The notes below the pieces were generated by a model. That model did no database searches, was not told the DNA's origin, and saw nothing but the letters and a program-made list of their open reading frames with translations. A stretch of DNA of 64,000 bases from NCBI GenBank assembly GCA_963714275.1, contig CAVQNT010000005.1, forward strand, positions 127,284-191,283, in the 5' to 3' direction. This document shows, in pieces, positions 1 to 64,000 of this stretch. The position numbers and the translations under genes were made by a program. The DNA comes from Candidatus Bathyarchaeota archaeon. Lineage in GTDB: Archaea > Thermoproteota > Bathyarchaeia > Bathyarchaeales > DTEX01. Position 1 is the stretch's first letter; the number at the start of each line of letters is the position of its first letter.

Positions 1-195
1 AAAACAGAGGTCATCGCTGCCAGCATCAGAAATCCCCGTCAAGCAAGGGAAGTTGCGGAGTTAGGAGTTCACATAGCAACCCTACCGTTTGAGGTTATTC
101 AAGGAATTGTTACGCATGTCAAAACAATTGAGGGAATACGGAGTTTCACAGCTGACATCGTTCCTCCTTACCGAGACCTGTTTGGTCGTGAATAA
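1..195 (+). CDS. tal: Transaldolase/fructose-6-phosphate aldolase, C-terminal part (cut by window edge)
   Basis: Frame 1 reads KTEVIAASIRNPRQAREVAELGVHIATLPF...T.EGIRSF, a typical TAL/FSA C-terminus; stop at 193-195. Confidence 0.85.
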   Translation, partial: KTEVIAASIRNPRQAREVAELGVHIATLPFEVIQGIVTHVKTIEGIRSFTADIVPPYRDLFGRE

Positions 196-244
196 AAGTG
201 ATTAGCTGCAAAAAGTGCTGTTGCTTATCCAATGATTTTGAAGG

Positions 245-964
245 ATGAAACATTTGGCTCGCACAATCGAAGTTAGCAATGGCTGTAAAGTTATCTTTGA
301 CGATTTCCGAAATGTCAAGCTCGATGAGTACGCTGACTTAATTTTCGCGGACCCCCCGTTCGGCATCGATTTTCGAGGTAACCTGCAGACTTACCACAGG
401 ACGCCTGACGCATTATCCTATAAAGAGGTGTCTTTGGATGAGTATCCCAAATTCATGAAAAGCTTGTTGAACTGGTCGTATGCGACGTTAAAACCTTCTG
501 GAAGCATGTGGCTGCTTTCAGGCTGGAACAACCTCGGCATTGTACATCAAGCCATTGAGGAAGTAGGATTCTACATTTTAAACCACTGCATCTGGAGGTA
601 CCAGTTCGGCGTCTTCACGAAAAAAAGGTTCACAACGTCCCATTACCACCTTTTACTTTTAGTCAAGGACATGAAAGATTACGTGTTCAATAAGCCTCAA
701 CACTATGCAGAGGACGTTTGGAGCATTAAAAGACCCTACAACCGAGGCATACGAACAGCAGGAAATGAGCTTCCAGACAAGCTAGTCGAAAAATGCGTGA
801 CCACATCCTCAAACAAGGGCGACTTGGTCGTAGATCCCGTTCTCGGCTCTGGCACCACCCTGAAAGTTTGTTTACAAACAAGCAGAAGGTGCATAGGCAT
901 AGAAATCAACTCAGCTCTTGAGGAGAGAATAAAAACCAAGTCAAAGTTGAACAATAATGTCTAG
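245..964 (+). CDS. Site-specific DNA amino-methyltransferase, beta class, orphan
   Basis: Catalytic DPPF precedes SAM-binding DPVLGSGTT; no adjacent restriction endonuclease seen. Confidence 0.85.
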   Translation: MKHLARTIEVSNGCKVIFDDFRNVKLDEYADLIFADPPFGIDFRGNLQTYHRTPDALSYKEVSLDEYPKFMKSLLNWSYATLKPSGSMWLLSGWNNLGIVHQAIEEVGFYILNHCIWRYQFGVFTKKRFTTSHYHLLLLVKDMKDYVFNKPQHYAEDVWSIKRPYNRGIRTAGNELPDKLVEKCVTTSSNKGDLVVDPVLGSGTTLKVCLQTSRRCIGIEINSALEERIKTKSKLNNNV

Positions 965-1007
965 AGAAAGTTTCAAGGGATATTAGTGTAGCAAGGAATA
1001 TTTCTAT

Positions 1008-1541
1008 TTATATTGAATGCTCGTTGTGAATGTTTAATACTCGTATTTCTGTGTTGCCTGAGACTCTTACAGATCCAAAGGGCTGTGTGTCAATGACGAT
1101 GAACGGAACTGGATTCGCCAACATCATCACTTCGATTATGTTTTCTTTCATCAGTGGTCTCCCAAAAAGGGAATCTTTTAAAAATTTTACGAGAAAATCG
1201 TCCATTGCTAATCGAATGCCTTTGAGAGACAGAACAATTATTTTGGCATCTGATACTTCAGCTTTAGAGACAACAACGTTTTTTCCAATTGTTGTTCCAG
1301 CGTTTCGCCGTGTGAATGCGTCTATTCTGATTATTTTTTTATTATTATCCTCAGGACGGGCAGCATGAACCTTTACCACAGTCTTCTTGTTGCCTACGAT
1401 TTCAACCGCGTCTTCTTCAACGATTTGCAGGAACTTCATGGTTGCTTGGTCAATTCTAGCGATTTCTTTAGTAAGGTCAGATTGCTCCACATCTTCAACT
1501 CTTAACTCAACCTTCACGTTCTTTTCAACCATTATCTTCAC
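1008..1541 (-). CDS. Stand-alone CDC48/VAT N-terminal domain protein
   Basis: IARID...IIRIDAFTRRNAGTTIG...V.VSKAEV matches the CDC48 N domain; stops with no AAA domain. Confidence 0.8.
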   Translation of the reverse strand: MKIMVEKNVKVELRVEDVEQSDLTKEIARIDQATMKFLQIVEEDAVEIVGNKKTVVKVHAARPEDNNKKIIRIDAFTRRNAGTTIGKNVVVSKAEVSDAKIIVLSLKGIRLAMDDFLVKFLKDSLFGRPLMKENIIEVMMLANPVPFIVIDTQPFGSVRVSGNTEIRVLNIHNEHSI

Positions 1542-1819
1542 ATTTCCAATCTTCCCATGTTGTTCCCTAAAAATTCATTGTATTTTTGCATATATAGAAC
1601 TGTGTAAAAAACCTCTGCTTTGCTACATCACAATTTAAAAAGAAAATTTCTTACTGACTAGCTAGCCTAACCATGCCATATTTTCTGGAATGTTGGTAAT
1701 GTGAGTTCAAGTATAAACAAAATTTAACATTCCAAACAATGAACTTAAGTATACCTATTCCAAGTATCTACTCCAAACCATAAAATGGCTATCAACTTCG
1801 TCAGTGGCGAAACAGAAAT

Positions 1820-2665
1820 TTGCCGATCATCGAAACAAAGAATTTAATGTATACTTACCCGATTGGTACGAAACCCGCCTTTGAAGACGTGACGTTACAG
1901 ATCGAAAAAGGCGAATTCGTAGTTTTAACTGGTCCCAGCGGATGCGGCAAAACCACTCTTTGCAGATGCTTCAACGGGCTCATCCCGCACTTCTACAGCG
2001 GAAAACTCGAAGGTGAAATAACGGTATCCGAATTAAGGGTATCAGAACACCCGATCCACGAGCTCGCACAACACGTAGGCATGGTATTCCAGAACCCAGA
2101 AAACCAGCTCTTCGCGCTTTCAGTGGAGAAAGACGTTGCCTTTGGTCTTGAAAACCTTGGAATGCCAAGGGACGAGATTCGTGGAAGAGTGGATTGGGCT
2201 CTTAAAACAACTGGAGTTTTTGAACTCAAAGACAGAGCACCCTACGAGCTTTCAGGCGGTCAACAACAGCGGGTCGCGATTGCCTCGGTTCTTGCCATGC
2301 AGCCTGAAATCATAGTTCTTGACGAACCCACCAGCTTTTTAGACCCACTTGGAGCTCAGAAAATTTTTGAGGTCATCAACACGCTCAATAAGGAACTCAA
2401 CATAACCACGATTCTAGTCGAACATAGGCTTGACTTAACCTCGAAATACGCGAGCCGAGTCATAATCATGGACAAAGGCAGAATCCTTTTAGACGGTCCT
2501 CCAAGGGAAATCCTCAGCAGCGAAGAAGCACGGTTGATCGGAGTGGGAATCCCAAAGGTAACGCGGCTTTACCAGATTCTCAAAGAAAAAGGCGTAAACC
2601 TGAGCAACATTCCGTTAAGTGCGGATGAGGCTACTAAAACTTTGTTAGAGGTTTTAGCAGGTTGA
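1820..2665 (+). CDS. ecfA1: ECF transporter ATPase A
   Basis: GPSGCGKT, FQNPENQ, LSGGQQQR, LDEPT. Confidence 0.9.
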   Translation: MPIIETKNLMYTYPIGTKPAFEDVTLQIEKGEFVVLTGPSGCGKTTLCRCFNGLIPHFYSGKLEGEITVSELRVSEHPIHELAQHVGMVFQNPENQLFALSVEKDVAFGLENLGMPRDEIRGRVDWALKTTGVFELKDRAPYELSGGQQQRVAIASVLAMQPEIIVLDEPTSFLDPLGAQKIFEVINTLNKELNITTILVEHRLDLTSKYASRVIIMDKGRILLDGPPREILSSEEARLIGVGIPKVTRLYQILKEKGVNLSNIPLSADEATKTLLEVLAG

Positions 2666-3483
2666 TCAAGATCGATGATATTCATTTCACTTATCCGAAC
2701 GGCGTTGAAGCCCTAAAGGGAGTCAGCCTCGATATTCAAGATGGCGAATTTCTCGCCATTATGGGGCAGAACGGAGCTGGAAAAACTACTTTAGTCAAAC
2801 ACATTAACAGCTTGTTTAAGCCTTCGAAGGGCACAGTTGTGGTCGACGACCTCGAAACGACAAAAGTCAGCGTAGCCACTCTTGCCAGAAAAGTCGGCTT
2901 TGTTTTCCAGAATCCTGATCATCAGCTTTTCAGCGAAACCGTTGAAGAAGAAATTTCGTTTGCCTTAAGAAATTTCGGGTATGACGAATCAGCCATAAAC
3001 GAAAGGGTCACGTGGGCTTTGAACCTTTTAGACCTAACGGAGTATCGCAAAGTTTCGCCGTTCATGTTAAGTGGTGGCGAAAGAAAAAGGGTTGCACTTG
3101 CTTCTGTTCTCGCATGGGACCCAAAAATCGTAATACTTGACGAGCCGACGATTGGGCAGGACAATCAACAGAAGGAACGGCTGAGACAGTTCATCGTGCA
3201 ACTGAACCGTCAGGGAAAAACCGTCATCATCGTCACTCATGACATTGAGTTTGTGGCTGAATGCAAACCTCGTGTAGTCTTAATGGCGCAGGGGAAAATT
3301 CTGGCTCAGGGCGAAGCAGAAAAAATCTTGACGAACTATGAGCTTGTCAACCAAGCATCGGTTGTTCTCCCGCAGATTGCTCAGCTTTTCACGAATCTCA
3401 AATGCAAAGGCGTCCCTACGGAGGTCATAGATGTTTATGACGCAGCAAAAATACTTCTGGGAAGGTTAGGTGAGCCCGTATGA
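2662..3483 (+). CDS. ecfA2: ECF transporter ATPase A'
   Basis: GQNGAGKT, FQNPDHQ, LSGGERKR; 4-nt overlap with ecfA1. Confidence 0.9.
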   Translation: MIKIDDIHFTYPNGVEALKGVSLDIQDGEFLAIMGQNGAGKTTLVKHINSLFKPSKGTVVVDDLETTKVSVATLARKVGFVFQNPDHQLFSETVEEEISFALRNFGYDESAINERVTWALNLLDLTEYRKVSPFMLSGGERKRVALASVLAWDPKIVILDEPTIGQDNQQKERLRQFIVQLNRQGKTVIIVTHDIEFVAECKPRVVLMAQGKILAQGEAEKILTNYELVNQASVVLPQIAQLFTNLKCKGVPTEVIDVYDAAKILLGRLGEPV

Positions 3484-4268
3484 GCATGTTTGATGGTTTC
3501 AAGTTCCGCAGCGTCTCCTCTGCGGTTCACAGGATGGATCCTCGGGCAAAATTCGTCTATGTCTGCGTATTGTTCGCGGTTGCTGTTATGTTCAGTCAGC
3601 TGATTCCGCTTCTTGTTTTATTCATTGTTCAGATGCCATTGGTTTTCGCTGCTCGGGTCCAGAAAGAGTGGTTGCGTTCCATGAAGGGGTCCGCTATGTT
3701 TGCTGTCATAATATTCGGAATGAACCTTTTAACCCTCTATTTTTATGGCAGCTACGAATCCCTATCAGCCGTCATAGAACGATCTCTGGCCTTAACTGTC
3801 AGGTTCATGGTTCTGATCGAGTCCTTCTCAGTGTTTTTCCTCACTACGTCGCCTGACCTTCTCGGTCTTGCGTTAGAGCAAAGCCATGTCCCCTATGAGC
3901 TGTGCTTCGCGTTCACAACAGCCGTCAGGTTTGTACCTGTACTTGCAGATGAGGCTCAGACCATAATGGATGCCCAGAAGGCGCGGGGGCTTGAACTTGA
4001 GGGCGGAAATTTTGTCAAAAAAATAAGGAACTACATTCCGATTCTGATTCCGCTCATTGTTAACGCGATCCGCCGAAGCCTTGAATTAGCGGAAACCATG
4101 GAGTCGAGAGCTTGGGGTGCCACCAAGAACCGAACAAACCTGTACGTCCTCAAGATAGGAAGAAAAGACCTTTACTTGGTGCTCTTCGCTTTCGCAATTT
4201 TATTGGTTTCAGTTTATGTCGTAACATACATAAAGATTCCAAACGTAACACACCTTCTCAACATTTAA
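3480..4268 (+). CDS. ecfT: ECF transporter transmembrane T component
   Basis: HRMDPRAK, AQKARG, MESRAW motifs; hydrophobic. Confidence 0.9.
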   Translation: MSMFDGFKFRSVSSAVHRMDPRAKFVYVCVLFAVAVMFSQLIPLLVLFIVQMPLVFAARVQKEWLRSMKGSAMFAVIIFGMNLLTLYFYGSYESLSAVIERSLALTVRFMVLIESFSVFFLTTSPDLLGLALEQSHVPYELCFAFTTAVRFVPVLADEAQTIMDAQKARGLELEGGNFVKKIRNYIPILIPLIVNAIRRSLELAETMESRAWGATKNRTNLYVLKIGRKDLYLVLFAFAILLVSVYVVTYIKIPNVTHLLNI

Positions 4269-4447
4269 CAACCACGAAAGGAGAGAAGAAAAGAAAGAAA
4301 AAATGGTTTTTTTACCTGCCTAAGGTATGCAGACCGTTGTGTTGGTGTGTAGTACACCTTCCAGTTGATGGATTTTGGTTTTTTAACCTGAAAAACCTTT
4401 TAAAGAATCTTATCGAAATAGGATTTGAGATGTAATTATTTTAACTT

Positions 4448-5053
4448 GTGTGGAAGGCAACAACCTTGGAAGAAGAACGAATCAGAAAAATTGCTGAACT
4501 CAGAGAAACTCTTGAAGAACGGACAAAAAGCTTAGAAGCTGAACTTCAAGGTTTACGAACCCTGCTTGATTTTATCAATGAACTTTTAATCGAAAAAAGC
4601 TTTAAGAAGGCAGAAAAGATCGCGAAGCCTCCTTCCATGCCCGAAGTTAAGCCTCAACCTGTTCCCACCAAAAAACAGTTAAGGACAATACCATTGAAGA
4701 CGGTAACCGACGAACTGCTGGCTACAATGTATGTTGAGGACGACCAGATACGCATCGTTCCAGAACCGAACCTGCAGTTCAACGAGAACACGCCGCCGTT
4801 CACCGCTTTTCTCGTTGACAGAATCATTGGGAAGATGCTGGAAAGAGACCGTGAGCTGGTTAACCAAGGAAAACTTGTGCCTGACAAAGCCTATTCATAT
4901 AATATAGAAAAAGATGGCAACATACTCAAGGAAATATCGATTCGGAACCTTGCACCTCAAAGAGAACGGGAACTTCGGTCCGCGACGCGTTGGACATTCG
5001 AGAAAATGCTTGAAAAACAGAGAAGCCAAAGCGAAAACCCTTCTGAAGGATGA
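4448..5053 (+). CDS. Hypothetical protein with N-terminal coiled coil
   Basis: 201-aa ORF with heptad-rich N-terminus; no family recognised. Confidence 0.6.
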   Translation: MWKATTLEEERIRKIAELRETLEERTKSLEAELQGLRTLLDFINELLIEKSFKKAEKIAKPPSMPEVKPQPVPTKKQLRTIPLKTVTDELLATMYVEDDQIRIVPEPNLQFNENTPPFTAFLVDRIIGKMLERDRELVNQGKLVPDKAYSYNIEKDGNILKEISIRNLAPQRERELRSATRWTFEKMLEKQRSQSENPSEG

Positions 5054-5241
5054 GCTGACTTTCATAGTGGACTCAGTCGCGGGAAAAGCCATCATTCTCT
5101 ATTGAGTCAAAGTACCTCGATTACGTCATCGTCCAGTAACAAAAAAAGTAAACGGAATATTTCAGTCTTACCGAAAACCATGCAAACAGAACAAACTATT
5201 ATTCGAATACTTGGTTGAATAATAACAATTGTAAAAATTTA

Positions 5242-5490
5242 TTATGCTTCTTTTTTGGGTGTTGCATCAAGCGTTATGTAAAGAATGTTGTTTCCCCGGA
5301 CGAGTGCTTCTCCGTAGTTCGCGAGCATTTTGTTGTCGTAAACTTCGGTGGCTCCGTCTAGAATGATGTTCATGTAGCTGTCGCAGTGGACCATTGTGCC
5401 CTTGTATTCTATGCCATTCTTTAGGGTAATCACGATGTAGGCGTTCATGTGCCTCGTCAGCATGTTCAAGGGTTTTTTACTTGGTTCCAT
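5242..5490 (-). CDS. Sm/Lsm RNA-binding protein (SmAP)
   Basis: LKNG.EYKG....DSYMNIIL and YGEALVRGNNILYI (Sm1 and Sm2 motifs). Confidence 0.92.
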   Translation of the reverse strand: MEPSKKPLNMLTRHMNAYIVITLKNGIEYKGTMVHCDSYMNIILDGATEVYDNKMLANYGEALVRGNNILYITLDATPKKEA

Positions 5491-5674
5491 GACTCTTTCG
5501 CCAGACTAATTGATGTAACATGAATTCGGACTTTCAATATAAAAAGCTTATCAATACAGCTAAAATGGTATTTTAGAAATAGAAGAATAGAAAGCAAAGA
5601 AGTCTTTTCTTTGTCCCCTTTCTTAGGCACCTTTATAAGAGATGATTGTGCCACTATTTTGAGAGAGGAAAAAA

Positions 5675-7129
5675 ATGGAGCTCCCTCAGTCAGCGCCAAT
5701 CTCATTCCAGATTCGGACAGAGGTTGCTTCATCCTACTTAAGCGAAATGCTGGTTTTCATATACCAAGAATGCATCCTTCCATACTACACGTACTTTTCT
5801 AATGTTGGAAGATGGACCGCTGAAGGCAAGGAAGTCCTCACGTTCACGCTTAACGATGCAAAGGGCGCGTGGCACATCAGTGTGGAAGTTGCAGCAGCTA
5901 ACCCAGTCGAGGTAAAGTTGACGCCTTATGGCAATTATCCTCAAAAAGTATTGGGTAGACTCAGGGAAGACCTGATTATCGCTGTTCAGATGTATGAGGA
6001 GAAGATTCGCAGATCGACGCTTTACTTTGCGTGGGTGCCAGAAAACAGGGTCATACCTGAAAAGACCGAAAACACGCGGAGAAAGATTATCAACCAGATT
6101 TTCATGGGTAACATGATTGTCTTCTTCATCATTACTATTATTCTGAGTTATGCGGCTTTCATGGTTATGACTGAGGTTTTCAATCTTCCCCTAATTTATT
6201 TTCCTTTTGTTATGGTGTTGGCTCAATTTGTCATGATTCTTTTTTCGCACAAGATTGTGGGAAGCATGGGAGACTGGTCAATCACCGCGTCGAATCCTTA
6301 CGTTCACATTGTCCAGTACCATATTCCGCCAGAGCAATTTGAAATATTCAGGGAAAAGAATGCCCGCGAAAAGTACTACAGGTTAAAAGGGCGATTCAGA
6401 ACAAAACGTTGACTCTTGGAAGACCCATCGACGCACAGACAGCCCAAGAAATATTTAACGAAAATGGCATCAACATCAAACCCGAAAACATTGTGACAAA
6501 AACAGTGGATGTCTACAGGATCGTTAAAGAGGCTGCAACGAGGTTCGGGATGTCTATACCCAAAATAAAATTGTCAAATGTCATAATCCCGAACGCTGCT
6601 GCCACCGGACCTAGTCCACGTTTCGGCTTAATTCTCATCACTACTGGTCTGCTTGTGCAGCTTGATGATGACGAAGTTCTCTCAGTTGTCGGTCACGAAA
6701 TGAGCCACGTTAAGAAAAGGGACCCAATGGCGCTTTTTACGCTTGTCTCAGCCGAGTATCTGCTAAGGATTTACCTTTGGAATTACATCTGGGTCTTTGG
6801 ATTCCTTTACTTGATGTTCGCATTGGGAGCTATTTACTTTATTGCAAAGTTTTTTGAGGCCAGAGCGGACCTTGACTCAGCAATTATGTTAGGGCGACCA
6901 GAGATTCTTGCTGGTGCTCTAAGGAAAATTGGTTATCGGAGGATTCAGTCTTGAAAGGGTGCACTCAAACAGAATCGAAAGCTGGATCAACTGGAATCCT
7001 CACCCGCCTATTTCGTTCAGGGTTGACAGGCTTGAGAATTTGGGGGAGCCACAGAAAATCAGGCACCCCTTCATTAAATCGATAAAGGACTGCATAGTCG
7101 GGTTCATGAAAGAGTTTAGGCGCATCTAA
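5675..7129 (+). CDS. HtpX-like M48 membrane zinc protease (split over 3 ORFs by frameshifts)
   Basis: PNAAATG, GHEMSH, EARAD and C-terminal HPPISFRV; TM helices. Confidence 0.82.
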
Positions 7130-7212
7130 CACAACATTATGCTATTCCGAGAGTGGCAACATTAAGTTTTTTATAACCTTGTTGCATGAACTATTCACAT
7201 ATTGATGTTTAG

Positions 7213-8985
7213 GTGATTATGATGATGAAAGTCGATTTCGGATCCGGACGTGAAACGGTTGACCTTTCAGGATTCTGGCATTTCAGAACCGACCTGCAGA
7301 AGAAAGGCGAAGAGCAAAAATGGTTTGAACAAACGTCCTTCGCAGGTTGGGATAAAATTTATGCTCCTGCTTCATGGAATGAGCAGTCTTCGGAATACAT
7401 GTGGTACATGGGAACTGCTTGGTACGCGAGGGAGTTTTTTGTTCCAGTGGGCTGGAGTGACAAGCTTGTCTTTGTCGGCTTTGAAGGTGTAAATTATAAT
7501 GCTAAGGTCTGGGTGAATGGCTTCTTCGTCGGTGAACATGAGGGAGGTTTCACTCCATTTGCGGTTAACGCGGAAAAGGCGTTGAAGTTTGGCGACAACA
7601 ACGTAGTGGTCGTCATGGTTGACGATACGTTAACAAAAAGGACTATCCCGCCCGGAGAAGGAATGAACCAAACATACTTCGATTTCTTCCAATATGGCGG
7701 TATCCAAAGGGAGGTTAACCTTTTGGCGGTTCATAAAATCCACATAAGGGACGTGTGGGTGAGAACCAGCATAAAAGAATTCGACGGAATCCTCGACATA
7801 GACATTGAAGCTTTAAGCGAGTTAGAAAAGGAACGCTTCTGCAAGGTGAACCTCAAGATGTATGACGGAAACGAGCTGGTCGCAGAGAGCCGAGTAAGTT
7901 ACATGGCGTCTCCGCACATTCCAAAGTCACTTTACCAGAAGATAACGTTGAAAGCTGCGAAGTTCTGGAGCCCCGAATCGCCCAACCTATACACGCTTAA
8001 GGTAAGCATAATACTGGATGAACAGGAGATAGACAGGAAAGATGTGAGGTTAGGAATCAGAACAGTCAAAGTCGAAAATGGCAAAATATTGTTGAACGGT
8101 CGCCCAGTCTTCCTTAAAGGCTGCGCAAGGCACGAAGACTTCCCAGTTTTAGGCAAAGTCGTTCATGGTGCTGTTTTGAGGAAAGATTACGGTTTGATGA
8201 GGGAACTTGGCTGCAACTCTTTTCGGACCACTCACTATCCATATTCGAGAAGCAACCTTGACTTGGCAGACGAATACGGGTTCCTCGTCATCCTTGAGAC
8301 GCCTGCAGTGGGCTTCAGAAAAGCAATTGGACGTTTCGACGACCCTGAAATCATCGAAAAAGTGAAACGTGTGACCCAAGAAACCATAAAGCGGGACAGA
8401 AACCGCCCATCGGTCATCATGTACAGCCTGTTCAACGAACCAGACAGCGAACAGGAAGATTTCAGAACCCTCCTGCAAGAAGCGAAAAACGAAGCAAACA
8501 AAACCGACCCAACCAGACCAGTAACCTTTGTCTCGGATAGACCTCTGAATGACCTCTGCCTCGACATCGTTGACATCCTCTGCCACAACTTCTATTTTGG
8601 CTGGTACACACTGTACGGAGATTTAGTTACAGCAGAAAAAAGGCTAAGCGAAACTTTGGACGAAATTCACAAAAGGTTCCCTGACAAACCCATTATAGTG
8701 ACGGAGTTTGGGGCTGACGCGATCGACGGAGTCCACAAGGATCCGCCTGAAATGTGGTCCGAGGAGTACCAGGCTGAACTTATAAAAACGTACTGGAAGG
8801 TGTTTTTGTCGAAAGACTACGTTGTCGGCGGGCACATCTGGAACTTCGCAGACTTCAAAGTTGGGCAAAGCCCCGGAAGAACGACGCTTAACAGAAAAGG
8901 AATCTTCACAAGAACCCGAGACCCGAAAGCCTCCGTGAAAGTTGTAAAAGAACTCTTCACAAACACGCCCACGTACAAGCAATAA
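7213..8985 (+). CDS. uidA: Beta-glucuronidase (GH2)
   Basis: DFFQYGGI, FRTTHYPY, NEP acid/base, TEFGAD nucleophile, WNFADF, N-x-K motif (NRKG). Confidence 0.88.
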   Translation: MIMMMKVDFGSGRETVDLSGFWHFRTDLQKKGEEQKWFEQTSFAGWDKIYAPASWNEQSSEYMWYMGTAWYAREFFVPVGWSDKLVFVGFEGVNYNAKVWVNGFFVGEHEGGFTPFAVNAEKALKFGDNNVVVVMVDDTLTKRTIPPGEGMNQTYFDFFQYGGIQREVNLLAVHKIHIRDVWVRTSIKEFDGILDIDIEALSELEKERFCKVNLKMYDGNELVAESRVSYMASPHIPKSLYQKITLKAAKFWSPESPNLYTLKVSIILDEQEIDRKDVRLGIRTVKVENGKILLNGRPVFLKGCARHEDFPVLGKVVHGAVLRKDYGLMRELGCNSFRTTHYPYSRSNLDLADEYGFLVILETPAVGFRKAIGRFDDPEIIEKVKRVTQETIKRDRNRPSVIMYSLFNEPDSEQEDFRTLLQEAKNEANKTDPTRPVTFVSDRPLNDLCLDIVDILCHNFYFGWYTLYGDLVTAEKRLSETLDEIHKRFPDKPIIVTEFGADAIDGVHKDPPEMWSEEYQAELIKTYWKVFLSKDYVVGGHIWNFADFKVGQSPGRTTLNRKGIFTRTRDPKASVKVVKELFTNTPTYKQ

Positions 8986-9054
8986 ACCTACAACAACAAA
9001 TAATAAACAGCGCCTAAAAGGTCTTAAGAAAGGACTTTTCTTTTTCTTTGGAAT

Positions 9055-9131
<77 letters not shown>

Positions 9132-9157
9132 CTAGAATTATTATAAAAAATGATGTT

Positions 9158-9171
9158 TTAGTCAGCTAGCT
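9158..9171. repeat. 4-bp-periodic junction tract (TTAGTCAGCTAGCT)
   Basis: ~26 nt after tRNA-Arg, at the start of the sugar cluster. Confidence 0.55.
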
Positions 9172-9339
9172 TTTAGACAGTTTGTAGGTAGTTCGAGGAG
9201 TATCTTGAGAAGACATCAACGTCTTTTTATCAATTTTCTATGACTGTTTGGTTGCCTAAATAATTGTTATATATGCAACATTTGATAGCTAGAATCAACT
9301 CCTTGACTAAAAATTAAAATTACTTGGTTGTGCCTGTGC

Positions 9340-10629
9340 ATGACTAAACTAAGCAAATATTTGGAAGTATCTGAGGAATACCATATACCTAAAACTATGC
9401 AGGCAGTTGTTCTCTCAGGTGTTGGCGAAGAGAATCTGAGATTGTCAACCGTGGAAGTGCCAGACTGCAACGATGACCAACTTCTAGTAAGGGTAGACGC
9501 AGCTATGGCATGTGCTTCAGATAATAAGCTCATAGATCAAGGCTCGTCTCACCCTTTATTGTATGGTTGGGATGTCTCAAAGTATCCCAGAATAATTGGT
9601 CACGAAGGCGCTGTCACGATCGTTAAAGTGGGAAAAAACCTTAAAAACAAATATTCAGCTGGTCAGAGGTTTGCTATTCAACCCGCAGTCCCAAGAGGAC
9701 CCAGCCATTACAGGGATAGATACAGGGACAACGCCAAAGGAATCAGTAAGGTGGCTGTGGGCTATACTCTGCCGGGACTGTTCGCTGAATATGTTCAAAT
9801 CACGGAAGAGACAATTGGGGCTGGCTGCCTACTTAAACTTCAAAACATCAATATTCCATATTTTGCGGCAGCCTTAGCTGAGCCAATTTCGTGCGTTATA
9901 GCTGCACAAGAAAAGATTGTTCATTTTAATACAAGTGAATTGGCTAATCAGCAGCGGATCGAGTTAGGACCAAGGAAGGGAGGTATTACGTTCATCATGG
10001 GCGATGGACCTATGGGTCTCATGAACGCTGAGATCGCTATGGCGCATCATCCTAAAACCATCATTGTGTCGGGGCATCATCAAAAAAGAATCGAATCAAT
10101 ACATAAAGCCCTTGGCAACAGGGCAGACAAACAAGGAATCAAACTTTTCTGCATTCTTTCGGAACAAATTGGTAATACATTATTGGAAACGACGGGGGGA
10201 GTCGGAGCAGACGACGTGATTGTTGCAGTCGGTGACCCATCTGCTCATGAAGCTGCTCTTGGATATTTAGCTCCGAAGGGCGTTGTCCACTTTTTTGGCG
10301 GAATCCACTCAAATGATAGGATGGTCAAAATTGACACTCACAGAATTCACTACGATGGAATCTCAATAGTGGGCTCGAGTGGAAGTGAACCCTTGCATGT
10401 CGCAGCTACGCTTCGAATGATGAGTGAAGCTCTCATTGACCCCGGCAATTACGTAGTCAAATGTGGAGGATTGGACGCAGCGATTCCCCTCATACATGCC
10501 ATAAGACAACGGCGGATTAATGGAAAAGGCGTAATATACCCACACACTCGAAGCCAGCTGTTAGATGTCGAAGGCTGGAGTTTAAACAAGGAAAAAGCTT
10601 TCCTTAAAGAACATCTCGTTGACTGCTAA
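9340..10629 (+). CDS. Medium-chain (Zn-type) alcohol/polyol dehydrogenase, SorE-like
   Basis: CASD.K, IIGHE, LAEPISC, G.GPMG. Confidence 0.75.
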   Translation: MTKLSKYLEVSEEYHIPKTMQAVVLSGVGEENLRLSTVEVPDCNDDQLLVRVDAAMACASDNKLIDQGSSHPLLYGWDVSKYPRIIGHEGAVTIVKVGKNLKNKYSAGQRFAIQPAVPRGPSHYRDRYRDNAKGISKVAVGYTLPGLFAEYVQITEETIGAGCLLKLQNINIPYFAAALAEPISCVIAAQEKIVHFNTSELANQQRIELGPRKGGITFIMGDGPMGLMNAEIAMAHHPKTIIVSGHHQKRIESIHKALGNRADKQGIKLFCILSEQIGNTLLETTGGVGADDVIVAVGDPSAHEAALGYLAPKGVVHFFGGIHSNDRMVKIDTHRIHYDGISIVGSSGSEPLHVAATLRMMSEALIDPGNYVVKCGGLDAAIPLIHAIRQRRINGKGVIYPHTRSQLLDVEGWSLNKEKAFLKEHLVDC

Positions 10630-10654
10630 AATCCTGTTATGGCAAGGTTCCAAT

Positions 10655-11873
10655 ATGAAAAAAATCGTTGTTTTTGGCGCAGGAAATATTGGACGGTCTT
10701 TAGTGGGTCAGCTCTTTTCAAAAGCAGGTTACGAGGTTGTCTTTGTCGATGTGGATGATGAAATCGTCCATGCGTTGAACAAGCAGAAAGCATACAGAAT
10801 CGAGGTAAAGGATAAACATCCAGAGATAATATGCGTTGAGAATGTCCGAGCGGTACACATCAAAAACTCAGCTAAAGTAATAAACGAAATAGTTTCCGCA
10901 GACATCATATCCACAAGCTGTCGGAGTCAATAACCTTCAAGGCGTCTACCCATACATATCCAGAGGACTAACAAAAAGAGCCAAACTTGGGAAAGGTCCT
11001 GTAGATATCATAATTTGCGAAAACATTAAGAACTCTCCATTAGTGTTCAGCGAAGGTTTGTCGAAGTGTCTGCCAAAGAAGTATCGTCTGGATTCCATAG
11101 CGGGACTTGTTGAGACATGTATCGGAAAAATGGTTCCCATAATAAGTGAAATGGATAGAAGAAAAGACCCCTTGTTGGTTTATGCAGAAGCTTACAACAC
11201 GATAATTCTTGACGCAAAAGCCTTCAAGTGTGGCGTTCCGAAGGTTGACGGGATTGAACCGAAAAAGAACATAACTGCATACGTAGACCGCAAACTCTTC
11301 ATTCACAACATGGGTCACGCTGCAACTGCCTACTTGGGATATTTGACTAATCCCGATATGAAATTCATCTGGGAAGCCATCAGCAACAAGCAGATTCATG
11401 AGTCCGTGAAAGAAGCCATGTGCGAGTCTGGTGAAGCCTTGATACTCGAGTATGCTGACGAGTTTAACAATGAAAACATACGGGAATATATAAAAAATTT
11501 GTTCGAACGTTTCAATAACAGGTCTCTGGGAGACACAATATTTCGTGTGGGAAGAGATATCCCGCGTAAACTATCTCGAAACGATAGGTTAATAGGGGCA
11601 TTACTTCTTGCCGTGAAACACTCGGTCCCTGCACCTTTCACTATGTTAATAATTCCTGCTGCAATGCTCTTCAGAGGAAAAGATGACGAAGGGAATCTTG
11701 ATCTGCGGGACAAAACGTTTGTTAACGAAGTTTTCCCGCTTGGAATCGATTATATTCTTAGGGCAATCTGCGGACTTGACAACGATGAAGAAGCATCATT
11801 AATTAGTAACATAAAGAAAGCTTATGAGAAAATAACTATTGATCCAAAAAACTGGTTCAATGCAGTTGCTTAG
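10655..11873 (+). CDS. mtlD: Mannitol-1-phosphate 5-dehydrogenase family (frameshifted)
   Basis: FGAGNIGRS, IICEN, RKLFIHNMGHA, RVGRDIPRKLSRNDRLIG; indel near 10920. Confidence 0.82.
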
Positions 11874-12036
11874 ATAATAATCTTATAAAGAATTAATTAT
11901 AGAAAAATGAGTCGTTAAATTACAGATTAACCGAAATAACTATTTAATCTTATATTATTATGAAAGTTGCTGTTAGGAAATCTTTTCCTTCGAATCAATG
12001 ATCCTAGTATGTAAATATTGAAGTGGAAGCTTAATC

Positions 12037-12990
12037 ATGCGGAAAAAGATCAAGGTCTTCGTTTATTATGGGGATTTGTCGGAAGCTTTAGTTCAGCATA
12101 TCCGTGATGTTTCTGAAAGAATCGAGGTTGCGGTTGTTAACGATGGCAAGTCTGCTTTAGAGGCTTTTATTGACGCCGAGGTTGTTTTTGGCAAATTCAA
12201 TAAGGAGCTTTTTCAGCTGCGAAAAGGCTTAGGTGGGTGCAGACTAAGGGAGCAGGCGTGGATGTTCTATTATTTCCTGAATTCATCGAGTCTACCGTTG
12301 CCTTGACGAGTGCAAGTGGAATTCATGGAACACAGATTTCTGAAATGATCGTAGCGATGATGTTGGTTTTCACGAAACAGCTGCACAAGTTCATGCGTTA
12401 CAAGTTTGAGGCGAAATGGCAACCTCACACTCCTGACGAGCTGGCAGGTAAAACCTTAGGCATCATTGGGCTTGGAAGTATCGGCTCGGAAACAGCTGAA
12501 GAAGCTAAATGTTTAGGCATGAAAGTCATAGCCCTCAAAAAACATCCAGACAAAAAACCTGACTACGTGGATGAGCTCATAGATTCTGAAGGCTTTGACA
12601 GATTGTTGCGTCAATCCGATTTTATTGTTTTAACTTTGCCTTTAACTGGTGAGACACGCCACATGGTCAGTGAAGAACAGTTACGTTCGATGAAGCCAAC
12701 TGCTTATGTGATCAACATGGGCAGAGGAGCATTAATCGACACGAATGCTTTACTGAAGGCTTTGAGGGAAGGTTGGATTGCGGGCGCTGGATTGGACGTT
12801 TTCGAAAATGAGCCTCTCCCAACGGACTCGGATCTCTGGAAACTTGATAATGTCTTAATTACGCCGCATGTTGCTGGAGCATCTCCGTATTATGATGAAA
12901 GAGACTGTGGAAGTTTTCTGTGACAACCTGAAAAGGTACATTGAAGGTAAACCGTTAAGAAATGTGGTCGACAAGAAAGCGGGGTACTAG
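12037..12990 (+). CDS. D-2-hydroxyacid dehydrogenase (frameshifted)
   Basis: GAGVD, GLGSIG, IN.GRG, GLDVFENEPLP, TPHVAG. Confidence 0.85.
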
Positions 12991-13120
12991 ATTCGGTTTC
13001 TCTGATTTCGATGACAATTCTCTACGTAATCGAAAGTGAACCTTGACTTAGTTGATCTTTCAAAAAATATATGTTGGCAAGTTGTAATGTCATACAAAAC
13101 AGATAGTACTCGTTAAAAGG

Positions 13121-14161
13121 ATGGTTAGTCTAATGGAGTTGCCTGACGTTTCCTTCTTCCTTTTCGGAATGGGCGACAGACGTAAACTCCTCTACATGGA
13201 CGGCGTGCTCTGCGATGCTTTGACACACGAAGTCATACGAAAATGGAACACAGCCTCCGAAGACATACGAGCGTCAGAATACATGGTGACTCTGAAAACA
13301 AAACAAGGAATAAAAGTCACCATAAAAGAAAACAAGAAAGGAGTCTGGCTTAACGAAGGCAAAAAAAGAATTTGCCTAACTCAAAGCAACCTGACGCTAC
13401 CACAGTGAAAGGGTCATAAATACGCTCAATTGCTGCGAATTTTGCACCAAGAGATTTTAGTGAATGTCATTGATGGAAAAACATTGCCTAATTTTTTTGT
13501 TTACTCTAAGCCTTGGATCAGGGACGCAGCTATGATGTGCACCTGCCTCGAAAGGACTGGTAATCTTCACCTCGTAAAAAACTGGATACTTGGACTGAAC
13601 GAATCCTTCGACCGTAACGCGGGCAATATCGAAACGGACAACTTAGGCTAATCCCTTTACATGGTTTCGCTTGTTTCAGATGCGTCTCATCCGTTTGTTG
13701 CAACAGTCCTTAATACCTTACCAGAATTTACGAAGGATAAATATGTCTTTGGCTTAACAGACTTCGCTGAGCATCCCGTTTACCAGACAAAATGGCTTAA
13801 GTATGGTTTAAAACGTCTGGGCTTAAGAGACATTTTCGAGATTCCAAAGGTTTTCGATAGCTACTCAGCCCTTTTCTGGATGGACTACAAAGACTTTCAC
13901 GTCGAAGGCAAGCCTCTAAGCGAAAGAGACAAGGACCTTTATCCTTACCTAGGCTGGGCGGAAGCCCACTTCTACGGTTGGCCAATGCCAAAAACTCTGA
14001 TTGGCGAAAACTATCCTGTTACTTGGGAAAGTCACGCAACCCAAGTAGACTATAACGGAATGGCAAGGATTTCGCAGCTTTACGTTGACAGCAAAACCTG
14101 TGCTCCTCACGGATGGCACGCAGCGGAAGCATTCCTCTATTTACTCGAAAAAGAAGAATGA
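13121..14161 (+). pseudogene. Putative glycoside-hydrolase-like protein with two in-frame nonsense codons
   Basis: ORFs at 13121, 13430 and 13661 share one frame, separated by TGA (13406-13408) and TAA (13649-13651); PWIRDAA motif as in six-hairpin glycosidases. Confidence 0.6.
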
Positions 14162-14190
14162 CAATATTTTTCAATATGGTTCAAACGTGG

Positions 14191-14574
14191 CTAGGCTTTC
14201 TCGATTCTTATTTTGTCTCCGTCTCTAACATTCATTAGGAGTTTCGGGTCTCCCTTCACCTTTCCGAACACGTTGACAGGATTAGCAGGTCTAATTTCTT
14301 CCTCGTGGCTTATTGGTGTTGGACCGAAAAATATGCAGAATCCTTGCCCAGGAGGCCAATAGCCGATGTCTCCAAGTTCAACGGTTGGCTGAGCTTTTTC
14401 TGCGCCCAGTTTCACGGGGATAGAGAAGTATATTTCGTCGCCCCACGTATTGGCTCGCGTTTCGAAGGGAAGAGCGTCCCAGATTGCCTTTGCTGTCTTC
14501 GGGTTCTTTTCCTCAATAATTTCGGCTTCTATTGTGCTGATTTTTTCGCTGATGATTTTAATAGTTTTTACCAT
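14191..14574 (-). CDS. Cyclophilin-like fold protein (TM1367/DUF369 type)
   Basis: WGDEIYF, GDIGYWPPG..FCIFFG.TP. Confidence 0.85.
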   Translation of the reverse strand: MVKTIKIISEKISTIEAEIIEEKNPKTAKAIWDALPFETRANTWGDEIYFSIPVKLGAEKAQPTVELGDIGYWPPGQGFCIFFGPTPISHEEEIRPANPVNVFGKVKGDPKLLMNVRDGDKIRIEKA

Positions 14575-14783
14575 TTTCGCGCCCTCACCATAATTCGTTC
14601 TGTAAAGAATACTGGCTGCTGCTTCTTAAACAGTTTTTGCTTGAAAAAACAATATCTTGTGGGGAATTCTTTACTATCGGATTTCTAATAAGCCTTTCAA
14701 ACGTGCTGATTTAGTCATTCGTTGTATCAACTTTTCGTTCTTTAGGGAAACTGTTATGCAATGAATGTTCTTTACATCACATT

Positions 14784-15695
14784 ATGAATAAGGTTACAGT
14801 CGTCGGTGTTGGCAACCTCGGATCATGCATAGCCTACGAAATTGCGAGTCGCGGAATAGCAGATAGAATTGTTCTCGTCGACATTTACCACGAACTAGCG
14901 GAAGGCAATGCTGCAGACATCTCGCAGGCAATGGCTTTCCGAAACAAAACTGAAGTCGTTGCTGGGAACTACGAGGATGTCAGAGGATCAAAGGTTGTTG
15001 TTGTCACAGCGGGAAAGCCGAGGACGCCTGACATGAAATCGAGAATGGAACTTCTTGAGGCAAATAAGAAAATCATCACTTCGGTGGCTTCAAACTTGAA
15101 ACAGCATGGAGGAACGCCTATTATAATTACTCTCTCGAATCCCGTGGACGTCATGAACTATGTGATGTGGGCGTCAACGGGCAATGACCGTAAAAGAATC
15201 ATTGGCAGCGCGGGAATGCTGGACTCAGCAAGATTTCGAACAGTCTTGAATAGCATGTATGATGTGCCTAATCTTGACATCGAAGCCTACGTGATAGGAG
15301 AGCACGGAGACAGTCAGATTCCAGTTTTCAGTCAAGTCACGATAAAGAAACACAAAAAAACGTTCACAGAAGAAGAACGCGTTGAGATAATGAGTAGACT
15401 GAAAGAGTCCGCGTTGCAGGTCATCTCCAAGAAGGGAGCAACGATCTATGCGCCAGCCAGCAACACAGCCAACATGATCGAAGCGATTTTAAAAGACGAA
15501 AAGAAGACATCTGTTTGCTCAGTGGTTCTGGACGGGGAATACAACCTCGAAGGTGTTAGCTTAGGGGTTCCCGTTGTACTTGGCTGTTACGGAGTTGAAA
15601 AGGTTGTAGAATGGAACCTCGACGAATATGAAAGAAAATTGTTCTACAAAGGGGCTGAGCAGCTAAAAGAAACAATAAAAGCAATGGCAATCTAG
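14784..15695 (+). CDS. mdh: LDH-like malate dehydrogenase
   Basis: GVGNLG, TAGKPRTP.M.SR (Arg at the specificity position), NPVD, LDSARF, GEHGDS. Confidence 0.8.
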   Translation: MNKVTVVGVGNLGSCIAYEIASRGIADRIVLVDIYHELAEGNAADISQAMAFRNKTEVVAGNYEDVRGSKVVVVTAGKPRTPDMKSRMELLEANKKIITSVASNLKQHGGTPIIITLSNPVDVMNYVMWASTGNDRKRIIGSAGMLDSARFRTVLNSMYDVPNLDIEAYVIGEHGDSQIPVFSQVTIKKHKKTFTEEERVEIMSRLKESALQVISKKGATIYAPASNTANMIEAILKDEKKTSVCSVVLDGEYNLEGVSLGVPVVLGCYGVEKVVEWNLDEYERKLFYKGAEQLKETIKAMAI

Positions 15696-15702
15696 GTTAA
15701 TG

Positions 15703-16461
15703 TCAAACTTTCTCCGCAGTGTTCCAGAGGTATTGAAAGTAGTCTTTTGCGAATTTCACTAATCCGCTGTGGTCTGACCATATTATTAATGAAGGCTTGT
15801 TTTCTCCAAGTATGAGAAGGGCTTCCCTTCCGTCGGCTATTACGCCTCCGCCAAACATGCTGTCTTTTCTTCTAACCTCATAAATCCGAGAAAGGACTTC
15901 GACGTCCAAGTTTAGGTCTTTAGAAACCATTATTTGAACCCGGATGTTTGCCCCCAAAAGCTCACCAAACAAAGGCATAACCGCATTGAGAATGGACTCT
16001 GTCAAAGGCGGCACTGCAAACATCAATTCCGTCTTTGCATTTCCAACAAGGTCCTTGAGCTTGGCCAAAGCGTCAAATTCACCGCGAAGTATCCAAACGT
16101 CAGGTTTTTCCCTTATCTCTCGCTTCTCGTACAACGGTTGCAGTTCGTCCAAGACCGTGTTCCGCCATAACTTCATCATGTTTTCAAGCCTCAACCTAGT
16201 TATGTCCAACGCTTCGCTTGGAGATTTCGGGTAATACTGGCGTGGTCTGTCCGTTTGTGTTTCGACCCAGCCTTTCCTTTCTAACGAGTTCAGAACCTCG
16301 TAAATTTTTGAATACGGAACATCCGTCTCATTGCTGATTTGGCTTGCTGTTGTTACTCCCACCTGCAGAAGGTACAGGTAAGCGCGTGTTTCATATTCTG
16401 TGAGTCCAGCTTCCCGTAAAGCATTCTTTGCTTTTTCGCTAATGCTCATCGTCAAACCCAC
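15703..16461 (-). CDS. TrmB family transcriptional regulator
   Basis: GLTEYE.RAY, VPYSKIYEVLNSL.RKGWV. Confidence 0.9.
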   Translation of the reverse strand: MGLTMSISEKAKNALREAGLTEYETRAYLYLLQVGVTTASQISNETDVPYSKIYEVLNSLERKGWVETQTDRPRQYYPKSPSEALDITRLRLENMMKLWRNTVLDELQPLYEKREIREKPDVWILRGEFDALAKLKDLVGNAKTELMFAVPPLTESILNAVMPLFGELLGANIRVQIMVSKDLNLDVEVLSRIYEVRRKDSMFGGGVIADGREALLILGENKPSLIIWSDHSGLVKFAKDYFQYLWNTAEKV

Positions 16462-16547
16462 TTTTCACCTTAGGAAAAGTTTGGAAACCTTATTATATGA
16501 AATCTGTTCAACCATGATATAAACATTACAACTGTCAGTGGTAAAAA

Positions 16548-18040
16548 ATGATCGTCATCAAACAGACCCAGTCTCTCTGCCCCGAATGCCTGAAAGTTTT
16601 AGACGCCACAATATATGAAGAAGACGATAAAGTTTACATCAAAAAAGAATGCCCCGATCACGGCGCATTCAAAGAGGTTTACTGGTCCGACTATGGACAG
16701 TACGAGCGAGTTAAAGCCTTCGAATACATTGGCAACGGAATCGAGAATCCACGAACTGAAACAAAGACTTGGCTGCCCTTACGATTGTGGAATCTGCCCA
16801 AAACATAAATCGCAAACAGTTCTCGCAATAATTGACGTCACAAACCGATGCAACTTAAGATGCCCGGTATGCTTCGCCACGGCTGGAACAACGGGCTATG
16901 TTTATGAGCCCACAAAAGAACAAATTGAAGCGATGCTTGTTAACCTTCGAAGCAACAAGCCTGTGCCTGTTGATGCGCTTCAGTTTTCAGGTGGAGAACC
17001 CACAATCCGTGAGGACTTGCCGGGAGCTCGTGAAGATGGCGAAAGAACTGGGCATAAAACACATCGAAGTCAACACTAATGGCATAAGGCTCGCGTCAAG
17101 CGTGGAATATTGCCACAGCCTCAAAGAAGCTGGGGTCAGCACGATTTACTTGCAGTTCGACGGCGTCACGCCCGAAGTTTTCAAGTTTACCCGAGGAGCC
17201 GACCTGTTCCAAACAAAAGTGAAAGCCATCGAGAACTGCAGACAAGCAGGATTACACAGCGTTGTTTTAGTTTGCACCTTAGTAAAGGGTGTCAACGACC
17301 ATCAAATAGGCGACATCATCAAGTTTGCCATTGCCAACTTCGACATCGTCAGATGCGTGAACTTCCAACCTGTCTCGCTTTGCGGTCGAATCCCAGAAGA
17401 ACAAAGAAAGCAAATGCGGATAACAATCCCAGAATTCATGAACGAAGTCGAAAAACAGACAGACGAACAAATCAAGACCTCAGACTTCTATCCTGTTCCT
17501 ACCGTTGTGCCTGTGTCTCGTGCAGTTGGCGCTTTAAAGAAGAAACGTTACGTTGAGTTCACTGCCCATCCGCACTGTGGCATGGCAACCTACGTTTTCG
17601 TTGAAGACGGGAAGATTGTGCCAATTACCGAATATGGTAACGTCGACAATTTCATCAAGACAATGGAAAAAGCCTATGAAGAATATGAGAAGGGTCACGA
17701 AACGAGGTTGAAAATGCAGCTTATGGGTTCAATGCGCCACATCAAATTTGACATGTTAAAAAAATACATTTGGCCACTGCTGAAGACAGGCAGCTACTCT
17801 GCCTTAGGCGACCTTCACCGTAAGATGCTCATGATTTCGTCAATGCACTTCATGGACCCATATAACTTCGACCTTGAAAGGGTGCAACGGTGCTGCATCC
17901 ACTACGCAGTTCCAGACGGAAGAATAATCCCGTTCTGCACCATGAACTCCATTCACAGGCCAAAAATCGAGAAAGAACTGGGCATTCCAGTGGACAAGTG
18001 GAGACAAATCCACAAGAAAGAGGTCGAAGCCGTCGCTTAG
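16548..18040 (+). CDS. tes: Tetraether lipid synthase (radical SAM), frameshifted
   Basis: TQSLCPEC..CPDHG, CPYDCGIC..H, CNLRCPVC, FSGGEPT, HPHCGMATY, FMDPYNFDLERVQRCCIHY...PFC. Confidence 0.85.
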
Positions 18041-18089
18041 AGAAACCTATAAATTTAGGCGATGCTTGATGAGTGTGAGGGCATAAAAC

Positions 18090-18434
18090 ATGGGTGGCGG
18101 AAAAAAGAAGAAAAACATCACGCAAATGGCGAAATCTCAAGAACTCGAAGAACGTAAAGGTCAACCGAAAGGTAAAGGAAGCGGAACTGGAATCTCTTCA
18201 TCAGCAGCCGAAAAACGGGTACAAGGAATAACAGTCCCGAACCCAAAAGACAAGAAAATCGAAAAGGAACTGCAAGCCATGAAAGTTCTCACGCCATACT
18301 CGGTGGCTTCACGCTTTAACCTCCGCATAAGCGTCGCACGCGATTTCCTCGAAGAGCTTCAACGCGAAGGGCTCGTATCATTTGTAATAAGTGGAAAAGG
18401 AACAAAAGTCTATAAACCTGTTGCCAGTTCATAA
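18090..18434 (+). CDS. rps25e: 30S ribosomal protein S25e
   Basis: MGGGKKK N-terminus; LTPYSVASRFNLRISVARDFLEEL wHTH. Confidence 0.88.
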   Translation: MGGGKKKKNITQMAKSQELEERKGQPKGKGSGTGISSSAAEKRVQGITVPNPKDKKIEKELQAMKVLTPYSVASRFNLRISVARDFLEELQREGLVSFVISGKGTKVYKPVASS

Positions 18435-18610
18435 ATTTTTGTTTTTCTTTTTTTACGTTTTTCTCGTCAAAATAAGACTTAGAGTCACATCGATATTCTC
18501 ACTGACCAGTTCTTATACGGGGAAAACTAAACATTTAAAGCAGAGCTTTAGCAAGTGATTGTTAGAGGGAAAAGTTTCAGACACCCCACGATTTCTTGGC
18601 ATGGTGAATT

Positions 18611-19184
18611 TTGGTTATGGCTCTCGACCAGTTCATCTACACAAAGACGATTCTCATCGACGACGCAGGCTGGGGAGACCTGATATTGGGCGCCATCATA
18701 GGAGCCTTGAAGCTTCCGGACCATAAGTACATGGAACGTAGAATCCCAGTCACAGCTTTTCAACAGCCAAATTTCGTGAACAAATCTTACCTCGAAGAAG
18801 TCTGTCAGAATAGCCAGAGAAATCATCGACGTCATGCAGGCTGACCAACAAACCTGCTTTAAAGTCTGCTCCGGGTTCATCCTGTCTCGCGTCCGCAGTT
18901 ACCTTCAGGAACAGGGATTCCATGTTGAAAAAACGGTAATCACTGGCGAACTGCAGGAAAAGGTGGAAAAAAGCTTTGTCGACTGGTGTGTTGAAGTAGG
19001 CGTTCCAAAGGACAGGTTCGGAAATGAGAGACGGTTTTACCCATTACTTGATTGGGTGGCTGACATGTTTGAACTCAGAGAACGTCTCGTGAAGACAGGT
19101 TGGAAGAGCTGGCAGAATAAATGGAGGCAGAAAGCTCAGGAAATTCACCTTCAAAAAATCGTTCAATCTCAAGGAAGACCATAA
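18611..19184 (+). CDS. Hypothetical protein with RNase HII-like N-terminal motif (frameshifted)
   Basis: ILIDDAGWGDL resembles RNase HII GIDEAGRG; two overlapping ORFs. Confidence 0.5.
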
Positions 19185-19241
19185 CTAAGGTAACTTTTAA
19201 AAATTATTTTCCAATTTTTTTTATGAAGAATAACAAGTTCA

Positions 19242-19632
19242 TTAAGTTCTCTTAACTGTAATTTTGGTTCCACTTTTTATTTTACTGAATATTTCAAGGT
19301 TTTCCATCATACTACCAATTGAGTTTATGGAACTATAAGGACGGGTCCTTTCGTAGAATATGCAGAAAGCCCTGCCCATAGGCCAATACGCCAGTGTTCC
19401 TTGTTCTGCCACGTTTTTAGATTTTTCTTCTCCCAGTGTCAGAGGGACTTCGAAAAACACCTCGTTCGGATGCAATGCAGCTCGTCCTTCTATCGGTAGA
19501 CTTCCTGACCAACGCGTCCACTGTTCTCGGAGCAAGGAATCTAACTAATTCGCCTTTCGCTTCGCCCATGCCTTCGATCATAAACGTTACAGGAATACGT
19601 GAGATGCTTTCGGTCGTGCCCTCTGCCTCCAC
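19242..19632 (-). CDS. Second cyclophilin-like fold protein (frameshifted)
   Basis: LAPRTVDAL, EVFF, GTLAYWPMGRAFCIFY. Confidence 0.78.
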
Positions 19633-19688
19633 ATTAATTGTTCGGGAAATCTTAATAAATGGTTCCGTTAATTCAAGCGTGATTCAGA

Positions 19689-19901
19689 ATGTTCAACGTT
19701 GAAGGTATAGACCTAAAGAAAAAAGACTTGGAAAAGCAGAGAGACAAACTTGTCGACGAGATAAAGAAGCTCGAAGAAAGACGCAAAAAAGGAGAGTTCG
19801 ACGAAAATACATACAAAGAAAAGAGACGAGAAATCGAAAGAGCTATAGTCGAAGTCATGGACAGACTCGCCCAAATGAACTTCCTATCAGGAAAATCATG
19901 A
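19689..19901 (+). CDS. Small coiled-coil hypothetical protein
   Basis: 70 aa, charged; GEFDENTYKEKR is SHOCT-like. Confidence 0.6.
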   Translation: MFNVEGIDLKKKDLEKQRDKLVDEIKKLEERRKKGEFDENTYKEKRREIERAIVEVMDRLAQMNFLSGKS

Positions 19902-20047
19902 AACCAACAATCGCCTTAAAAGGAAAATTAAAAAAAGGAACTCTCACACGATCACACAACGATTACTCTTTTCCTGAAAACACCATAAATAATAGTGAAA
20001 ACCTTAAAATACGAAGCACCCTAATCCAGATGATACACAAAAGCCAA

Positions 20048-20139
20048 GCTCCGGTAGTATAGTCCGGTCAAGTATTCCGGCCTTTCGACCCAAAAATGGA
20101 AGACAGTCGGAAACCCGGGTTCAAATCCCGGCCGGAGCA
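20048..20139 (+). tRNA. tRNA-Glu(TTC) with a 17-nt intron at canonical position 37/38 (20088-20104)
   Basis: GCTCCGG/CCGGAGC acceptor stem; anticodon stem CCGGC/GTCGG; intron GAAG pairs with CTTT, giving a bulge-helix-bulge-like motif. Confidence 0.92.
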
Positions 20140-20175
20140 CTTTACGTATTCCACGTTTTTTTGAATATCTACACA

Positions 20176-20197
20176 TAGCTGAGTTAGCTAGCTAGCT
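20176..20197. repeat. 4-bp-periodic junction tract (TAGCTGAGTTAGCTAGCTAGCT)
   Basis: Between tRNA-Glu and the glycoside hydrolase stop; left edge of the mosaic region. Confidence 0.75.
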
Positions 20198-20214
20198 TTA
20201 TTCTGAATTTTTCT

Positions 20215-22863
20215 TTAGAATTCTAGGATGACTTCAGCACTGTCCTTGAAAGGTTCTATTTTGACTGTTTCAGTTTGGGCATCGTAGGTTCCGCCTTTAA
20301 CTTTTGTTGCCTTTACGCCATCCGGATGAGGGAGACGAAGTTCTAAAATTCTGGGTTGCTGTTTTGATGGGCATTCTATCTTAGCCACAATTCGACCTTG
20401 CTTCAGTTTCGATTCAACTTTGAGTGACATGGGTCCGAAATAGCTGGCAACCTTGTTTAGTTCTATGCGTTTGCCATTTTTCATCCAGTCTCTGGGGATT
20501 CCTGAAAGCAGTTTCAGTGTCTGACCTTGTTCCGTCCATAGCATCCACCGCGTCTGCATTAGGAACCATCCTTCTTCGTGCGTCTTGTGCGGGCTGCCAA
20601 CGCCTGGGTAATGTTCCCAGAATGTGTAGGTTTCCTGGTCAGACAAGCTTGCGAGACTGTTATAATAGGCTTTTAGAAATGCCTTGATTTCGCCACGTTT
20701 AAGGTGAACCCACGGGTGCTGGCTGTAATAGGGTTGGCTTAATGCCACGTTACGTTCATGCATCAACTCCGTGCAACAGTTCACAAGCTGGTCCGCTGCT
20801 TTTTCTTTGGAATCGATGACTTCCTGAAAAATTAGATGAAACGGTCCAAGAAGTGAATCTCTGCAGAAGAAGGTTAGGTGAGAGAACCAGTTGCCTTTTT
20901 CAGCGTAAAGCGATAGGAGACCTCGGGCTTCTGCCCAAGGAGGCGCAGTAGGGCACCATGTTCCGTCACCAAGTGGTACAACAGGTGACCTCGCCATCGC
21001 CTCAAAGAAAGCTTCGCGAATATCGCTTTTTAGCTCCTCAGCTTCCTGCTTTATCCTCCTTGATTGTATGGGATCCAATTTAGAGAACATCTCTGCGACA
21101 CGGCTTAGACCAAGATACGCATACCCATTCAGCATAAACTGGTGATACGGGTCGTGAGGATCTGCGACTTGTCCTTCGATCATTCCGTAGCCTTTTCCAC
21201 GTAACCCTTCGTCTTTGTTCCGTTGACGACAACGTATGATGTATTCGCAAGACTTCAACAGTTTCGATGCAATGCTTTTAAACCATGCATCGTCCCGCAT
21301 GTAACGGTAATGCTCACCTATGCTCCATAGGGTTGCCCCTGTTTCCAGCATGTAATTGTCGAAATTCTGCATGAAGCCATCTTCGCGCTGTTTGTCAAGG
21401 AAGTACATTAAGGAACGCCGAGTCAGCTCGTGCCAACCCATAGAGTCCATAAACTGTATGATTGGAGCACTTTCCGAACCAATCGGAGAGTACACGCCAA
21501 TTGTCGGTGTCACCGTGCCTCCGGGTTCAAGCCCGTAAGTAACAATGTCCAAATGCAACAGCCCAGCCTTAACCATTTGGTCAATACGTTTCTCGGGAAG
21601 CTTCACCTGCGCAGCGGACTTCAGCTTCTTTTTCCAGAATTCCCGACATTCCAAATGGCGAATTTCGAAGTCTTGTTGTGCCAGCTGCAAGGCACGCTCT
21701 TTCGAAATCGGACGGTGAGGAAGATAAAAGTCGAAAACAGCTGTTTCGTTTGGCTTAAGCAGGATGGCTGTTTCTTCTTGTGGCAACGGTTTATTGTTAA
21801 TTTTTGAGACACAGAAAACCCGACCACTATCATAAATTCCAAATCCTGAGTTTCCATCGAATGAATATTTCAAAGGTTGACTCGACGTGGGAAAGACGCT
21901 TTTAAACCATGCATAACGTAGCACAGAAGACATATTCTTTGCCTTAATTCGGTAGAAGAGAACTGTCTCCTCGTCTCGGTTCATCTCCTCTGGCTGCAGC
22001 TTCTGAAATTCCTTTTCTTGTCCATCAGTGAACGTGTGACCAAACGCGTTTCCGTCTGCAACTAGGAAGTGTGTGCCCCGAAGGTTCTTCGACGTAGGCT
22101 CGTTTCTCTCAAGCGTGACAAACGCTGTAATGTTATAGTTAATGTCTTCATCAATAATCGACCCACATAGAATTGGCAAAACGCCATCCTTTAAGCTTCG
22201 AGACACGTTTTCGACACATCCGATACCGCGTCCAATAAAAAATTGGTAACAAACGGGATTATTGTTGGATTCGGGAAGCGAGACCAATGGACCATGGAAC
22301 CGTGGCTGAATCCAGTCTAATCTTCCTCCTCGAAAGTCGACCTCGAAGATCCGTATGTCTCGGCTTACTCCTAACCAAGTTGGACAGCGAAGCTTCCGCG
22401 TGTTGGCTGCTGCTTCTTTATAACTTTCTTCATCTTCGCTCTGAATTTGCTTTAGTTTGGTTTTCAGCCCATAATTACGTATGGTCTCTCCAACTTGTTC
22501 ATATGAACGTGTGTCATCCGCATCAGTGGCAATTACTCCGTAGTCAGGAATAAAAATTGGGTATTCTTTGCTTACGTCTCTCAGAAAGAAACTAAAAGGA
22601 TTCGTAACCGTGCGAACAGTAATTATGGTTGCCCCAGACCCAAAATTGAGGTTATGTTCTTTAATCGAAACATTAAGTCCACATGAGCCGTGAGAAGTAA
22701 ATGCGAAACTTTCACCTGTAATAGCACCTTGACCCTTTAAAATAATCAATTTTTCGAATTTACCGTCAGCTATTTCTAATTTTCCTTTGAGACCGCCTTT
22801 TTTCCACTCGATTGATATGTTCTTCACGTTTAATCCATCCTTAAATCTCGAACCAAATCGCAA
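20215..22863 (-). CDS. Large putative glycoside hydrolase, (alpha/alpha)6 barrel, family unassigned
   Basis: 882 aa; six-hairpin-like helical region (ETGATLW...EHY, LNGYAYLGL, TFWEH) and GH95/GH65-like C-terminal beta domain (LLSGIPRDW, SYFGP). Confidence 0.6.
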   Translation of the reverse strand: MRFGSRFKDGLNVKNISIEWKKGGLKGKLEIADGKFEKLIILKGQGAITGESFAFTSHGSCGLNVSIKEHNLNFGSGATIITVRTVTNPFSFFLRDVSKEYPIFIPDYGVIATDADDTRSYEQVGETIRNYGLKTKLKQIQSEDEESYKEAAANTRKLRCPTWLGVSRDIRIFEVDFRGGRLDWIQPRFHGPLVSLPESNNNPVCYQFFIGRGIGCVENVSRSLKDGVLPILCGSIIDEDINYNITAFVTLERNEPTSKNLRGTHFLVADGNAFGHTFTDGQEKEFQKLQPEEMNRDEETVLFYRIKAKNMSSVLRYAWFKSVFPTSSQPLKYSFDGNSGFGIYDSGRVFCVSKINNKPLPQEETAILLKPNETAVFDFYLPHRPISKERALQLAQQDFEIRHLECREFWKKKLKSAAQVKLPEKRIDQMVKAGLLHLDIVTYGLEPGGTVTPTIGVYSPIGSESAPIIQFMDSMGWHELTRRSLMYFLDKQREDGFMQNFDNYMLETGATLWSIGEHYRYMRDDAWFKSIASKLLKSCEYIIRCRQRNKDEGLRGKGYGMIEGQVADPHDPYHQFMLNGYAYLGLSRVAEMFSKLDPIQSRRIKQEAEELKSDIREAFFEAMARSPVVPLGDGTWCPTAPPWAEARGLLSLYAEKGNWFSHLTFFCRDSLLGPFHLIFQEVIDSKEKAADQLVNCCTELMHERNVALSQPYYSQHPWVHLKRGEIKAFLKAYYNSLASLSDQETYTFWEHYPGVGSPHKTHEEGWFLMQTRWMLWTEQGQTLKLLSGIPRDWMKNGKRIELNKVASYFGPMSLKVESKLKQGRIVAKIECPSKQQPRILELRLPHPDGVKATKVKGGTYDAQTETVKIEPFKDSAEVILEF

Positions 22864-22958
22864 TGTAAAATATAGTCTAATAAAAATAAAATTTTGGTAT
22901 CAATTTTACTTTCAACTTAGGAATTTTTTTAAAAAAAAGAGAGTCGTTTCCATACATT

Positions 22959-24422
22959 CTATACTTTTGGACCGAATGGGCAGGAAGAATCAGGTTTCAA
23001 CCAATCTCCGTTGGTTACGTATGCCGTGTACCTGCAACCGCCACATAGTTCGCTGTATAGGCATTTGTTGCAGGAGCCTTTCAGCGCTTTCCGGTCTCTA
23101 ATGTAATTGAGTAATTCATTATTTATCCATATGTCACCCAATTTTTGGTCGAGAAGGTTGCCCAGTTTGATCGGGGCTGGAACGCATGGTAGCAAATCTC
23201 CGGAAGCGGAAAGCCCAGCGTAGGTTATGCCAGCGGAGCATCCGCCGAATCCTGATGCAAATTTTTTCACAATTTTTGGAATCTCAAGTCCAAACTTTTC
23301 CTGAAACATTTTTTCGTAGCCAGACAAAGCTTCACTTACTGTGAATAAACTTCCTTCTGACTGTTCATGGCAAACTCTGGCGTAATATGTCATTCCCCGA
23401 GCGTAACATTGTATCCCTGAGCCTTTGATTATGCTTGCACGGAATTTAGTGTAGAGTTTTTCTAACGCCTTAATCTTTTCATCAGGTGTTACGTCGAGAT
23501 AGAGCGCGTCTACCCCTCGACCAGCAGGTATAAGGCGGTTAAGGTAGAACCTTGTTGCTCCAAGCTTTTCCGCTAAGGATATAGTGTCGTCCAGTTCGTT
23601 GATGTTTTTCGAGTGAAGGGTCATCGTTACGGCAAGTTCGTCGAAACCTACTTCTGCACAATTTTTTATCCCCTGAACGGTAGAGTTAAAACTGCCCTTA
23701 TTGTTTCTCAGGAAATCGTGCGTTTCAGCGCTTGCTCCATCAAGACCTATTTCCACTCGTCTGATGCCGGCGGTTGACAGTTTTTCTGCAACCTCTTTGG
23801 TCATAAGTGTACCGTTGGAGGCGATTGTGCAAAGCATACCTCTATCGGTCGCCCGTTCGACGGCGTCGAATAAATCTCCGCGAAGTAAGGGTTCACCGCC
23901 AGAAAAAGTCAGAATCGCCACTCCTGCATTGCTCACGTTGTCTATTACTTCGAAAGCCTGATGAGTCGTCAATTCAGGATAAGTGGACATCGGGGAAGAA
24001 TCCTGATGGCAGTGCAAACAGTTCAGATTGCATCTGTTCGTGAAGTTCCACACAATAGTTATTGGCACCCCAGCCGACTGAGGAAACCTTACTCCAAAAC
24101 TGGCAATCCCTTTTACCACGCTAAGCATGCATCTGCGAATAAGCTGATCTTTCAGAAGCTGTTTTACGGTTTCTTCTTCAACTCCGAGATGAAGGAAAAT
24201 GAGTCGAATTAAGGGAGTAAGAACTGCTGATTCCATCAAACAGCTTGGACAAATTGAACTTGGGCTAGACGAGTAGTTGTCGAAAATTGTGAGTAACCGT
24301 TCGTTTCCGCACCTTTCACATTTGCTTGTTAAATGATGCGCAAGAGTTTTCCACATCGGATTAAAGGTTCGAGATAAATAATGACTGCCTTTATGAACTT
24401 TTGGAACTATGTGCCTAACCAT
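22959..24422 (-). CDS. Radical SAM/SPASM protein with N-terminal Cys motifs
   Basis: WNFTNRCNLNCLHC, FSGGEPL, SPASM CSAG...C...CNKC.....CGGCR...C; N-terminal CERC and CPSC. Confidence 0.85.
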   Translation of the reverse strand: MVRHIVPKVHKGSHYLSRTFNPMWKTLAHHLTSKCERCGNERLLTIFDNYSSSPSSICPSCLMESAVLTPLIRLIFLHLGVEEETVKQLLKDQLIRRCMLSVVKGIASFGVRFPQSAGVPITIVWNFTNRCNLNCLHCHQDSSPMSTYPELTTHQAFEVIDNVSNAGVAILTFSGGEPLLRGDLFDAVERATDRGMLCTIASNGTLMTKEVAEKLSTAGIRRVEIGLDGASAETHDFLRNNKGSFNSTVQGIKNCAEVGFDELAVTMTLHSKNINELDDTISLAEKLGATRFYLNRLIPAGRGVDALYLDVTPDEKIKALEKLYTKFRASIIKGSGIQCYARGMTYYARVCHEQSEGSLFTVSEALSGYEKMFQEKFGLEIPKIVKKFASGFGGCSAGITYAGLSASGDLLPCVPAPIKLGNLLDQKLGDIWINNELLNYIRDRKALKGSCNKCLYSELCGGCRYTAYVTNGDWLKPDSSCPFGPKV

Positions 24423-24537
24423 TTTTTTCTCTTTTTATATGATAACATGCATTACTTAAACACAATTGCTTACATAAAATCAGTGAAAATAATTATAAAA
24501 TGGGATTTTATTATTAAAAATTTATATATTCGAATAA

Positions 24538-24555
24538 AGCTAGCTAGATAGCTAA
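24538..24555. repeat. 4-bp-periodic junction tract (AGCTAGCTAGATAGCTAA)
   Basis: Intergenic between divergent, unrelated modules. Confidence 0.7.
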
Positions 24556-24797
24556 TGGGATAAGCTTTTATATTCCTCTTTTCTGTTTCTCATTTTTCAG
24601 GGACGCGTACTTGGTAAATAGAATAAGCCAAATCTACAAGTCGCTCAAAGGAGTGGAATTAAGAAATACCCTCAAGAGAATTATCGAACAACGCGTAAAC
24701 CAGCTAAACCGGGGCAATAGTCCTACTGCACGTGCTATACCCAAGCAAAAATGAAAAAAAGTCAATGAAAGATCTTGATTCAGATTGGTGTTTGTAA

Positions 24798-26247
24798 ATG
24801 AAGGCATACGATTTGATAGTAATAGGGTCGGGTTCAGCTATGGAGATCGTGAACGCTATGTTTCAAGAAAACCAGAGCATGAAAGTTGCGATCATAGACA
24901 AGGATGAGCCTGGTGGCATCTGCTTAACCCGAGGGTGCATTCCCTCAAAAATCTTGCTATACCCAGCAGAGCTCGTGAGGACGATAGATAGAGCTGGCGA
25001 ATTCGGTATAGACGTTATTGTGAAGAAAATAGATTTTGCAAAAGTCATGGAGAGAATGAGAAACCTCATCAACAAGGACATAAACGCTATACGACAAGGG
25101 CTTTCTCACTCCGAAAACATAGATTATTACCCAACCGTAGCTGAATTTACCGCTCCATACACGCTTAAAGTTGGCGGCAACAACATAACGTCAAAGATGA
25201 TAATTCTCTGCACAGGATCAAGACCAGTTGTCCCTCCAATAAAAGGCCTTCAAAATGTAGGTTACTTGACCAGCGACACAATCCTCAAATTGGATCGCTT
25301 GCCTGAAACCACGACCATTATTGGCGGAGGATACGTAGACTGCTGAATACGGGCATTTTCTTTCAGCTATGGGGTCAAAAGTAACCATAATCGGCAGAAA
25401 CCCGCAGTTCCTACAAGATGAAGAACCCGAAATATCAGCGCTGGCAAAGCGGGAATTGCAGAAGCGTATGACAATTATTACCAACCACGAAGTTCGCAGC
25501 GCAGAAAGAACGTTGACGGGAAAAAAGAAGCTGATTGCTGTGAACAGCGAGAATCAAAAAGAAGTTGAGATTGTGGGGGACGAGATACTGGTTGCCTCAG
25601 GAAGAGAACCGAACATAGACATACTTCACCCAGAAAGATCTGGCATAAAAACAGATGAAAGAGGATATATTATCGTTAATGAGTATGCAGAGACCTCGCA
25701 GCCAAATATTTGGGCTTTAGGTGATGCAGATGGCAAATTTCCATTCAAGCATGTGGCAAATTACGAAGCCCAAATCGTATATTACAATGCTGTCCTTAAA
25801 AGGAAGGAAAAAACTGATTATCACGCAATACCCCATGCTGTTTTTACAGATCCTGAGATTGCAGGCGTCGGACTAAAGGAGAAACAAGCAATACAGGAAT
25901 ACGGGAAAGACAATGTGTTAATAGGGTTCCAAAGATTTCAGGATACTGCAAAAGGAGAGGCAATGGGCGTCAAGGACTATTTTGTAAAGGTTGTTGTCGA
26001 GAGAGAAAACATGAAGATTTTGGGTGCTCACATTATTGGGCCCGAAGCCTCAGTCCTTATACAGGAAATAATAAACCTAATGTATACTCCTGATCAAAGC
26101 GCAGAGACAATAATAAACGCGATGCATATCCACCCTGCTCTAAGCGAGGTAGTACAAAGAGCATTTTTCTCCCTAATGCCTCCAGAACACTACCATCATT
26201 CTATTGAAGAAGTTAGCTCACTACATATTTGTTTGGATTCTTATTGA
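24798..26247 (+). CDS. Dihydrolipoamide dehydrogenase/mycothione reductase-like flavoprotein (frameshifted)
   Basis: IGSGS, GGICLTRGCIPSK, GGGY, HIHPALSE. Confidence 0.85.
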
Positions 26248-26359
26248 AGGTTGCCATGCAGTTGGATGAGCAGAAATAGTAGGTTTTGCCCATTTGTTTA
26301 CTTGTGAATTTTGCTGTTTTCTCGTTTACAGTCATACCGCAAACTGGATCTTTCGCCAT
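26213..26359 (-). CDS. YHS/TRASH domain protein (copper chaperone-like)
   Basis: MAKDPVCGM...YYFCSSNC...NP.KY; stop lies inside tract 26211-26223. Confidence 0.85.
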   Translation of the reverse strand: MAKDPVCGMTVNEKTAKFTSKQMGKTYYFCSSNCMATFNKNPNKYVVS

Positions 26360-26496
26360 ATTTATCTCACCTCTTTCTAGCTTTTCTAAACGAATCCTGG
26401 AAATGGAACACATAGCCACAGACATTCTGGATAGAACTGGTCGGAACTGTCGGGTATAACATTACTGAGCCGCTGGCTCCGGGAATTAGTGGGTTG

Positions 26497-26796
26497 CTAT
26501 AACCTGTCTTCATACTTCTCTTCCACAATCATATAGCTTCTGTATCCTGTTTTGTCTATCTCCTTCCTTATTGTTGTTGAATCAATCAGTTTTGGATTGT
26601 AGTCTATGAAGACCTTGTCCAACATAATTGCTGCATTGACGTCGTCAACCCCTTTCAGCTTTTTGACACGTTTTTCAATCGCGGAGGCACATGTAACGCA
26701 ACTCATTCCTCTAACCGACACTGTGATCCTGTTTTTTTCCATCTTTTCGATGTTTTTTATTTTTTCCTTTTGCGAATCTTGTCTATTATCTTCCAC
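26497..26796 (-). CDS. HMA-domain copper chaperone (CopZ-like)
   Basis: GMSCVTC motif. Confidence 0.85.
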   Translation of the reverse strand: MEDNRQDSQKEKIKNIEKMEKNRITVSVRGMSCVTCASAIEKRVKKLKGVDDVNAAIMLDKVFIDYNPKLIDSTTIRKEIDKTGYRSYMIVEEKYEDRL

Positions 26797-26815
26797 GTTT
26801 TCAACACCTTTTCTT

Positions 26816-28900
26816 TCAGAAAGTGGGTTTAAACCTCTCTAATAGAAGGGAATTACCAACAACCGTAACGGAACTGAAAGCCATCGCCCCCGCGGCGAGG
26901 AAAGGAAGCACATTGTATATCTGAACCCCAAAGAATGGAACTAGTGCTCCTGCGGCGATAGGAATAAGGACTGTATTGTAGCCAAAAGCCCAAAAAAGAT
27001 TCTGTTTGATTTTGCTCACTGTGCTTTTGCTCAGCTTTAGGGCTGTGACAACATCTCTTAAGTCTTCTTTGATTAGCACGATTCCACCAGTTTCCTTGGC
27101 CACATCGGTCCCGCTGCCTATCGCAATACCGACATTGGCCCGGGCTAAGGCTGGTGCGTCATTGATACCATCACCAACCATAGCCACAATTTTTCCCTCT
27201 TTTTGAAGGCCTTCGATTATGGCTTCTTTTTGCTGAGGCAGAACTTCGGCAAAAATCTTTTCTATGCCCAGTCTTCTGGCTATTGCCTTGGCTGTTCGCT
27301 CATTGTCTCCTGTGAGCATTATCACTTCTAAGCCCATACGCTTCAACTCTACTATTGTCTCTGTGGCGTATTCCTTCAAAGTATCAGCAGAGCAAATCAC
27401 ACCTGCCAATGTGCCTTTGACTGAAAGGAACATGACCGTTTTTCCATCTTCCTCGAATTCCTTCACTCTTTCTTCTAGCTTCGAAAGATCTACTGCCATC
27501 TCAGTCATTAGCGTTCTACTTCCCAGAAAGATTTCGGTATCTCGAATCTTTGCTTTCACACCTTTTCCGGGGATAGCTTCAAATCCTAGTGGATCTAGAA
27601 GTTTGAGGGAACGCGAAAATGCTTCCTTCTCGATCGCCTCAGCCAAAGGGTGTTCAGAGCCCTTTTCAACCGATGCTGCAAACATGATAACCGTATCCGC
27701 ATCGTATTTGCCATATGCTATCACGTCTATGACAGAGGGTCTTCCCAGGGTTAATGTGCCTGTCTTGTCGAATAATATAGATGTGACCTTTTGGGCTGTT
27801 TCCAAGTTCTCTCCGCCTTTGATCAGTATGCCGTTTTGGGCACCTTTGCTTGTGCCCACTAAAAGGGCAGCAGGAGTCGCTATTCCGAGAGCACAGGGAC
27901 AAGCTATTACCGTCACTGAAACAAAGATGAGAAGGGAAAATTGCAGACCTATCCCACCGACGAAATACCACAGAAGAGCTGACCCCATAGCGATCAAGAT
28001 TACAGAGGGAACAAAGTAGGCTGCCACTCGGTCGGCGAGATTCTGGATTGGTGCTCTTCCAATCTGGGCCTCCTCAACGAGTTTAACTATCTGAGCCAGC
28101 GTGGTGTCTTGACCCACCTTTGTTGCCCTAACCTTTAGCATACCAGTTCTGTTTATTGTGGCTCCTACAACCTCATTGCCGGGATTCTTTTCCACAGGGA
28201 TGCTTTCACCCGTGATCATGGACTGGTCCACAGAGGAATGTCCTTCTACCACGGCACCGTCTACAGGAACTTTTTCCCCAGGCCTAACGATGAAGATGTC
28301 ACCAACCTGTATTTGTTCAATTGGAATTTTAATTTCTTGTTCACCTCTTAATATGTGTGCAAGCCTGGGTTGAAGATCCATTAACCTTCTCACAGCTTCA
28401 GATGCCCTACCTTTGCTTACATGTTCAAGAAATCTTCCTGTTAACACTAAGGTGACAATCACTGCTGCTGTATCGAAGTAGACTCCACTAAAGGCGAAAG
28501 AAGACGGAAAAAAGGTCACAAAAGCACTGTATATCCATGCGGCACTGGTACCCAATACTATAAGGCTGTCCATGTTTCCCATCCTATTCCGGATGGCATC
28601 ATAGGTTCCTCTATAGAATCGCCATCCAAAAATGAATTGAATGGGCGTGTCAAGAGCTAGGAGAATATAGTTATTAATAGTCATTGGCAGAAAAATAACA
28701 TACGTTAATATTAGGATAGGAACAGTCAAGATAGCCCCAATGACAACAGAGATTTCCAAAAGTCTAATTTCAACTTCCGGAGCCAAAAACTGTTTCATAC
28801 AGGTTTGGCTGCAAAAATAGTAGTTGGTTCCCCTAATAGTTACCTTAAATTCGGCAGTCTTTTCATCCACATACATTCCACAGACAGGATCCTTGGCCAT
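26816..28900 (-). CDS. copA: Cu+-translocating P1B-type ATPase with N-terminal YHS domain
   Basis: DPVCGM, TGES, CPC, DKTGT, SEHP, GDGIND, YN and M..SS. Confidence 0.93.
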
Positions 28901-28935
28901 AGGTTCTCATCACAAACTTTCATTAATGAATTTGA

Positions 28936-28968
28936 ATATATAAAATCAAAGCTCTGCATCTAGATGCA
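28936..28968 (-). promoter_or_regulatory. copA TATA box plus perfect palindrome TGCATCTAGATGCA (28955-28968)
   Basis: TTTTATATAT on the minus strand ~36 nt before the ATG; 14-bp palindrome ~10 nt further upstream. Confidence 0.55.
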
Positions 28969-29069
28969 AATATACTTTTTTATTTTCTAATTGAATAAAT
29001 CAGGAAAAAATTTTGCAGCCTAAATTTACTCACTTGGTTCAGTAGCCATCCCTTTATTTGAACATCGGG

Positions 29070-29088
29070 CTAGCTTAGCTGCTAGCTA
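29070..29088. repeat. 4-bp-periodic junction tract (CTAGCTTAGCTGCTAGCTA)
   Basis: Upstream edge of the cop module. Confidence 0.7.
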
Positions 29089-29201
29089 TTTTAAAACATG
29101 ATATTTTCATACCAATAATTGGAGTAGTCGTAAAGCCAACTTTATGAATTCCCAAGGTATAAGCGGAAAATCTAGTTAAATTCTAAACAGTCTAAACGAG
29201 G

Positions 29202-29220
29202 CTGACTAGTTGACTAGTCA
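29202..29220. repeat. 4-bp-periodic junction tract, hairpin (TGACTAGT-TG-ACTAGTCA)
   Basis: Directly abuts the 5'-truncated YHS fragment. Confidence 0.7.
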
Positions 29221-29322
29221 ACGGAGTACAGAACAGACCATAATGGAAAAACGTATTATTTCTGTTCATCTGGATGCAGAGAAACCTTCGAATCTAACCC
29301 TCGGAAATACGAAAAAAAGTAG
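29221..29322 (+). pseudogene. 5'-truncated YHS-domain gene fragment
   Basis: TEYRTDHNGKTYYFCSSGCRETFESNPRKYEKK*; DPVCGM half and start codon missing. Confidence 0.75.
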
Positions 29323-29326
29323 CTAT

Positions 29327-29639
29327 CTATCCTCCATGGATTACGGGAATAAACACGATTTCATCCTTGTCTTTGAGACTTAGTTTCTAATCTTTTCAGT
29401 AATCCGATTTCGACACCATTCACAAGTATGACGGCGTTAGAAAGGGGATTGTCAAGTTCAGGATCAATTAATACTCGTCTAAGATTTGGTGATGCTTCAC
29501 ATAATTTTTTGACCACGGTCTCAAGATTATCTTTTCTACGAATTTCGATTAAGGCTTGACCGTTACCGTAAGCCTTTTTGAAAATACCGAGAAATTTAAA
29601 TGTCACCTTTTCAAAATCTTTGGGGTTTTTTGTAGACAT
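29327..29639 (-). CDS. MoaD/ThiS ubiquitin-like protein (SAMP), frameshifted
   Basis: VILVNG; the shifted frame ends DEIVFIPVIHGG*. Confidence 0.82.
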
Positions 29640-29657
29640 TATTCTTCAACATTTTCT

Positions 29658-29771
29658 TCAATAAAGAGCTGTATTAAACTTTAGCTTTTTTTCTCCTTCT
29701 TTGGCTTGCAGCGTTCCTAAAACTTTTAGAAGCCTTTTATGTGTTTCTTCAGTGACTTTAACTATCTTCAT
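29658..29771 (-). CDS. Small RHH/antitoxin-like protein
   Basis: MKIVKVTEETHKRLLKVLGTLQAKEGEKKLKF; GAGGTG upstream. Confidence 0.45.
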   Translation of the reverse strand: MKIVKVTEETHKRLLKVLGTLQAKEGEKKLKFNTALY

Positions 29772-29934
29772 GACTCTCTCACACCTCAGATATCCAGCTC
29801 CCACTATTATAATTTATTTTAATATTCAGGATTATAGCGAATAGGGTTGTCAATTCAGTTTCTTCCACTAACTAGATAAAGGCATCATAGTCTAAAGATT
29901 CCAGAGTAAGGCTAGCTCAGCTCTTAGGTATGCT

Positions 29935-30713
29935 TTAGTTTTTCCCGATTCCTCTTTTTCCGAGGATTATTATGGGATATTTGGTGATTTGTATTCCTTT
30001 GCTGGTGAGATATCGCCTTTTCAGCTCTTTCAGTAGGGAAAGGTCTTTCTCTTTTTTGAACCCTTTTACTATTGGATCGAACTCCATTTGTTTTATGAGC
30101 TGGTCGAGTGTATAGTAATCTCTGATGATGAAATCCTTTTCTTGTACACTAGTCAGTCCGTGTGATTCAAACCATTCTAAACGTTTCCATGACGTCTTGT
30201 ATGCTCTGAGACTGTGCCAAATCGAGCTGATAAGCACGGTCTCCAAATACATCCTCTATCTCTAGCCAGCGATCGTAGAGCCCCGACATTTGTAGAATGT
30301 ACCAGCCTCCCGGCTTCAATACTCTCAACGCCTCGTCAATGCTGCAGGGCGTAAGTTTTGACATTACCACCTGAAAAGATTCGTCTTTGAAAGGTAGATT
30401 ATGTGCATCTCCCCTAATGGCAACGATGCTGTGAAGGCTGGCTGTGTTGTTCTTGGCTATTCTAACCATGCATTCTGATAAGTCCATAGCGACAACCTCG
30501 ATAAGCTTTCTTAGTCTTCTGGGCGATCCGAAAAGAAATGTGTCCTGTACCGGTGCCGATGTCAAGGATTCTAGACCCATCAGAGCATCTTTGCAGCACA
30601 TCATCCTCATATACCTTGTCAACATCGACCCCCTCTCGTTCAATTGTTGGTTCTTCTTCTTTTTCAAACCTGTCCTTAGCGAGAGCTCTACCTTGCGAAT
30701 ATGCCAGATCCAT
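29935..30713 (-). CDS. Class I SAM-dependent methyltransferase (frameshifted)
   Basis: ILDIGTGTG, GDAHNLPFKDESF, RVLKPGG. Confidence 0.82.
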
Positions 30714-30955
30714 AACATATAGATGGTTCTTACATTTTAAATACTTAGAACGATGAAATGCGTAGTATCTAAAGACCGCGGAAAAAGCTTAATTATTTAT
30801 AAGGGTTAGTGTGCCGATAATGGTGAATATCGGAATAGAAATAGTTCCAAACTATTCTTTTGGGTTCTCATAATCCTCATTATCAGTAGAGATTAGCCTT
30901 GAGGTTACTGAACTTCTCTTAGCCAGTGTGGAATCTCTCAGTATAGGTGTCGATG

Positions 30956-31243
30956 CTACAGAGTTAATTCTTTGAAGTCGTTCCACGTTATCGGTTCTTT
31001 TTTGTGTTTCTTTGTTTTGTAAAGTCTGTTAAAAAAGGGAACAAATTTCCGTGTCCATAAACTGCGACTAAATGTCTTTACTGAATCCTTCGCCGTTTTC
31101 ACGTCTCTTTCTCTTACCCAAAGTCTATAGAAAGCACTACAGTATTTCATTCTCTTTTCCGGCGGTTCTATCCAAGGGCAATAGACGAATTCTTCTTTAT
31201 TGCGTCTTTTTCCCTCAAATATGATATCATAATCGGCCTTCAT
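30956..31243 (-). CDS. Hypothetical protein
   Basis: 95-aa ORF with GGAG upstream. Confidence 0.45.
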   Translation of the reverse strand: MKADYDIIFEGKRRNKEEFVYCPWIEPPEKRMKYCSAFYRLWVRERDVKTAKDSVKTFSRSLWTRKFVPFFNRLYKTKKHKKEPITWNDFKELTL

Positions 31244-31417
31244 TCAAACAACTCCGTTTTTGCTTAAAGCAAACTAATCAAGCCTTCCCTATATTTCTTC
31301 TTAAAAGTTAGACGATGCAACATGGCGCCCAACTCATTGATACGGATAATCACGGTTAACAGAAGTTCCACTAAATGATTGTGGTTGCTATGAAAAAAAA
31401 GAGGGAGAGATGATCTT

Positions 31418-31543
31418 CTATTTCTTTGTGTACTGCCGGAACTTCTTACCACAGCATTCGTAGAGCTTAACGTGGACTTTAGGGCTTAAGTCCCATTCCT
31501 TTACGGGTTTATTTACTTCTTTTCCGCATTCTGGACATTTCAT
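31418..31543 (-). CDS. Cren7-like small chromatin protein, zinc-ribbon variant (41 aa, not in the ORF track)
   Basis: MKCPECGKEVNKPVKEWDLSPKVHVKLYECCGKKFRQYTKK; P.K.W.L.P, V.+.LY and G+.FR match Cren7; GGAGG upstream. Confidence 0.68.
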   Translation of the reverse strand: MKCPECGKEVNKPVKEWDLSPKVHVKLYECCGKKFRQYTKK

Positions 31544-31600
31544 TTACATCAGACCTCCATATGGCATGAATTCTGTCTTTCATGTTCATATATTTTTGCT

Positions 31601-31958
31601 CTAGCTAGCTGAGAGAGGTCGATTATAGGCTCGAATTCGTTTGTTATAAACGTGGATACAGCATGGTGCTGACCAGAGTCAACAGCATGGAAACCGATGT
31701 TGTCCAAACACTCCTTACTTCCGGGGTTCTCAATATGCCACAAATGGCCGCCATGATCATCCACACCAGCGATAAGAATCCAAAGCTGATAGTTGTACCG
31801 CTGCATGCTCCTCTTCTATAATGACTGTTTACTTTTTTCCTCGACTGCCTAGACTCAAAAATGTTTAGCCTTGCTTGCTCTCTTGCTATTCTCTTTTGTG
31901 AATTCTGGTGTGTCCTTCTTAATTTTTCTTCGTAACCTTTAAGTATGGTTCTTTTTGA
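31601..31958 (-). pseudogene. Proteasome-subunit-like (Ntn hydrolase) internal fragment
   Basis: ILIAGVDDHGGHLWHIENPG...IGFHAVDSG; bounded by tracts at 31601-31613 and 31959-31976. Confidence 0.6.
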
Positions 31959-31989
31959 AGCTGATCTAGTGACTAATGGGTTGGGAAGA

Positions 31990-32124
31990 TTGTCAGATGA
32001 TGAAGAGAGTTCTCCTGGTTATGCTTACTTAGATTTGCTGGTTACTGCTCTCACAGAGCATGAGAAGAACTTGAATGAGCTCATCGAGAGGTTGGACAGG
32101 GTTACTGAGAAATTGCTGAGCTAA
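31990..32124 (+). CDS. Short hypothetical protein or fragment
   Basis: MSDDEESSPGYAYLDLLVTALTEHEKNLNELIERLDRVTEKLLS*; stop inside tract 32116-32129. Confidence 0.45.
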   Translation: MSDDEESSPGYAYLDLLVTALTEHEKNLNELIERLDRVTEKLLS

Positions 32125-32365
32125 TCACTGCTGAATCAACAGAACCAACAGAACCAAGCGTAGAGAAAGAGACTAGTTCAGATGAAGAAAACGAAGAAAC
32201 TCTTATACGAACAGCTCGAGACATACTGCAAGGTGAGTGATTAATTAACCTGTAGCTTAATTGCTATTAAAAGAATTTTTTATAACACGATCATTAAAAG
32301 GTAGTCGTTCTTGGGACTCAGTTGGTATTTGCGTTCTGACAGGCCGTTAGAATATTTCTGGGAAG

Positions 32366-33102
32366 TTACGTAAAATATTTCCGTAGATTCAGGATTTGCT
32401 TGATCTGTTCATCGATTTTGGAGATTTCATCTTGGCTTTCTAGTATGATCTTTTGTAGCTTCTCTTTATTCCGGTCAAGTTTGGGGATCATGTTGCCTAA
32501 TTCCCCAACTTTGGCTTGTTTATCAAGTATTTCCTTTTCCAGTAGTTCCTTTTCTTCTTGTTTACTCTTGATGCCTTTTGTGAAGTCTTCCTTTTTCTCT
32601 TGTAGCTTGAGTATAAGATCGCTGATTTCTGTCAGTTTCTGTTGTTTATCGTTAACGTCCTTTACCAATTGTTCCTTTCTCTCGTTGAGCTTCAGAGCAA
32701 GTCCCGATACCGTCTCTACCTTTGTCCTGAGGTCTTCCTTGATTTTTTCATACTCTTTCAGTTCAGTCGACAGCTGTTTTAAGGTTTCAAGCAGATCTGT
32801 TTCTTCAAGTGCAGCCTTTAGCTCTTGCTTCTTAGCAGTAATATCTTCGCTTTGCTCTAACTTCTTTATGTTTTCAGAAGTATCTGATTGTATTTCTTTT
32901 TTATCTGGTTCGGGGACCGGGGTCTTTTGACGGTTGCCTTCGGCGAAAGCATCCTGTTCTATCTCAATCTTAACCTTTTCTACATCCGTCAGCTCAGGCT
33001 TTTCCTTCAAATACTGTAAAAAATCCTCGGCTGCACTGTCAACTTCGTCTTCTTTGAGCTTTTCTTTTTTTGGCTTCTTTTTGAATATTCGCGTGTTCTC
33101 AT
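32366..33102 (-). CDS. Long coiled-coil protein downstream of ftsZ (N-terminus frameshifted)
   Basis: Continuous K/E/L heptads over ~150 aa. Confidence 0.65.
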
Positions 33103-33169
33103 CTCAGCTGATTCATGCTTGTCTCCAATCAGGTAGCTGAGCTCCTAAAGCCTGATTTTCCCTTTATTA

Positions 33170-33498
33170 TTAGCTGCTAAATAGCTGACTTGCATAGCTA
33201 AGCTCTTTGATCTGAATTTCGGTTTTTTCACTACTGGCTGATGGTCTTTTAGCCACGGTTCCCACGCTGAATGTGAAGCCGCAGTTGTCGCATCCGATTG
33301 TGTAGCGGCCCGCTTGCTTTAGTCTTCTAGAGCGGCACTTCGGACAGCTGACTTAGTTGTTAGCTCTTCGACTGACTCTTCTGTGGCAAAAAACAATGTT
33401 GGGGATTTGAAGGCTTTCATGGCAATATATAGGATTATCACTACAGCAACGGCAGCGAATATTAGTATCGCATAGGTTATAGGGTCGTTGATTTTACC
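33170..33498 (-). CDS. Membrane-anchored zinc-ribbon protein (frameshifted, start uncertain, not in the ORF track)
   Basis: TM YAILIFAAVAVVIILYIAM, then CPKC...CDNCGFTF in the shifted frame; AGGAG upstream. Confidence 0.55.
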
Positions 33499-33525
33499 TG
33501 TCTCCTAAACGCTTTACCATTTCAT

Positions 33526-34608
33526 TTATTCGCTGAAAAGATTCCCCCAGAATCCTTTCTTAGGCGGTGCCTCTTTCTTGACCATTTCGACTTGCTGTCC
33601 CTCTCCCAAAGGAGCCCCTAAACCGACGGGTGAAACGCCTTCTTTGAGGAATGGGCTTTCGACGCCTGCTAAGACCACTGTTGCACGCATGCTGCCTTGC
33701 CTTGAGCTGTTAACTCTAGCGCCCCATGACACTTTTGCAGTCGGAGAGATCCTGCTTACCAAGATTTCTCCAGCTCTGTTGACGTCTTCTAGGGTCATGT
33801 CGTCACCGCCTTCAATGTGGACCAGTGCACCCTCAACTTTCTTGATGTCACCTATGTCAAGGAGTTGTAGCTCCAGTGCCCTTTCTACGGAGTCTTCGAC
33901 CATAGTGTCTCCTTGACCCTCACCAACACCCATGGCACATACGCCGCTTCCCATCATAATCGCTTTCAAGTCAGCAAAGTCGAGGTTTACGAGGCTTGGC
34001 ATGGAGATGGCTTCAGAAATGTTCTTAATGAAGGTTGCAATCAGTTCGTTGGCAACAGCGAAAGCTTCTGAAAGTGGCAGGTTACCAGCGACTTTTCTGA
34101 GCCTGTTATTGTCAATCACGATTGTTGCATCGCATACCTCAACCAGTCTCTTCAAACCTTCCTGTGCCTTCACAAACCTTGATCTTTCAACTGTAAATGG
34201 CGTAGTGACCACTGATATCGTCAGAGCACCCATTTCCTTGGCTAATTTAGCAATTACTGGGGATGCGCCTGTTCCGGTTCCACCGCCAAGACCAGCTGTC
34301 ACGAAGACTAGTCCAACGCCGGATAATAGTTTCTCGATCTCTTCTACGCTTTCTTCAGCAGCTTTAGTGCCTTGCTCTGCGAAGCCTCCGCATCCGAGGC
34401 CGCCTGTGACTTTGTACCCTATGAGTATTCTTTGGTCAGCCTTTGTTATGCTTAGGTGTTGTGCGTCAGTGTTCAATCCGTAGATCCTTGCGCCTGCGAC
34501 TCCTTTGCCTTTCATCCACGTTACGACGTTGCATCCAGCTCCGCCAACTCCTATTGCGGCTATCTGTGGGATAGATTCTCTAGCTATCTCTTCAATATTT
34601 TGCTCCAT
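33526..34608 (-). CDS. ftsZ: Cell division protein FtsZ
   Basis: GVGGAGCN, NTDAQHL, GGGTGTG, T7 loop NLDFADL. Confidence 0.95.
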   Translation of the reverse strand: MEQNIEEIARESIPQIAAIGVGGAGCNVVTWMKGKGVAGARIYGLNTDAQHLSITKADQRILIGYKVTGGLGCGGFAEQGTKAAEESVEEIEKLLSGVGLVFVTAGLGGGTGTGASPVIAKLAKEMGALTISVVTTPFTVERSRFVKAQEGLKRLVEVCDATIVIDNNRLRKVAGNLPLSEAFAVANELIATFIKNISEAISMPSLVNLDFADLKAIMMGSGVCAMGVGEGQGDTMVEDSVERALELQLLDIGDIKKVEGALVHIEGGDDMTLEDVNRAGEILVSRISPTAKVSWGARVNSSRQGSMRATVVLAGVESPFLKEGVSPVGLGAPLGEGQQVEMVKKEAPPKKGFWGNLFSE

Positions 34609-34867
34609 ATTTTTTTTCTCCTTTTTTGTTAATTTTCTATATTCTGTAAGCTCAATTTTTAATTATACAACCGTGGATATAAAGCTTTCCAAAAGTAAAC
34701 CCAGATGACTATATTAGTAAGCTATACTAAGATACTGAAGTACTCGTACATATTATAAGAATATACTCCAAAAAGTCACCTAGAGGTAACAAAAGTATCA
34801 ATTAAAAGTGAATTTAGCAATAACTTTTATATACTAAAAAGGTTAAATCTTCGCTGAGGAATTTGCC

Positions 34868-35062
34868 TTGGCCAAACAAGGACAAGAGACGAAAGATTAC
34901 GAAGAGATCGTCGTGAAGCTTGCCATATCAAAAGACTACCTTAGAAAACTCGAACAACTAATCAATGTAAAAAGAATATTCTCAAGCAGGGCTGAGGCTT
35001 TAAGACGGTCATTAGAGCTTCTATTTGATAAGTACCAAGATGCTTTGAAAGATAACCAATAA
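34868..35062 (+). CDS. Ribbon-helix-helix (CopG/Arc) protein, divergent from ftsZ
   Basis: IVVKL...L..LEQLI....FSSRAEALRRSL. Confidence 0.75.
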   Translation: MAKQGQETKDYEEIVVKLAISKDYLRKLEQLINVKRIFSSRAEALRRSLELLFDKYQDALKDNQ

Positions 35063-35133
35063 AGACTATACTCTACAGCGTAACCGAATCTTCGTTCACT
35101 TACCCAACCGTTTTTATATTTTCTATTTCTGTA

Positions 35134-35556
35134 CTAGCTAGCTGACTTTTAATGATTTAGAAATATTTTTGAAATAAGTCTTTTCACCATATTGATCTAT
35201 TTCTTTTAGAGAAAAGACCCGTTTATTCTCCAATATGTGTTCCAGCTTCGCGTTTGAAACGGGTGAGATTTCTAAATGTGAGTATCCTTTAGTACACGTA
35301 TATCTCTCCCAAAGTTCAATAAATTTGGTGCCATGCCCCTTGTTCTCATTAAAACTCTGTATCAGAACTATGCAACAGTCGGTACCGTAAGCTGCGTTAC
35401 TTGTTTGCCTTCGTACTCAAGAAAATAGGTAAGAATATTATCTTGATCTGCCCATCCATTGGCTGGTCTATCACCAGCTTTCACTTTACGAAAAACATAT
35501 TTCCCATCACAAATCACGACGAACCCAGCCTAGTTTCCTTTTACATTCAGAGCGGA
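35134..35556 (-). pseudogene. GNAT acetyltransferase-like fragment
   Basis: IQSFNENKGHGTKFIELWE...KGYSHLEI motif A; bounded by tracts at 35133-35147 and 35556-35576. Confidence 0.45.
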
Positions 35557-35657
35557 GTGAGCTCAGCTAACCAGCTCTTAAATCTTGAATTCGTTGAAGA
35601 CAAAATAGGCCATTCCGTCTTCCTATGATCCCCTGTCTTCTCTGACCATCGACAATA

Positions 35658-36371
35658 TTAAATCGGGTTTAGGCTTCCGCTTCTCCCGATTCTTAGTTGA
35701 AGGTCGTTTCTGAAGCCAACCACTATACCATTTTCAATCTTGATTGTATCGTCTTTAGAAATAATGTCAATCTGCTTGTTCCATAAGCTCATTCTTATTG
35801 TTCCAGTTTCGTCGCCAATTAGAACATTTGATATGTAGGCTTCTGTACCAAACCTTGTATTAACCTTGTAGGGTTCTGAAATTTCAAGAACTTTCGCTAT
35901 TAGGTTGATCCGTTTCATTCCTGCCTTAAGATCCTTGATCGCAACCTTCTTAACCGTTATAGGAGAGATCATTCTTATGTAGCTTTCAAGTGGATTCTTT
36001 CCTTGCAGAGTTGCAACCGGTATAGAGAATTGAGCTATAACACCTTGATTGGTAGTGAAGAGGAAAATCGCTGAATCTTCAGTTTTTTGACGGCATATGA
36101 TGCTAAGCTGTCCGCATTCTGCTTTTTCCTTGCTCCAAGCTTGCATGATACAATCAAATAACTCACTTGAATCTATCTTGTACTTCAAAGCGATAATGGC
36201 AAGAGATTCAAGCGCCTTTGGATCTATGAATGATGAAGTCGCCCTGCCAGGACGCCTGCCCCTGCTACTGTGTCTCCAAAACTCTTTTCGCATTACTCGT
36301 TTCCTCTGGGGTTTTTCTTCGTGATTTCCTCTCTTTCCTCCATATCTTTGCCCCACGTCAGGTGCAAGCAT
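35658..36371 (-). CDS. OB-fold single-stranded DNA-binding protein with N-terminal extension
   Basis: IKDLKAGMKRINLIAKVLEI...GDETGTIRMSLW...LRIGRSG. Confidence 0.85.
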   Translation of the reverse strand: MLAPDVGQRYGGKRGNHEEKPQRKRVMRKEFWRHSSRGRRPGRATSSFIDPKALESLAIIALKYKIDSSELFDCIMQAWSKEKAECGQLSIICRQKTEDSAIFLFTTNQGVIAQFSIPVATLQGKNPLESYIRMISPITVKKVAIKDLKAGMKRINLIAKVLEISEPYKVNTRFGTEAYISNVLIGDETGTIRMSLWNKQIDIISKDDTIKIENGIVVGFRNDLQLRIGRSGSLNPI

Positions 36372-36524
36372 GCACTAGCTCGAGGCTCGAGAGGATTGCC
36401 GTATGTTATAATCAACCTTTCGTTCTAAATATCAAGATTGGCTTTTCGTTATGATCTCGAATAAGAGCGTAATGGTAGCCATTTAGATCAAGCGAACCTC
36501 TCTGAGCGATCTTCTTAACTAAAA

Positions 36525-36540
36525 AGCTAGCTGAGCTAGC
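36525..36540. repeat. 4-bp-periodic junction tract (AGCTAGCTGAGCTAGC)
   Basis: Supplies the stop codon of the truncated YkgJ-type ORF. Confidence 0.7.
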
Positions 36541-36733
36541 CTTCAACTCTCTCAACGAACTCTTGCAGACTCATTGTTGTCTTTCCCGCGATATGTTCTG
36601 CTTCAGTTCTCAGCAGAAGAACCATCCTAACCTTCCCCTTGGCATCTCCGCAACACATCGCACATCTATCACACGCAAAACAAACATGTTTAGGATGTGT
36701 GAACCTCATAAGTTCTTCAGGAATCTGCATCAC
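36536..36733 (-). pseudogene. YkgJ-family cysteine-cluster protein, 3'-truncated
   Basis: FACDRCAMCC present; C-terminal C.FL...C.IY..RP..C half absent. Confidence 0.7.
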
Positions 36734-36792
36734 TGGAAAAACTAGCGAGGCAGTAAATCGCCTTCAAAGCATGTTTTTCTTTTTCATCTTTA

Positions 36793-37372
36793 TCACCTTA
36801 CCAGTCCCACTAACAGGTCGTTCTGTTCTAAGAAAGCAACGAGTTTTTCTACAGCCCTGTAGACATCTTCCTCTTTTTTCGCTCCTACGCAGACTAGTTT
36901 TCCCGTATTGAATATGAGAAAGACAACTTGGGGATCTTCCATACGGTAGATGGCGCCTGGAAACTGCTCCGGCTCATACATGACTCCTTTTTTAAGCTTG
37001 TAAACAGCTGCTTCAAGATCAACTGAAACTTCACCTAGGTATACAGAAGCGACAATGTTCTGAATGGCGATATCCGGCTTGCCGGACCTCACTATTATGC
37101 CTGCCTCCTTCAGTTCTCTAGCCACCTTTAGAATGGCTTTTCTTGCTTCCTTCTCACTTTTCGTTCCAGTACAGACCATTTTTCCCGTGCTAAAGATGAG
37201 TGCGCAACTCTTAGGCTTCCTAAGTCTTGAATGCGAGGCCGGGAAAGGCTTGTGGCCTGTACTCAACGTTTGGGAAAGCCTTAACTATGGCGTTTAGGTC
37301 GAAGCGTTGGTTAAACCTTGCGGTGGCAACCACGTTCTGAATTGTGACTTTAGGAGAGCTGGAAGTTTTCAC
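36793..37372 (-). CDS. tbp: TATA-box binding protein (frameshifted near 37230)
   Basis: IQNVVAT...EYRPQAFPGL, LIFSTGKMVCTG, IQNIVAS, YEPEQFPG, LIFNTGKLVCVGAK. Confidence 0.92.
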
Positions 37373-37566
37373 TTTACATTCACTTTTTCTCCGTCAATAA
37401 CGATGAGTCCGAAGCGTTCCATCATCCTCAACTTCTCATCAATCATTCTCCTAGACTCTGCGTCGTCACCTAAGGCTTTGTAAATCTCGTTCTTCGAAGC
37501 TGACCCGTCGTGCTCCCTAAGAAACTTGTGAATTGCATGCTCATAAATTTCAGGCATGATTATCAC
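37369..37566 (-). CDS. Small winged-helix protein overlapping the tbp start
   Basis: AIHKFLREHDGSASKNEIY...LRMMERFGLI. Confidence 0.6.
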   Translation of the reverse strand: MIIMPEIYEHAIHKFLREHDGSASKNEIYKALGDDAESRRMIDEKLRMMERFGLIVIDGEKVNVK

Positions 37567-37900
37567 AGATAAACTTATTGCGTCATCAACAATAACTGTT
37601 TCTGTTCACCCTAAGAAATTTCTACATCACGAAAATACCGGCGGTTTATCCCGATGTATACACAGTGGATAACGACAAGGCGAAAGTTAGCTGCTTAGTC
37701 AAGGTCATAAAGGAGAAGACTGCCTGTTATGAGGCGAGGTTGGATAAGGCGCAGAAAATATTAGATGTTTTATCGTAATATACAGATAGAGGTGAACGAA
37801 GAATGGTTGTTGACATTAACCGAAAGAAAATAGCTAAAACAAATGATAGAAGTGAAGAAATAAGATGATGACCAATACAACTTTCTTCGCGAGCGATCCT

Positions 37901-38669
37901 TCAAAAACGGTTAGTATATCTACATTTCTTGAACCATTTATCCAAGGTCATCGTCATCTCTTGCACGGGCATATCCAGCTTTCCGTCGGTTATGACTGGC
38001 GGCTGTTGACCGTACTTGCGCGCCATTTTATCAACATATAATAGCTTAGCCAGAGCGGGGGTGTCATTGTACCGTTTCTGCCACTCTGAGTTAGGTGTGA
38101 GCCACACAGCAAAAGTTTCAGCAAAATCATCATCAGGATGCTTCTGTGCGTACCATCCTGGGAAATGGTGGACAAACCTTGCGCTGAAAGGAACTGGCTT
38201 ATAATCATCTTTGTATGGTTGCGAAAATCGCCCGAAGAGTTGGCGCCATTCTGGCTTTCTATAAAGGCGGTATGCATAGTTAAATGCGTGCCCTGCCTCG
38301 TGACGGAGATACATCATCACTTTCTACATCGTCTTCAACCTCGATATCAGTCAATTGGCTTAGGAGACTACACAGTTTCGGGTCTGCCAGGTAGAAGGGA
38401 ATGCCAATCACAGGAACTCTGTTAGGGCAGCCCCACCCATCAGTCAGGTAAGTCTTAGGCTTGAAGGAGATGCCGGCTCTTTCCAACTCTTGATAGAGCT
38501 GAACAATAAACGCTTCAAGACGTGTACCCTTAATCGTGAGTGATAGCTCACTAATCTTCCGTGACAGCAGTTCTCGCTGCTCTCTATTCATGATCTTTTC
38601 ATTAGCTTTTTCTCGGAATTCCGATGCACTCATACTGTTTTCACTGTTGTCAGAATGTATACAGTTCAA
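37901..38669 (-). CDS. Putative zinc-binding metallopeptidase (frameshifted)
   Basis: IGIPFYLA, YLRHEAGHA, WYAQKHPDDDFAETFAVWL. Confidence 0.75.
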
Positions 38670-38956
38670 TGATTAGGTGATACTTGGGTATTATTTCTCC
38701 ACTTTCCTAATATATTGACTCTAGTTTCACTTTCCCCCGAAAGAATTTTTTATAAACCTATTGAAGTGCCTTTAATTATCTTTCATTAAAAAAGCTAAAA
38801 GGCTACTAGAGATTTCGATCCCAAAGGATTCCCAGCGAGCTCAGCACTCTAAAAGCGAATTTCTCTCTTTCTGGCAATAGACTTGAACCCTTTTTGGGTA
38901 TAAATCCTACCAACTCTACCACATTCGTAAAAATAATCTATATGGCTTAGTCTAGC

Positions 38957-39610
38957 TCAGCTAACTACCCTCGAGATCGCATAACCCAATCCTATCCTGA
39001 ACCTAACTGAGAGAGGAGAAATCCTACCCGCGTAACCTACTTTGCCAGCCTTGAGAGCCGCAAGAACCTCATCAACGTCTGGATCGTCCAACTCAACCGT
39101 TGTGTACGCGTTACCAACAGCCTGAGCATAATGAGCATCACTCCCACCAACCCCGGGAAGACCAAGCCTCTCAGCGACACCCAACCCCCTCTTCAAGAAA
39201 AAGAACGAAAACGGATACGACGCATTAAAAACCTCAACAAAGTCAGGCCTACAATGCATCCACCTGTCAAGGTGAAGCCGGTTAGCTGCTGGATGCGCAA
39301 GAACAGACAACCCACCAAGCCTCCTAGCCCACTCAACAAGACCTTCATATCTGAAGTGATAAGACGGTAACCGCTCCAAACCCAAAACAAGCACATGACC
39401 AGCATCAGTCTCAACCTCAAACCCCGGCAAGACAAGCAGCCCGCTTCTGCATGCTTTGGCAATGTAATATCCCTCAAGCGTATCATGATCTGTTATTGCC
39501 AATCCGTCTAAGCCCTTCTGTGCAGCCGTCTCAAGAATCTTCTCCACAGTCCCATGACCGTCAGAATATTCAGTATGAACGTGCAAGTCTATCCTGAGAC
39601 CCAACACCAA
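38957..39610 (-). CDS. PHP-domain phosphoesterase
   Basis: DLHVHT.YSDG, AITDHD, AHP, GGSDAH. Confidence 0.9.
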   Translation of the reverse strand: MVLGLRIDLHVHTEYSDGHGTVEKILETAAQKGLDGLAITDHDTLEGYYIAKACRSGLLVLPGFEVETDAGHVLVLGLERLPSYHFRYEGLVEWARRLGGLSVLAHPAANRLHLDRWMHCRPDFVEVFNASYPFSFFFLKRGLGVAERLGLPGVGGSDAHYAQAVGNAYTTVELDDPDVDEVLAALKAGKVGYAGRISPLSVRFRIGLGYAISRVVS

Positions 39611-39757
39611 ACCCTTCCAGACTGCATAATCAGGACTTGAATATTGGGCTAACCGTATTATTTAGCATAACTCATCAATCGAGCCAGCTCAGCTAGAGAG
39701 ATCACTTCAATGAAACAGGCAACCAATCAGGATTAATCCCGCATCTCAGATCGCTTG

Positions 39758-39823
39758 GTCAAACAGTCAGCACCCACAATAGAAAGAGCTGACGACCAGA
39801 CGATCCCAGCTGAAAGCATATTT
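39758..39823 (-). repeat. Dispersed ~65-bp hairpin-forming repeat, copy A
   Basis: Reverse complement shares 26-nt and 16-nt identical blocks with 60557-60620, and ~40 nt with 63957-63998. Confidence 0.85.
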
Positions 39824-39894
39824 AGTCTTTAAATTGGAATATATTACAAGAAGAAGCAGTTATGAAGACCACGTAAAAACCATTAGCTGACTTG

Positions 39895-40650
39895 CTATTT
39901 AGCCTGTTTAGTTATTTCTTTCCCTATAAGTTCAAGTTCCTCAAAAGAAAATTGCTTACCTGAGTAGTTCTTAAGATAATTAAGCAATTCATACAAGGTC
40001 AATACTTCAACAGATTCTGGAAGCTCATTTCTATATAACTCTGCGTACTTATTGGGGAAAACTACTATTCCTTGAACCCATACACGTTTTGATTTTAACG
40101 GTTCTAATAATTCAACAACTTTTTTTACTCTAAAAGCATTGTTTCTTACTTGGGCACTTGGACTGCCTAAAGTGAAGTTAAATTCTCTTTCAGTACTGCC
40201 TTTATTTTTTCCCCTGTATTGTATTAGCCATTCATCTCCATAACAGGTTATTTTGCCTCTGTGGTTTTTTGTTTCAATTACAAATATTCCTTTTGGAGAT
40301 AGAACAATATGGTCTATATTTCCACGGTAATAAGGTGGCAGGGTAACATCGTTAATTAAATAATATTCATCCGATAAGGTGGATATCAGACTTTCCGAAA
40401 CGTGTTTTTCTCCTTCATAGCCCTGTTTGAACGTGTTATATTGTCGCCAAAAAAGTATTCCTATTATAAAAGGCAAAAGTGAAAATGTGCCGCGAGCAGC
40501 CTCATAGTTACCTACGTCTATATATGTAGGTAGACGCGGGATTGAGGAAAATACTATTATTAATGTTCCAGTTATACCAAGTACTGCAAAAGCCAAGTTT
40601 TTTCGGGACTTATTTTTTAGGTAATTACTTGTTGGCTTAAGGACTTTCAT
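39895..40650 (-). CDS. NERD-domain nuclease-related protein with two N-terminal TM helices
   Basis: GYEGE, NDV, NIDHIV....GIFVIETKN, P.AQ. Confidence 0.88.
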   Translation of the reverse strand: MKVLKPTSNYLKNKSRKNLAFAVLGITGTLIIVFSSIPRLPTYIDVGNYEAARGTFSLLPFIIGILFWRQYNTFKQGYEGEKHVSESLISTLSDEYYLINDVTLPPYYRGNIDHIVLSPKGIFVIETKNHRGKITCYGDEWLIQYRGKNKGSTEREFNFTLGSPSAQVRNNAFRVKKVVELLEPLKSKRVWVQGIVVFPNKYAELYRNELPESVEVLTLYELLNYLKNYSGKQFSFEELELIGKEITKQAK

Positions 40651-40750
40651 GTAAACCCATCGATTATTTGTTTTGTGTAGCGTTATATTACTTATGCAAA
40701 AACAAAGAATAACTTGTAAATGAGCTTGTATTCACCGCTGTTTTAAACAC

Positions 40751-41134
40751 AGCTGAGCTAGCTACTGAGCGCACACTCTATTTTTTTTTGTGTGAGTCAC
40801 ACACACGCTTGTGCATGTGTGAAGGAGGTAATATATAGAGTAATAGAAAGGAGAATAAAAAGAAGAGAGAAGAAAAAGATTAAAATTTAATCCCAAACCC
40901 AAACATATTCTCTAATTTCCAATAATTCTCTCATTCTCTCTCTTATTACACATACACACAAAACTAAGTTGGATTGTTGAGTTCTGCATTGAAAGAACGT
41001 TATTGAAAACGTCAATGAACTGTGTGTGCAATATCAATGCATTCAGTTCAAAAACTAAAATTAGAAATGGGTAAATAGAGAAATAGAATAAAATGGGGAA
41101 TTATGCTAACAGTTAGAATAACTAGCTAGCTAGC
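40751..41134. other. Non-coding low-complexity island with central palindrome GATTAAAATTTAATC (40878-40892), bounded by junction tracts
   Basis: GA-rich left arm, CT-rich right arm, TG/CA runs outside; tracts at 40751-40770 and 41119-41134. Confidence 0.6.
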
Positions 41135-41375
41135 CGTTGTGTAACTGATAGCGCGAGCTAAATATAGTATAGCCCGTCTCTTGTCTTTTTAATTGTTGAA
41201 GCGTCACAAGTAAATACTGTAGCCAATCGATTTCCTGCAAGTTTAGATTGGCAGTCTCAGGTGTCATCGCCTTATCTCTAGAAACAGCTCCTGCCTTTCT
41301 AAGTTTATTAACAACTCTATAGCTTATGGAATAAACTATTCCAGTCAAATCAAAACTCAAAATAATCACTTTCAT
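41130..41375 (-). CDS. Hypothetical protein
   Basis: 81-aa ORF; stop inside CTAGCTAGCTAG. Confidence 0.4.
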   Translation of the reverse strand: MKVIILSFDLTGIVYSISYRVVNKLRKAGAVSRDKAMTPETANLNLQEIDWLQYLLVTLQQLKRQETGYTIFSSRYQLHNG

Positions 41376-41662
41376 GTATAATTATGTGCACGGTCGCTTA
41401 TAAAATAGGCCTTAGAACATTTCATTAATTTGCGGAGAAATTCTAGTTGGATTATTTTGTTTCAGTCTCAGGACAGCCTAAACAAGATCTGTCTCCATCA
41501 CTAACTAGTGAGCTAGCCAACCTATGGCATCCACCAAGGCAACCACTGTTCATATTTCACTATTAGCTAGCTTAGCCAGCCAGAACGTTAGTATAGTTCA
41601 AAGCCTCAATTATGTCCTAATAATAGTTGTTGTAATCTTGGCAGTCACAACAGTCTTTTTTG

Positions 41663-41944
41663 CTAAAAATAAAACAGGGGAATAGAATAATCTGCTAATC
41701 GAATTAGTGAGCTAGCAGATAAATACTCTTTAGTTTTTTTGGCAAATTTTTTTTCCTCTTTTGTGGATTCAAAAATCTCTATGTATCCAATGATTCCAAA
41801 TCGAATAAGGCATGTTATAGCCGTAATTCCTTGGTCTGGTTTATCTTGATAAAGAACCTTTATTAAATTAGGAAGTCCCAGCTTCTCCTCAATTTGTTTT
41901 TCCATCTTGTACTCGAAATCCCGTTTTGTTTTATATAATTTCAT
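41663..41944 (-). CDS. Hypothetical protein, probably truncated at tract 41704-41716
   Basis: GGAGTG upstream; composition changes after the tract. Confidence 0.4.
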   Translation of the reverse strand: MKLYKTKRDFEYKMEKQIEEKLGLPNLIKVLYQDKPDQGITAITCLIRFGIIGYIEIFESTKEEKKFAKKTKEYLSASSLIRLADYSIPLFYF

Positions 41945-42735
41945 TTTTCACTCCCAATCTGAACGTTTGCAGGCATGAAGAATTTAAAGATTTTGAAGCA
42001 CCAGTCCATATGAACTGAGGCTAGCAACAATGTTTGGACTCCTCACAGCCACATTAAAGGGAACTAGCTAGCTTATGCTTTGATAAAAGGAGCTAAATTA
42101 ACAAGACCAATACATCCAGATATTATAAAACTTAATATGCGTCTAAAAAAATCCTTGGTCAGCGAGGAATATTAAAAAATGGTTAATTTAACCCCATACC
42201 TATTGACGCTTTTTTTCGTATTGTCAACGTATCTTGTATTCAAGGTTCTCGTAAAAGAACCCAAAAAGCCGTAAGTAAATCCAAAACCACATTTAGAAAG
42301 ACTAAGCTCAGCTATGGTAAGTCTCAATCGTAATTTAAGACTTGTCAAGAAAATATCTGTGCCGAATAGTCGTTAAAGGAGCACGCGAGATTTATTTCTA
42401 AAATACCATGCAGACAAAACGATGACTACTGCAACCAAGATTAGCCATGAATAAATGTTCCAATTAACTACGATGTAAATAGCAATATGATAATAGAAAT
42501 TGCGACCAGAATTTCATCCTTGGTTAGTTTGCTCATCAAAAGAATCTTATTGAAAACCGTCCTTATATGACTTCTACTCGCTAGCTATAAAGCTAGCTAG
42601 ATGTTCTTGTTTTCTAATATGCTTTTTTTGTTTTGTGTGATATACAGCGCGCGCTATATGTCGCGCAATTTACTGTCCCCTCAATATTCCATTCCACTTG
42701 ATTTATTGTTAAGTGATGATTCCTATAGTCTCCCT

Positions 42736-42760
42736 CTAGCTAGCTGAGTTAGCTCAGCTA
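42736..42760. repeat. 4-bp-periodic junction tract with hairpin (CTAGC-TAGCTGAG-TTAG-CTCAGCTA)
   Basis: 14-nt identity with 20176-20189; upstream edge of the fprA module. Confidence 0.8.
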
Positions 42761-42913
42761 AAATGAATAACCGATTAGCATTCGGTTTTTTTGTTTCTAT
42801 ATGCTCTAACTTTTAAAGTAACTAAGTTTTTAGCTACGATTGCATATTATTGGATAAATAAGAGAGACGTGATAAATATCCTTAGCAAAGGAGTGACTAG
42901 CGGGGTGAATAAA

Positions 42914-44104
42914 ATGCCAAAAGTTGAATTGGTGGAGAATATTTATTGGGTAGGTGCCGTTGACTGGAACGTTAGGAATTTTCATGGATTCACATACTCT
43001 ACACATCGTGGAACAACCTACAATGCCTATCTTATTCTTGACGAAAAAATAGCTCTTATAGACTCAGTCTATAAGCCATTTGCTGGCGAAATGATAGATA
43101 GGATTAAGGAAATTGTGGATCCTGGAAAGATTGATTATGTCATAGCTAACCATGTAGAAACAGATCATTCTGGAGCCATAAGTGACATCTTGAAGCTTGC
43201 GCCAAAGGCGAACGTTCTTGGCACGGCTAAATGTAAAATCGGGTTGCAGAAGCACTATTTTGGAGATTGGAACTTTCAAGTCGTGAAGACTGGCGATGAG
43301 ATTAGCCTCGGCGACAGAACACTAAGATTTATTGAGGCTCCTATGCTGCACTGGCCAGATAGCATGTTCACGTATGTTGAGAAGGATGCTTTGCTTATGC
43401 CTAATGACGCATTCGGGCAACATCTCGCGACATCTTACCGGTTCGATGACATGGTGGATGCGCACATAATCATGGAGGAAGCAGGTAAATACTATGCAAA
43501 CATTTTGTGGCCACTCAGTACGTTAGTTGCGAGAAAGATTGAAGAGCTCGTTAAGCAGAATCTCAGTATAAAGATGATTGCACCAAGTCACGGGATTATT
43601 TGGCGTAAAGATCCTATGAAGATAGTTCAAGCATATCTTCGCTGGGCAAAGGGAGAATCAGAAAAGAGAGTCCTCATTGTCTACGACACAATGTGGGGAA
43701 GCACAGAAAAAATGGCCCATGCCATATTAGAAGGCGTAAGAAGCGAGGGGATTGATATTAAGTCTTTCAGGCTACCTTACTCTGACAGGAGCGATATAAT
43801 CGCGGAACTGCTCGAAACTAAAGGACTACTGTTAGGTTCATCAACCATAAACAATGGTATGCTTCCAACAATTGGACCTTTCTTAACTGATCTAAAGGGT
43901 CTTAGGCCCAAGAATAAAGTAGCTGCAACCTTCGGTTCCTACGGATGGGGAGGAGGATCCATAAGAGATATGGGAGCCATACTCAAAGACGCAGGCATCT
44001 CAATCATTATGCCTGGACTGTCTGTCAACTGGGCACCAACAAAAGAAGAAACCCAAAAGTGCTTTGAATTTGGGAGTGAATTTGCCAATAAGCTTCTACT
44101 CTGA
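42914..44104 (+). CDS. fprA: Flavodiiron protein (FprA/NorV type)
   Basis: GTTYNAYL, HVETDH, HWPD, DAFGQH, PSHG, TMWGST flavodoxin domain. Confidence 0.92.
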   Translation: MPKVELVENIYWVGAVDWNVRNFHGFTYSTHRGTTYNAYLILDEKIALIDSVYKPFAGEMIDRIKEIVDPGKIDYVIANHVETDHSGAISDILKLAPKANVLGTAKCKIGLQKHYFGDWNFQVVKTGDEISLGDRTLRFIEAPMLHWPDSMFTYVEKDALLMPNDAFGQHLATSYRFDDMVDAHIIMEEAGKYYANILWPLSTLVARKIEELVKQNLSIKMIAPSHGIIWRKDPMKIVQAYLRWAKGESEKRVLIVYDTMWGSTEKMAHAILEGVRSEGIDIKSFRLPYSDRSDIIAELLETKGLLLGSSTINNGMLPTIGPFLTDLKGLRPKNKVAATFGSYGWGGGSIRDMGAILKDAGISIIMPGLSVNWAPTKEETQKCFEFGSEFANKLLL

Positions 44105-44170
44105 ACAGAATTTCAGTTCGAATACATATAATTCTTTGAATGAATCGTAAAAGTGATCATTTACATACTA

Positions 44171-44186
44171 ATGGCTAGCTAGCCAT
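44171..44186. repeat. Junction tract, perfect palindrome ATGGCTAGCTAGCCAT
   Basis: Downstream edge of the fprA module. Confidence 0.65.
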
Positions 44187-44350
44187 CTTCTTATCACCAT
44201 ATAATATTTCCATGTAGAGAGATATAAACAGTCATCAAGGAAGAAATGAAAACTTTACAGCAAGACATAGAGATCGATTGACAATATCGCAAATTTTGTA
44301 TGGTGTTGTGAATTAAAAAGTAAGACTAGAGCAATCGGGTTGGTGAAGTT

Positions 44351-44879
44351 ATGGTGAATTCTGTTCTTGAGGCCATTAGAAAGAGAAGAAGTGTGATAAG
44401 ATTCGAAAGCACAACCGTTCCAGATGAACAGATCCAAGAAATTTTGGATGCTGGAAGATGGGCTCCATCTTGGCTTAACAATCAACCTTGGAGGTTCATA
44501 TTAATAAAAGATAAAGAGATTAAAGAAAAAATCAGTGACCTTGCCCCAACAATCTTTAAACTAGGAATGAGGGAGGTACCTATTTGCATTGCAGTATGCG
44601 TCAATCCTGAAGAGATCCATACCATTTTGTAGAAGACGGTGCAGCTGCCACACAAAACATGGCATTAGTGCGCACAGTCTGGGATTGGGATCAAGCTGGA
44701 TTGGAATCTTCAACCTGAAAAACGAAGGAAAATCTGCTGAAAACAGAATAAAAGATATCTTGAATATACCTAAAAGTTGGAGAATAATCTCAATCATGCC
44801 TATCGGAGTTTCCAAATACTCTGAAGAAAAGGAAAGAAAGAAGATATCCGATTTAGTTTATCATAACAGTGTCAAGTAA
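44351..44879 (+). CDS. Nitroreductase family protein (frameshifted)
   Basis: RRSVIRF, APSW.N.QPW, GLGSSWIG. Confidence 0.88.
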
Positions 44880-44914
44880 TTCTATGGTTGAGAAAAGAAA
44901 CATAGTAAGGGAAT

Positions 44915-45031
44915 TTAAGCATCTTCTCTGCTCTCTCTGGCTCCTGTGAAGAGCAAACGAGTGACTATATTAACGACACTGCGGTTTACCTTTTCTATCA
45001 CTTCAACAACATTTTCCTCGTTCATTTTCAT
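44915..45031 (-). pseudogene. N-terminal fragment resembling an HtrA/trypsin-like protease
   Basis: EENVVEVIEKVNRSVVNI; similarity ends at mini-tract 44958-44968. Confidence 0.45.
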
Positions 45032-45135
45032 ATTTCATCAGATTGTTATGATACGGTTATGAGGTCTCCCCAGTGCTTTAGGGATTACGAAAATATATAA
45101 TACGGTCTTTGATCAAATATAATTGAAGTGCAAGC

Positions 45136-45282
45136 ATGGAAACAAAGCTGTATGTTTTACCGCAACTTCCGTATGGGTACAAGGATTTAGAGCCAAACAT
45201 GTCTGAAATGCAGCTAACACTACACCACGCGAAGCATCATCAAGCATACGTTAAATATACAAACGCGATACTAGTGAGCTAG
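45136..45282 (+). pseudogene. sod: Fe/Mn superoxide dismutase, N-terminal 45 codons only
   Basis: [31 protein letters not shown], then CTAGTGAGCTAG gives the stop. Confidence 0.88.
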
Positions 45283-45289
45283 TGAGCTA
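45271..45289. repeat. 4-bp-periodic junction tract (CTAGTGAGCTAGTGAGCTA)
   Basis: Exactly at the SOD breakpoint; 8-mer CTAGTGAG duplicated. Confidence 0.8.
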
Positions 45290-45314
45290 TAATATATTGA
45301 TGGGTGTGAGGGAA

Positions 45315-46434
45315 ATGAGGTTAATTGTTATTGGCGGGGGATATGGAGGTACAGAAGTTGTAAGGCAATTATTATTACGAGGAATGAGGGATATTGAGGT
45401 TGAATTAATTTCTAACAAACAGAACTTTGAAAACGTAATAGGCGGATTAGAGATCATAAGTGAAAAAATTAAAGTCGAAGAACTGAAATATGATCTAAAG
45501 GAACTTTCCAATTATTGGAACTTTGGATTAACAGTAGGCAACATAGAAAGCATTGATCTGAATGAGAAAATAGTGAAAGTAGACAACAAAGAAAAAGATT
45601 ATGACATCTTAGTCATAGCAGCAGGTGCAGAGCCAAATTTTTTTAATATTAGCGGAGCAAACCAAGCACTATGCGCCTATCACTTAGGCGATAATGAGAC
45701 TATAAATGAAAGACTAAAGCAGTCTGTCTCTAGACAATCCAAACGTAGTAATAGTTGGAGCTGGCTGTGTAGGTCTTGAGGCAGCAGCTGAAACGCTTGA
45801 TCTTTACAAGGCTATGAATAAGAAAGTAAGGGTTACAATCATTGAGAAAATGAAAACATTAACCCCAACATACTATAATGAAGTGGCCCAAAAAATTGCA
45901 TTTGAGCATTTTACTTCGCGAGGAGTAAATATCATATTTGGTAAAGGCGTGAAGCAGATAGAAAAGGATAAGATAGTTTTTGAAGATGGAAGCAGCGTTG
46001 ACACTAACTTAACAATCTGGACAGCTGGAATTAAAAGTTCTGAAGTCGCATCTAAAATTGTTGGTGCAGAGTTATTCAAAGGATATGTTGAAGTTGACGA
46101 GAGGCTCCTAATTGAAGGAAGAGAAGATTCATTTGCATTAGGGGATATCTCTTATGTTAAAAATGGTGGAAAAGAGGCTGCAAAGATGGCTGGTGAAGCC
46201 TTGGAGCAAGCGAAGACTGCTGTTAAGAATATTAGTTTAATTACTAACGGGAAAAAACCAAGCGTTAATCATACTATAAATTATACAACAGATTTTCCAA
46301 AGGTTCTTCTCTCAGTTGGGGAAGGAAAAGTTATGTTAATAATCGGTCCACAATATGTGAGTATCGGGGCGACGGAATATTTCTTTAAGAAGAGAATAGA
46401 TGTCGACGAGATTATGGGCCGATTTCCACAATAG
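45315..46434 (+). CDS. FAD-dependent oxidoreductase, NDH-2/SQR family (frameshifted)
   Basis: IGGGYGG, YDILVIAAGA, VGAG.VG.E, WTAG, FALGD. Confidence 0.8.
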
Positions 46435-46516
46435 ATTATATCGACCCTTAGAACTATCCATTGTAGAAAGGTTAATATTTTGATACTTCTTCAACTCTAT
46501 AAATCGAGGTGAGATT

Positions 46517-46831
46517 TTGCCTATAGACCCTGATTTCCAGAAAAAAAGGAAAGACGAAGGTAAGCATCAAGGTCATAACGTCTGGGGACCTGTAGAAACC
46601 CCAAAAAAACTTGGAATTCATGGAACCAATGTTGCAGTTGATTGGGATATTTGCGAGGGAGACGGTATTTGTATAGAAGTCTGCCCTGTAACCCTATTTG
46701 AGTGGGCGGATACTCCTGGGCATCCAACCTCTGAAAAGAAATCCGACCCAGCTAGAGAACAAGACTGCATACAATGTCTCGCGTGCGAAACTCAATGTCC
46801 TGTCAAAGCGATAAAAATAACCCCTCCTTGA
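46517..46831 (+). CDS. zfx: Zinc-containing 7Fe ferredoxin
   Basis: IDP.F, H.GH.VWGP...LGIHGT Zn ligands, CEGDGIC, CIQCLACETQCP. Confidence 0.88.
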   Translation: MPIDPDFQKKRKDEGKHQGHNVWGPVETPKKLGIHGTNVAVDWDICEGDGICIEVCPVTLFEWADTPGHPTSEKKSDPAREQDCIQCLACETQCPVKAIKITPP

Positions 46832-46874
46832 CTGGTTTAGAATAATACGAATAATGCAAATTAACTCATACAGA

Positions 46875-46985
46875 AAGTGCGCTAAAGTCTGCCCTGTTAA
46901 CGCGATTTATATTGAAGGTGAACTGCTCTCCGAGGCTAAGGATAGAGAAATAGCTGAATTCGTTCTTGAAAGGAGACTTCGATGA
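46875..46985 (+). pseudogene. C-terminal remnant of a HoxU-like Fe-S subunit
   Basis: KCAKVCPVNAIY..G...; stop abuts the hoxY ATG. Confidence 0.55.
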
Positions 46986-47528
46986 ATGGATAAACCGAAA
47001 AAGATTAATCTGGCAACAATTTGGCTTGCCGGTTGTTCAGGATGTCACATGTCATTTCTAGATCAAGATGAAAAACCTATAGAGATGGCGAATAAAATTG
47101 AACTGGTTTACAGCCCCCTTACAGACATCAAAACTTTCCCAGAAAATATCGATATAACCCTCGTCGAAGGTGCTGTAGGAAACGAGGAGCAGTTGGGTTT
47201 GCTTAAACAGGCGAGGACGCGTACTAAAATTCTAGTCTCACTAGGTGACTGTGCTGTCACAGGAAATGTCACCGCTTTAAGAAATGCGTGGGATAACAGT
47301 GACAAAGTCGTCCTCGAAAGAGCATACGTAGAAAACGTTGATGTAAATCCGCAGATTCCCACAGACATCCCAAAACTGCTAAAGCAAGCCTTTCCACTGC
47401 ATGAAATAGTCAAAGTGGATTATTACATTCCAGGATGTCCTCCATCAGCAGACCTTATAAATTATGTCTTAACAGAACTATTATCTGGAAGGACGCCTAA
47501 TATGGAGAGCAAGTCCAAATATGGCTGA
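46986..47528 (+). CDS. hoxY: Group 3 [NiFe]-hydrogenase small subunit
   Basis: WLAGCSGCHMSFLD, VEGAV, LGDCAVTGNV, PGCPP. Confidence 0.85.
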   Translation: MDKPKKINLATIWLAGCSGCHMSFLDQDEKPIEMANKIELVYSPLTDIKTFPENIDITLVEGAVGNEEQLGLLKQARTRTKILVSLGDCAVTGNVTALRNAWDNSDKVVLERAYVENVDVNPQIPTDIPKLLKQAFPLHEIVKVDYYIPGCPPSADLINYVLTELLSGRTPNMESKSKYG

Positions 47529-47694
47529 ATTAGACTTTAGAACTACTATATCTTAAAAAAAACAGCACGGATCTATTATATCTGTATGATTCTTTTGGAG
47601 AAGCCAAGAGGGCTAGTGAGTGAACTGTACCAGTTAAGCTTCAAAAATAATAGAAGTATAAGTTAATACAATAATATGCCTAAAAGAATCCATG

Positions 47695-47958
47695 TTATTG
47701 CTTGAATTCTTCTACGAATTTCTGCGCTAAGTATTCGTGTTCTCTGCTTTCTACTGTAACTTCAAAAGTATCGTCTTCTTGAGAGAGGGATACCATGACA
47801 TAGTCTGTATACATCTCGCCAAAGATTACACAACAAGAACCACGATCAGTCCTTTTCAAACCCGTGTTCTTTTCGAAGAACTGAACAGCCTTATCCAAAA
47901 TCTCCTTCTGACCTTTCTTAGTCTTAAATGAAAGTTTTATCATAATCCACACAACCAC
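47695..47958 (-). CDS. Hypothetical protein
   Basis: 87-aa ORF ending ESREHEY. Confidence 0.55.
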   Translation of the reverse strand: MVVWIMIKLSFKTKKGQKEILDKAVQFFEKNTGLKRTDRGSCCVIFGEMYTDYVMVSLSQEDDTFEVTVESREHEYLAQKFVEEFKQ

Positions 47959-48115
47959 ATAAAAAATACATAGACTTCCATATAAAAGTCTGCTAAGAGA
48001 ATAGTGTAAATAATGTATCTTGGTCGAAAGCCATATTATAAAATGAAAAAAAGTATAAAATAATCAGGCACACAGTAATATTTTAAGGTAAATCGCTTCG
48101 TTTCCCTCTCTCAGC

Positions 48116-48703
48116 TTACTTCTTGCCATGAAATAATTCGCTGCCTGCACCAGGATAGATTACTCTCTTCGATTTAGGAGTAGGTTTAGTGACTTTTGGC
48201 CACTTGTCCAGAAGCGGTTCTGATCCTTCAAGGGTTACCTTTGAGGGACTGACATCTGCAATTGTAGGAGTTCTTCGCACGTCTTTGCCTTCAACATTGA
48301 CACTGAACTCAATAGGGATCCCATTAGGATCAAAGGCATAAATTGAATGTATGAATCCATGGTCAATAACGTCTGAAACATCAAAACCAGCTGCTTCAAG
48401 TCTGTCTTTCAACTCCCACAGTTCGTTTTCAGTTTCCACCCCAAATGAAACGTGATCAAAGATAAAAGATCCTTTCACAGGTCTTCCATGGTCCTTTCTT
48501 GGCACAGGCTTCACTCCTGGCCACTCAAAAAATGCTACCAGGTCTTTCTCCGACAGCTGGAAAAAGAAGTGTCTGTAGCCAGGTCCACCTAGACCTGCCA
48601 CCAACCTCATACCTAAGAGGTCCCTCCAGAAACGAATAGTGCTGTCCATGTTGCCTGTTGCCATAGCAAGGTGATTAACGCCAATATATTTTACCACAAT
48701 CAT
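48116..48703 (-). CDS. VOC/glyoxalase family protein
   Basis: GVNHLA, DHVSF, SIYAFDPNGIPIE. Confidence 0.88.
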   Translation of the reverse strand: MIVVKYIGVNHLAMATGNMDSTIRFWRDLLGMRLVAGLGGPGYRHFFFQLSEKDLVAFFEWPGVKPVPRKDHGRPVKGSFIFDHVSFGVETENELWELKDRLEAAGFDVSDVIDHGFIHSIYAFDPNGIPIEFSVNVEGKDVRRTPTIADVSPSKVTLEGSEPLLDKWPKVTKPTPKSKRVIYPGAGSELFHGKK

Positions 48704-49015
48704 ACCTCATTATCTATAGGTCTCAAGAGGCTATTAAGAAATTTTGTTCGGTTATGATGCAAAATATTCATCGAAACAGTTTTCATTAAAATGCACGAGT
48801 CTAAGCATGCATAAAGGTTGGGACATACATCTTCTCAGAACACATTAATGGAACCAGAACAAGTATTTCTCAACCCTTGCCGATCCTGTGATTTTTCGTG
48901 ACTCTCGATCCATTCGATTTTTTAGATTTCTTAGTAATCAAAAGAAAACAACATCAAGGGTTATTTGCCAAACAAGCGGTTACATTATAAGTAGGCTTCC
49001 CATAATCAAATGCCT

Positions 49016-50030
49016 TTACCATACTCCATTTATCTTTTCACTGCAATTCGGGCATTTTGAGTCTTTAATTTTGTACTGGGTTATCTCGTAGCCCTGCCGT
49101 TCGATCAATAGTTCCCCACATTTATTGCAATATGTGTTTTCCCCTTCTCCAGGTATGTTGCCTTGATAAATATACTTCAATCCTACTTTTCGTCCTATTT
49201 CCCTAGCATTTTCCAAGGTTTCTACAGATGTTGATGGCAAATCTAGTAGTCTATAGGCTGGAAAGAAGCTAGAAACATGCCATGGGATTCCAGCATCAAG
49301 CCTTTGAATGAATTCGAGCTATCTTCCTAAAGTTGTCTTTAGAATCATTCATAGTCGGAATGACGAGAGTTACAATCTCAATCCAAATTCCAAGTTTCTT
49401 ATATAGCCTTATCGAGTTTAGAACAGGATCCAAACGCGCCCCGCAGACTTTTTGGTAAAAATCATCACTTAAACTTTTTAGGTCAATGTGTGCTGCATCC
49501 AGATAGGGTGCCATAGTCCTTAGAGCCTCTTCAGTAATATATCCATTTGTTACAAAAATGTTTTTGATGCCTTCTTTTCGGGCGAGCTTAGCGATATCAT
49601 AGGCATACTCAAAGAAAATTGTTGGTTCTGTATAAGTGTATGCTATGCTTTCACATCGGTAACATTTCGCAGCTTCAACAACCTCTTCAGGTGTCATAAC
49701 ATCACCAAATACTGTTTTTTGAGGCTTGGGCATCTGAGAGATATCGTAGTTCTGACAGTTCAAACATCGAAAATTACACCCGACCGTGGCTATCGAGTAA
49801 GCTTTTAATCCCGGAAGGAAATGGAACAATGGCTTTTTCTCGACAGGATCAACGTTATGAGCTATCAGTTTGCCATAAACCAACGAATATAATGTTCCAT
49901 TTATGTTCTCCCGGACTCCACAAATTCCTCTTTTACCTGAGATAATTCGACAATGATGACTACATAAGTGACAGTGAACAATGCTTCCATCAAGTTTCTC
50001 GTAGAACAATGCTTCTTTTTTATTCTCCAA
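49016..50030 (-). CDS. amrS: AmmeMemoRadiSam system radical SAM enzyme (frameshifted)
   Basis: CHLCSHHC, DPVEKKPLFHF, CNFRCLNCQN, AYTYTEPT, C-terminal C..C...C..C. Confidence 0.88.
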
Positions 50031-50194
50031 ATTTTAATTCTCCCATGATAAAGTTGCAGATTCTATGTTAAATATTCATGAAGGGACAACCTAATCATAA
50101 TCAATGATATATTATAAACACTCCGTGATGCAGTACATTGCAAATAGGGTCTCACTAAATATTTTAACTAATGAATGTAATATATTATTAAATC

Positions 50195-50716
50195 ATGAAC
50201 AGACCGATAATGATTCTCGGTTTTGCTGGTAGTTTAAGAAAGAACTCTTACAATAAGGCATTATTACATGCTGCTGTGGAGTTGGTACCGAGAGATGCAA
50301 AACTTGAGATCTTTGACATCGAAGGAATTTCACCATTTAATCAAGATTTAGAAACCAAAATGCCGGAAAAAGTCCAGAAATTCAAGGCGAGTATTAAGGC
50401 AGCAGATGCCATTTTGATTGCCACACCAGAATATAACTACTCGATTCCAGGTGTTCTAAAAAACGCGATTGATTGGGCTTCAAGGCCTTATGGAGACAAT
50501 TCTTTTGAAGGAAAACCTGTTACTGTGATGAGTGCATCTACAGGAACGCTTGGAGGTGCGAGAGCACAATATCATCTTAGGCAAATTTTCGTTTTTCTCA
50601 ACATGTATCCTGTCAATAGGCCAGAGGTCATTGTAACCTTTGCCTCCCAGAAAATTGATGAAGAAGGTAGATTGATTGACGAAACAACAAGAAAATTAAT
50701 TAGGGGAATTACTTAA
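50195..50716 (+). CDS. NAD(P)H-dependent FMN reductase (ChrR/YieF type)
   Basis: GSLRKNSYN, TPEYNYSIPGVLKNAIDW, GGARAQ. Confidence 0.9.
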   Translation: MNRPIMILGFAGSLRKNSYNKALLHAAVELVPRDAKLEIFDIEGISPFNQDLETKMPEKVQKFKASIKAADAILIATPEYNYSIPGVLKNAIDWASRPYGDNSFEGKPVTVMSASTGTLGGARAQYHLRQIFVFLNMYPVNRPEVIVTFASQKIDEEGRLIDETTRKLIRGIT

Positions 50717-50989
50717 GAACCTAGTCGCTTGAACTCAAAGATTAAGCAAGTAGTGAGTCAGACTCTTTCTGAGTCGAGCAATTGACCAAGATATTATCGG
50801 CTTGTGTGCTAGCCTTAGGCAGATGTGTAACATTCTATGGCGATTTAAAGTAATAGTAGCTAGCTTATGGCAGTATCAATATTTAGTTTTCAGGATAGAT
50901 TATTTTCGTTGATGGGGAATGGACTACGTTATAAGTATAATCTGGTTACAATCGGTATTTAAAAGACCCGCGTGTTGAGGTGAACGATT

Positions 50990-52668
50990 ATGTCTAAGGT
51001 AATAGATGAAAAAACAAGGATAGAACTTCAACGAATCCTAAAGAATCTCGTCTTTCAGTGTGAAATTGGTGTTTTTTACTCAGCAGAATGCTTGTCCTAT
51101 GTGCATGCAGCAACTTGAACTATTGAAGGAATTAGCCTCGTTGTCAGACAAACTTGAGCTTATAGTCTACGATTTTATAATGCATGGTGATGAAGCCAGA
51201 AACTATAGGATAGATAAGATTCCAGCATTGGCGGTTGTTGGGAAGAAGGATTATGGAATTCGATTTTATGGTCTTACTGCTGGCTATGAATTTACATCAC
51301 TCTTAGAAGCCATTACCATGGTATCCACTGAACGTTCAGGCTTAGATACGCAAATAGAAGCATTGGTAGGCAGTATCAAGGAACAAGTTCACATGCAGGT
51401 AATGGTAACGTTAACCTGTCCCTACTGTCCCAGGATGGTGCATATTGCCCATCAGTTTGCCTTCGTTAACGATAACATACGTGCTGATATGGTAGAGACA
51501 TCGGAATTTCCTCATCTTGTTCAAAGATATGGTGTATCTGGCGTTCCGAAGACTATTATCAACGAAATATATTCTTTTGAAGGTGCCTTACCGGAAGCAG
51601 CTGTATATCTAGAGATTTTAAAAGCGGTCAATCCTGAAGAATACAGGCGTGTCGAGGAAGCTATCCATGAAGCTCAAGGCGTACGCAAGGTGAAATTGGC
51701 AGAAGAAGAGCATATTTATGAGATAGCAATCGTTGGAGGGGGACCAGCCGCAATGTCTGCAGCTATCTATTCAACTCGTAAGGGACTGGACGTTGCTCTT
51801 ATAGCAAAGAAGTTGGGAGGGCAGATCACCTACACAGCCAGCATCGAGAACTATCTTGGTTTGCCTGCTGTCAGCGGAACTGATATGACCGAAATGTTCC
51901 GCAATCATCTAGAAAGATTCTCTATCGCAGAATACTCTTGGTTCAAACATTGTACAAGTAAAAAAAGAAGACAGTGGTTTCAATTTAGTTACGGACGACA
52001 ATCATCATTTTAGAGCATTATCAGTAATCTATTGTGCAGGAAAAGAATATCAGCGACTTGGAGTAGCTGGGGAAGAGCAGTTCATTGGAAAGGGTATAGG
52101 TTTCTGTGCAACATGTGACGCCCCACTCTACCAAAACAAGCGGGTGGCTGTTGTTGGAGGCGGTAACTCAGCCTTTACCGCTGTACATGATCTCCTTGGT
52201 TTCGCCTCAGAAGTTCACTTGATTCATCGGAAGAAAGACTTCACAGCTGATAGTGCGCTGGTTCAAGAGATCCTGAAGGCAAAGAATGTTACTTTTCATA
52301 CTCTGATAATTGTTCGGTCTTTCTTGGGGACAGATAAATTGACTGGCGTAAGACTCGAATCCGTTGATGGGATGGACAGGTTTGACCTTAATGTAGATGG
52401 AGTTTTCCTGGAGATTGGTCTGACACCAAATTCGGATCCATTAAAGGGACTGATTGAGCTTAATGAGGTGGGTGAAGTTTCTGTGAAAAAGGACCAGTCT
52501 ACAAGCGTGAAAGGTTTGTTCGCTGCAGGAGATGTTACTGACGTCGAAGAGAAGCAGATATCTATTGCTGTTGGTCAAGGCGCCTTGGCTGCCCTCACGG
52601 CACACAAATATATTGTTCAGAATAAACTTTCAAAAAGTAAAAATGGTCTAACAAAGTCTTGGCAGTAG
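50990..52668 (+). CDS. Protein-disulfide oxidoreductase fused to thioredoxin reductase (AhpF-like), frameshifted
   Basis: CPMC and CPYC thioredoxin folds in frame with GGGPAA; CATCD; GGGNSA; AAGDVT. Confidence 0.85.
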
Positions 52669-52750
52669 TTGACAACTTAGTCCAGAAAATAATCGATCGA
52701 TATAAAAAAAGGGAAGCCTAATTTCACTATGCAATAAAGAGGAAGAAAAA

Positions 52751-53219
52751 ATGGAGAAAAGACTGAAAATAGGGGATAAAGCAAAGAACTTCAGCCTAGA
52801 AGATCAAGACGAACACGAGTTTACACTCTCATACTTCAAAGGAAAGAGAGTACTATTGTCATTTCATCCATTCAGCTTGGACTACTGTCTGTGCAGAACA
52901 GATGATGTCTCTAGAAAACAACAAGAACACCTTTGATTCTCTTAAAGCAATTGCTGTTGGATTGAGTGTAGACACCGTGCCCTCAAAAAAAGCTTGGGCT
53001 AAAAGCCTCGGTATCAAGAATACAAGGCTTCTCTCTGACTTCTGGCCGCATGGTAAAGTCGCTGAATTATATGGGATATTTAGAACCAAAGATGGATTCT
53101 CAGAGCGTGCTAATATAATAATTGACGAAGAACAAAAGATAGCCTTCTTCAAAATCTATGATCTGGGACAACTACCTGATATATTAGAGATAATAGACAT
53201 TTTGAGAAAAATGTCTTAA
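52751..53219 (+). CDS. Peroxiredoxin, AhpE-like (frameshifted)
   Basis: FHP..WT.VC after frame correction, LSDFWPHG.VA..YG, SERA. Confidence 0.82.
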
Positions 53220-53266
53220 AGCAGTCTGTACACATACGCCTGCAACACCCTACGATCTATGCATAG

Positions 53267-54178
53267 GTGAACTCTGCTATGCAGCTTCCAGAATACCCTG
53301 ACTTTAAAAAACTTGTTCTTAGGGATAAACCGTTGCTAGACTCGCTTCTAAAGGAATCGCAGCCTCAAATATCCGAGCTTACATTCACAAACCTGTTCGT
53401 CTGGAACGATTCTGAACCAGTTCAACTCTCACGCGTCGGTGAAACAATATTGCTTCAACGTAAAAGACCTCGTGATGATAAATCCTTTCTATTGCCACCT
53501 CTAGGCAAGCAGTCTTTAACTAGCTTATTGAAAACGCTGAGAACAACCAAACTCGGAAATTTTCAGATACCTCCGCTTTATGGAATTACTCCTGAACAAT
53601 CACAACAACTGAGCAAGGAAGAGTTAAGAATAGAACCTGACCGTGACAACTGGGATTATGTTTACCTTACGAGTGACCTTGCTGACCTTTCTGGTGATAA
53701 GTACCATCCCAAACGCAATTTCATTAAGCGCTGCCTATCTAGATACAAGTGCGAATATGTACCCATCGGACAGCTGGAAATCAACGACTGCCTACAACTT
53801 CAAACACAATGGTGTAACCTCCGTACCTGTAATATGGTCCCAGGTCTGGAAGCAGAGAATACAGTTATAAAAACCACCTTCGACCACTACGAGTATCTTG
53901 GCGTCTTCGGAGGAGCTGTCTATGTTGATGATAATCTGGAAGCCTTCACACTAGCTGAACCCCTCAACAATGAGACTGCCGTCATTCACTTCGAAAAAGC
54001 TAACCCCGAAATAGAAGGGTTGTACCAAGTCATTAATCAATGGTTCTGCCAAAAAACGCTCAAAGACTTCAAGTTTGTAAACAGGGAGCAGGATCTAGGC
54101 GTATCTGGCTTAAGGAAAGCCAAGCAAAGCTACTACCCACATCATATGGTTGAAAAAAACATTGTTTATCTGATCTAG
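53267..54178 (+). CDS. DUF2156 / aminoacyl-PG-synthase C-terminal-like GNAT protein
   Basis: SELTFTNL, DYVY, L.G.KY..KRN, HFEKA, NREQDLG..GLRKAK.SY.P. Confidence 0.85.
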   Translation: MNSAMQLPEYPDFKKLVLRDKPLLDSLLKESQPQISELTFTNLFVWNDSEPVQLSRVGETILLQRKRPRDDKSFLLPPLGKQSLTSLLKTLRTTKLGNFQIPPLYGITPEQSQQLSKEELRIEPDRDNWDYVYLTSDLADLSGDKYHPKRNFIKRCLSRYKCEYVPIGQLEINDCLQLQTQWCNLRTCNMVPGLEAENTVIKTTFDHYEYLGVFGGAVYVDDNLEAFTLAEPLNNETAVIHFEKANPEIEGLYQVINQWFCQKTLKDFKFVNREQDLGVSGLRKAKQSYYPHHMVEKNIVYLI

Positions 54179-54316
54179 CATGTCTGATACTATATTGGTA
54201 GATAAGAACAAAGACATGTTTATATCGTGTATCGATACTCGCTAGGCTATCTCTAGTTCGTCAAAATTGGTCCATGATAATTAAATCAAATTTTCTTTCA
54301 CAATCGCTTAGTATTT

Positions 54317-54421
54317 TTTAGACAGTGTGGTCATGTAGTTTTCCGCGAAGATCCTCCATACATCTGCCCAATATGCAATGCAAAAAGAGAGGTGTTTACT
54401 GAGATAAAAATACATTTGTAG
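54317..54421 (+). pseudogene. Rubredoxin-like domain remnant (rubrerythrin-type C-terminus)
   Basis: FRQCGHVVFREDPPYICPICNAKREVF; no start, first Cys missing. Confidence 0.55.
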
Positions 54422-54432
54422 CCATATGGATT

Positions 54433-54822
54433 CTATAAACCATAATTCTTCGGCGAGAAGTTCTCGACCTTTGCTTCGAAATTGGCGTTGTAGGTTCTTT
54501 TGCCCTTTTCGTTGGTTGTGAAAGTGAGCCGGGTTTGGAATGTCACTCCGTTTAGTCGCCTCCAGGCTTTGCTGAAGTCGTCTTCTTTGTCATCGAACCA
54601 GCATAGAACATAGCGGTCAGACCTCCCATCAGTTGAAGAGACATAGTCGACATCTCCCATAAGAGGAAAGAAATCTTTTATGTCGCCCCTTAACTTAGTG
54701 CCTTCAACAACCTGTAAAACTGAAAGCCTTCTAGCCTTAACAACTGCGAATGATTTTCTTTCAGGCTTCTTATGTATCTCTTTATAGAATATTAGAACCG
54801 GTTTTTTCCAAGCAGCCCCCAA
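54433..54822 (-). CDS. Hypothetical protein
   Basis: 129-aa ORF with AGGAGG upstream. Confidence 0.55.
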   Translation of the reverse strand: MGAAWKKPVLIFYKEIHKKPERKSFAVVKARRLSVLQVVEGTKLRGDIKDFFPLMGDVDYVSSTDGRSDRYVLCWFDDKEDDFSKAWRRLNGVTFQTRLTFTTNEKGKRTYNANFEAKVENFSPKNYGL

Positions 54823-54897
54823 AATCCGATATGCCTCCTTCTCTGAATAAACAAAAATAAGATTGATTTAAGGTTTATCAGTTACTCCTTCAGTAGT

Positions 54898-55685
54898 TCA
54901 AATCAAGGACTTTATAAAGCCACCATCAACCTGAATTACTGCCCCAGTTATGCTGCTCTCTCAGAAGCCAAAAAGACTACGAGGTTGGCAATCTCGTTGG
55001 GTTGTGCTAGGCGTTTTAGTGGGATACTGTTGGACCATTGAGTAATTACATCTTCAGGTGTTTTTCGGGTTTTTTCCGCTGTGGATTTTGCAAGTTCTTG
55101 GACTCTTCTTGTATTAGTCCATCCTGGACATATAGCGTTGACCAAGATGCCGTATTCAGTAACTCGTTGGATAATGTTTTGGTTAAGCCAAATATGCCAG
55201 CCCTAACAGAGTTTGATAGTATAAGTCTCTCAGACTGGCTGCTTTGCAGCAAAAGATGTCATGTTGATTATCCTACCCCACTTATGCTGCTTCATGTGTG
55301 GAATAACTTCTCTGCAACAGTTTACAACACTTATCAACAGTGAGTCTATGGTTTTGCGCCAATCTTCCTCTGATGTCTCTTGAAAAAGCAATGACGGAGG
55401 ACCTCCCGTGTTATTAACCAATATGTCTAGCCTACCAAATTTTTTAACAGTCAATTTCCACCAAAGACTCGATGTTTTCTTTATTTTTTAGGTCCACTTG
55501 CACTGGTAAAACTTTGGTTCCAGTTGAGGACTCTATTTCTTCTGCAACTTCTCTAAGCTTATCTTCATTCCGGCGCATATGGTTATATTTGCACCTTCCT
55601 CAGCTAAACCATAGGCGATGGCTTTTCCTATTCCTCGGCTGGACCCAGTTACGATTGCAACGCGGTTTTTGAGCCCCAAATCCAA
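54898..55685 (-). CDS. SDR family oxidoreductase (several frameshifts)
   Basis: VTGSSRGIG, LVNNTGG, PGW..T, LAS..A...TG....VDGG. Confidence 0.8.
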
Positions 55686-55811
55686 ACCTGATTCCTCTTT
55701 AAAGATGTTTTATTTGGATTATGTTTTTTTATGGTGTAGCATGATAATATATTTTGTCTTTAAGAAAAAATGTTTAGGAAATAATTCTTTACCATTTCCC
55801 TGTTGATTAGA

Positions 55812-56273
55812 TTAAAGAGTTTTCAGTTCATCAAGCGCTTTTAGAACTTCTTTAGAGTGTCGTTTCACATCGACCTTCGGAAAAATATGCGTTATCTTCC
55901 CATCTTTGTTGATGATGAAGGTAAATCTTTTTGCGAGAACCCCTCCAACTCCAAGCACATTGTAGGCCTTAGCAACTTCCTTTTTATTATCGCTGAGAAT
56001 TGTAAATGGTAAATTGTATTTTTCAGAAAATTTTAAATGTGATTCGACACTGTCAAGACTAACTCCTATTACAACTGCACCTTTATCTTGATAGGGCTTG
56101 TAATTATCCCTGAAACTACACGCCTCTGCAGTGCAACCTGACGTGAAGTCTTTCGGATAAAAGTATAGAACCACGACTTTTTTTCCAAGATAGTCTTTCA
56201 GACTTGCCGGTAGGCCATGTTCGTCCAACAGTGAGAAATCGGGTGCTTTATCTCCGACCTTAAGCTCAACCAT
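55812..56273 (-). CDS. bcp: Peroxiredoxin Bcp/PrxQ
   Basis: YFYPKDFTSGCTAEAC. Confidence 0.92.
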   Translation of the reverse strand: MVELKVGDKAPDFSLLDEHGLPASLKDYLGKKVVVLYFYPKDFTSGCTAEACSFRDNYKPYQDKGAVVIGVSLDSVESHLKFSEKYNLPFTILSDNKKEVAKAYNVLGVGGVLAKRFTFIINKDGKITHIFPKVDVKRHSKEVLKALDELKTL

Positions 56274-56354
56274 AATATTCGACCCGACAGAGAATAATTT
56301 CTAATATGCATTTAGGTGTTTCGATTGCATTTGATAATGTATGATCTTAATACG

Positions 56355-56378
56355 CTAGCTAGCTAGCTAACTCACTAA
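56355..56378. repeat. 4-bp-periodic junction tract (CTAGCTAGCTAGCTAACTCACTAA)
   Basis: Six consecutive CTnn units. Confidence 0.8.
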
Positions 56379-56532
56379 TTTTTAAAAAAATTAAGTTCTC
56401 TAAGATAAGACTCCTTTTTAGGTCTAAATTGGGGGGTATTAACTTCGATGTAAAGGTGCGATTTAATTATGCAACAAGAATTTTTGATTTGCTAGTCAGC
56501 TATTAACTTCTATAGAAAAAAAGATGAGTGAA

Positions 56533-57610
56533 TTATGGTTGAGTTGAGTTGCTTGGCAACTGAAAGATTAACGGTGTTTCACCTGTTCCAGTCGTTATTA
56601 TGAGTACGTTTACATTAGGCGCGATTTGTTTGAGCGCTTCAACCCATAAGTAGAGCTCCAGCTATCGTAGTAGAGTTTGTTACTCCAGCAGCTTGTATAG
56701 CCATCTCTATGGCCTGTCTCGTTCCGTTCGCAAGGATTACCTTTGACTGCGCTTCTCCTCCAGCCCTTATTATTGCCTCCTGCGCCGTCGCATTTGCAAG
56801 TATCAGTATCTTTTCTCTCTGGAATTCAGACTGCAGCTTCTGCTGCTCAGCAACAAGTTTCGCTTCAATTGCAGCCGTATAACTCGCTGGCAGCCCGATG
56901 TTTCTAAGGTCGAACTCTAAAGAGAATATCGCTCCTACCAAGCTCGGTTCAGAAATAAGCCGCCTCAATATTTCATCCCGCATAGATGCTGCTATAAGAA
57001 CTCTTTTCTCCACTGTTTCGACGGCTGTGAAGTTTGCCGTGACGAACCGCATCGACTCTCGTACCATTGAAGATATTGCTGTTATTTTCCAGTCTAGGTT
57101 TGGATAGCTACGGTAAAGATCTACAAGCTTCGTTGGGTTAAGGGTCCATCGGACCATAATGTCTATCCGCATTTCCAGCTGATCCCTACTGAAACATGGC
57201 ACAGAAGGATAATCAGATTCTATTCCGTCCCACATTCCAAGGCTGTCCAGAGCGTAATAGATCTGTATCCCTTGAATCCAAGGTGCTTTAATATACCATG
57301 TTGGGCCGAGAACCGGTCCATCAACCGACTTAGTTAATGGGTCAACAAGGATTAATGCGTAGCCAACAGGCACATTTACAAACATGGCTGAACTAAATAA
57401 AACGGCAACCGACAGTATGACTACCAATCCTAGAACTGCGCCTAGTTTCATAAACTTTCTCAATCTGCCACCCACCTTTGCTAGGGGAAACGGTATTCTG
57501 CGACTCTTTGGCTCCTCGAACTTTAGCTGTGCTCCGCAAGAGCGGCAGTAGGGTAAATTCTCATCTGTCTCTCTTCCACACTTTGGACATTTGAAAACTG
57601 GTTTGGACAT
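56533..57610 (-). CDS. SPFH/prohibitin family protein with N-terminal zinc ribbon (C-terminal frameshift)
   Basis: CPKC...CRSC, one TM helix, band-7 domain, AIEAKLVAEQ coiled coil. Confidence 0.82.
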
Positions 57611-57686
57611 AACTAATCACCTACATGAATAGTAAGATATTAAAATAAAAAGATAGCTCAGCTATGCGTGCGTGTGTTTTTTTAGA

Positions 57687-57720
57687 GTGTGTGTGCATTA
57701 AAATTTAATCCAACACACAC
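57687..57720. repeat. Inverted repeat GTGTGTGT-GC-ATTAAAATTTAAT-CCA-ACACACAC
   Basis: Core identical to 40879-40891 and 58586-58598. Confidence 0.75.
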
Positions 57721-57807
57721 ATTTTTCATACAAATTTCATAACGTAAGAGAGAATAAAAAGAGTAGCTAACTGTAAATTAATTAGTTTATTTTTAGTGGC
57801 TTAGCAG

Positions 57808-58358
57808 TTATTTTCTCTATTCTTACAGTTTGTTTCCATCTTTCTTTGTGTAAAAAATAGTAGTCCCATTTCTTTACTAATTCGATATACCTTTCTACGG
57901 ATAAGACGGTGAAGTGAAAATGTCTGTTTTCTACGTGCTCATGTATCTCTAAGTCGGCTTTCTCTTTTTCTACTCAGCTCTTCAAGAAAGGCATTGTTAA
58001 TTTCTGGTTCGACTGGTATTTCAACTCCAAACCCGGCTAGGTCCTTTTTTGATATTAAAGGTCTTACTGTCCATCTGTCCGTTCCTATTATAAGAATCAT
58101 GAAGACTTGGGTTTCAAAGAAGTCTCTTCTCCACATTCCCATGCCACGATAAGACCAATCTTTTTCTGTTCTTTTCACAGATGTTATGAAAGAGTCGATG
58201 TCTTTTCTATTTATTTCTTCGTTGATCGTAAGATTGTTCGGAATGAAGATATCTGGATGCATCGCCTTCAAAATTAAAAGTTTTGATAAGTGGTTTCTTC
58301 TTGAAATATAGACGTAGAACAATGCTTTTCTACCCTCTTTTACCTCCCGGCTCATCAT
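57808..58358 (-). CDS. Hypothetical protein (C-terminal frameshift)
   Basis: 139-aa ORF continuing as HEHVENRHFHFTV in the shifted frame. Confidence 0.5.
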
Positions 58359-58570
58359 TGAATGAAATCACGCTTGTCAAAATTTACAAAGAAGGGAGGA
58401 ATCTCTAGAGTCTAATTCGATCTCTCCAAGTCGAAAATAAATGTTTTCCACAGTTCCAGCAACCTAACAGGCTATACTAGGTGAGCAATAAAAATTAATC
58501 ACTCTCCCTTGCGTGCGCTATTTCCCTTTTTGCATGGATAACCAAGTAATGAAACAACATCTTAACTTTT

Positions 58571-58609
58571 GGGTGTGTGCGAGGGATTAAAATTTAATAC
58601 ACCACCACC
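58571..58609. repeat. Third ATTAAAATTTAAT palindrome with GT-rich/AC-rich flanks
   Basis: GGGTGTGTGCGAGGG-ATTAAAATTTAAT-ACACCACCACC. Confidence 0.7.
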
Positions 58610-58983
58610 AAATTGACTTAGAGCTTTGAAGTGTACGTTGATATTGTTGCTTTGAGCTGGCTGTAAAAGCAAGAAGCAAAAGATGTACAGAAAGTAAGAT
58701 ATCAAAGGATATTATGATACGTATATCCTTTCGGGAAAAAGGGTATACTCGACGGGGAATACAATTTATGTAATTTAAAATAGCCTTTAGTGTATACTAT
58801 AGAAGGAGAAAATTTGAAGAACGTCTTCCAACTCTGGATGGATAATAATAAGAAATTGCCTTTTAAGGTTAGGCGGTTCTCGTAAGCCAGCTAGCTACAT
58901 CGGTTCATTAGGTTTTTTGTTTTAGATGGTTCACACCAAATTGTTAGATAGTTGATGGTGGTAACTGTAAAGAGAGGGAAACT

Positions 58984-59589
58984 ATGTCGCTTATGCCAGC
59001 TTTTGAGTTGGGCTTGTGGAACGCTTGGATTATTACGGTTCTAGGTTTTATTCTCCCTTGGATTCCCTCTTACATTAACAAAGAAGTAGTGAATAAGAGA
59101 ATGGGGAAGATTAAGTGGAGTGAGTTTAGTAAAACTGTAAAAATAGTATTAATAATTACTCAGGTCATAATCATGCCTTTCACAATAATCTACTCTTTCT
59201 TCTTGCCTTTGAAGCTAGGCACAGTCTGGTTCTATGTAGGTCTACCCATCAGCATTCTGGGGATTATTATGCCCTTCATATCTGGAGTCTCCTTTGCTAC
59301 TGCTCCACTTGATAAACCCCTAACCACAGGTGTATACCGCATTTCAAGAAACCCCGAGTATTTCTCAATGTTCTTACAATATTTAGGCATAGGCATAAGC
59401 GGTCTTTCTTGGGTCTTTATACTATGTGCGGTGGCATGGATAATCTCGTTTCACATTGAGATAGTGCAAAGCGAAGAACCCTCTCTAATTGAGAAGTACG
59501 GAGATGCATACAGAGAATACATGAATAGGACTCCTAGATGGATAGGAATACCTAAATCAAGGAAAAATGACGAAAACCTCAAAAGGTAG
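58984..59589 (+). CDS. Isoprenylcysteine carboxyl-/phospholipid methyltransferase family membrane protein
   Basis: TTGVYRISRNPEY, EE..L...YG..Y.EY...TPRW. Confidence 0.85.
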   Translation: MSLMPAFELGLWNAWIITVLGFILPWIPSYINKEVVNKRMGKIKWSEFSKTVKIVLIITQVIIMPFTIIYSFFLPLKLGTVWFYVGLPISILGIIMPFISGVSFATAPLDKPLTTGVYRISRNPEYFSMFLQYLGIGISGLSWVFILCAVAWIISFHIEIVQSEEPSLIEKYGDAYREYMNRTPRWIGIPKSRKNDENLKR

Positions 59590-59703
59590 GACTCAAAGGT
59601 AAGACATTCAAACACGAATACCACTTTAAGGTTTAAGCCTTACATAGTTAAAGAATCCTAACTGTTGTTTGTAGTTGCCTCTCTTTGTTCTTGTTTGTGC
59701 TTT

Positions 59704-60123
59704 ATGGAAAGCTCGTTTCATTGTTTCATGAAAACTATTGTGTCTAGTGAACTTGAGAGGGATGGATATGCGCTCTATCTTGAGCCTTGGGAGCCTCCCC
59801 TGAAAAGGATGAACTGGAGTCCCTATCGTCCAGACGTTTTCGGCTTATCACTGAAAGAAGAAAAGGAAAAGAAGATAGTCATTTCTGAATGCGAGACTAA
59901 ACCGAACATAAGCAAAGTATGTAATAAAACTTTTAAAATTAGACGGTGGCTCAGTTACCAGAAGAAACTTTGCGAGGAACATAATCTCTGTTTTCTGCTT
60001 GTCATTCTTGCAGGGAATCATAAGAAAGTAAATACGCCTTCAATTACACGATTATGGGACATATGGATCATGAATAATAAAGGCACTGTTTTATATAAGA
60101 TCCCGAAAAGAATCTTATCTTGA
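59704..60123 (+). CDS. Hypothetical protein, possible PD-(D/E)xK nuclease fold
   Basis: H..MK...., YRPDVFG...VISECET. Confidence 0.45.
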   Translation: MESSFHCFMKTIVSSELERDGYALYLEPWEPPLKRMNWSPYRPDVFGLSLKEEKEKKIVISECETKPNISKVCNKTFKIRRWLSYQKKLCEEHNLCFLLVILAGNHKKVNTPSITRLWDIWIMNNKGTVLYKIPKRILS

Positions 60124-60212
60124 TTGTTGTTTTTTAATTGGGAATTAGGAAAAATCTTGGGCAGATACCTAGTTACTCCTTTATAGAACATTAACCTACA
60201 TCTAAAAATTGA

Positions 60213-60521
60213 ATGCCAATGTTACTGCGAGACTTTGAAAAGATTGGAATCCTCCAATTGGTGACTTTCCTTTACGGACAAAAAAATTACGCTGCAAACA
60301 GGTCAGCAATAAATGAGAACGTAGATGCTTCCATGGAAACTATTTATAAGGTAGTCAAGGTTCTGCAAAAATATGGACTAATATATGAGGCTGCCATGGG
60401 CAACGAACCCCAAGAAAAACGGATCTTCCTGACCCAAAAAGGAATTGTGGCAGCCAAAAAACTTTCTGAAATAAATAAAATAACTCTTGAAGTTCAACAA
60501 GAATTTGAAAGGCAAGGATAA
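60213..60521 (+). CDS. Winged-helix (MarR-like) DNA-binding protein
   Basis: TIYKVVKVLQKYGLI...IFLTQKG. Confidence 0.7.
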   Translation: MPMLLRDFEKIGILQLVTFLYGQKNYAANRSAINENVDASMETIYKVVKVLQKYGLIYEAAMGNEPQEKRIFLTQKGIVAAKKLSEINKITLEVQQEFERQG

Positions 60522-60556
60522 TGATTTCATAATTGCTGTAATATATTAAAATATTC

Positions 60557-60620
60557 AATATGCTTTCAGCTGGGATCGTCTGATCATCAGATCTTATTAT
60601 GCTTGTGCTGACTGTTTGAC
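60557..60620 (+). repeat. Dispersed ~65-bp repeat, copy B
   Basis: AATATGCTTTCAGCTGGGATCGTCTG...GTGCTGACTGTTTGAC. Confidence 0.85.
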
Positions 60621-60891
60621 AGCTGCAGAGAACATTGCGTCCAAAAGAGTAATGGAAAAAACAGGAACTGCTTGACTTTTTCCATTTGAAAAATCTTAGC
60701 TGCCAGATCAGGCTCCTTTCATAAAAGTTCAATCAGCTGAAGATTGGATGTACCCCGATTTATAAACGATTTACTGTTCACATTAGCTTCTGCGACTTTT
60801 CTCTTGGATCTCTGAGTGACTAATCGACCGAGTTACATTAACCCTTAAGCCTTATTAGCAGATGCATACTTTCATGTTTTCGAGGATTTTT

Positions 60892-62428
60892 ATGATTGCT
60901 GTGATAGATGTGGGGACGACAGGCTGTAGGACGACACTTTTTAACGAGCGAGGAGACGTAAAAGGTATCGCTTACAAAGAATATGACAATATTTATCTCT
61001 CATCGGCTGGTGTTGAGCAAAATCCCACGGTCTGGATTGAGTCACTGTTAGAAACCATGAAAGTTTGTCTTATGACTGCTAACGAAAGATCGGACAGCGT
61101 TAGAGCAATAATTCTTGCGTCGCAACGGGCAACGATCATTCCAGTAGATAAAAACGGTATACCCTTGAGAAATGCCATTCTATGGTTAGATAAGAGAAGC
61201 CTCAAGGAATGCGAGTTTATTCGTTCAAGGATAGATGAAAATATAATCTATCGAAAAACTGGTTTGAGGATCGACCCATACTTTTCAGCTCCGAAGATTC
61301 TATGGATTAAAGAGCATCAACCCAAGGTTTATCATGATACTTACAAGTTCTTGACGGTTCATGACTACGTAATCTATAATTTAACGGGAGAAATTGTTAC
61401 GGATCAGACTCAAGCTTCAAGGACGATGCTATTCAATATAGATGATCGATGCTGGGATGACGAAATATTTGAAATTTTAGGAATAGACCGTGATAAAGTT
61501 CCAAGCGTAACCATCACAGGTACGCAGGTCAGTGAACTGAAGCATGCAGTCGCCAAAAAGACGGGTTTTCCCAAAGAAACCCCGGTCCTTGCTGGTGGAG
61601 GAGATCAACAATTAGCAGCCATAGGCCTTGGAGTGATCAAGGAGGGCAGAGTGAACGTAACAACAGGAGGCGGCTCATTTGTCTTGGCACATTCAGACAA
61701 GTCTCTCAGAGATAAGAGGATGAGAGTATTGTGTAGCGTCTCAGTCTATACCAGACAAGTGGATACTTGAAGCGGGAATATTTACAGCAGGCTCTATTTA
61801 CAAATGGTTTAAAGACACATTCGGACAGGTTGAGACGATTCTCTCAAAAGAGTCAAGAAAAGGCCTTATGAAATCTTGGACATGGAGGTTGAAGCTGACT
61901 CTTGCCGACCCTCAGGATTAGTATTGTTACCCCATTTCGCGGGTTCGGCAGCACCTTACTGGGACCCTTTCGCGCGGGGGATTCTTTTCAATCTCACTCT
62001 GCACACTACTAGGAAAGACCTGATCAAATCTGTGTTGGAAAGTATTTGCCTTGAAATAAAGAAAAACCTTCTCATAATCGAAGAGGTAAGCGGGAAGACT
62101 ATTGAAGAGGTCTACACTGGTGGGGGAACATCTAGGTCAAAACTGTTCAATCAGATTCAAGCAAATGTCTATGGAAAACCAGTGCTAAGAATAACGAACA
62201 CTGAAGCCACTTCACTTGGAGCTGCTATGATAAGCTTTGACTAAGCTCGGACTCTATAAAGACCTGAATGATTGTGCTTCCAACATGATCAAAATAGACT
62301 CAAGGATGAATCCTAACTACGAGTTAACAAAAAAGTACGAAGCCATACTGGAGATTAATGAAGCTATATATAATTCTCTAAAAGAGAAAGGTGTATACAA
62401 AAAAGCCTTCGAGACTCTCGACAGTTGA
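60892..62428 (+). CDS. FGGY carbohydrate kinase, xylulokinase-like (frameshifted)
   Basis: DVGTTG, WLDKRS, ASRTML, GGGDQ, GGG.SRS, SLGAA. Confidence 0.88.
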
Positions 62429-62509
62429 TTTTGTGGTCAATTATCTAATCGTATCGAAGTTATAAGCGTCATCTATGTGTAAACCTACTAGACAAATCAG
62501 ATCATGCCA

Positions 62510-63583
62510 TCAACTTACGCTTGCATTACGAATAGATTCTAGGTTAAAATTCTCCAACACACTTGGATTGACAACCCAGAAAGGTTTCTCGCCTCTTAAT
62601 AGTCTATTGATATCTTCAATAAGCAGTTCTGGGGAGCGCGTAAGAACTGATCGTCGTGCCAGCTAAATGCGACGTTAACGTTACATTGTCCAATTGGGTT
62701 AGGATGTGGTCTTTAGGTAGAGGCTCAACCCAAAAGACATCAAGAGTGCGCCTGCGATCTTTTTATCCTTCAACGCTTTGCACAGTGCACTCTCATCAAT
62801 TATCTCAGCCCTAGCCGTATTTATAACATAACTTGTTGGCTTCATGAGAGAGATCAATCTTTCATTAATCATTCCCTTTGTCTCGCCAGTCAATCTCGCG
62901 TGAATACATACATAGTCGGATTCTCCGAAGAGATCTTCAAGTGATGCGGGCTCCGCTTGGGCTTTCTTAATCTCTTCCTCATGAACATAAGGGTCGTATA
63001 CCAATATTTTAAAGTCGAATCCAGAAAGCTTCTTAATGACAAGGCGACCGACATGACCAAAACCAATAATTCCAACAGTTCGGCCCTTCAAATCGTGAAT
63101 GTTTTCTTCCTGAGGCTTAAACCAGATGCCTGACTTCAACAGAATGTTGCTTCTGGCAATGTTCCGTGCTTCTGCGAGAAGAAGCCCCACCGTAAAGTCT
63201 GAGACTGCTTCCGCATTTCTACCCATAGCCCTAAAGACGACTACTTGTTTTCTACTGGCTTCCGTCACATCCACATTTTCACATCCGGCACGACAAATAC
63301 CAATTACCTTGAGTTTCTTGGCTGCTTTAATTAAATCCCCTGGGAGGGGCGCGTAATGTGCTAAAACCATCTCCGCATCCAGAACTCTGTCGATGATTTC
63401 CTGTGAGATATGTTCCAAGGATGGTCCATACTTCTCTATCTCCCTTCTAACTCTCTGCAGTTCAACTTTGTCTAAGATCCAGTTAGTCATCTCTATCTTG
63501 AGATTTTTAATATCTAACTTTTTGGCGGCCTTAACTATGTCGTTTGCTTCAATCATGCCATCTCCTATCACCGAAACCTTCAA
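62510..63583 (-). CDS. D-2-hydroxyacid/phosphoglycerate dehydrogenase-like protein (frameshifted)
   Basis: RAG.ENVD, NAEAVSD, GFGHVG, INTARA. Confidence 0.85.
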
Positions 63584-63691
63584 CCCAATCAGCTCCTTCC
63601 AAAAGGTATTGACAATTAATCTACCAAATATCAATATCGTAGAAGTTACTTAATTTTAGTCACTCAGCTAAGTAGAAGCCTCCTTTATGGC

Positions 63692-63796
63692 TTATCGTTG
63701 AGCTTTCAGCACGTCGAGTATTCCGTTCGTGAATATGTCTTCACCTACATGGGCTGCTACGACCTTTCCGACAAACAATGTGTGATCTCCACTTCG
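63692..63796 (-). pseudogene. Flavin reductase-like C-terminal fragment
   Basis: RSGDHTLFVGKVVAAHV. Confidence 0.6.
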
Positions 63797-63930
63797 TGAT
63801 CAGACTTGAGCCTAATAGTATAGTCAGGTTTCTTTTTGCCGCTTGGTGAAGGCAACAAGGTCTCTGGAACGATCATGTACATTAAAGCTATGTGACATTT
63901 AGTAGCTTGAATCGTCTGGCCAACAGCTAT

Positions 63931-63953
63931 TGACTAGCGAGTTAGTTAGATAG
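63931..63953. repeat. 4-bp-periodic junction tract (TGACTAGCGAGTTAGTTAGATAG)
   Basis: Five consecutive nnAG units: CTAG CGAG TTAG TTAG ATAG. Confidence 0.75.
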
Positions 63954-63956
63954 AAT

Positions 63957-63998
63957 AAATATGCTTTCAGCTGTGGGATCGTCTGGCCGTTAGCTCTT
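63957..63998 (+). repeat. Dispersed repeat, copy C (cut by window edge)
   Basis: AAATATGCTTTCAGCTG(TG)GGATCGTCTGGCCGTTAGCTCTT. Confidence 0.8.
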
Positions 63999-64000
63999 AT

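Follow-up and report, generated by a model that had tools for sequence, protein, structure and literature searches.

Tandem AGCT tracts between gene modules of a Bathyarchaeota genome as possible joints of DNA breakage and rejoining

The window, a stretch of 64,000 nucleotides of a Candidatus Bathyarchaeota genome (G000), is scattered with short tracts of repeated 4-nt words, which raises the question of what these tracts are and whether DNA is broken and rejoined at them. A preliminary description listed 44 tracts as tandem nnAG or CTnn units and read them as scars of successive gene gain and loss. Here the tracts are compared with duplicate copies on other contigs of the same genome (C2, C4, C5 and C7), with relatives (G001, G002, G004, G010, G017, G030 and others) and with other populations, represented by Logan contigs from four other studies (runs X1-X4), in which chimerism is possible at repeats.

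Composition and placement of the tracts

The tracts are real, the quoted strings being present at all 44 positions, and their first definition was imperfect. The literal rule of at least three nnAG/CTnn units is barely above chance in the window (138 matches vs 118.1±11.0 in 100 dinucleotide shuffles), and the majority of 3-unit matches lie inside ORFs; against the same shuffles, the counts are 30 vs 15.4±4.0 for at least four units, 10 vs 2.0±1.3 for at least five and 3 vs 0.2 for at least six. The nnAG/CTnn definition is too loose, and the real signal is confined to tandem AGCT, a self-complementary word, or CTAG, which is the same repeat in another register. The strict core AGCT(N0-1)AGCT, a pair of AGCT words with a spacer of 0 or 1 nt, is found in 23 of the 44 listed tracts, and 34 have at least two AGCT or CTAG words inside 36 nt; the ten weak ones are those at 26211, 29321, 29867, 32116, 39883, 44958, 50749, 60812, 63656 and 63931. 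In the window, AGCTAGCT occurs 17 times (expected 1.06) and AGCTSAGCT 10 times (expected 0.47). Intergenic DNA of the whole genome holds AGCT.?AGCT 269 times against 25.3±4.7 expected, a 10.6-fold enrichment that is absent for pairs with 2- or 3-nt spacers. The palindrome TAGCTAGCTA (8-10 bp) is enriched 45-fold (45 vs 1.0 expected), and TAGCTSAGCTA is found 52 times against 0.8 expected. The genome shows no avoidance of AGCT overall (observed/expected 0.95), which argues against a long-standing AGCT restriction.

Tracts contain 2-5 units with varied flanks, and the bare (AGCT)n junction element measures 8-24 nt. Their density is 0.03 per kb in genic and 0.38-0.57 per kb in intergenic DNA, with similar values for convergent (0.57), divergent (0.48) and tandem (0.38) spacers. 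No fixed distance to gene starts or stops was found, and no conserved sequence beyond the tract was detected in 588 flanks. Relatives carry nearly no tandem AGCT tracts: (AGCT)3 sites number 17 in G000, 4 in G002 and 1 in G017, and the 38 other relatives have none. As the relatives are mostly short-read MAGs, in which islands of this kind are possibly unassembled, what seems specific to G000 may be an assembly effect. In the comparison with relatives, proposed at the outset as a check, the tracts have no counterpart at syntenic positions and are therefore not conserved regulatory sites.

The non-identical units and 1-nt slips first ascribed to the tracts are largely an assembly artefact, and coincide with systematic AGCT-linked consensus errors; the slips, and in part the degeneracy, have the look of such errors. 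An extra base at AGCT is missing from contigs of the four other studies, and among the indels listed as common to the runs 9 of 12 are at AGCT. Within G000's own duplicates, 41 of 154 1-nt gaps touch AGCT, where 2.4% is expected. The tract AGCT(G)AGCTAGCTAC at 40751..40770 has a bracketed G that is missing in all three covering runs, and the longest tract of the window, CTAGCTAGCTGAGTTAGCT(C)AGCTAAAATG at 42736..42763, has a bracketed C that is missing in four of four. At 9055..9131 on the + strand, a tRNA found by ARAGORN (anticodon region GCG) has AGTCT in its anticodon loop where G002 and G004 have AGCT, so that a 4-base anticodon is predicted; this too is taken as a probable AGCT-linked consensus error. 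Such indels break ORFs, as in the methyltransferase-gene module at 29955..30761 (- strand), split by two AGCT-linked 1-nt errors (30229, 30503), and applying the indels of other runs merges two ORF pairs (189 to 283 and 140 to 256 codons). The impression that tracts stand where a gene is cut is thus partly a frameshift-error effect. Consensus errors at methylation motifs are documented for nanopore data, as outlined in PMC6591954. We infer base modification at the AGCT motif, and the ragged look of the tracts (AGCT-S-AGCT, AGT, AGTCT) would mostly be long-read consensus error at a modified AGCT-containing motif.

Tracts at breakpoints

Both module junctions and lineage-specific indels and replacements are enriched in tracts. 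In the window, a listed tract is no more than 15 nt away from 13 of 38 duplicate ends, where an intergenic null gives 15% and an any-position null 5.6%. Over the whole genome, a strict tract stands no more than 5 nt away from 24 of 411 distinct duplicate ends (about 6%), compared with 0.7% for a shifted null and 1.1% for a local intergenic one, an enrichment of about 5-fold over the latter, and four control palindromes give no signal at duplication ends. The placement of tracts between unrelated modules therefore holds statistically, not universally; that they stand almost always at junctions is not supported, given these same 24 ends of 411 and the tract ACTGACTAGCTAGCC (1653..1667), which lies in a spacer collinear with relatives and without rearrangement, where G002 and G004 hold unrelated letters of similar length. 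From the break at 29689, no tract is nearer than about 180 nt. Tract density is 0.66 per intergenic kb in duplicate-rich bins and 0.48 outside them (1.4 times), the latter value marking the tracts as a general intergenic feature. The statement that only two tracts lie in the first 20 kb was judged wrong; its own list has 1653 and 9158 there and then 20176, immediately beyond 20 kb.

Where the window is syntenic with G002 and G004, five of six tracts coincide with G000-specific deletions or replacements or lie no more than about 140 nt from them, sites at which the contigs of both relatives are contiguous and tract-free. Homology with relatives stops at the 3' end of the tRNA 9055..9131, and the tract TTAGTCAGCTAGCTTT (9158..9173) begins 27 nt past it, at a spot filled with mutually unrelated DNA (about 0.13-0.19 kb in G000, 1.0 kb in G002 and 1.25 kb in G004). 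A tRNA-Glu (TTC) at 20048..20139 (+ strand) borders the variable region on the left, and G001 has an integrase fragment about 0.5 kb past the same tRNA. The tract at 20176..20199 is within 70 nt that replace, in G000, a segment of 1.3-1.6 kb common to G002 and G004 (76.5% identity between the two). A 4.7-kb module with a split Pyr_redox gene and a P-type ATPase (24505..29208) stands in place of a different segment of 2.7-2.9 kb common to these relatives; the tract at 24538..24557 is about 35 nt past its left synteny break and CTAGCTTAGCTGCTAGCTA (29070..29088) is near its right end. Exactly on the right break, where a gene is cut, CTGACTAG-TTGACTAG-TCAAC (29202..29224) shows an 8-nt tandem duplication; the duplicated stretch is coding in G002 (TTGACCAGTCAAC, YHS-type motif).

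Among the ends of duplicate pairs at least 95% identical, a tract is exactly at the break in the window copy at 5 of 12, and the other copy continues without a tract by regular expression, although a short-read contig of run X1 shows a tract in one of these five other copies. The tract at 42736 adjoins the start of a flavodiiron-type gene module (42759-44098) that shares 97% identity with C4:90993-92340, a copy without a tract on its left. Likewise, CTAGTGAGTGAACTG (47613..47627) bounds a glyoxalase module on the left (47623-48776; 95% identity with C2:397487-398641), and (CTAG)3-CTAACTCACTAA (56355..56378) bounds a peroxiredoxin module on the right (55058-56352; 98.7% identity with C2:398937-400230), the other copy being tract-less at the corresponding end in both cases. 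Many junctions are one-sided in this way, the donor copy having no tract and neither AGCT nor CTAG at the break. Two further ends differ, with the tract in both copies and divergence after it: 41132 (tract 41119..41136; 88% pair, C7:30428) and 41517 (tract 41501..41517), the right end of a 544-nt duplicate that is 99% identical to C2:938515-939055. Tracts also mark the left ends of a 154-nt duplicate (38946..38969; 93% identical to C4:94646) and of a 212-nt duplicate (TTAGTCACTCAGCTAAGTAG, 63656..63675; 97.6% identical to C2:375729-375940). An FtsZ-paralogue module (33212..35133, - strand), sharing 85% identity with C5:70704-72638 and 89% with G004:C73, has tracts at both ends, the cluster 33170..33209, found in a form 34 nt shorter in run X1, and ACTAGCTAGCTGAC (35133..35150); the second copy in G000 has none at either end. 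Modules are about one gene long and of mixed orientation.

In other populations, 7 of 11 listed joints, plus one further, touch a tract or hold AGCTAGC-type letters between the joined sides. An X4 contig holds the methyltransferase module between two AGCT tracts followed by other sequence. Another X4 contig joins 35143 to 36534, omitting a 1390-nt SSB-like module between the 35133 tract and AGCTAGCTGAGCTAGCC (36525..36541), which form a direct repeat (AGCTAGCTGA); this joint is weak, since its shorter side has just 22 letters. Runs X2 and X4 join 39828 back to 38967 through letters containing CTAGCTAGC or AGCTAGC, and two joints of other runs begin inside the tract at 39682..39705 (39682>39790 and 39689>39735). 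The shorter side of tract-to-tract joints is mostly 20-30 letters, and such joints can arise from repeats, which the tracts are. X1 contigs also branch on both sides of 40871-40904, where 40880..40900 (+ strand) is the core TTAAAATTTAATCCCAAACCC of a promoter-like low-complexity element.

Other possible origins

The scar interpretation is supported in the enrichment at junctions and indels and is not supported in its account of the enzyme and of single events. It had taken the tracts for stacked 4-bp target duplications or footprints, left by IS5-, IS701- or IS630-like elements or by cutting, fill-in and rejoining, with one event per 4-mer. The 4-bp CTAG words at insertion, deletion and replacement junctions are compatible with YTAR-type targets and resemble the target duplications and footprints of IS5, IS701 and IS630/Tc1 elements, and filling in a 4-nt ^CTAG or ^AGCT overhang before rejoining would duplicate the unit. 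Nevertheless, six-frame searches of the whole genome, which gave matches in control genomes, found no IS4/IS5, DDE_Tnp_1, DDE_3 (IS630), TnpB, Y1_Tnp/HUH or serine recombinase/Resolvase; no multi-copy IS-like repeat occurs in the genome, and no tract was found with an element inside. The unit differences, being largely assembly errors, are unusable as an event record. This origin is very improbable. That the window itself has neither transposase nor integrase is borne out by 50 ORFs scanned against Pfam and by the whole-genome search, none of whose recombinase matches lies in it. The only kind present in G000 is the generic tyrosine recombinase (14 Phage_integrase matches above cut-off), and with such an enzyme acting in trans the tracts could be minimal crossover sites and the tract-bounded modules would travel as cassettes, like integron cassettes or pdif modules. 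The tract-to-tract joints of other populations, the direct tract repeats around 35144-36533, the two duplicates with a tract in both copies and the gene-sized modules fit this possible but rather unlikely reading. Dif/pdif modules are small, bounded by short sites and moved in trans by host Xer recombinases, which is the likeness here, but the pdif site is a 28-bp site with two arms and the tracts have no conserved arms or structure beside them. Tyrosine recombinase counts do not follow tract counts either (13, 14 and 15 matches in G001, G010 and G030, with 0-3 TAGCTSAGCTA sites and no (AGCT)3), and the many one-sided junctions with a tract-less donor speak against crossover. Integron cassette arrays and CALINs, reported in Archaea too (bioRxiv 10.1101/2022.02.06.479319), are similar in that a short recurring element stands between modules of roughly gene size with unrelated functions; the modules are common to different loci and populations, and the enzyme need not be near. 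Unlike them, the tracts have no attC-like paired inverted repeats, gene orientation is mixed, and G000 lacks an integron integrase (best IntI match 44 bits vs cut-off 265).

It is also conceivable, if quite improbable, that the tracts are functional signals, either operators, bound by a dimeric or tandem-binding regulator, or all-frame stops, and that their link with breakpoints is a by-product of their position at gene borders. The enriched palindrome, the near confinement to intergenic DNA and the TAG in all six frames of (CTAG)3 are in keeping with this. Against it, promoter-bearing spacers are not preferred over convergent ones, distances to starts and stops are not fixed, syntenic sites of relatives do not keep the tracts, and the breakpoint excess persists against the local intergenic null. 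Of 294 tract loci, just 36 close the three frames of both strands (+ strand 70, - strand 64), and period-4 triple stops without AGCT/CTAG are barely enriched (95 vs 78±12 and 97 vs 73±7). An artefact of assembly or base calling would explain the whole pattern by chimeric joins, by invented repeats at modified DNA or by proximity-ligation junctions; a HindIII site filled in and ligated gives AAGCTAGCTT, and the assembly does show AGCT-linked errors. Tracts are, however, present in contigs of the four other studies, which bridge 14 of 17 strict tracts between 29000 and 48900 with listed differences of 1 nt only. GTAGCTAGCTAGC, TAGCTAGCTTT and GCTAGCTTAG occur within loose ends of such contigs, CTGACTAGCTAGCTCTGA lies upstream of the FtsZ copy in a short-read relative, and 2-5 units with varied flanks are unlike one ligation junction. 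As far as the tracts' existence is concerned, this explanation is largely refuted; it is extremely improbable for the pattern as a whole, and stands for the 1-nt irregularities.

Proposed breakage and rejoining at AGCT runs

The reading favoured here, with a probability of about one half, is that (AGCT)n is a self-complementary joint of breakage and rejoining between gene modules, with AGCT consensus errors as the main source of its raggedness. REP/BIME elements with RAYT are likewise hundreds of short intergenic palindromes and rearrangement hot spots, but G000 has no Y1 transposase and its tracts are tandem 4-mers instead of stem-loops of 20-40 nt. The AGCT-rich switch regions of immunoglobulin genes are tandem repeats that serve as break-and-join zones in which intervening DNA is deleted or exchanged; the process is vertebrate and deaminase-driven, and the archaeal tracts share only the resemblance. 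Synthesis-dependent microhomology-mediated end joining, as outlined in PMC5728401 for induced breaks in Drosophila, uses CTAG and GGCC repeats near breaks as direct and inverted primer repeats and creates repeat motifs at repair junctions without Ku. The palindromic 4-mers and the independence of Ku, which was not found in G000, are the points of likeness to that outline; in G000, AGCT alone is used and the archaeal enzymes are putative.

From these patterns we infer a break-and-rejoin mechanism that would be independent of Ku, with a putative breaking agent; no nuclease, polymerase or ligase could be linked to the tracts. Two (AGCT)n ends could pair in whatever 4-nt register, so that rejoining would need only microhomology of a few bases and a putative ligase or polymerase. 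Rejoining in or beside a tract would remake it at the junction, where it may grow or shrink, and tract-less ends could be captured next to a tract, leaving a one-sided junction. Short AGCT runs in non-coding DNA would thus be preferred points of DNA breakage and rejoining, beside which gene-sized modules may be inserted, deleted, replaced or copied.

Tetranucleotide tracts in the window and the genome

All of the strings quoted in the preliminary description, which regarded about 40 degenerate 4-bp-periodic nnAG/CTnn tracts as candidate scars at module junctions, are present at their positions (44/44). The rule behind them, at least three tandem nnAG/CTnn units, is nearly uninformative, since it gives 138 runs in the window where shuffles that keep dinucleotide content give 118±11, and the majority of the 138 fall within ORFs. 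Longer runs in the window exceed the shuffles, with 10 against 2.0 for at least five units and 3 against 0.2 for at least six. Among the 44 sites, 23 have the strict core AGCT(N0-1)AGCT, two or more AGCT/CTAG words are present at 34, and 10 count as weak; the list is confirmed in part. The top enriched 8-mer in the source genome (G000) is GCGCGCGC, at 7.8-fold, and ranks 2 to 5 genome-wide are held by CTAGCTAG, GCTAGCTA, TAGCTAGC and AGCTAGCT. AGCTAGCT occurs 17 times in the window with 1.06 expected, and AGCTSAGCT 10 times with 0.47 expected. In intergenic DNA of the source genome AGCT.?AGCT is found 269 times where 25 are expected under an order-3 model fitted to intergenic sequence, and AGCT pairs with 2- or 3-nt spacers are not enriched there. 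TAGCTAGCTA is observed 45 times against 1.0 expected, and triplicates of other 4-nt palindromes show no enrichment. The units of the tracts are in tandem, up to about five.

The source genome, which measures 2.64 Mb in 10 contigs and is archaeal by its gene content (a TBP gene, intron-bearing tRNAs and FtsZ), has 295 tract loci. These are clustered, the top tenth of 10-kb bins holding 43% of them, and the tract count correlates with the duplicated fraction (rho 0.41) and with the intergenic fraction (rho 0.42). Per intergenic kb there are 0.66 tracts in duplicate-rich bins and 0.48 elsewhere, a modest excess. A general link to tRNAs is rejected, as a tract lies at most 90 nt downstream of just 2 of 39 tRNAs, both in the window; the same applies to alternating purine-pyrimidine runs, of which just 13 of 224 lie within 60 nt of a tract. 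There are 17 (AGCT)3 sites in the source genome, 4 in the relative G002, 1 in the relative G017 and none in 38 other relatives, and TAGCTSAGCTA occurs 52 times in the source genome (0.8 expected) versus 0-5 times in relatives. Across GTDB species genomes (CTAG)4 gives at least 120 stretches in many bacterial taxa and a few archaea, mostly one per genome, with no informative lineage pattern among the matches listed. A literature search on AGCT/CTAG tetranucleotide repeats and on nanopore sequencing and methylation of Bathyarchaeia turned up no account of such tracts in archaea.

Assembly errors linked to AGCT

Contigs from four sequencing runs of four other studies were compared with the window at 29000-48900. 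Run X1 has no cover at 44272-48900, and stretches without cover in some runs are left out of the interpretation. Among the 12 indels listed, of 69 between the runs and the window, nine are at AGCT. At 30229, 31611, 31963 and 40755 an AGCT of the window is followed by a G that the runs lack. Relative to the runs, the window also has an extra C in AGCT-C-AGCT at 42755, an extra A and a missing G adjoining AGCT at 30503 and 33351, respectively, and an AGCT that lacks its C at 41210 and 42893. Several of these AGCT indels are common to every run that covers the place. Genes split by apparent frameshift lie at 24798-26247, 44351-44879, 45282-46434, 51060-52668 and 60862-62244, as well as at 29935-30718 and 37901-38669. 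Once the indels of the other runs are applied, the ORF at 29935-30718 grows from 189 to 283 codons and that at 37901-38669 from 140 to 256 codons; two further indel edits give no gain in ORF length. The mending of these two split ORF pairs indicates that the apparent pseudogenes are at least partly assembly errors.

Two independent checks agree that the raggedness is largely error. Among 154 1-nt gaps between duplicates within the genome, 41 touch AGCT, while 2.4% are expected, and the tRNA at 9055-9131 reads AGTCT where the relatives G002 and G004 have AGCT, the extra T being the source of the "4-base anticodon" called by ARAGORN. Consensus errors bound to methylated motifs are reported as typical of nanopore data (PMC6591954). 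From the AGCT-linked consensus errors we infer that the assembly is of nanopore type and that AGCT, often AGCTA, is modified. No C5 methylase is found in the source genome, which has several N6/N4 methylases, including one at window 245-964 without a nuclease neighbour; solved relatives of this enzyme point to no particular recognition site. A cluster of AGCT restriction-modification sites would call for an AGCT-specific modification together with a cognate endonuclease. AGCT overall is not avoided in this genome (observed/expected 0.95). GGCC (0.34), CCGG (0.65) and GATC (0.66) are strongly avoided genome-wide, which suggests restriction systems with those sites.

Because of these errors AGCT-S-AGCT and the "1-nt slips" should not be taken as biology. 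The slips and the degeneracy put forward in the preliminary description are thus largely AGCT-linked assembly error; some of the degeneracy is real, because CTGACTAGCTAGCTCTGA and GCTAGCTTAGTC occur in short-read contigs too. Motif-specific errors of unpolished long-read assemblies look like degenerate repeats, disrupted genes and abnormal tRNAs.

Tracts, duplicates and structural junctions

The tracts are a real feature of this genome and an unusual one, and their association with structural variation is genuine, though only partial. The window runs to the end of contig C5, and its part past about 29 kb is a mosaic whose pieces match other islands of the source genome at 85-99% identity. Low-copy dispersed duplicates of 85-99% identity amount to about 145 kb, or 5.5% of the genome, with islands at C2:295-405 kb, C2:920-990 kb, C4:80-156 kb, C6:460-480 kb and C7:180-220 kb. 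Of the 38 piece ends in the window, 13 are no more than 15 nt from one of the 44 listed tracts, where two nulls give 15% and 5.6%. Across the genome 24 of 411 duplicate ends have a strict tract at a distance of 5 nt or less, where the nulls give 0.7-1.1%; control palindromes give 0-2. Often the homology ends exactly at a tract in one copy and the other copy runs on without a tract, AGCT or CTAG, as at 42759, 47623, 56352, 63670 and 35133, with the reverse case at 52321. The two copies share the tract at 41132 and at 41517, and diverge beyond it. In comparison with relatives, tract 20176 belongs to a 70-nt stretch that stands in place of a 1.3-1.6 kb segment common to G002 and G004, tracts 24538, 29070 and 29202 flank a 4.7-kb replacement, and tract 9158 follows a tRNA at a place of hypervariable sequence. 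At 29202 the string is a tandem duplication of 8 nt where a coding stretch is truncated. Tract 1653 is in a spacer collinear with relatives, and the break at 29689 has no tract.

Contigs of the other runs bridge 14 of the 17 strict tracts at 29000-48900, so the strict tracts are not chimeras, and a proximity-ligation or chimera artefact is rejected for the tracts themselves. Tracts are involved in 7 of 11 joints listed in the other runs and in one further joint, with the caveat that most of these joints have short sides and that the tracts are repeats. A tetranucleotide microsatellite would have identical tandem units whose number differs by whole units between individuals; the sole within-tract variant among these contigs skips 34 nt, and AGCT-linked errors blur the unit counts. 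Contigs of the other runs begin or stop at several tracts, which suggests that the module islands may be absent or under-assembled in short-read MAGs.

Genes carried by the islands are accessory genes of an ordinary cellular kind (a flavodiiron protein, peroxiredoxins, thioredoxin-reductase-like proteins, a nitroreductase, a P-type ATPase, and FtsZ and TBP paralogues), and no virus or plasmid hallmarks are seen among those of the window. The variable island holds additional copies of TBP (36793-37266), FtsZ (33526-34608) and an SSB-like OB-fold protein (35658-36371). NERD and PHP proteins are encoded at 39895-40650 and 38957-39610, respectively. Some window modules are nearer to a relative than to their own paralogue, such as the FtsZ module, with 89% identity to G004 and 85% to the genome's own copy, and this hints at DNA uptake from related organisms. 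In the relative G001 an integrase fragment (C67:31045-31200) follows, by about 0.5 kb, the same tRNA-Glu as the one at the edge of the window's variable region, which makes this tRNA a possible hot spot of integration in the genus.

Other repeated elements are found in the same genome. A promoter-like core, TTAAAWTTTAAYCCCMAAMCC, is located at window 40871-40904 and 57698-57718 and elsewhere in the genome, for example at C4:99106/105161 and C6:469844/475238, and is flanked by purine-rich (GAGAGAAAGA) and CT/CA-rich low-complexity arms. The source genome has 38 copies of it; six relatives, another family among them, have 1-4, and reversed controls have 0. Its arms fall into families and occur in varying combinations, 5-6 kb segments are bracketed by inverted pairs whose 100-nt arms are identical, and contigs of X1 diverge on either side of the core. 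The palindromic block GTGTGATATACAGCGCGCGCTATATG is at 42620-42660, with similar forms near other tracts, and one run has an extra GC in its (GC)n part.

Possible origins of the tracts

The tract pattern best fits break-and-rejoin at microhomology, as placement is blind to orientation, junctions are one-sided, the unit is self-complementary and there is no flanking signal: 588 flanks have no conservation beyond the AGCT period and no extended similarity. Palindromic 4-mers are reported as primer repeats in synthesis-dependent MMEJ (PMC5728401). Ku-dependent end joining requires the Ku protein, and PF02735 has no match in the source genome. The tracts fit poorly as functional signals. Were they regulatory sites, a preference for one spacer type might be expected, but densities per kb are similar in convergent (0.57), divergent (0.48) and tandem (0.38) spacers, with 0.03 in ORFs, and no fixed distance to gene starts or stops is found in the genome. 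As all-frame stop signals they should close every frame on both strands, which just 36 of 294 tract loci do, and hardly any enrichment is seen for stop triplets that contain neither AGCT nor CTAG.

Nor do the tracts match the known mobile systems considered. The preliminary reading, an insertion-sequence scar or similar event recorded by each unit, is not supported; much of the fine structure is assembly error and no matching transposase is found. The DDE models PF01609 and PF13358, used here for the IS5, IS701 and IS630 families together, have no match in the source genome and are positive in control genomes. The genome has neither IS4/IS5 nor IS630 elements and no serine recombinase, and the Y1 HUH transposase (PF01797) and TnpB (PF07282) of IS200/IS605 and REP-RAYT are absent too. 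Intact IS or MITE copies with a duplicated 4-mer are not apparent, as self-comparison shows no high-copy element; the sole repeat of depth 4-5 is about 270 bp long and occupies six places, including C2:255562-255837. Integron and CALIN arrays have attC sites, structured imperfect inverted repeats with conserved core sites between the cassettes, of which the 588 flanks show no sign and for which an Rfam scan of the window gives two tRNAs and nothing else. Their cassettes are mostly in one orientation, whereas here strands alternate in blocks across 20-64 kb, and the best match to the integron integrase model TIGR02249 in the whole genome scores 44.3 bits against a cut-off of 265. Xer/dif modules use a 28-bp two-arm site and the tracts have no conserved arms. 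The genome has 14 generic tyrosine recombinases, and across 20 relatives the counts of such enzymes do not follow the tracts.

Beside break-and-rejoin at microhomology, a dedicated nuclease or recombinase is possible. We give a probability of about one in five to (AGCT)n tracts being the working sites of an undescribed cut-and-rejoin, integron-like gene-capture system. In such a system the tracts would be opened by a nuclease associated with an AGCT-containing modification, after which their self-complementary ends would be joined again in whatever register, with capture of DNA fragments from relatives and shuffling of gene-sized modules, which would make a gene-capture platform that needs neither attC sites nor an integron integrase. 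If the tracts are reusable joints of this kind, they would account for the accessory-gene islands, mostly of redox and stress genes, in an uncultivated sediment archaeon; these islands would be built without recognisable transposons or integrons, by a junction far simpler than any known recombination site.
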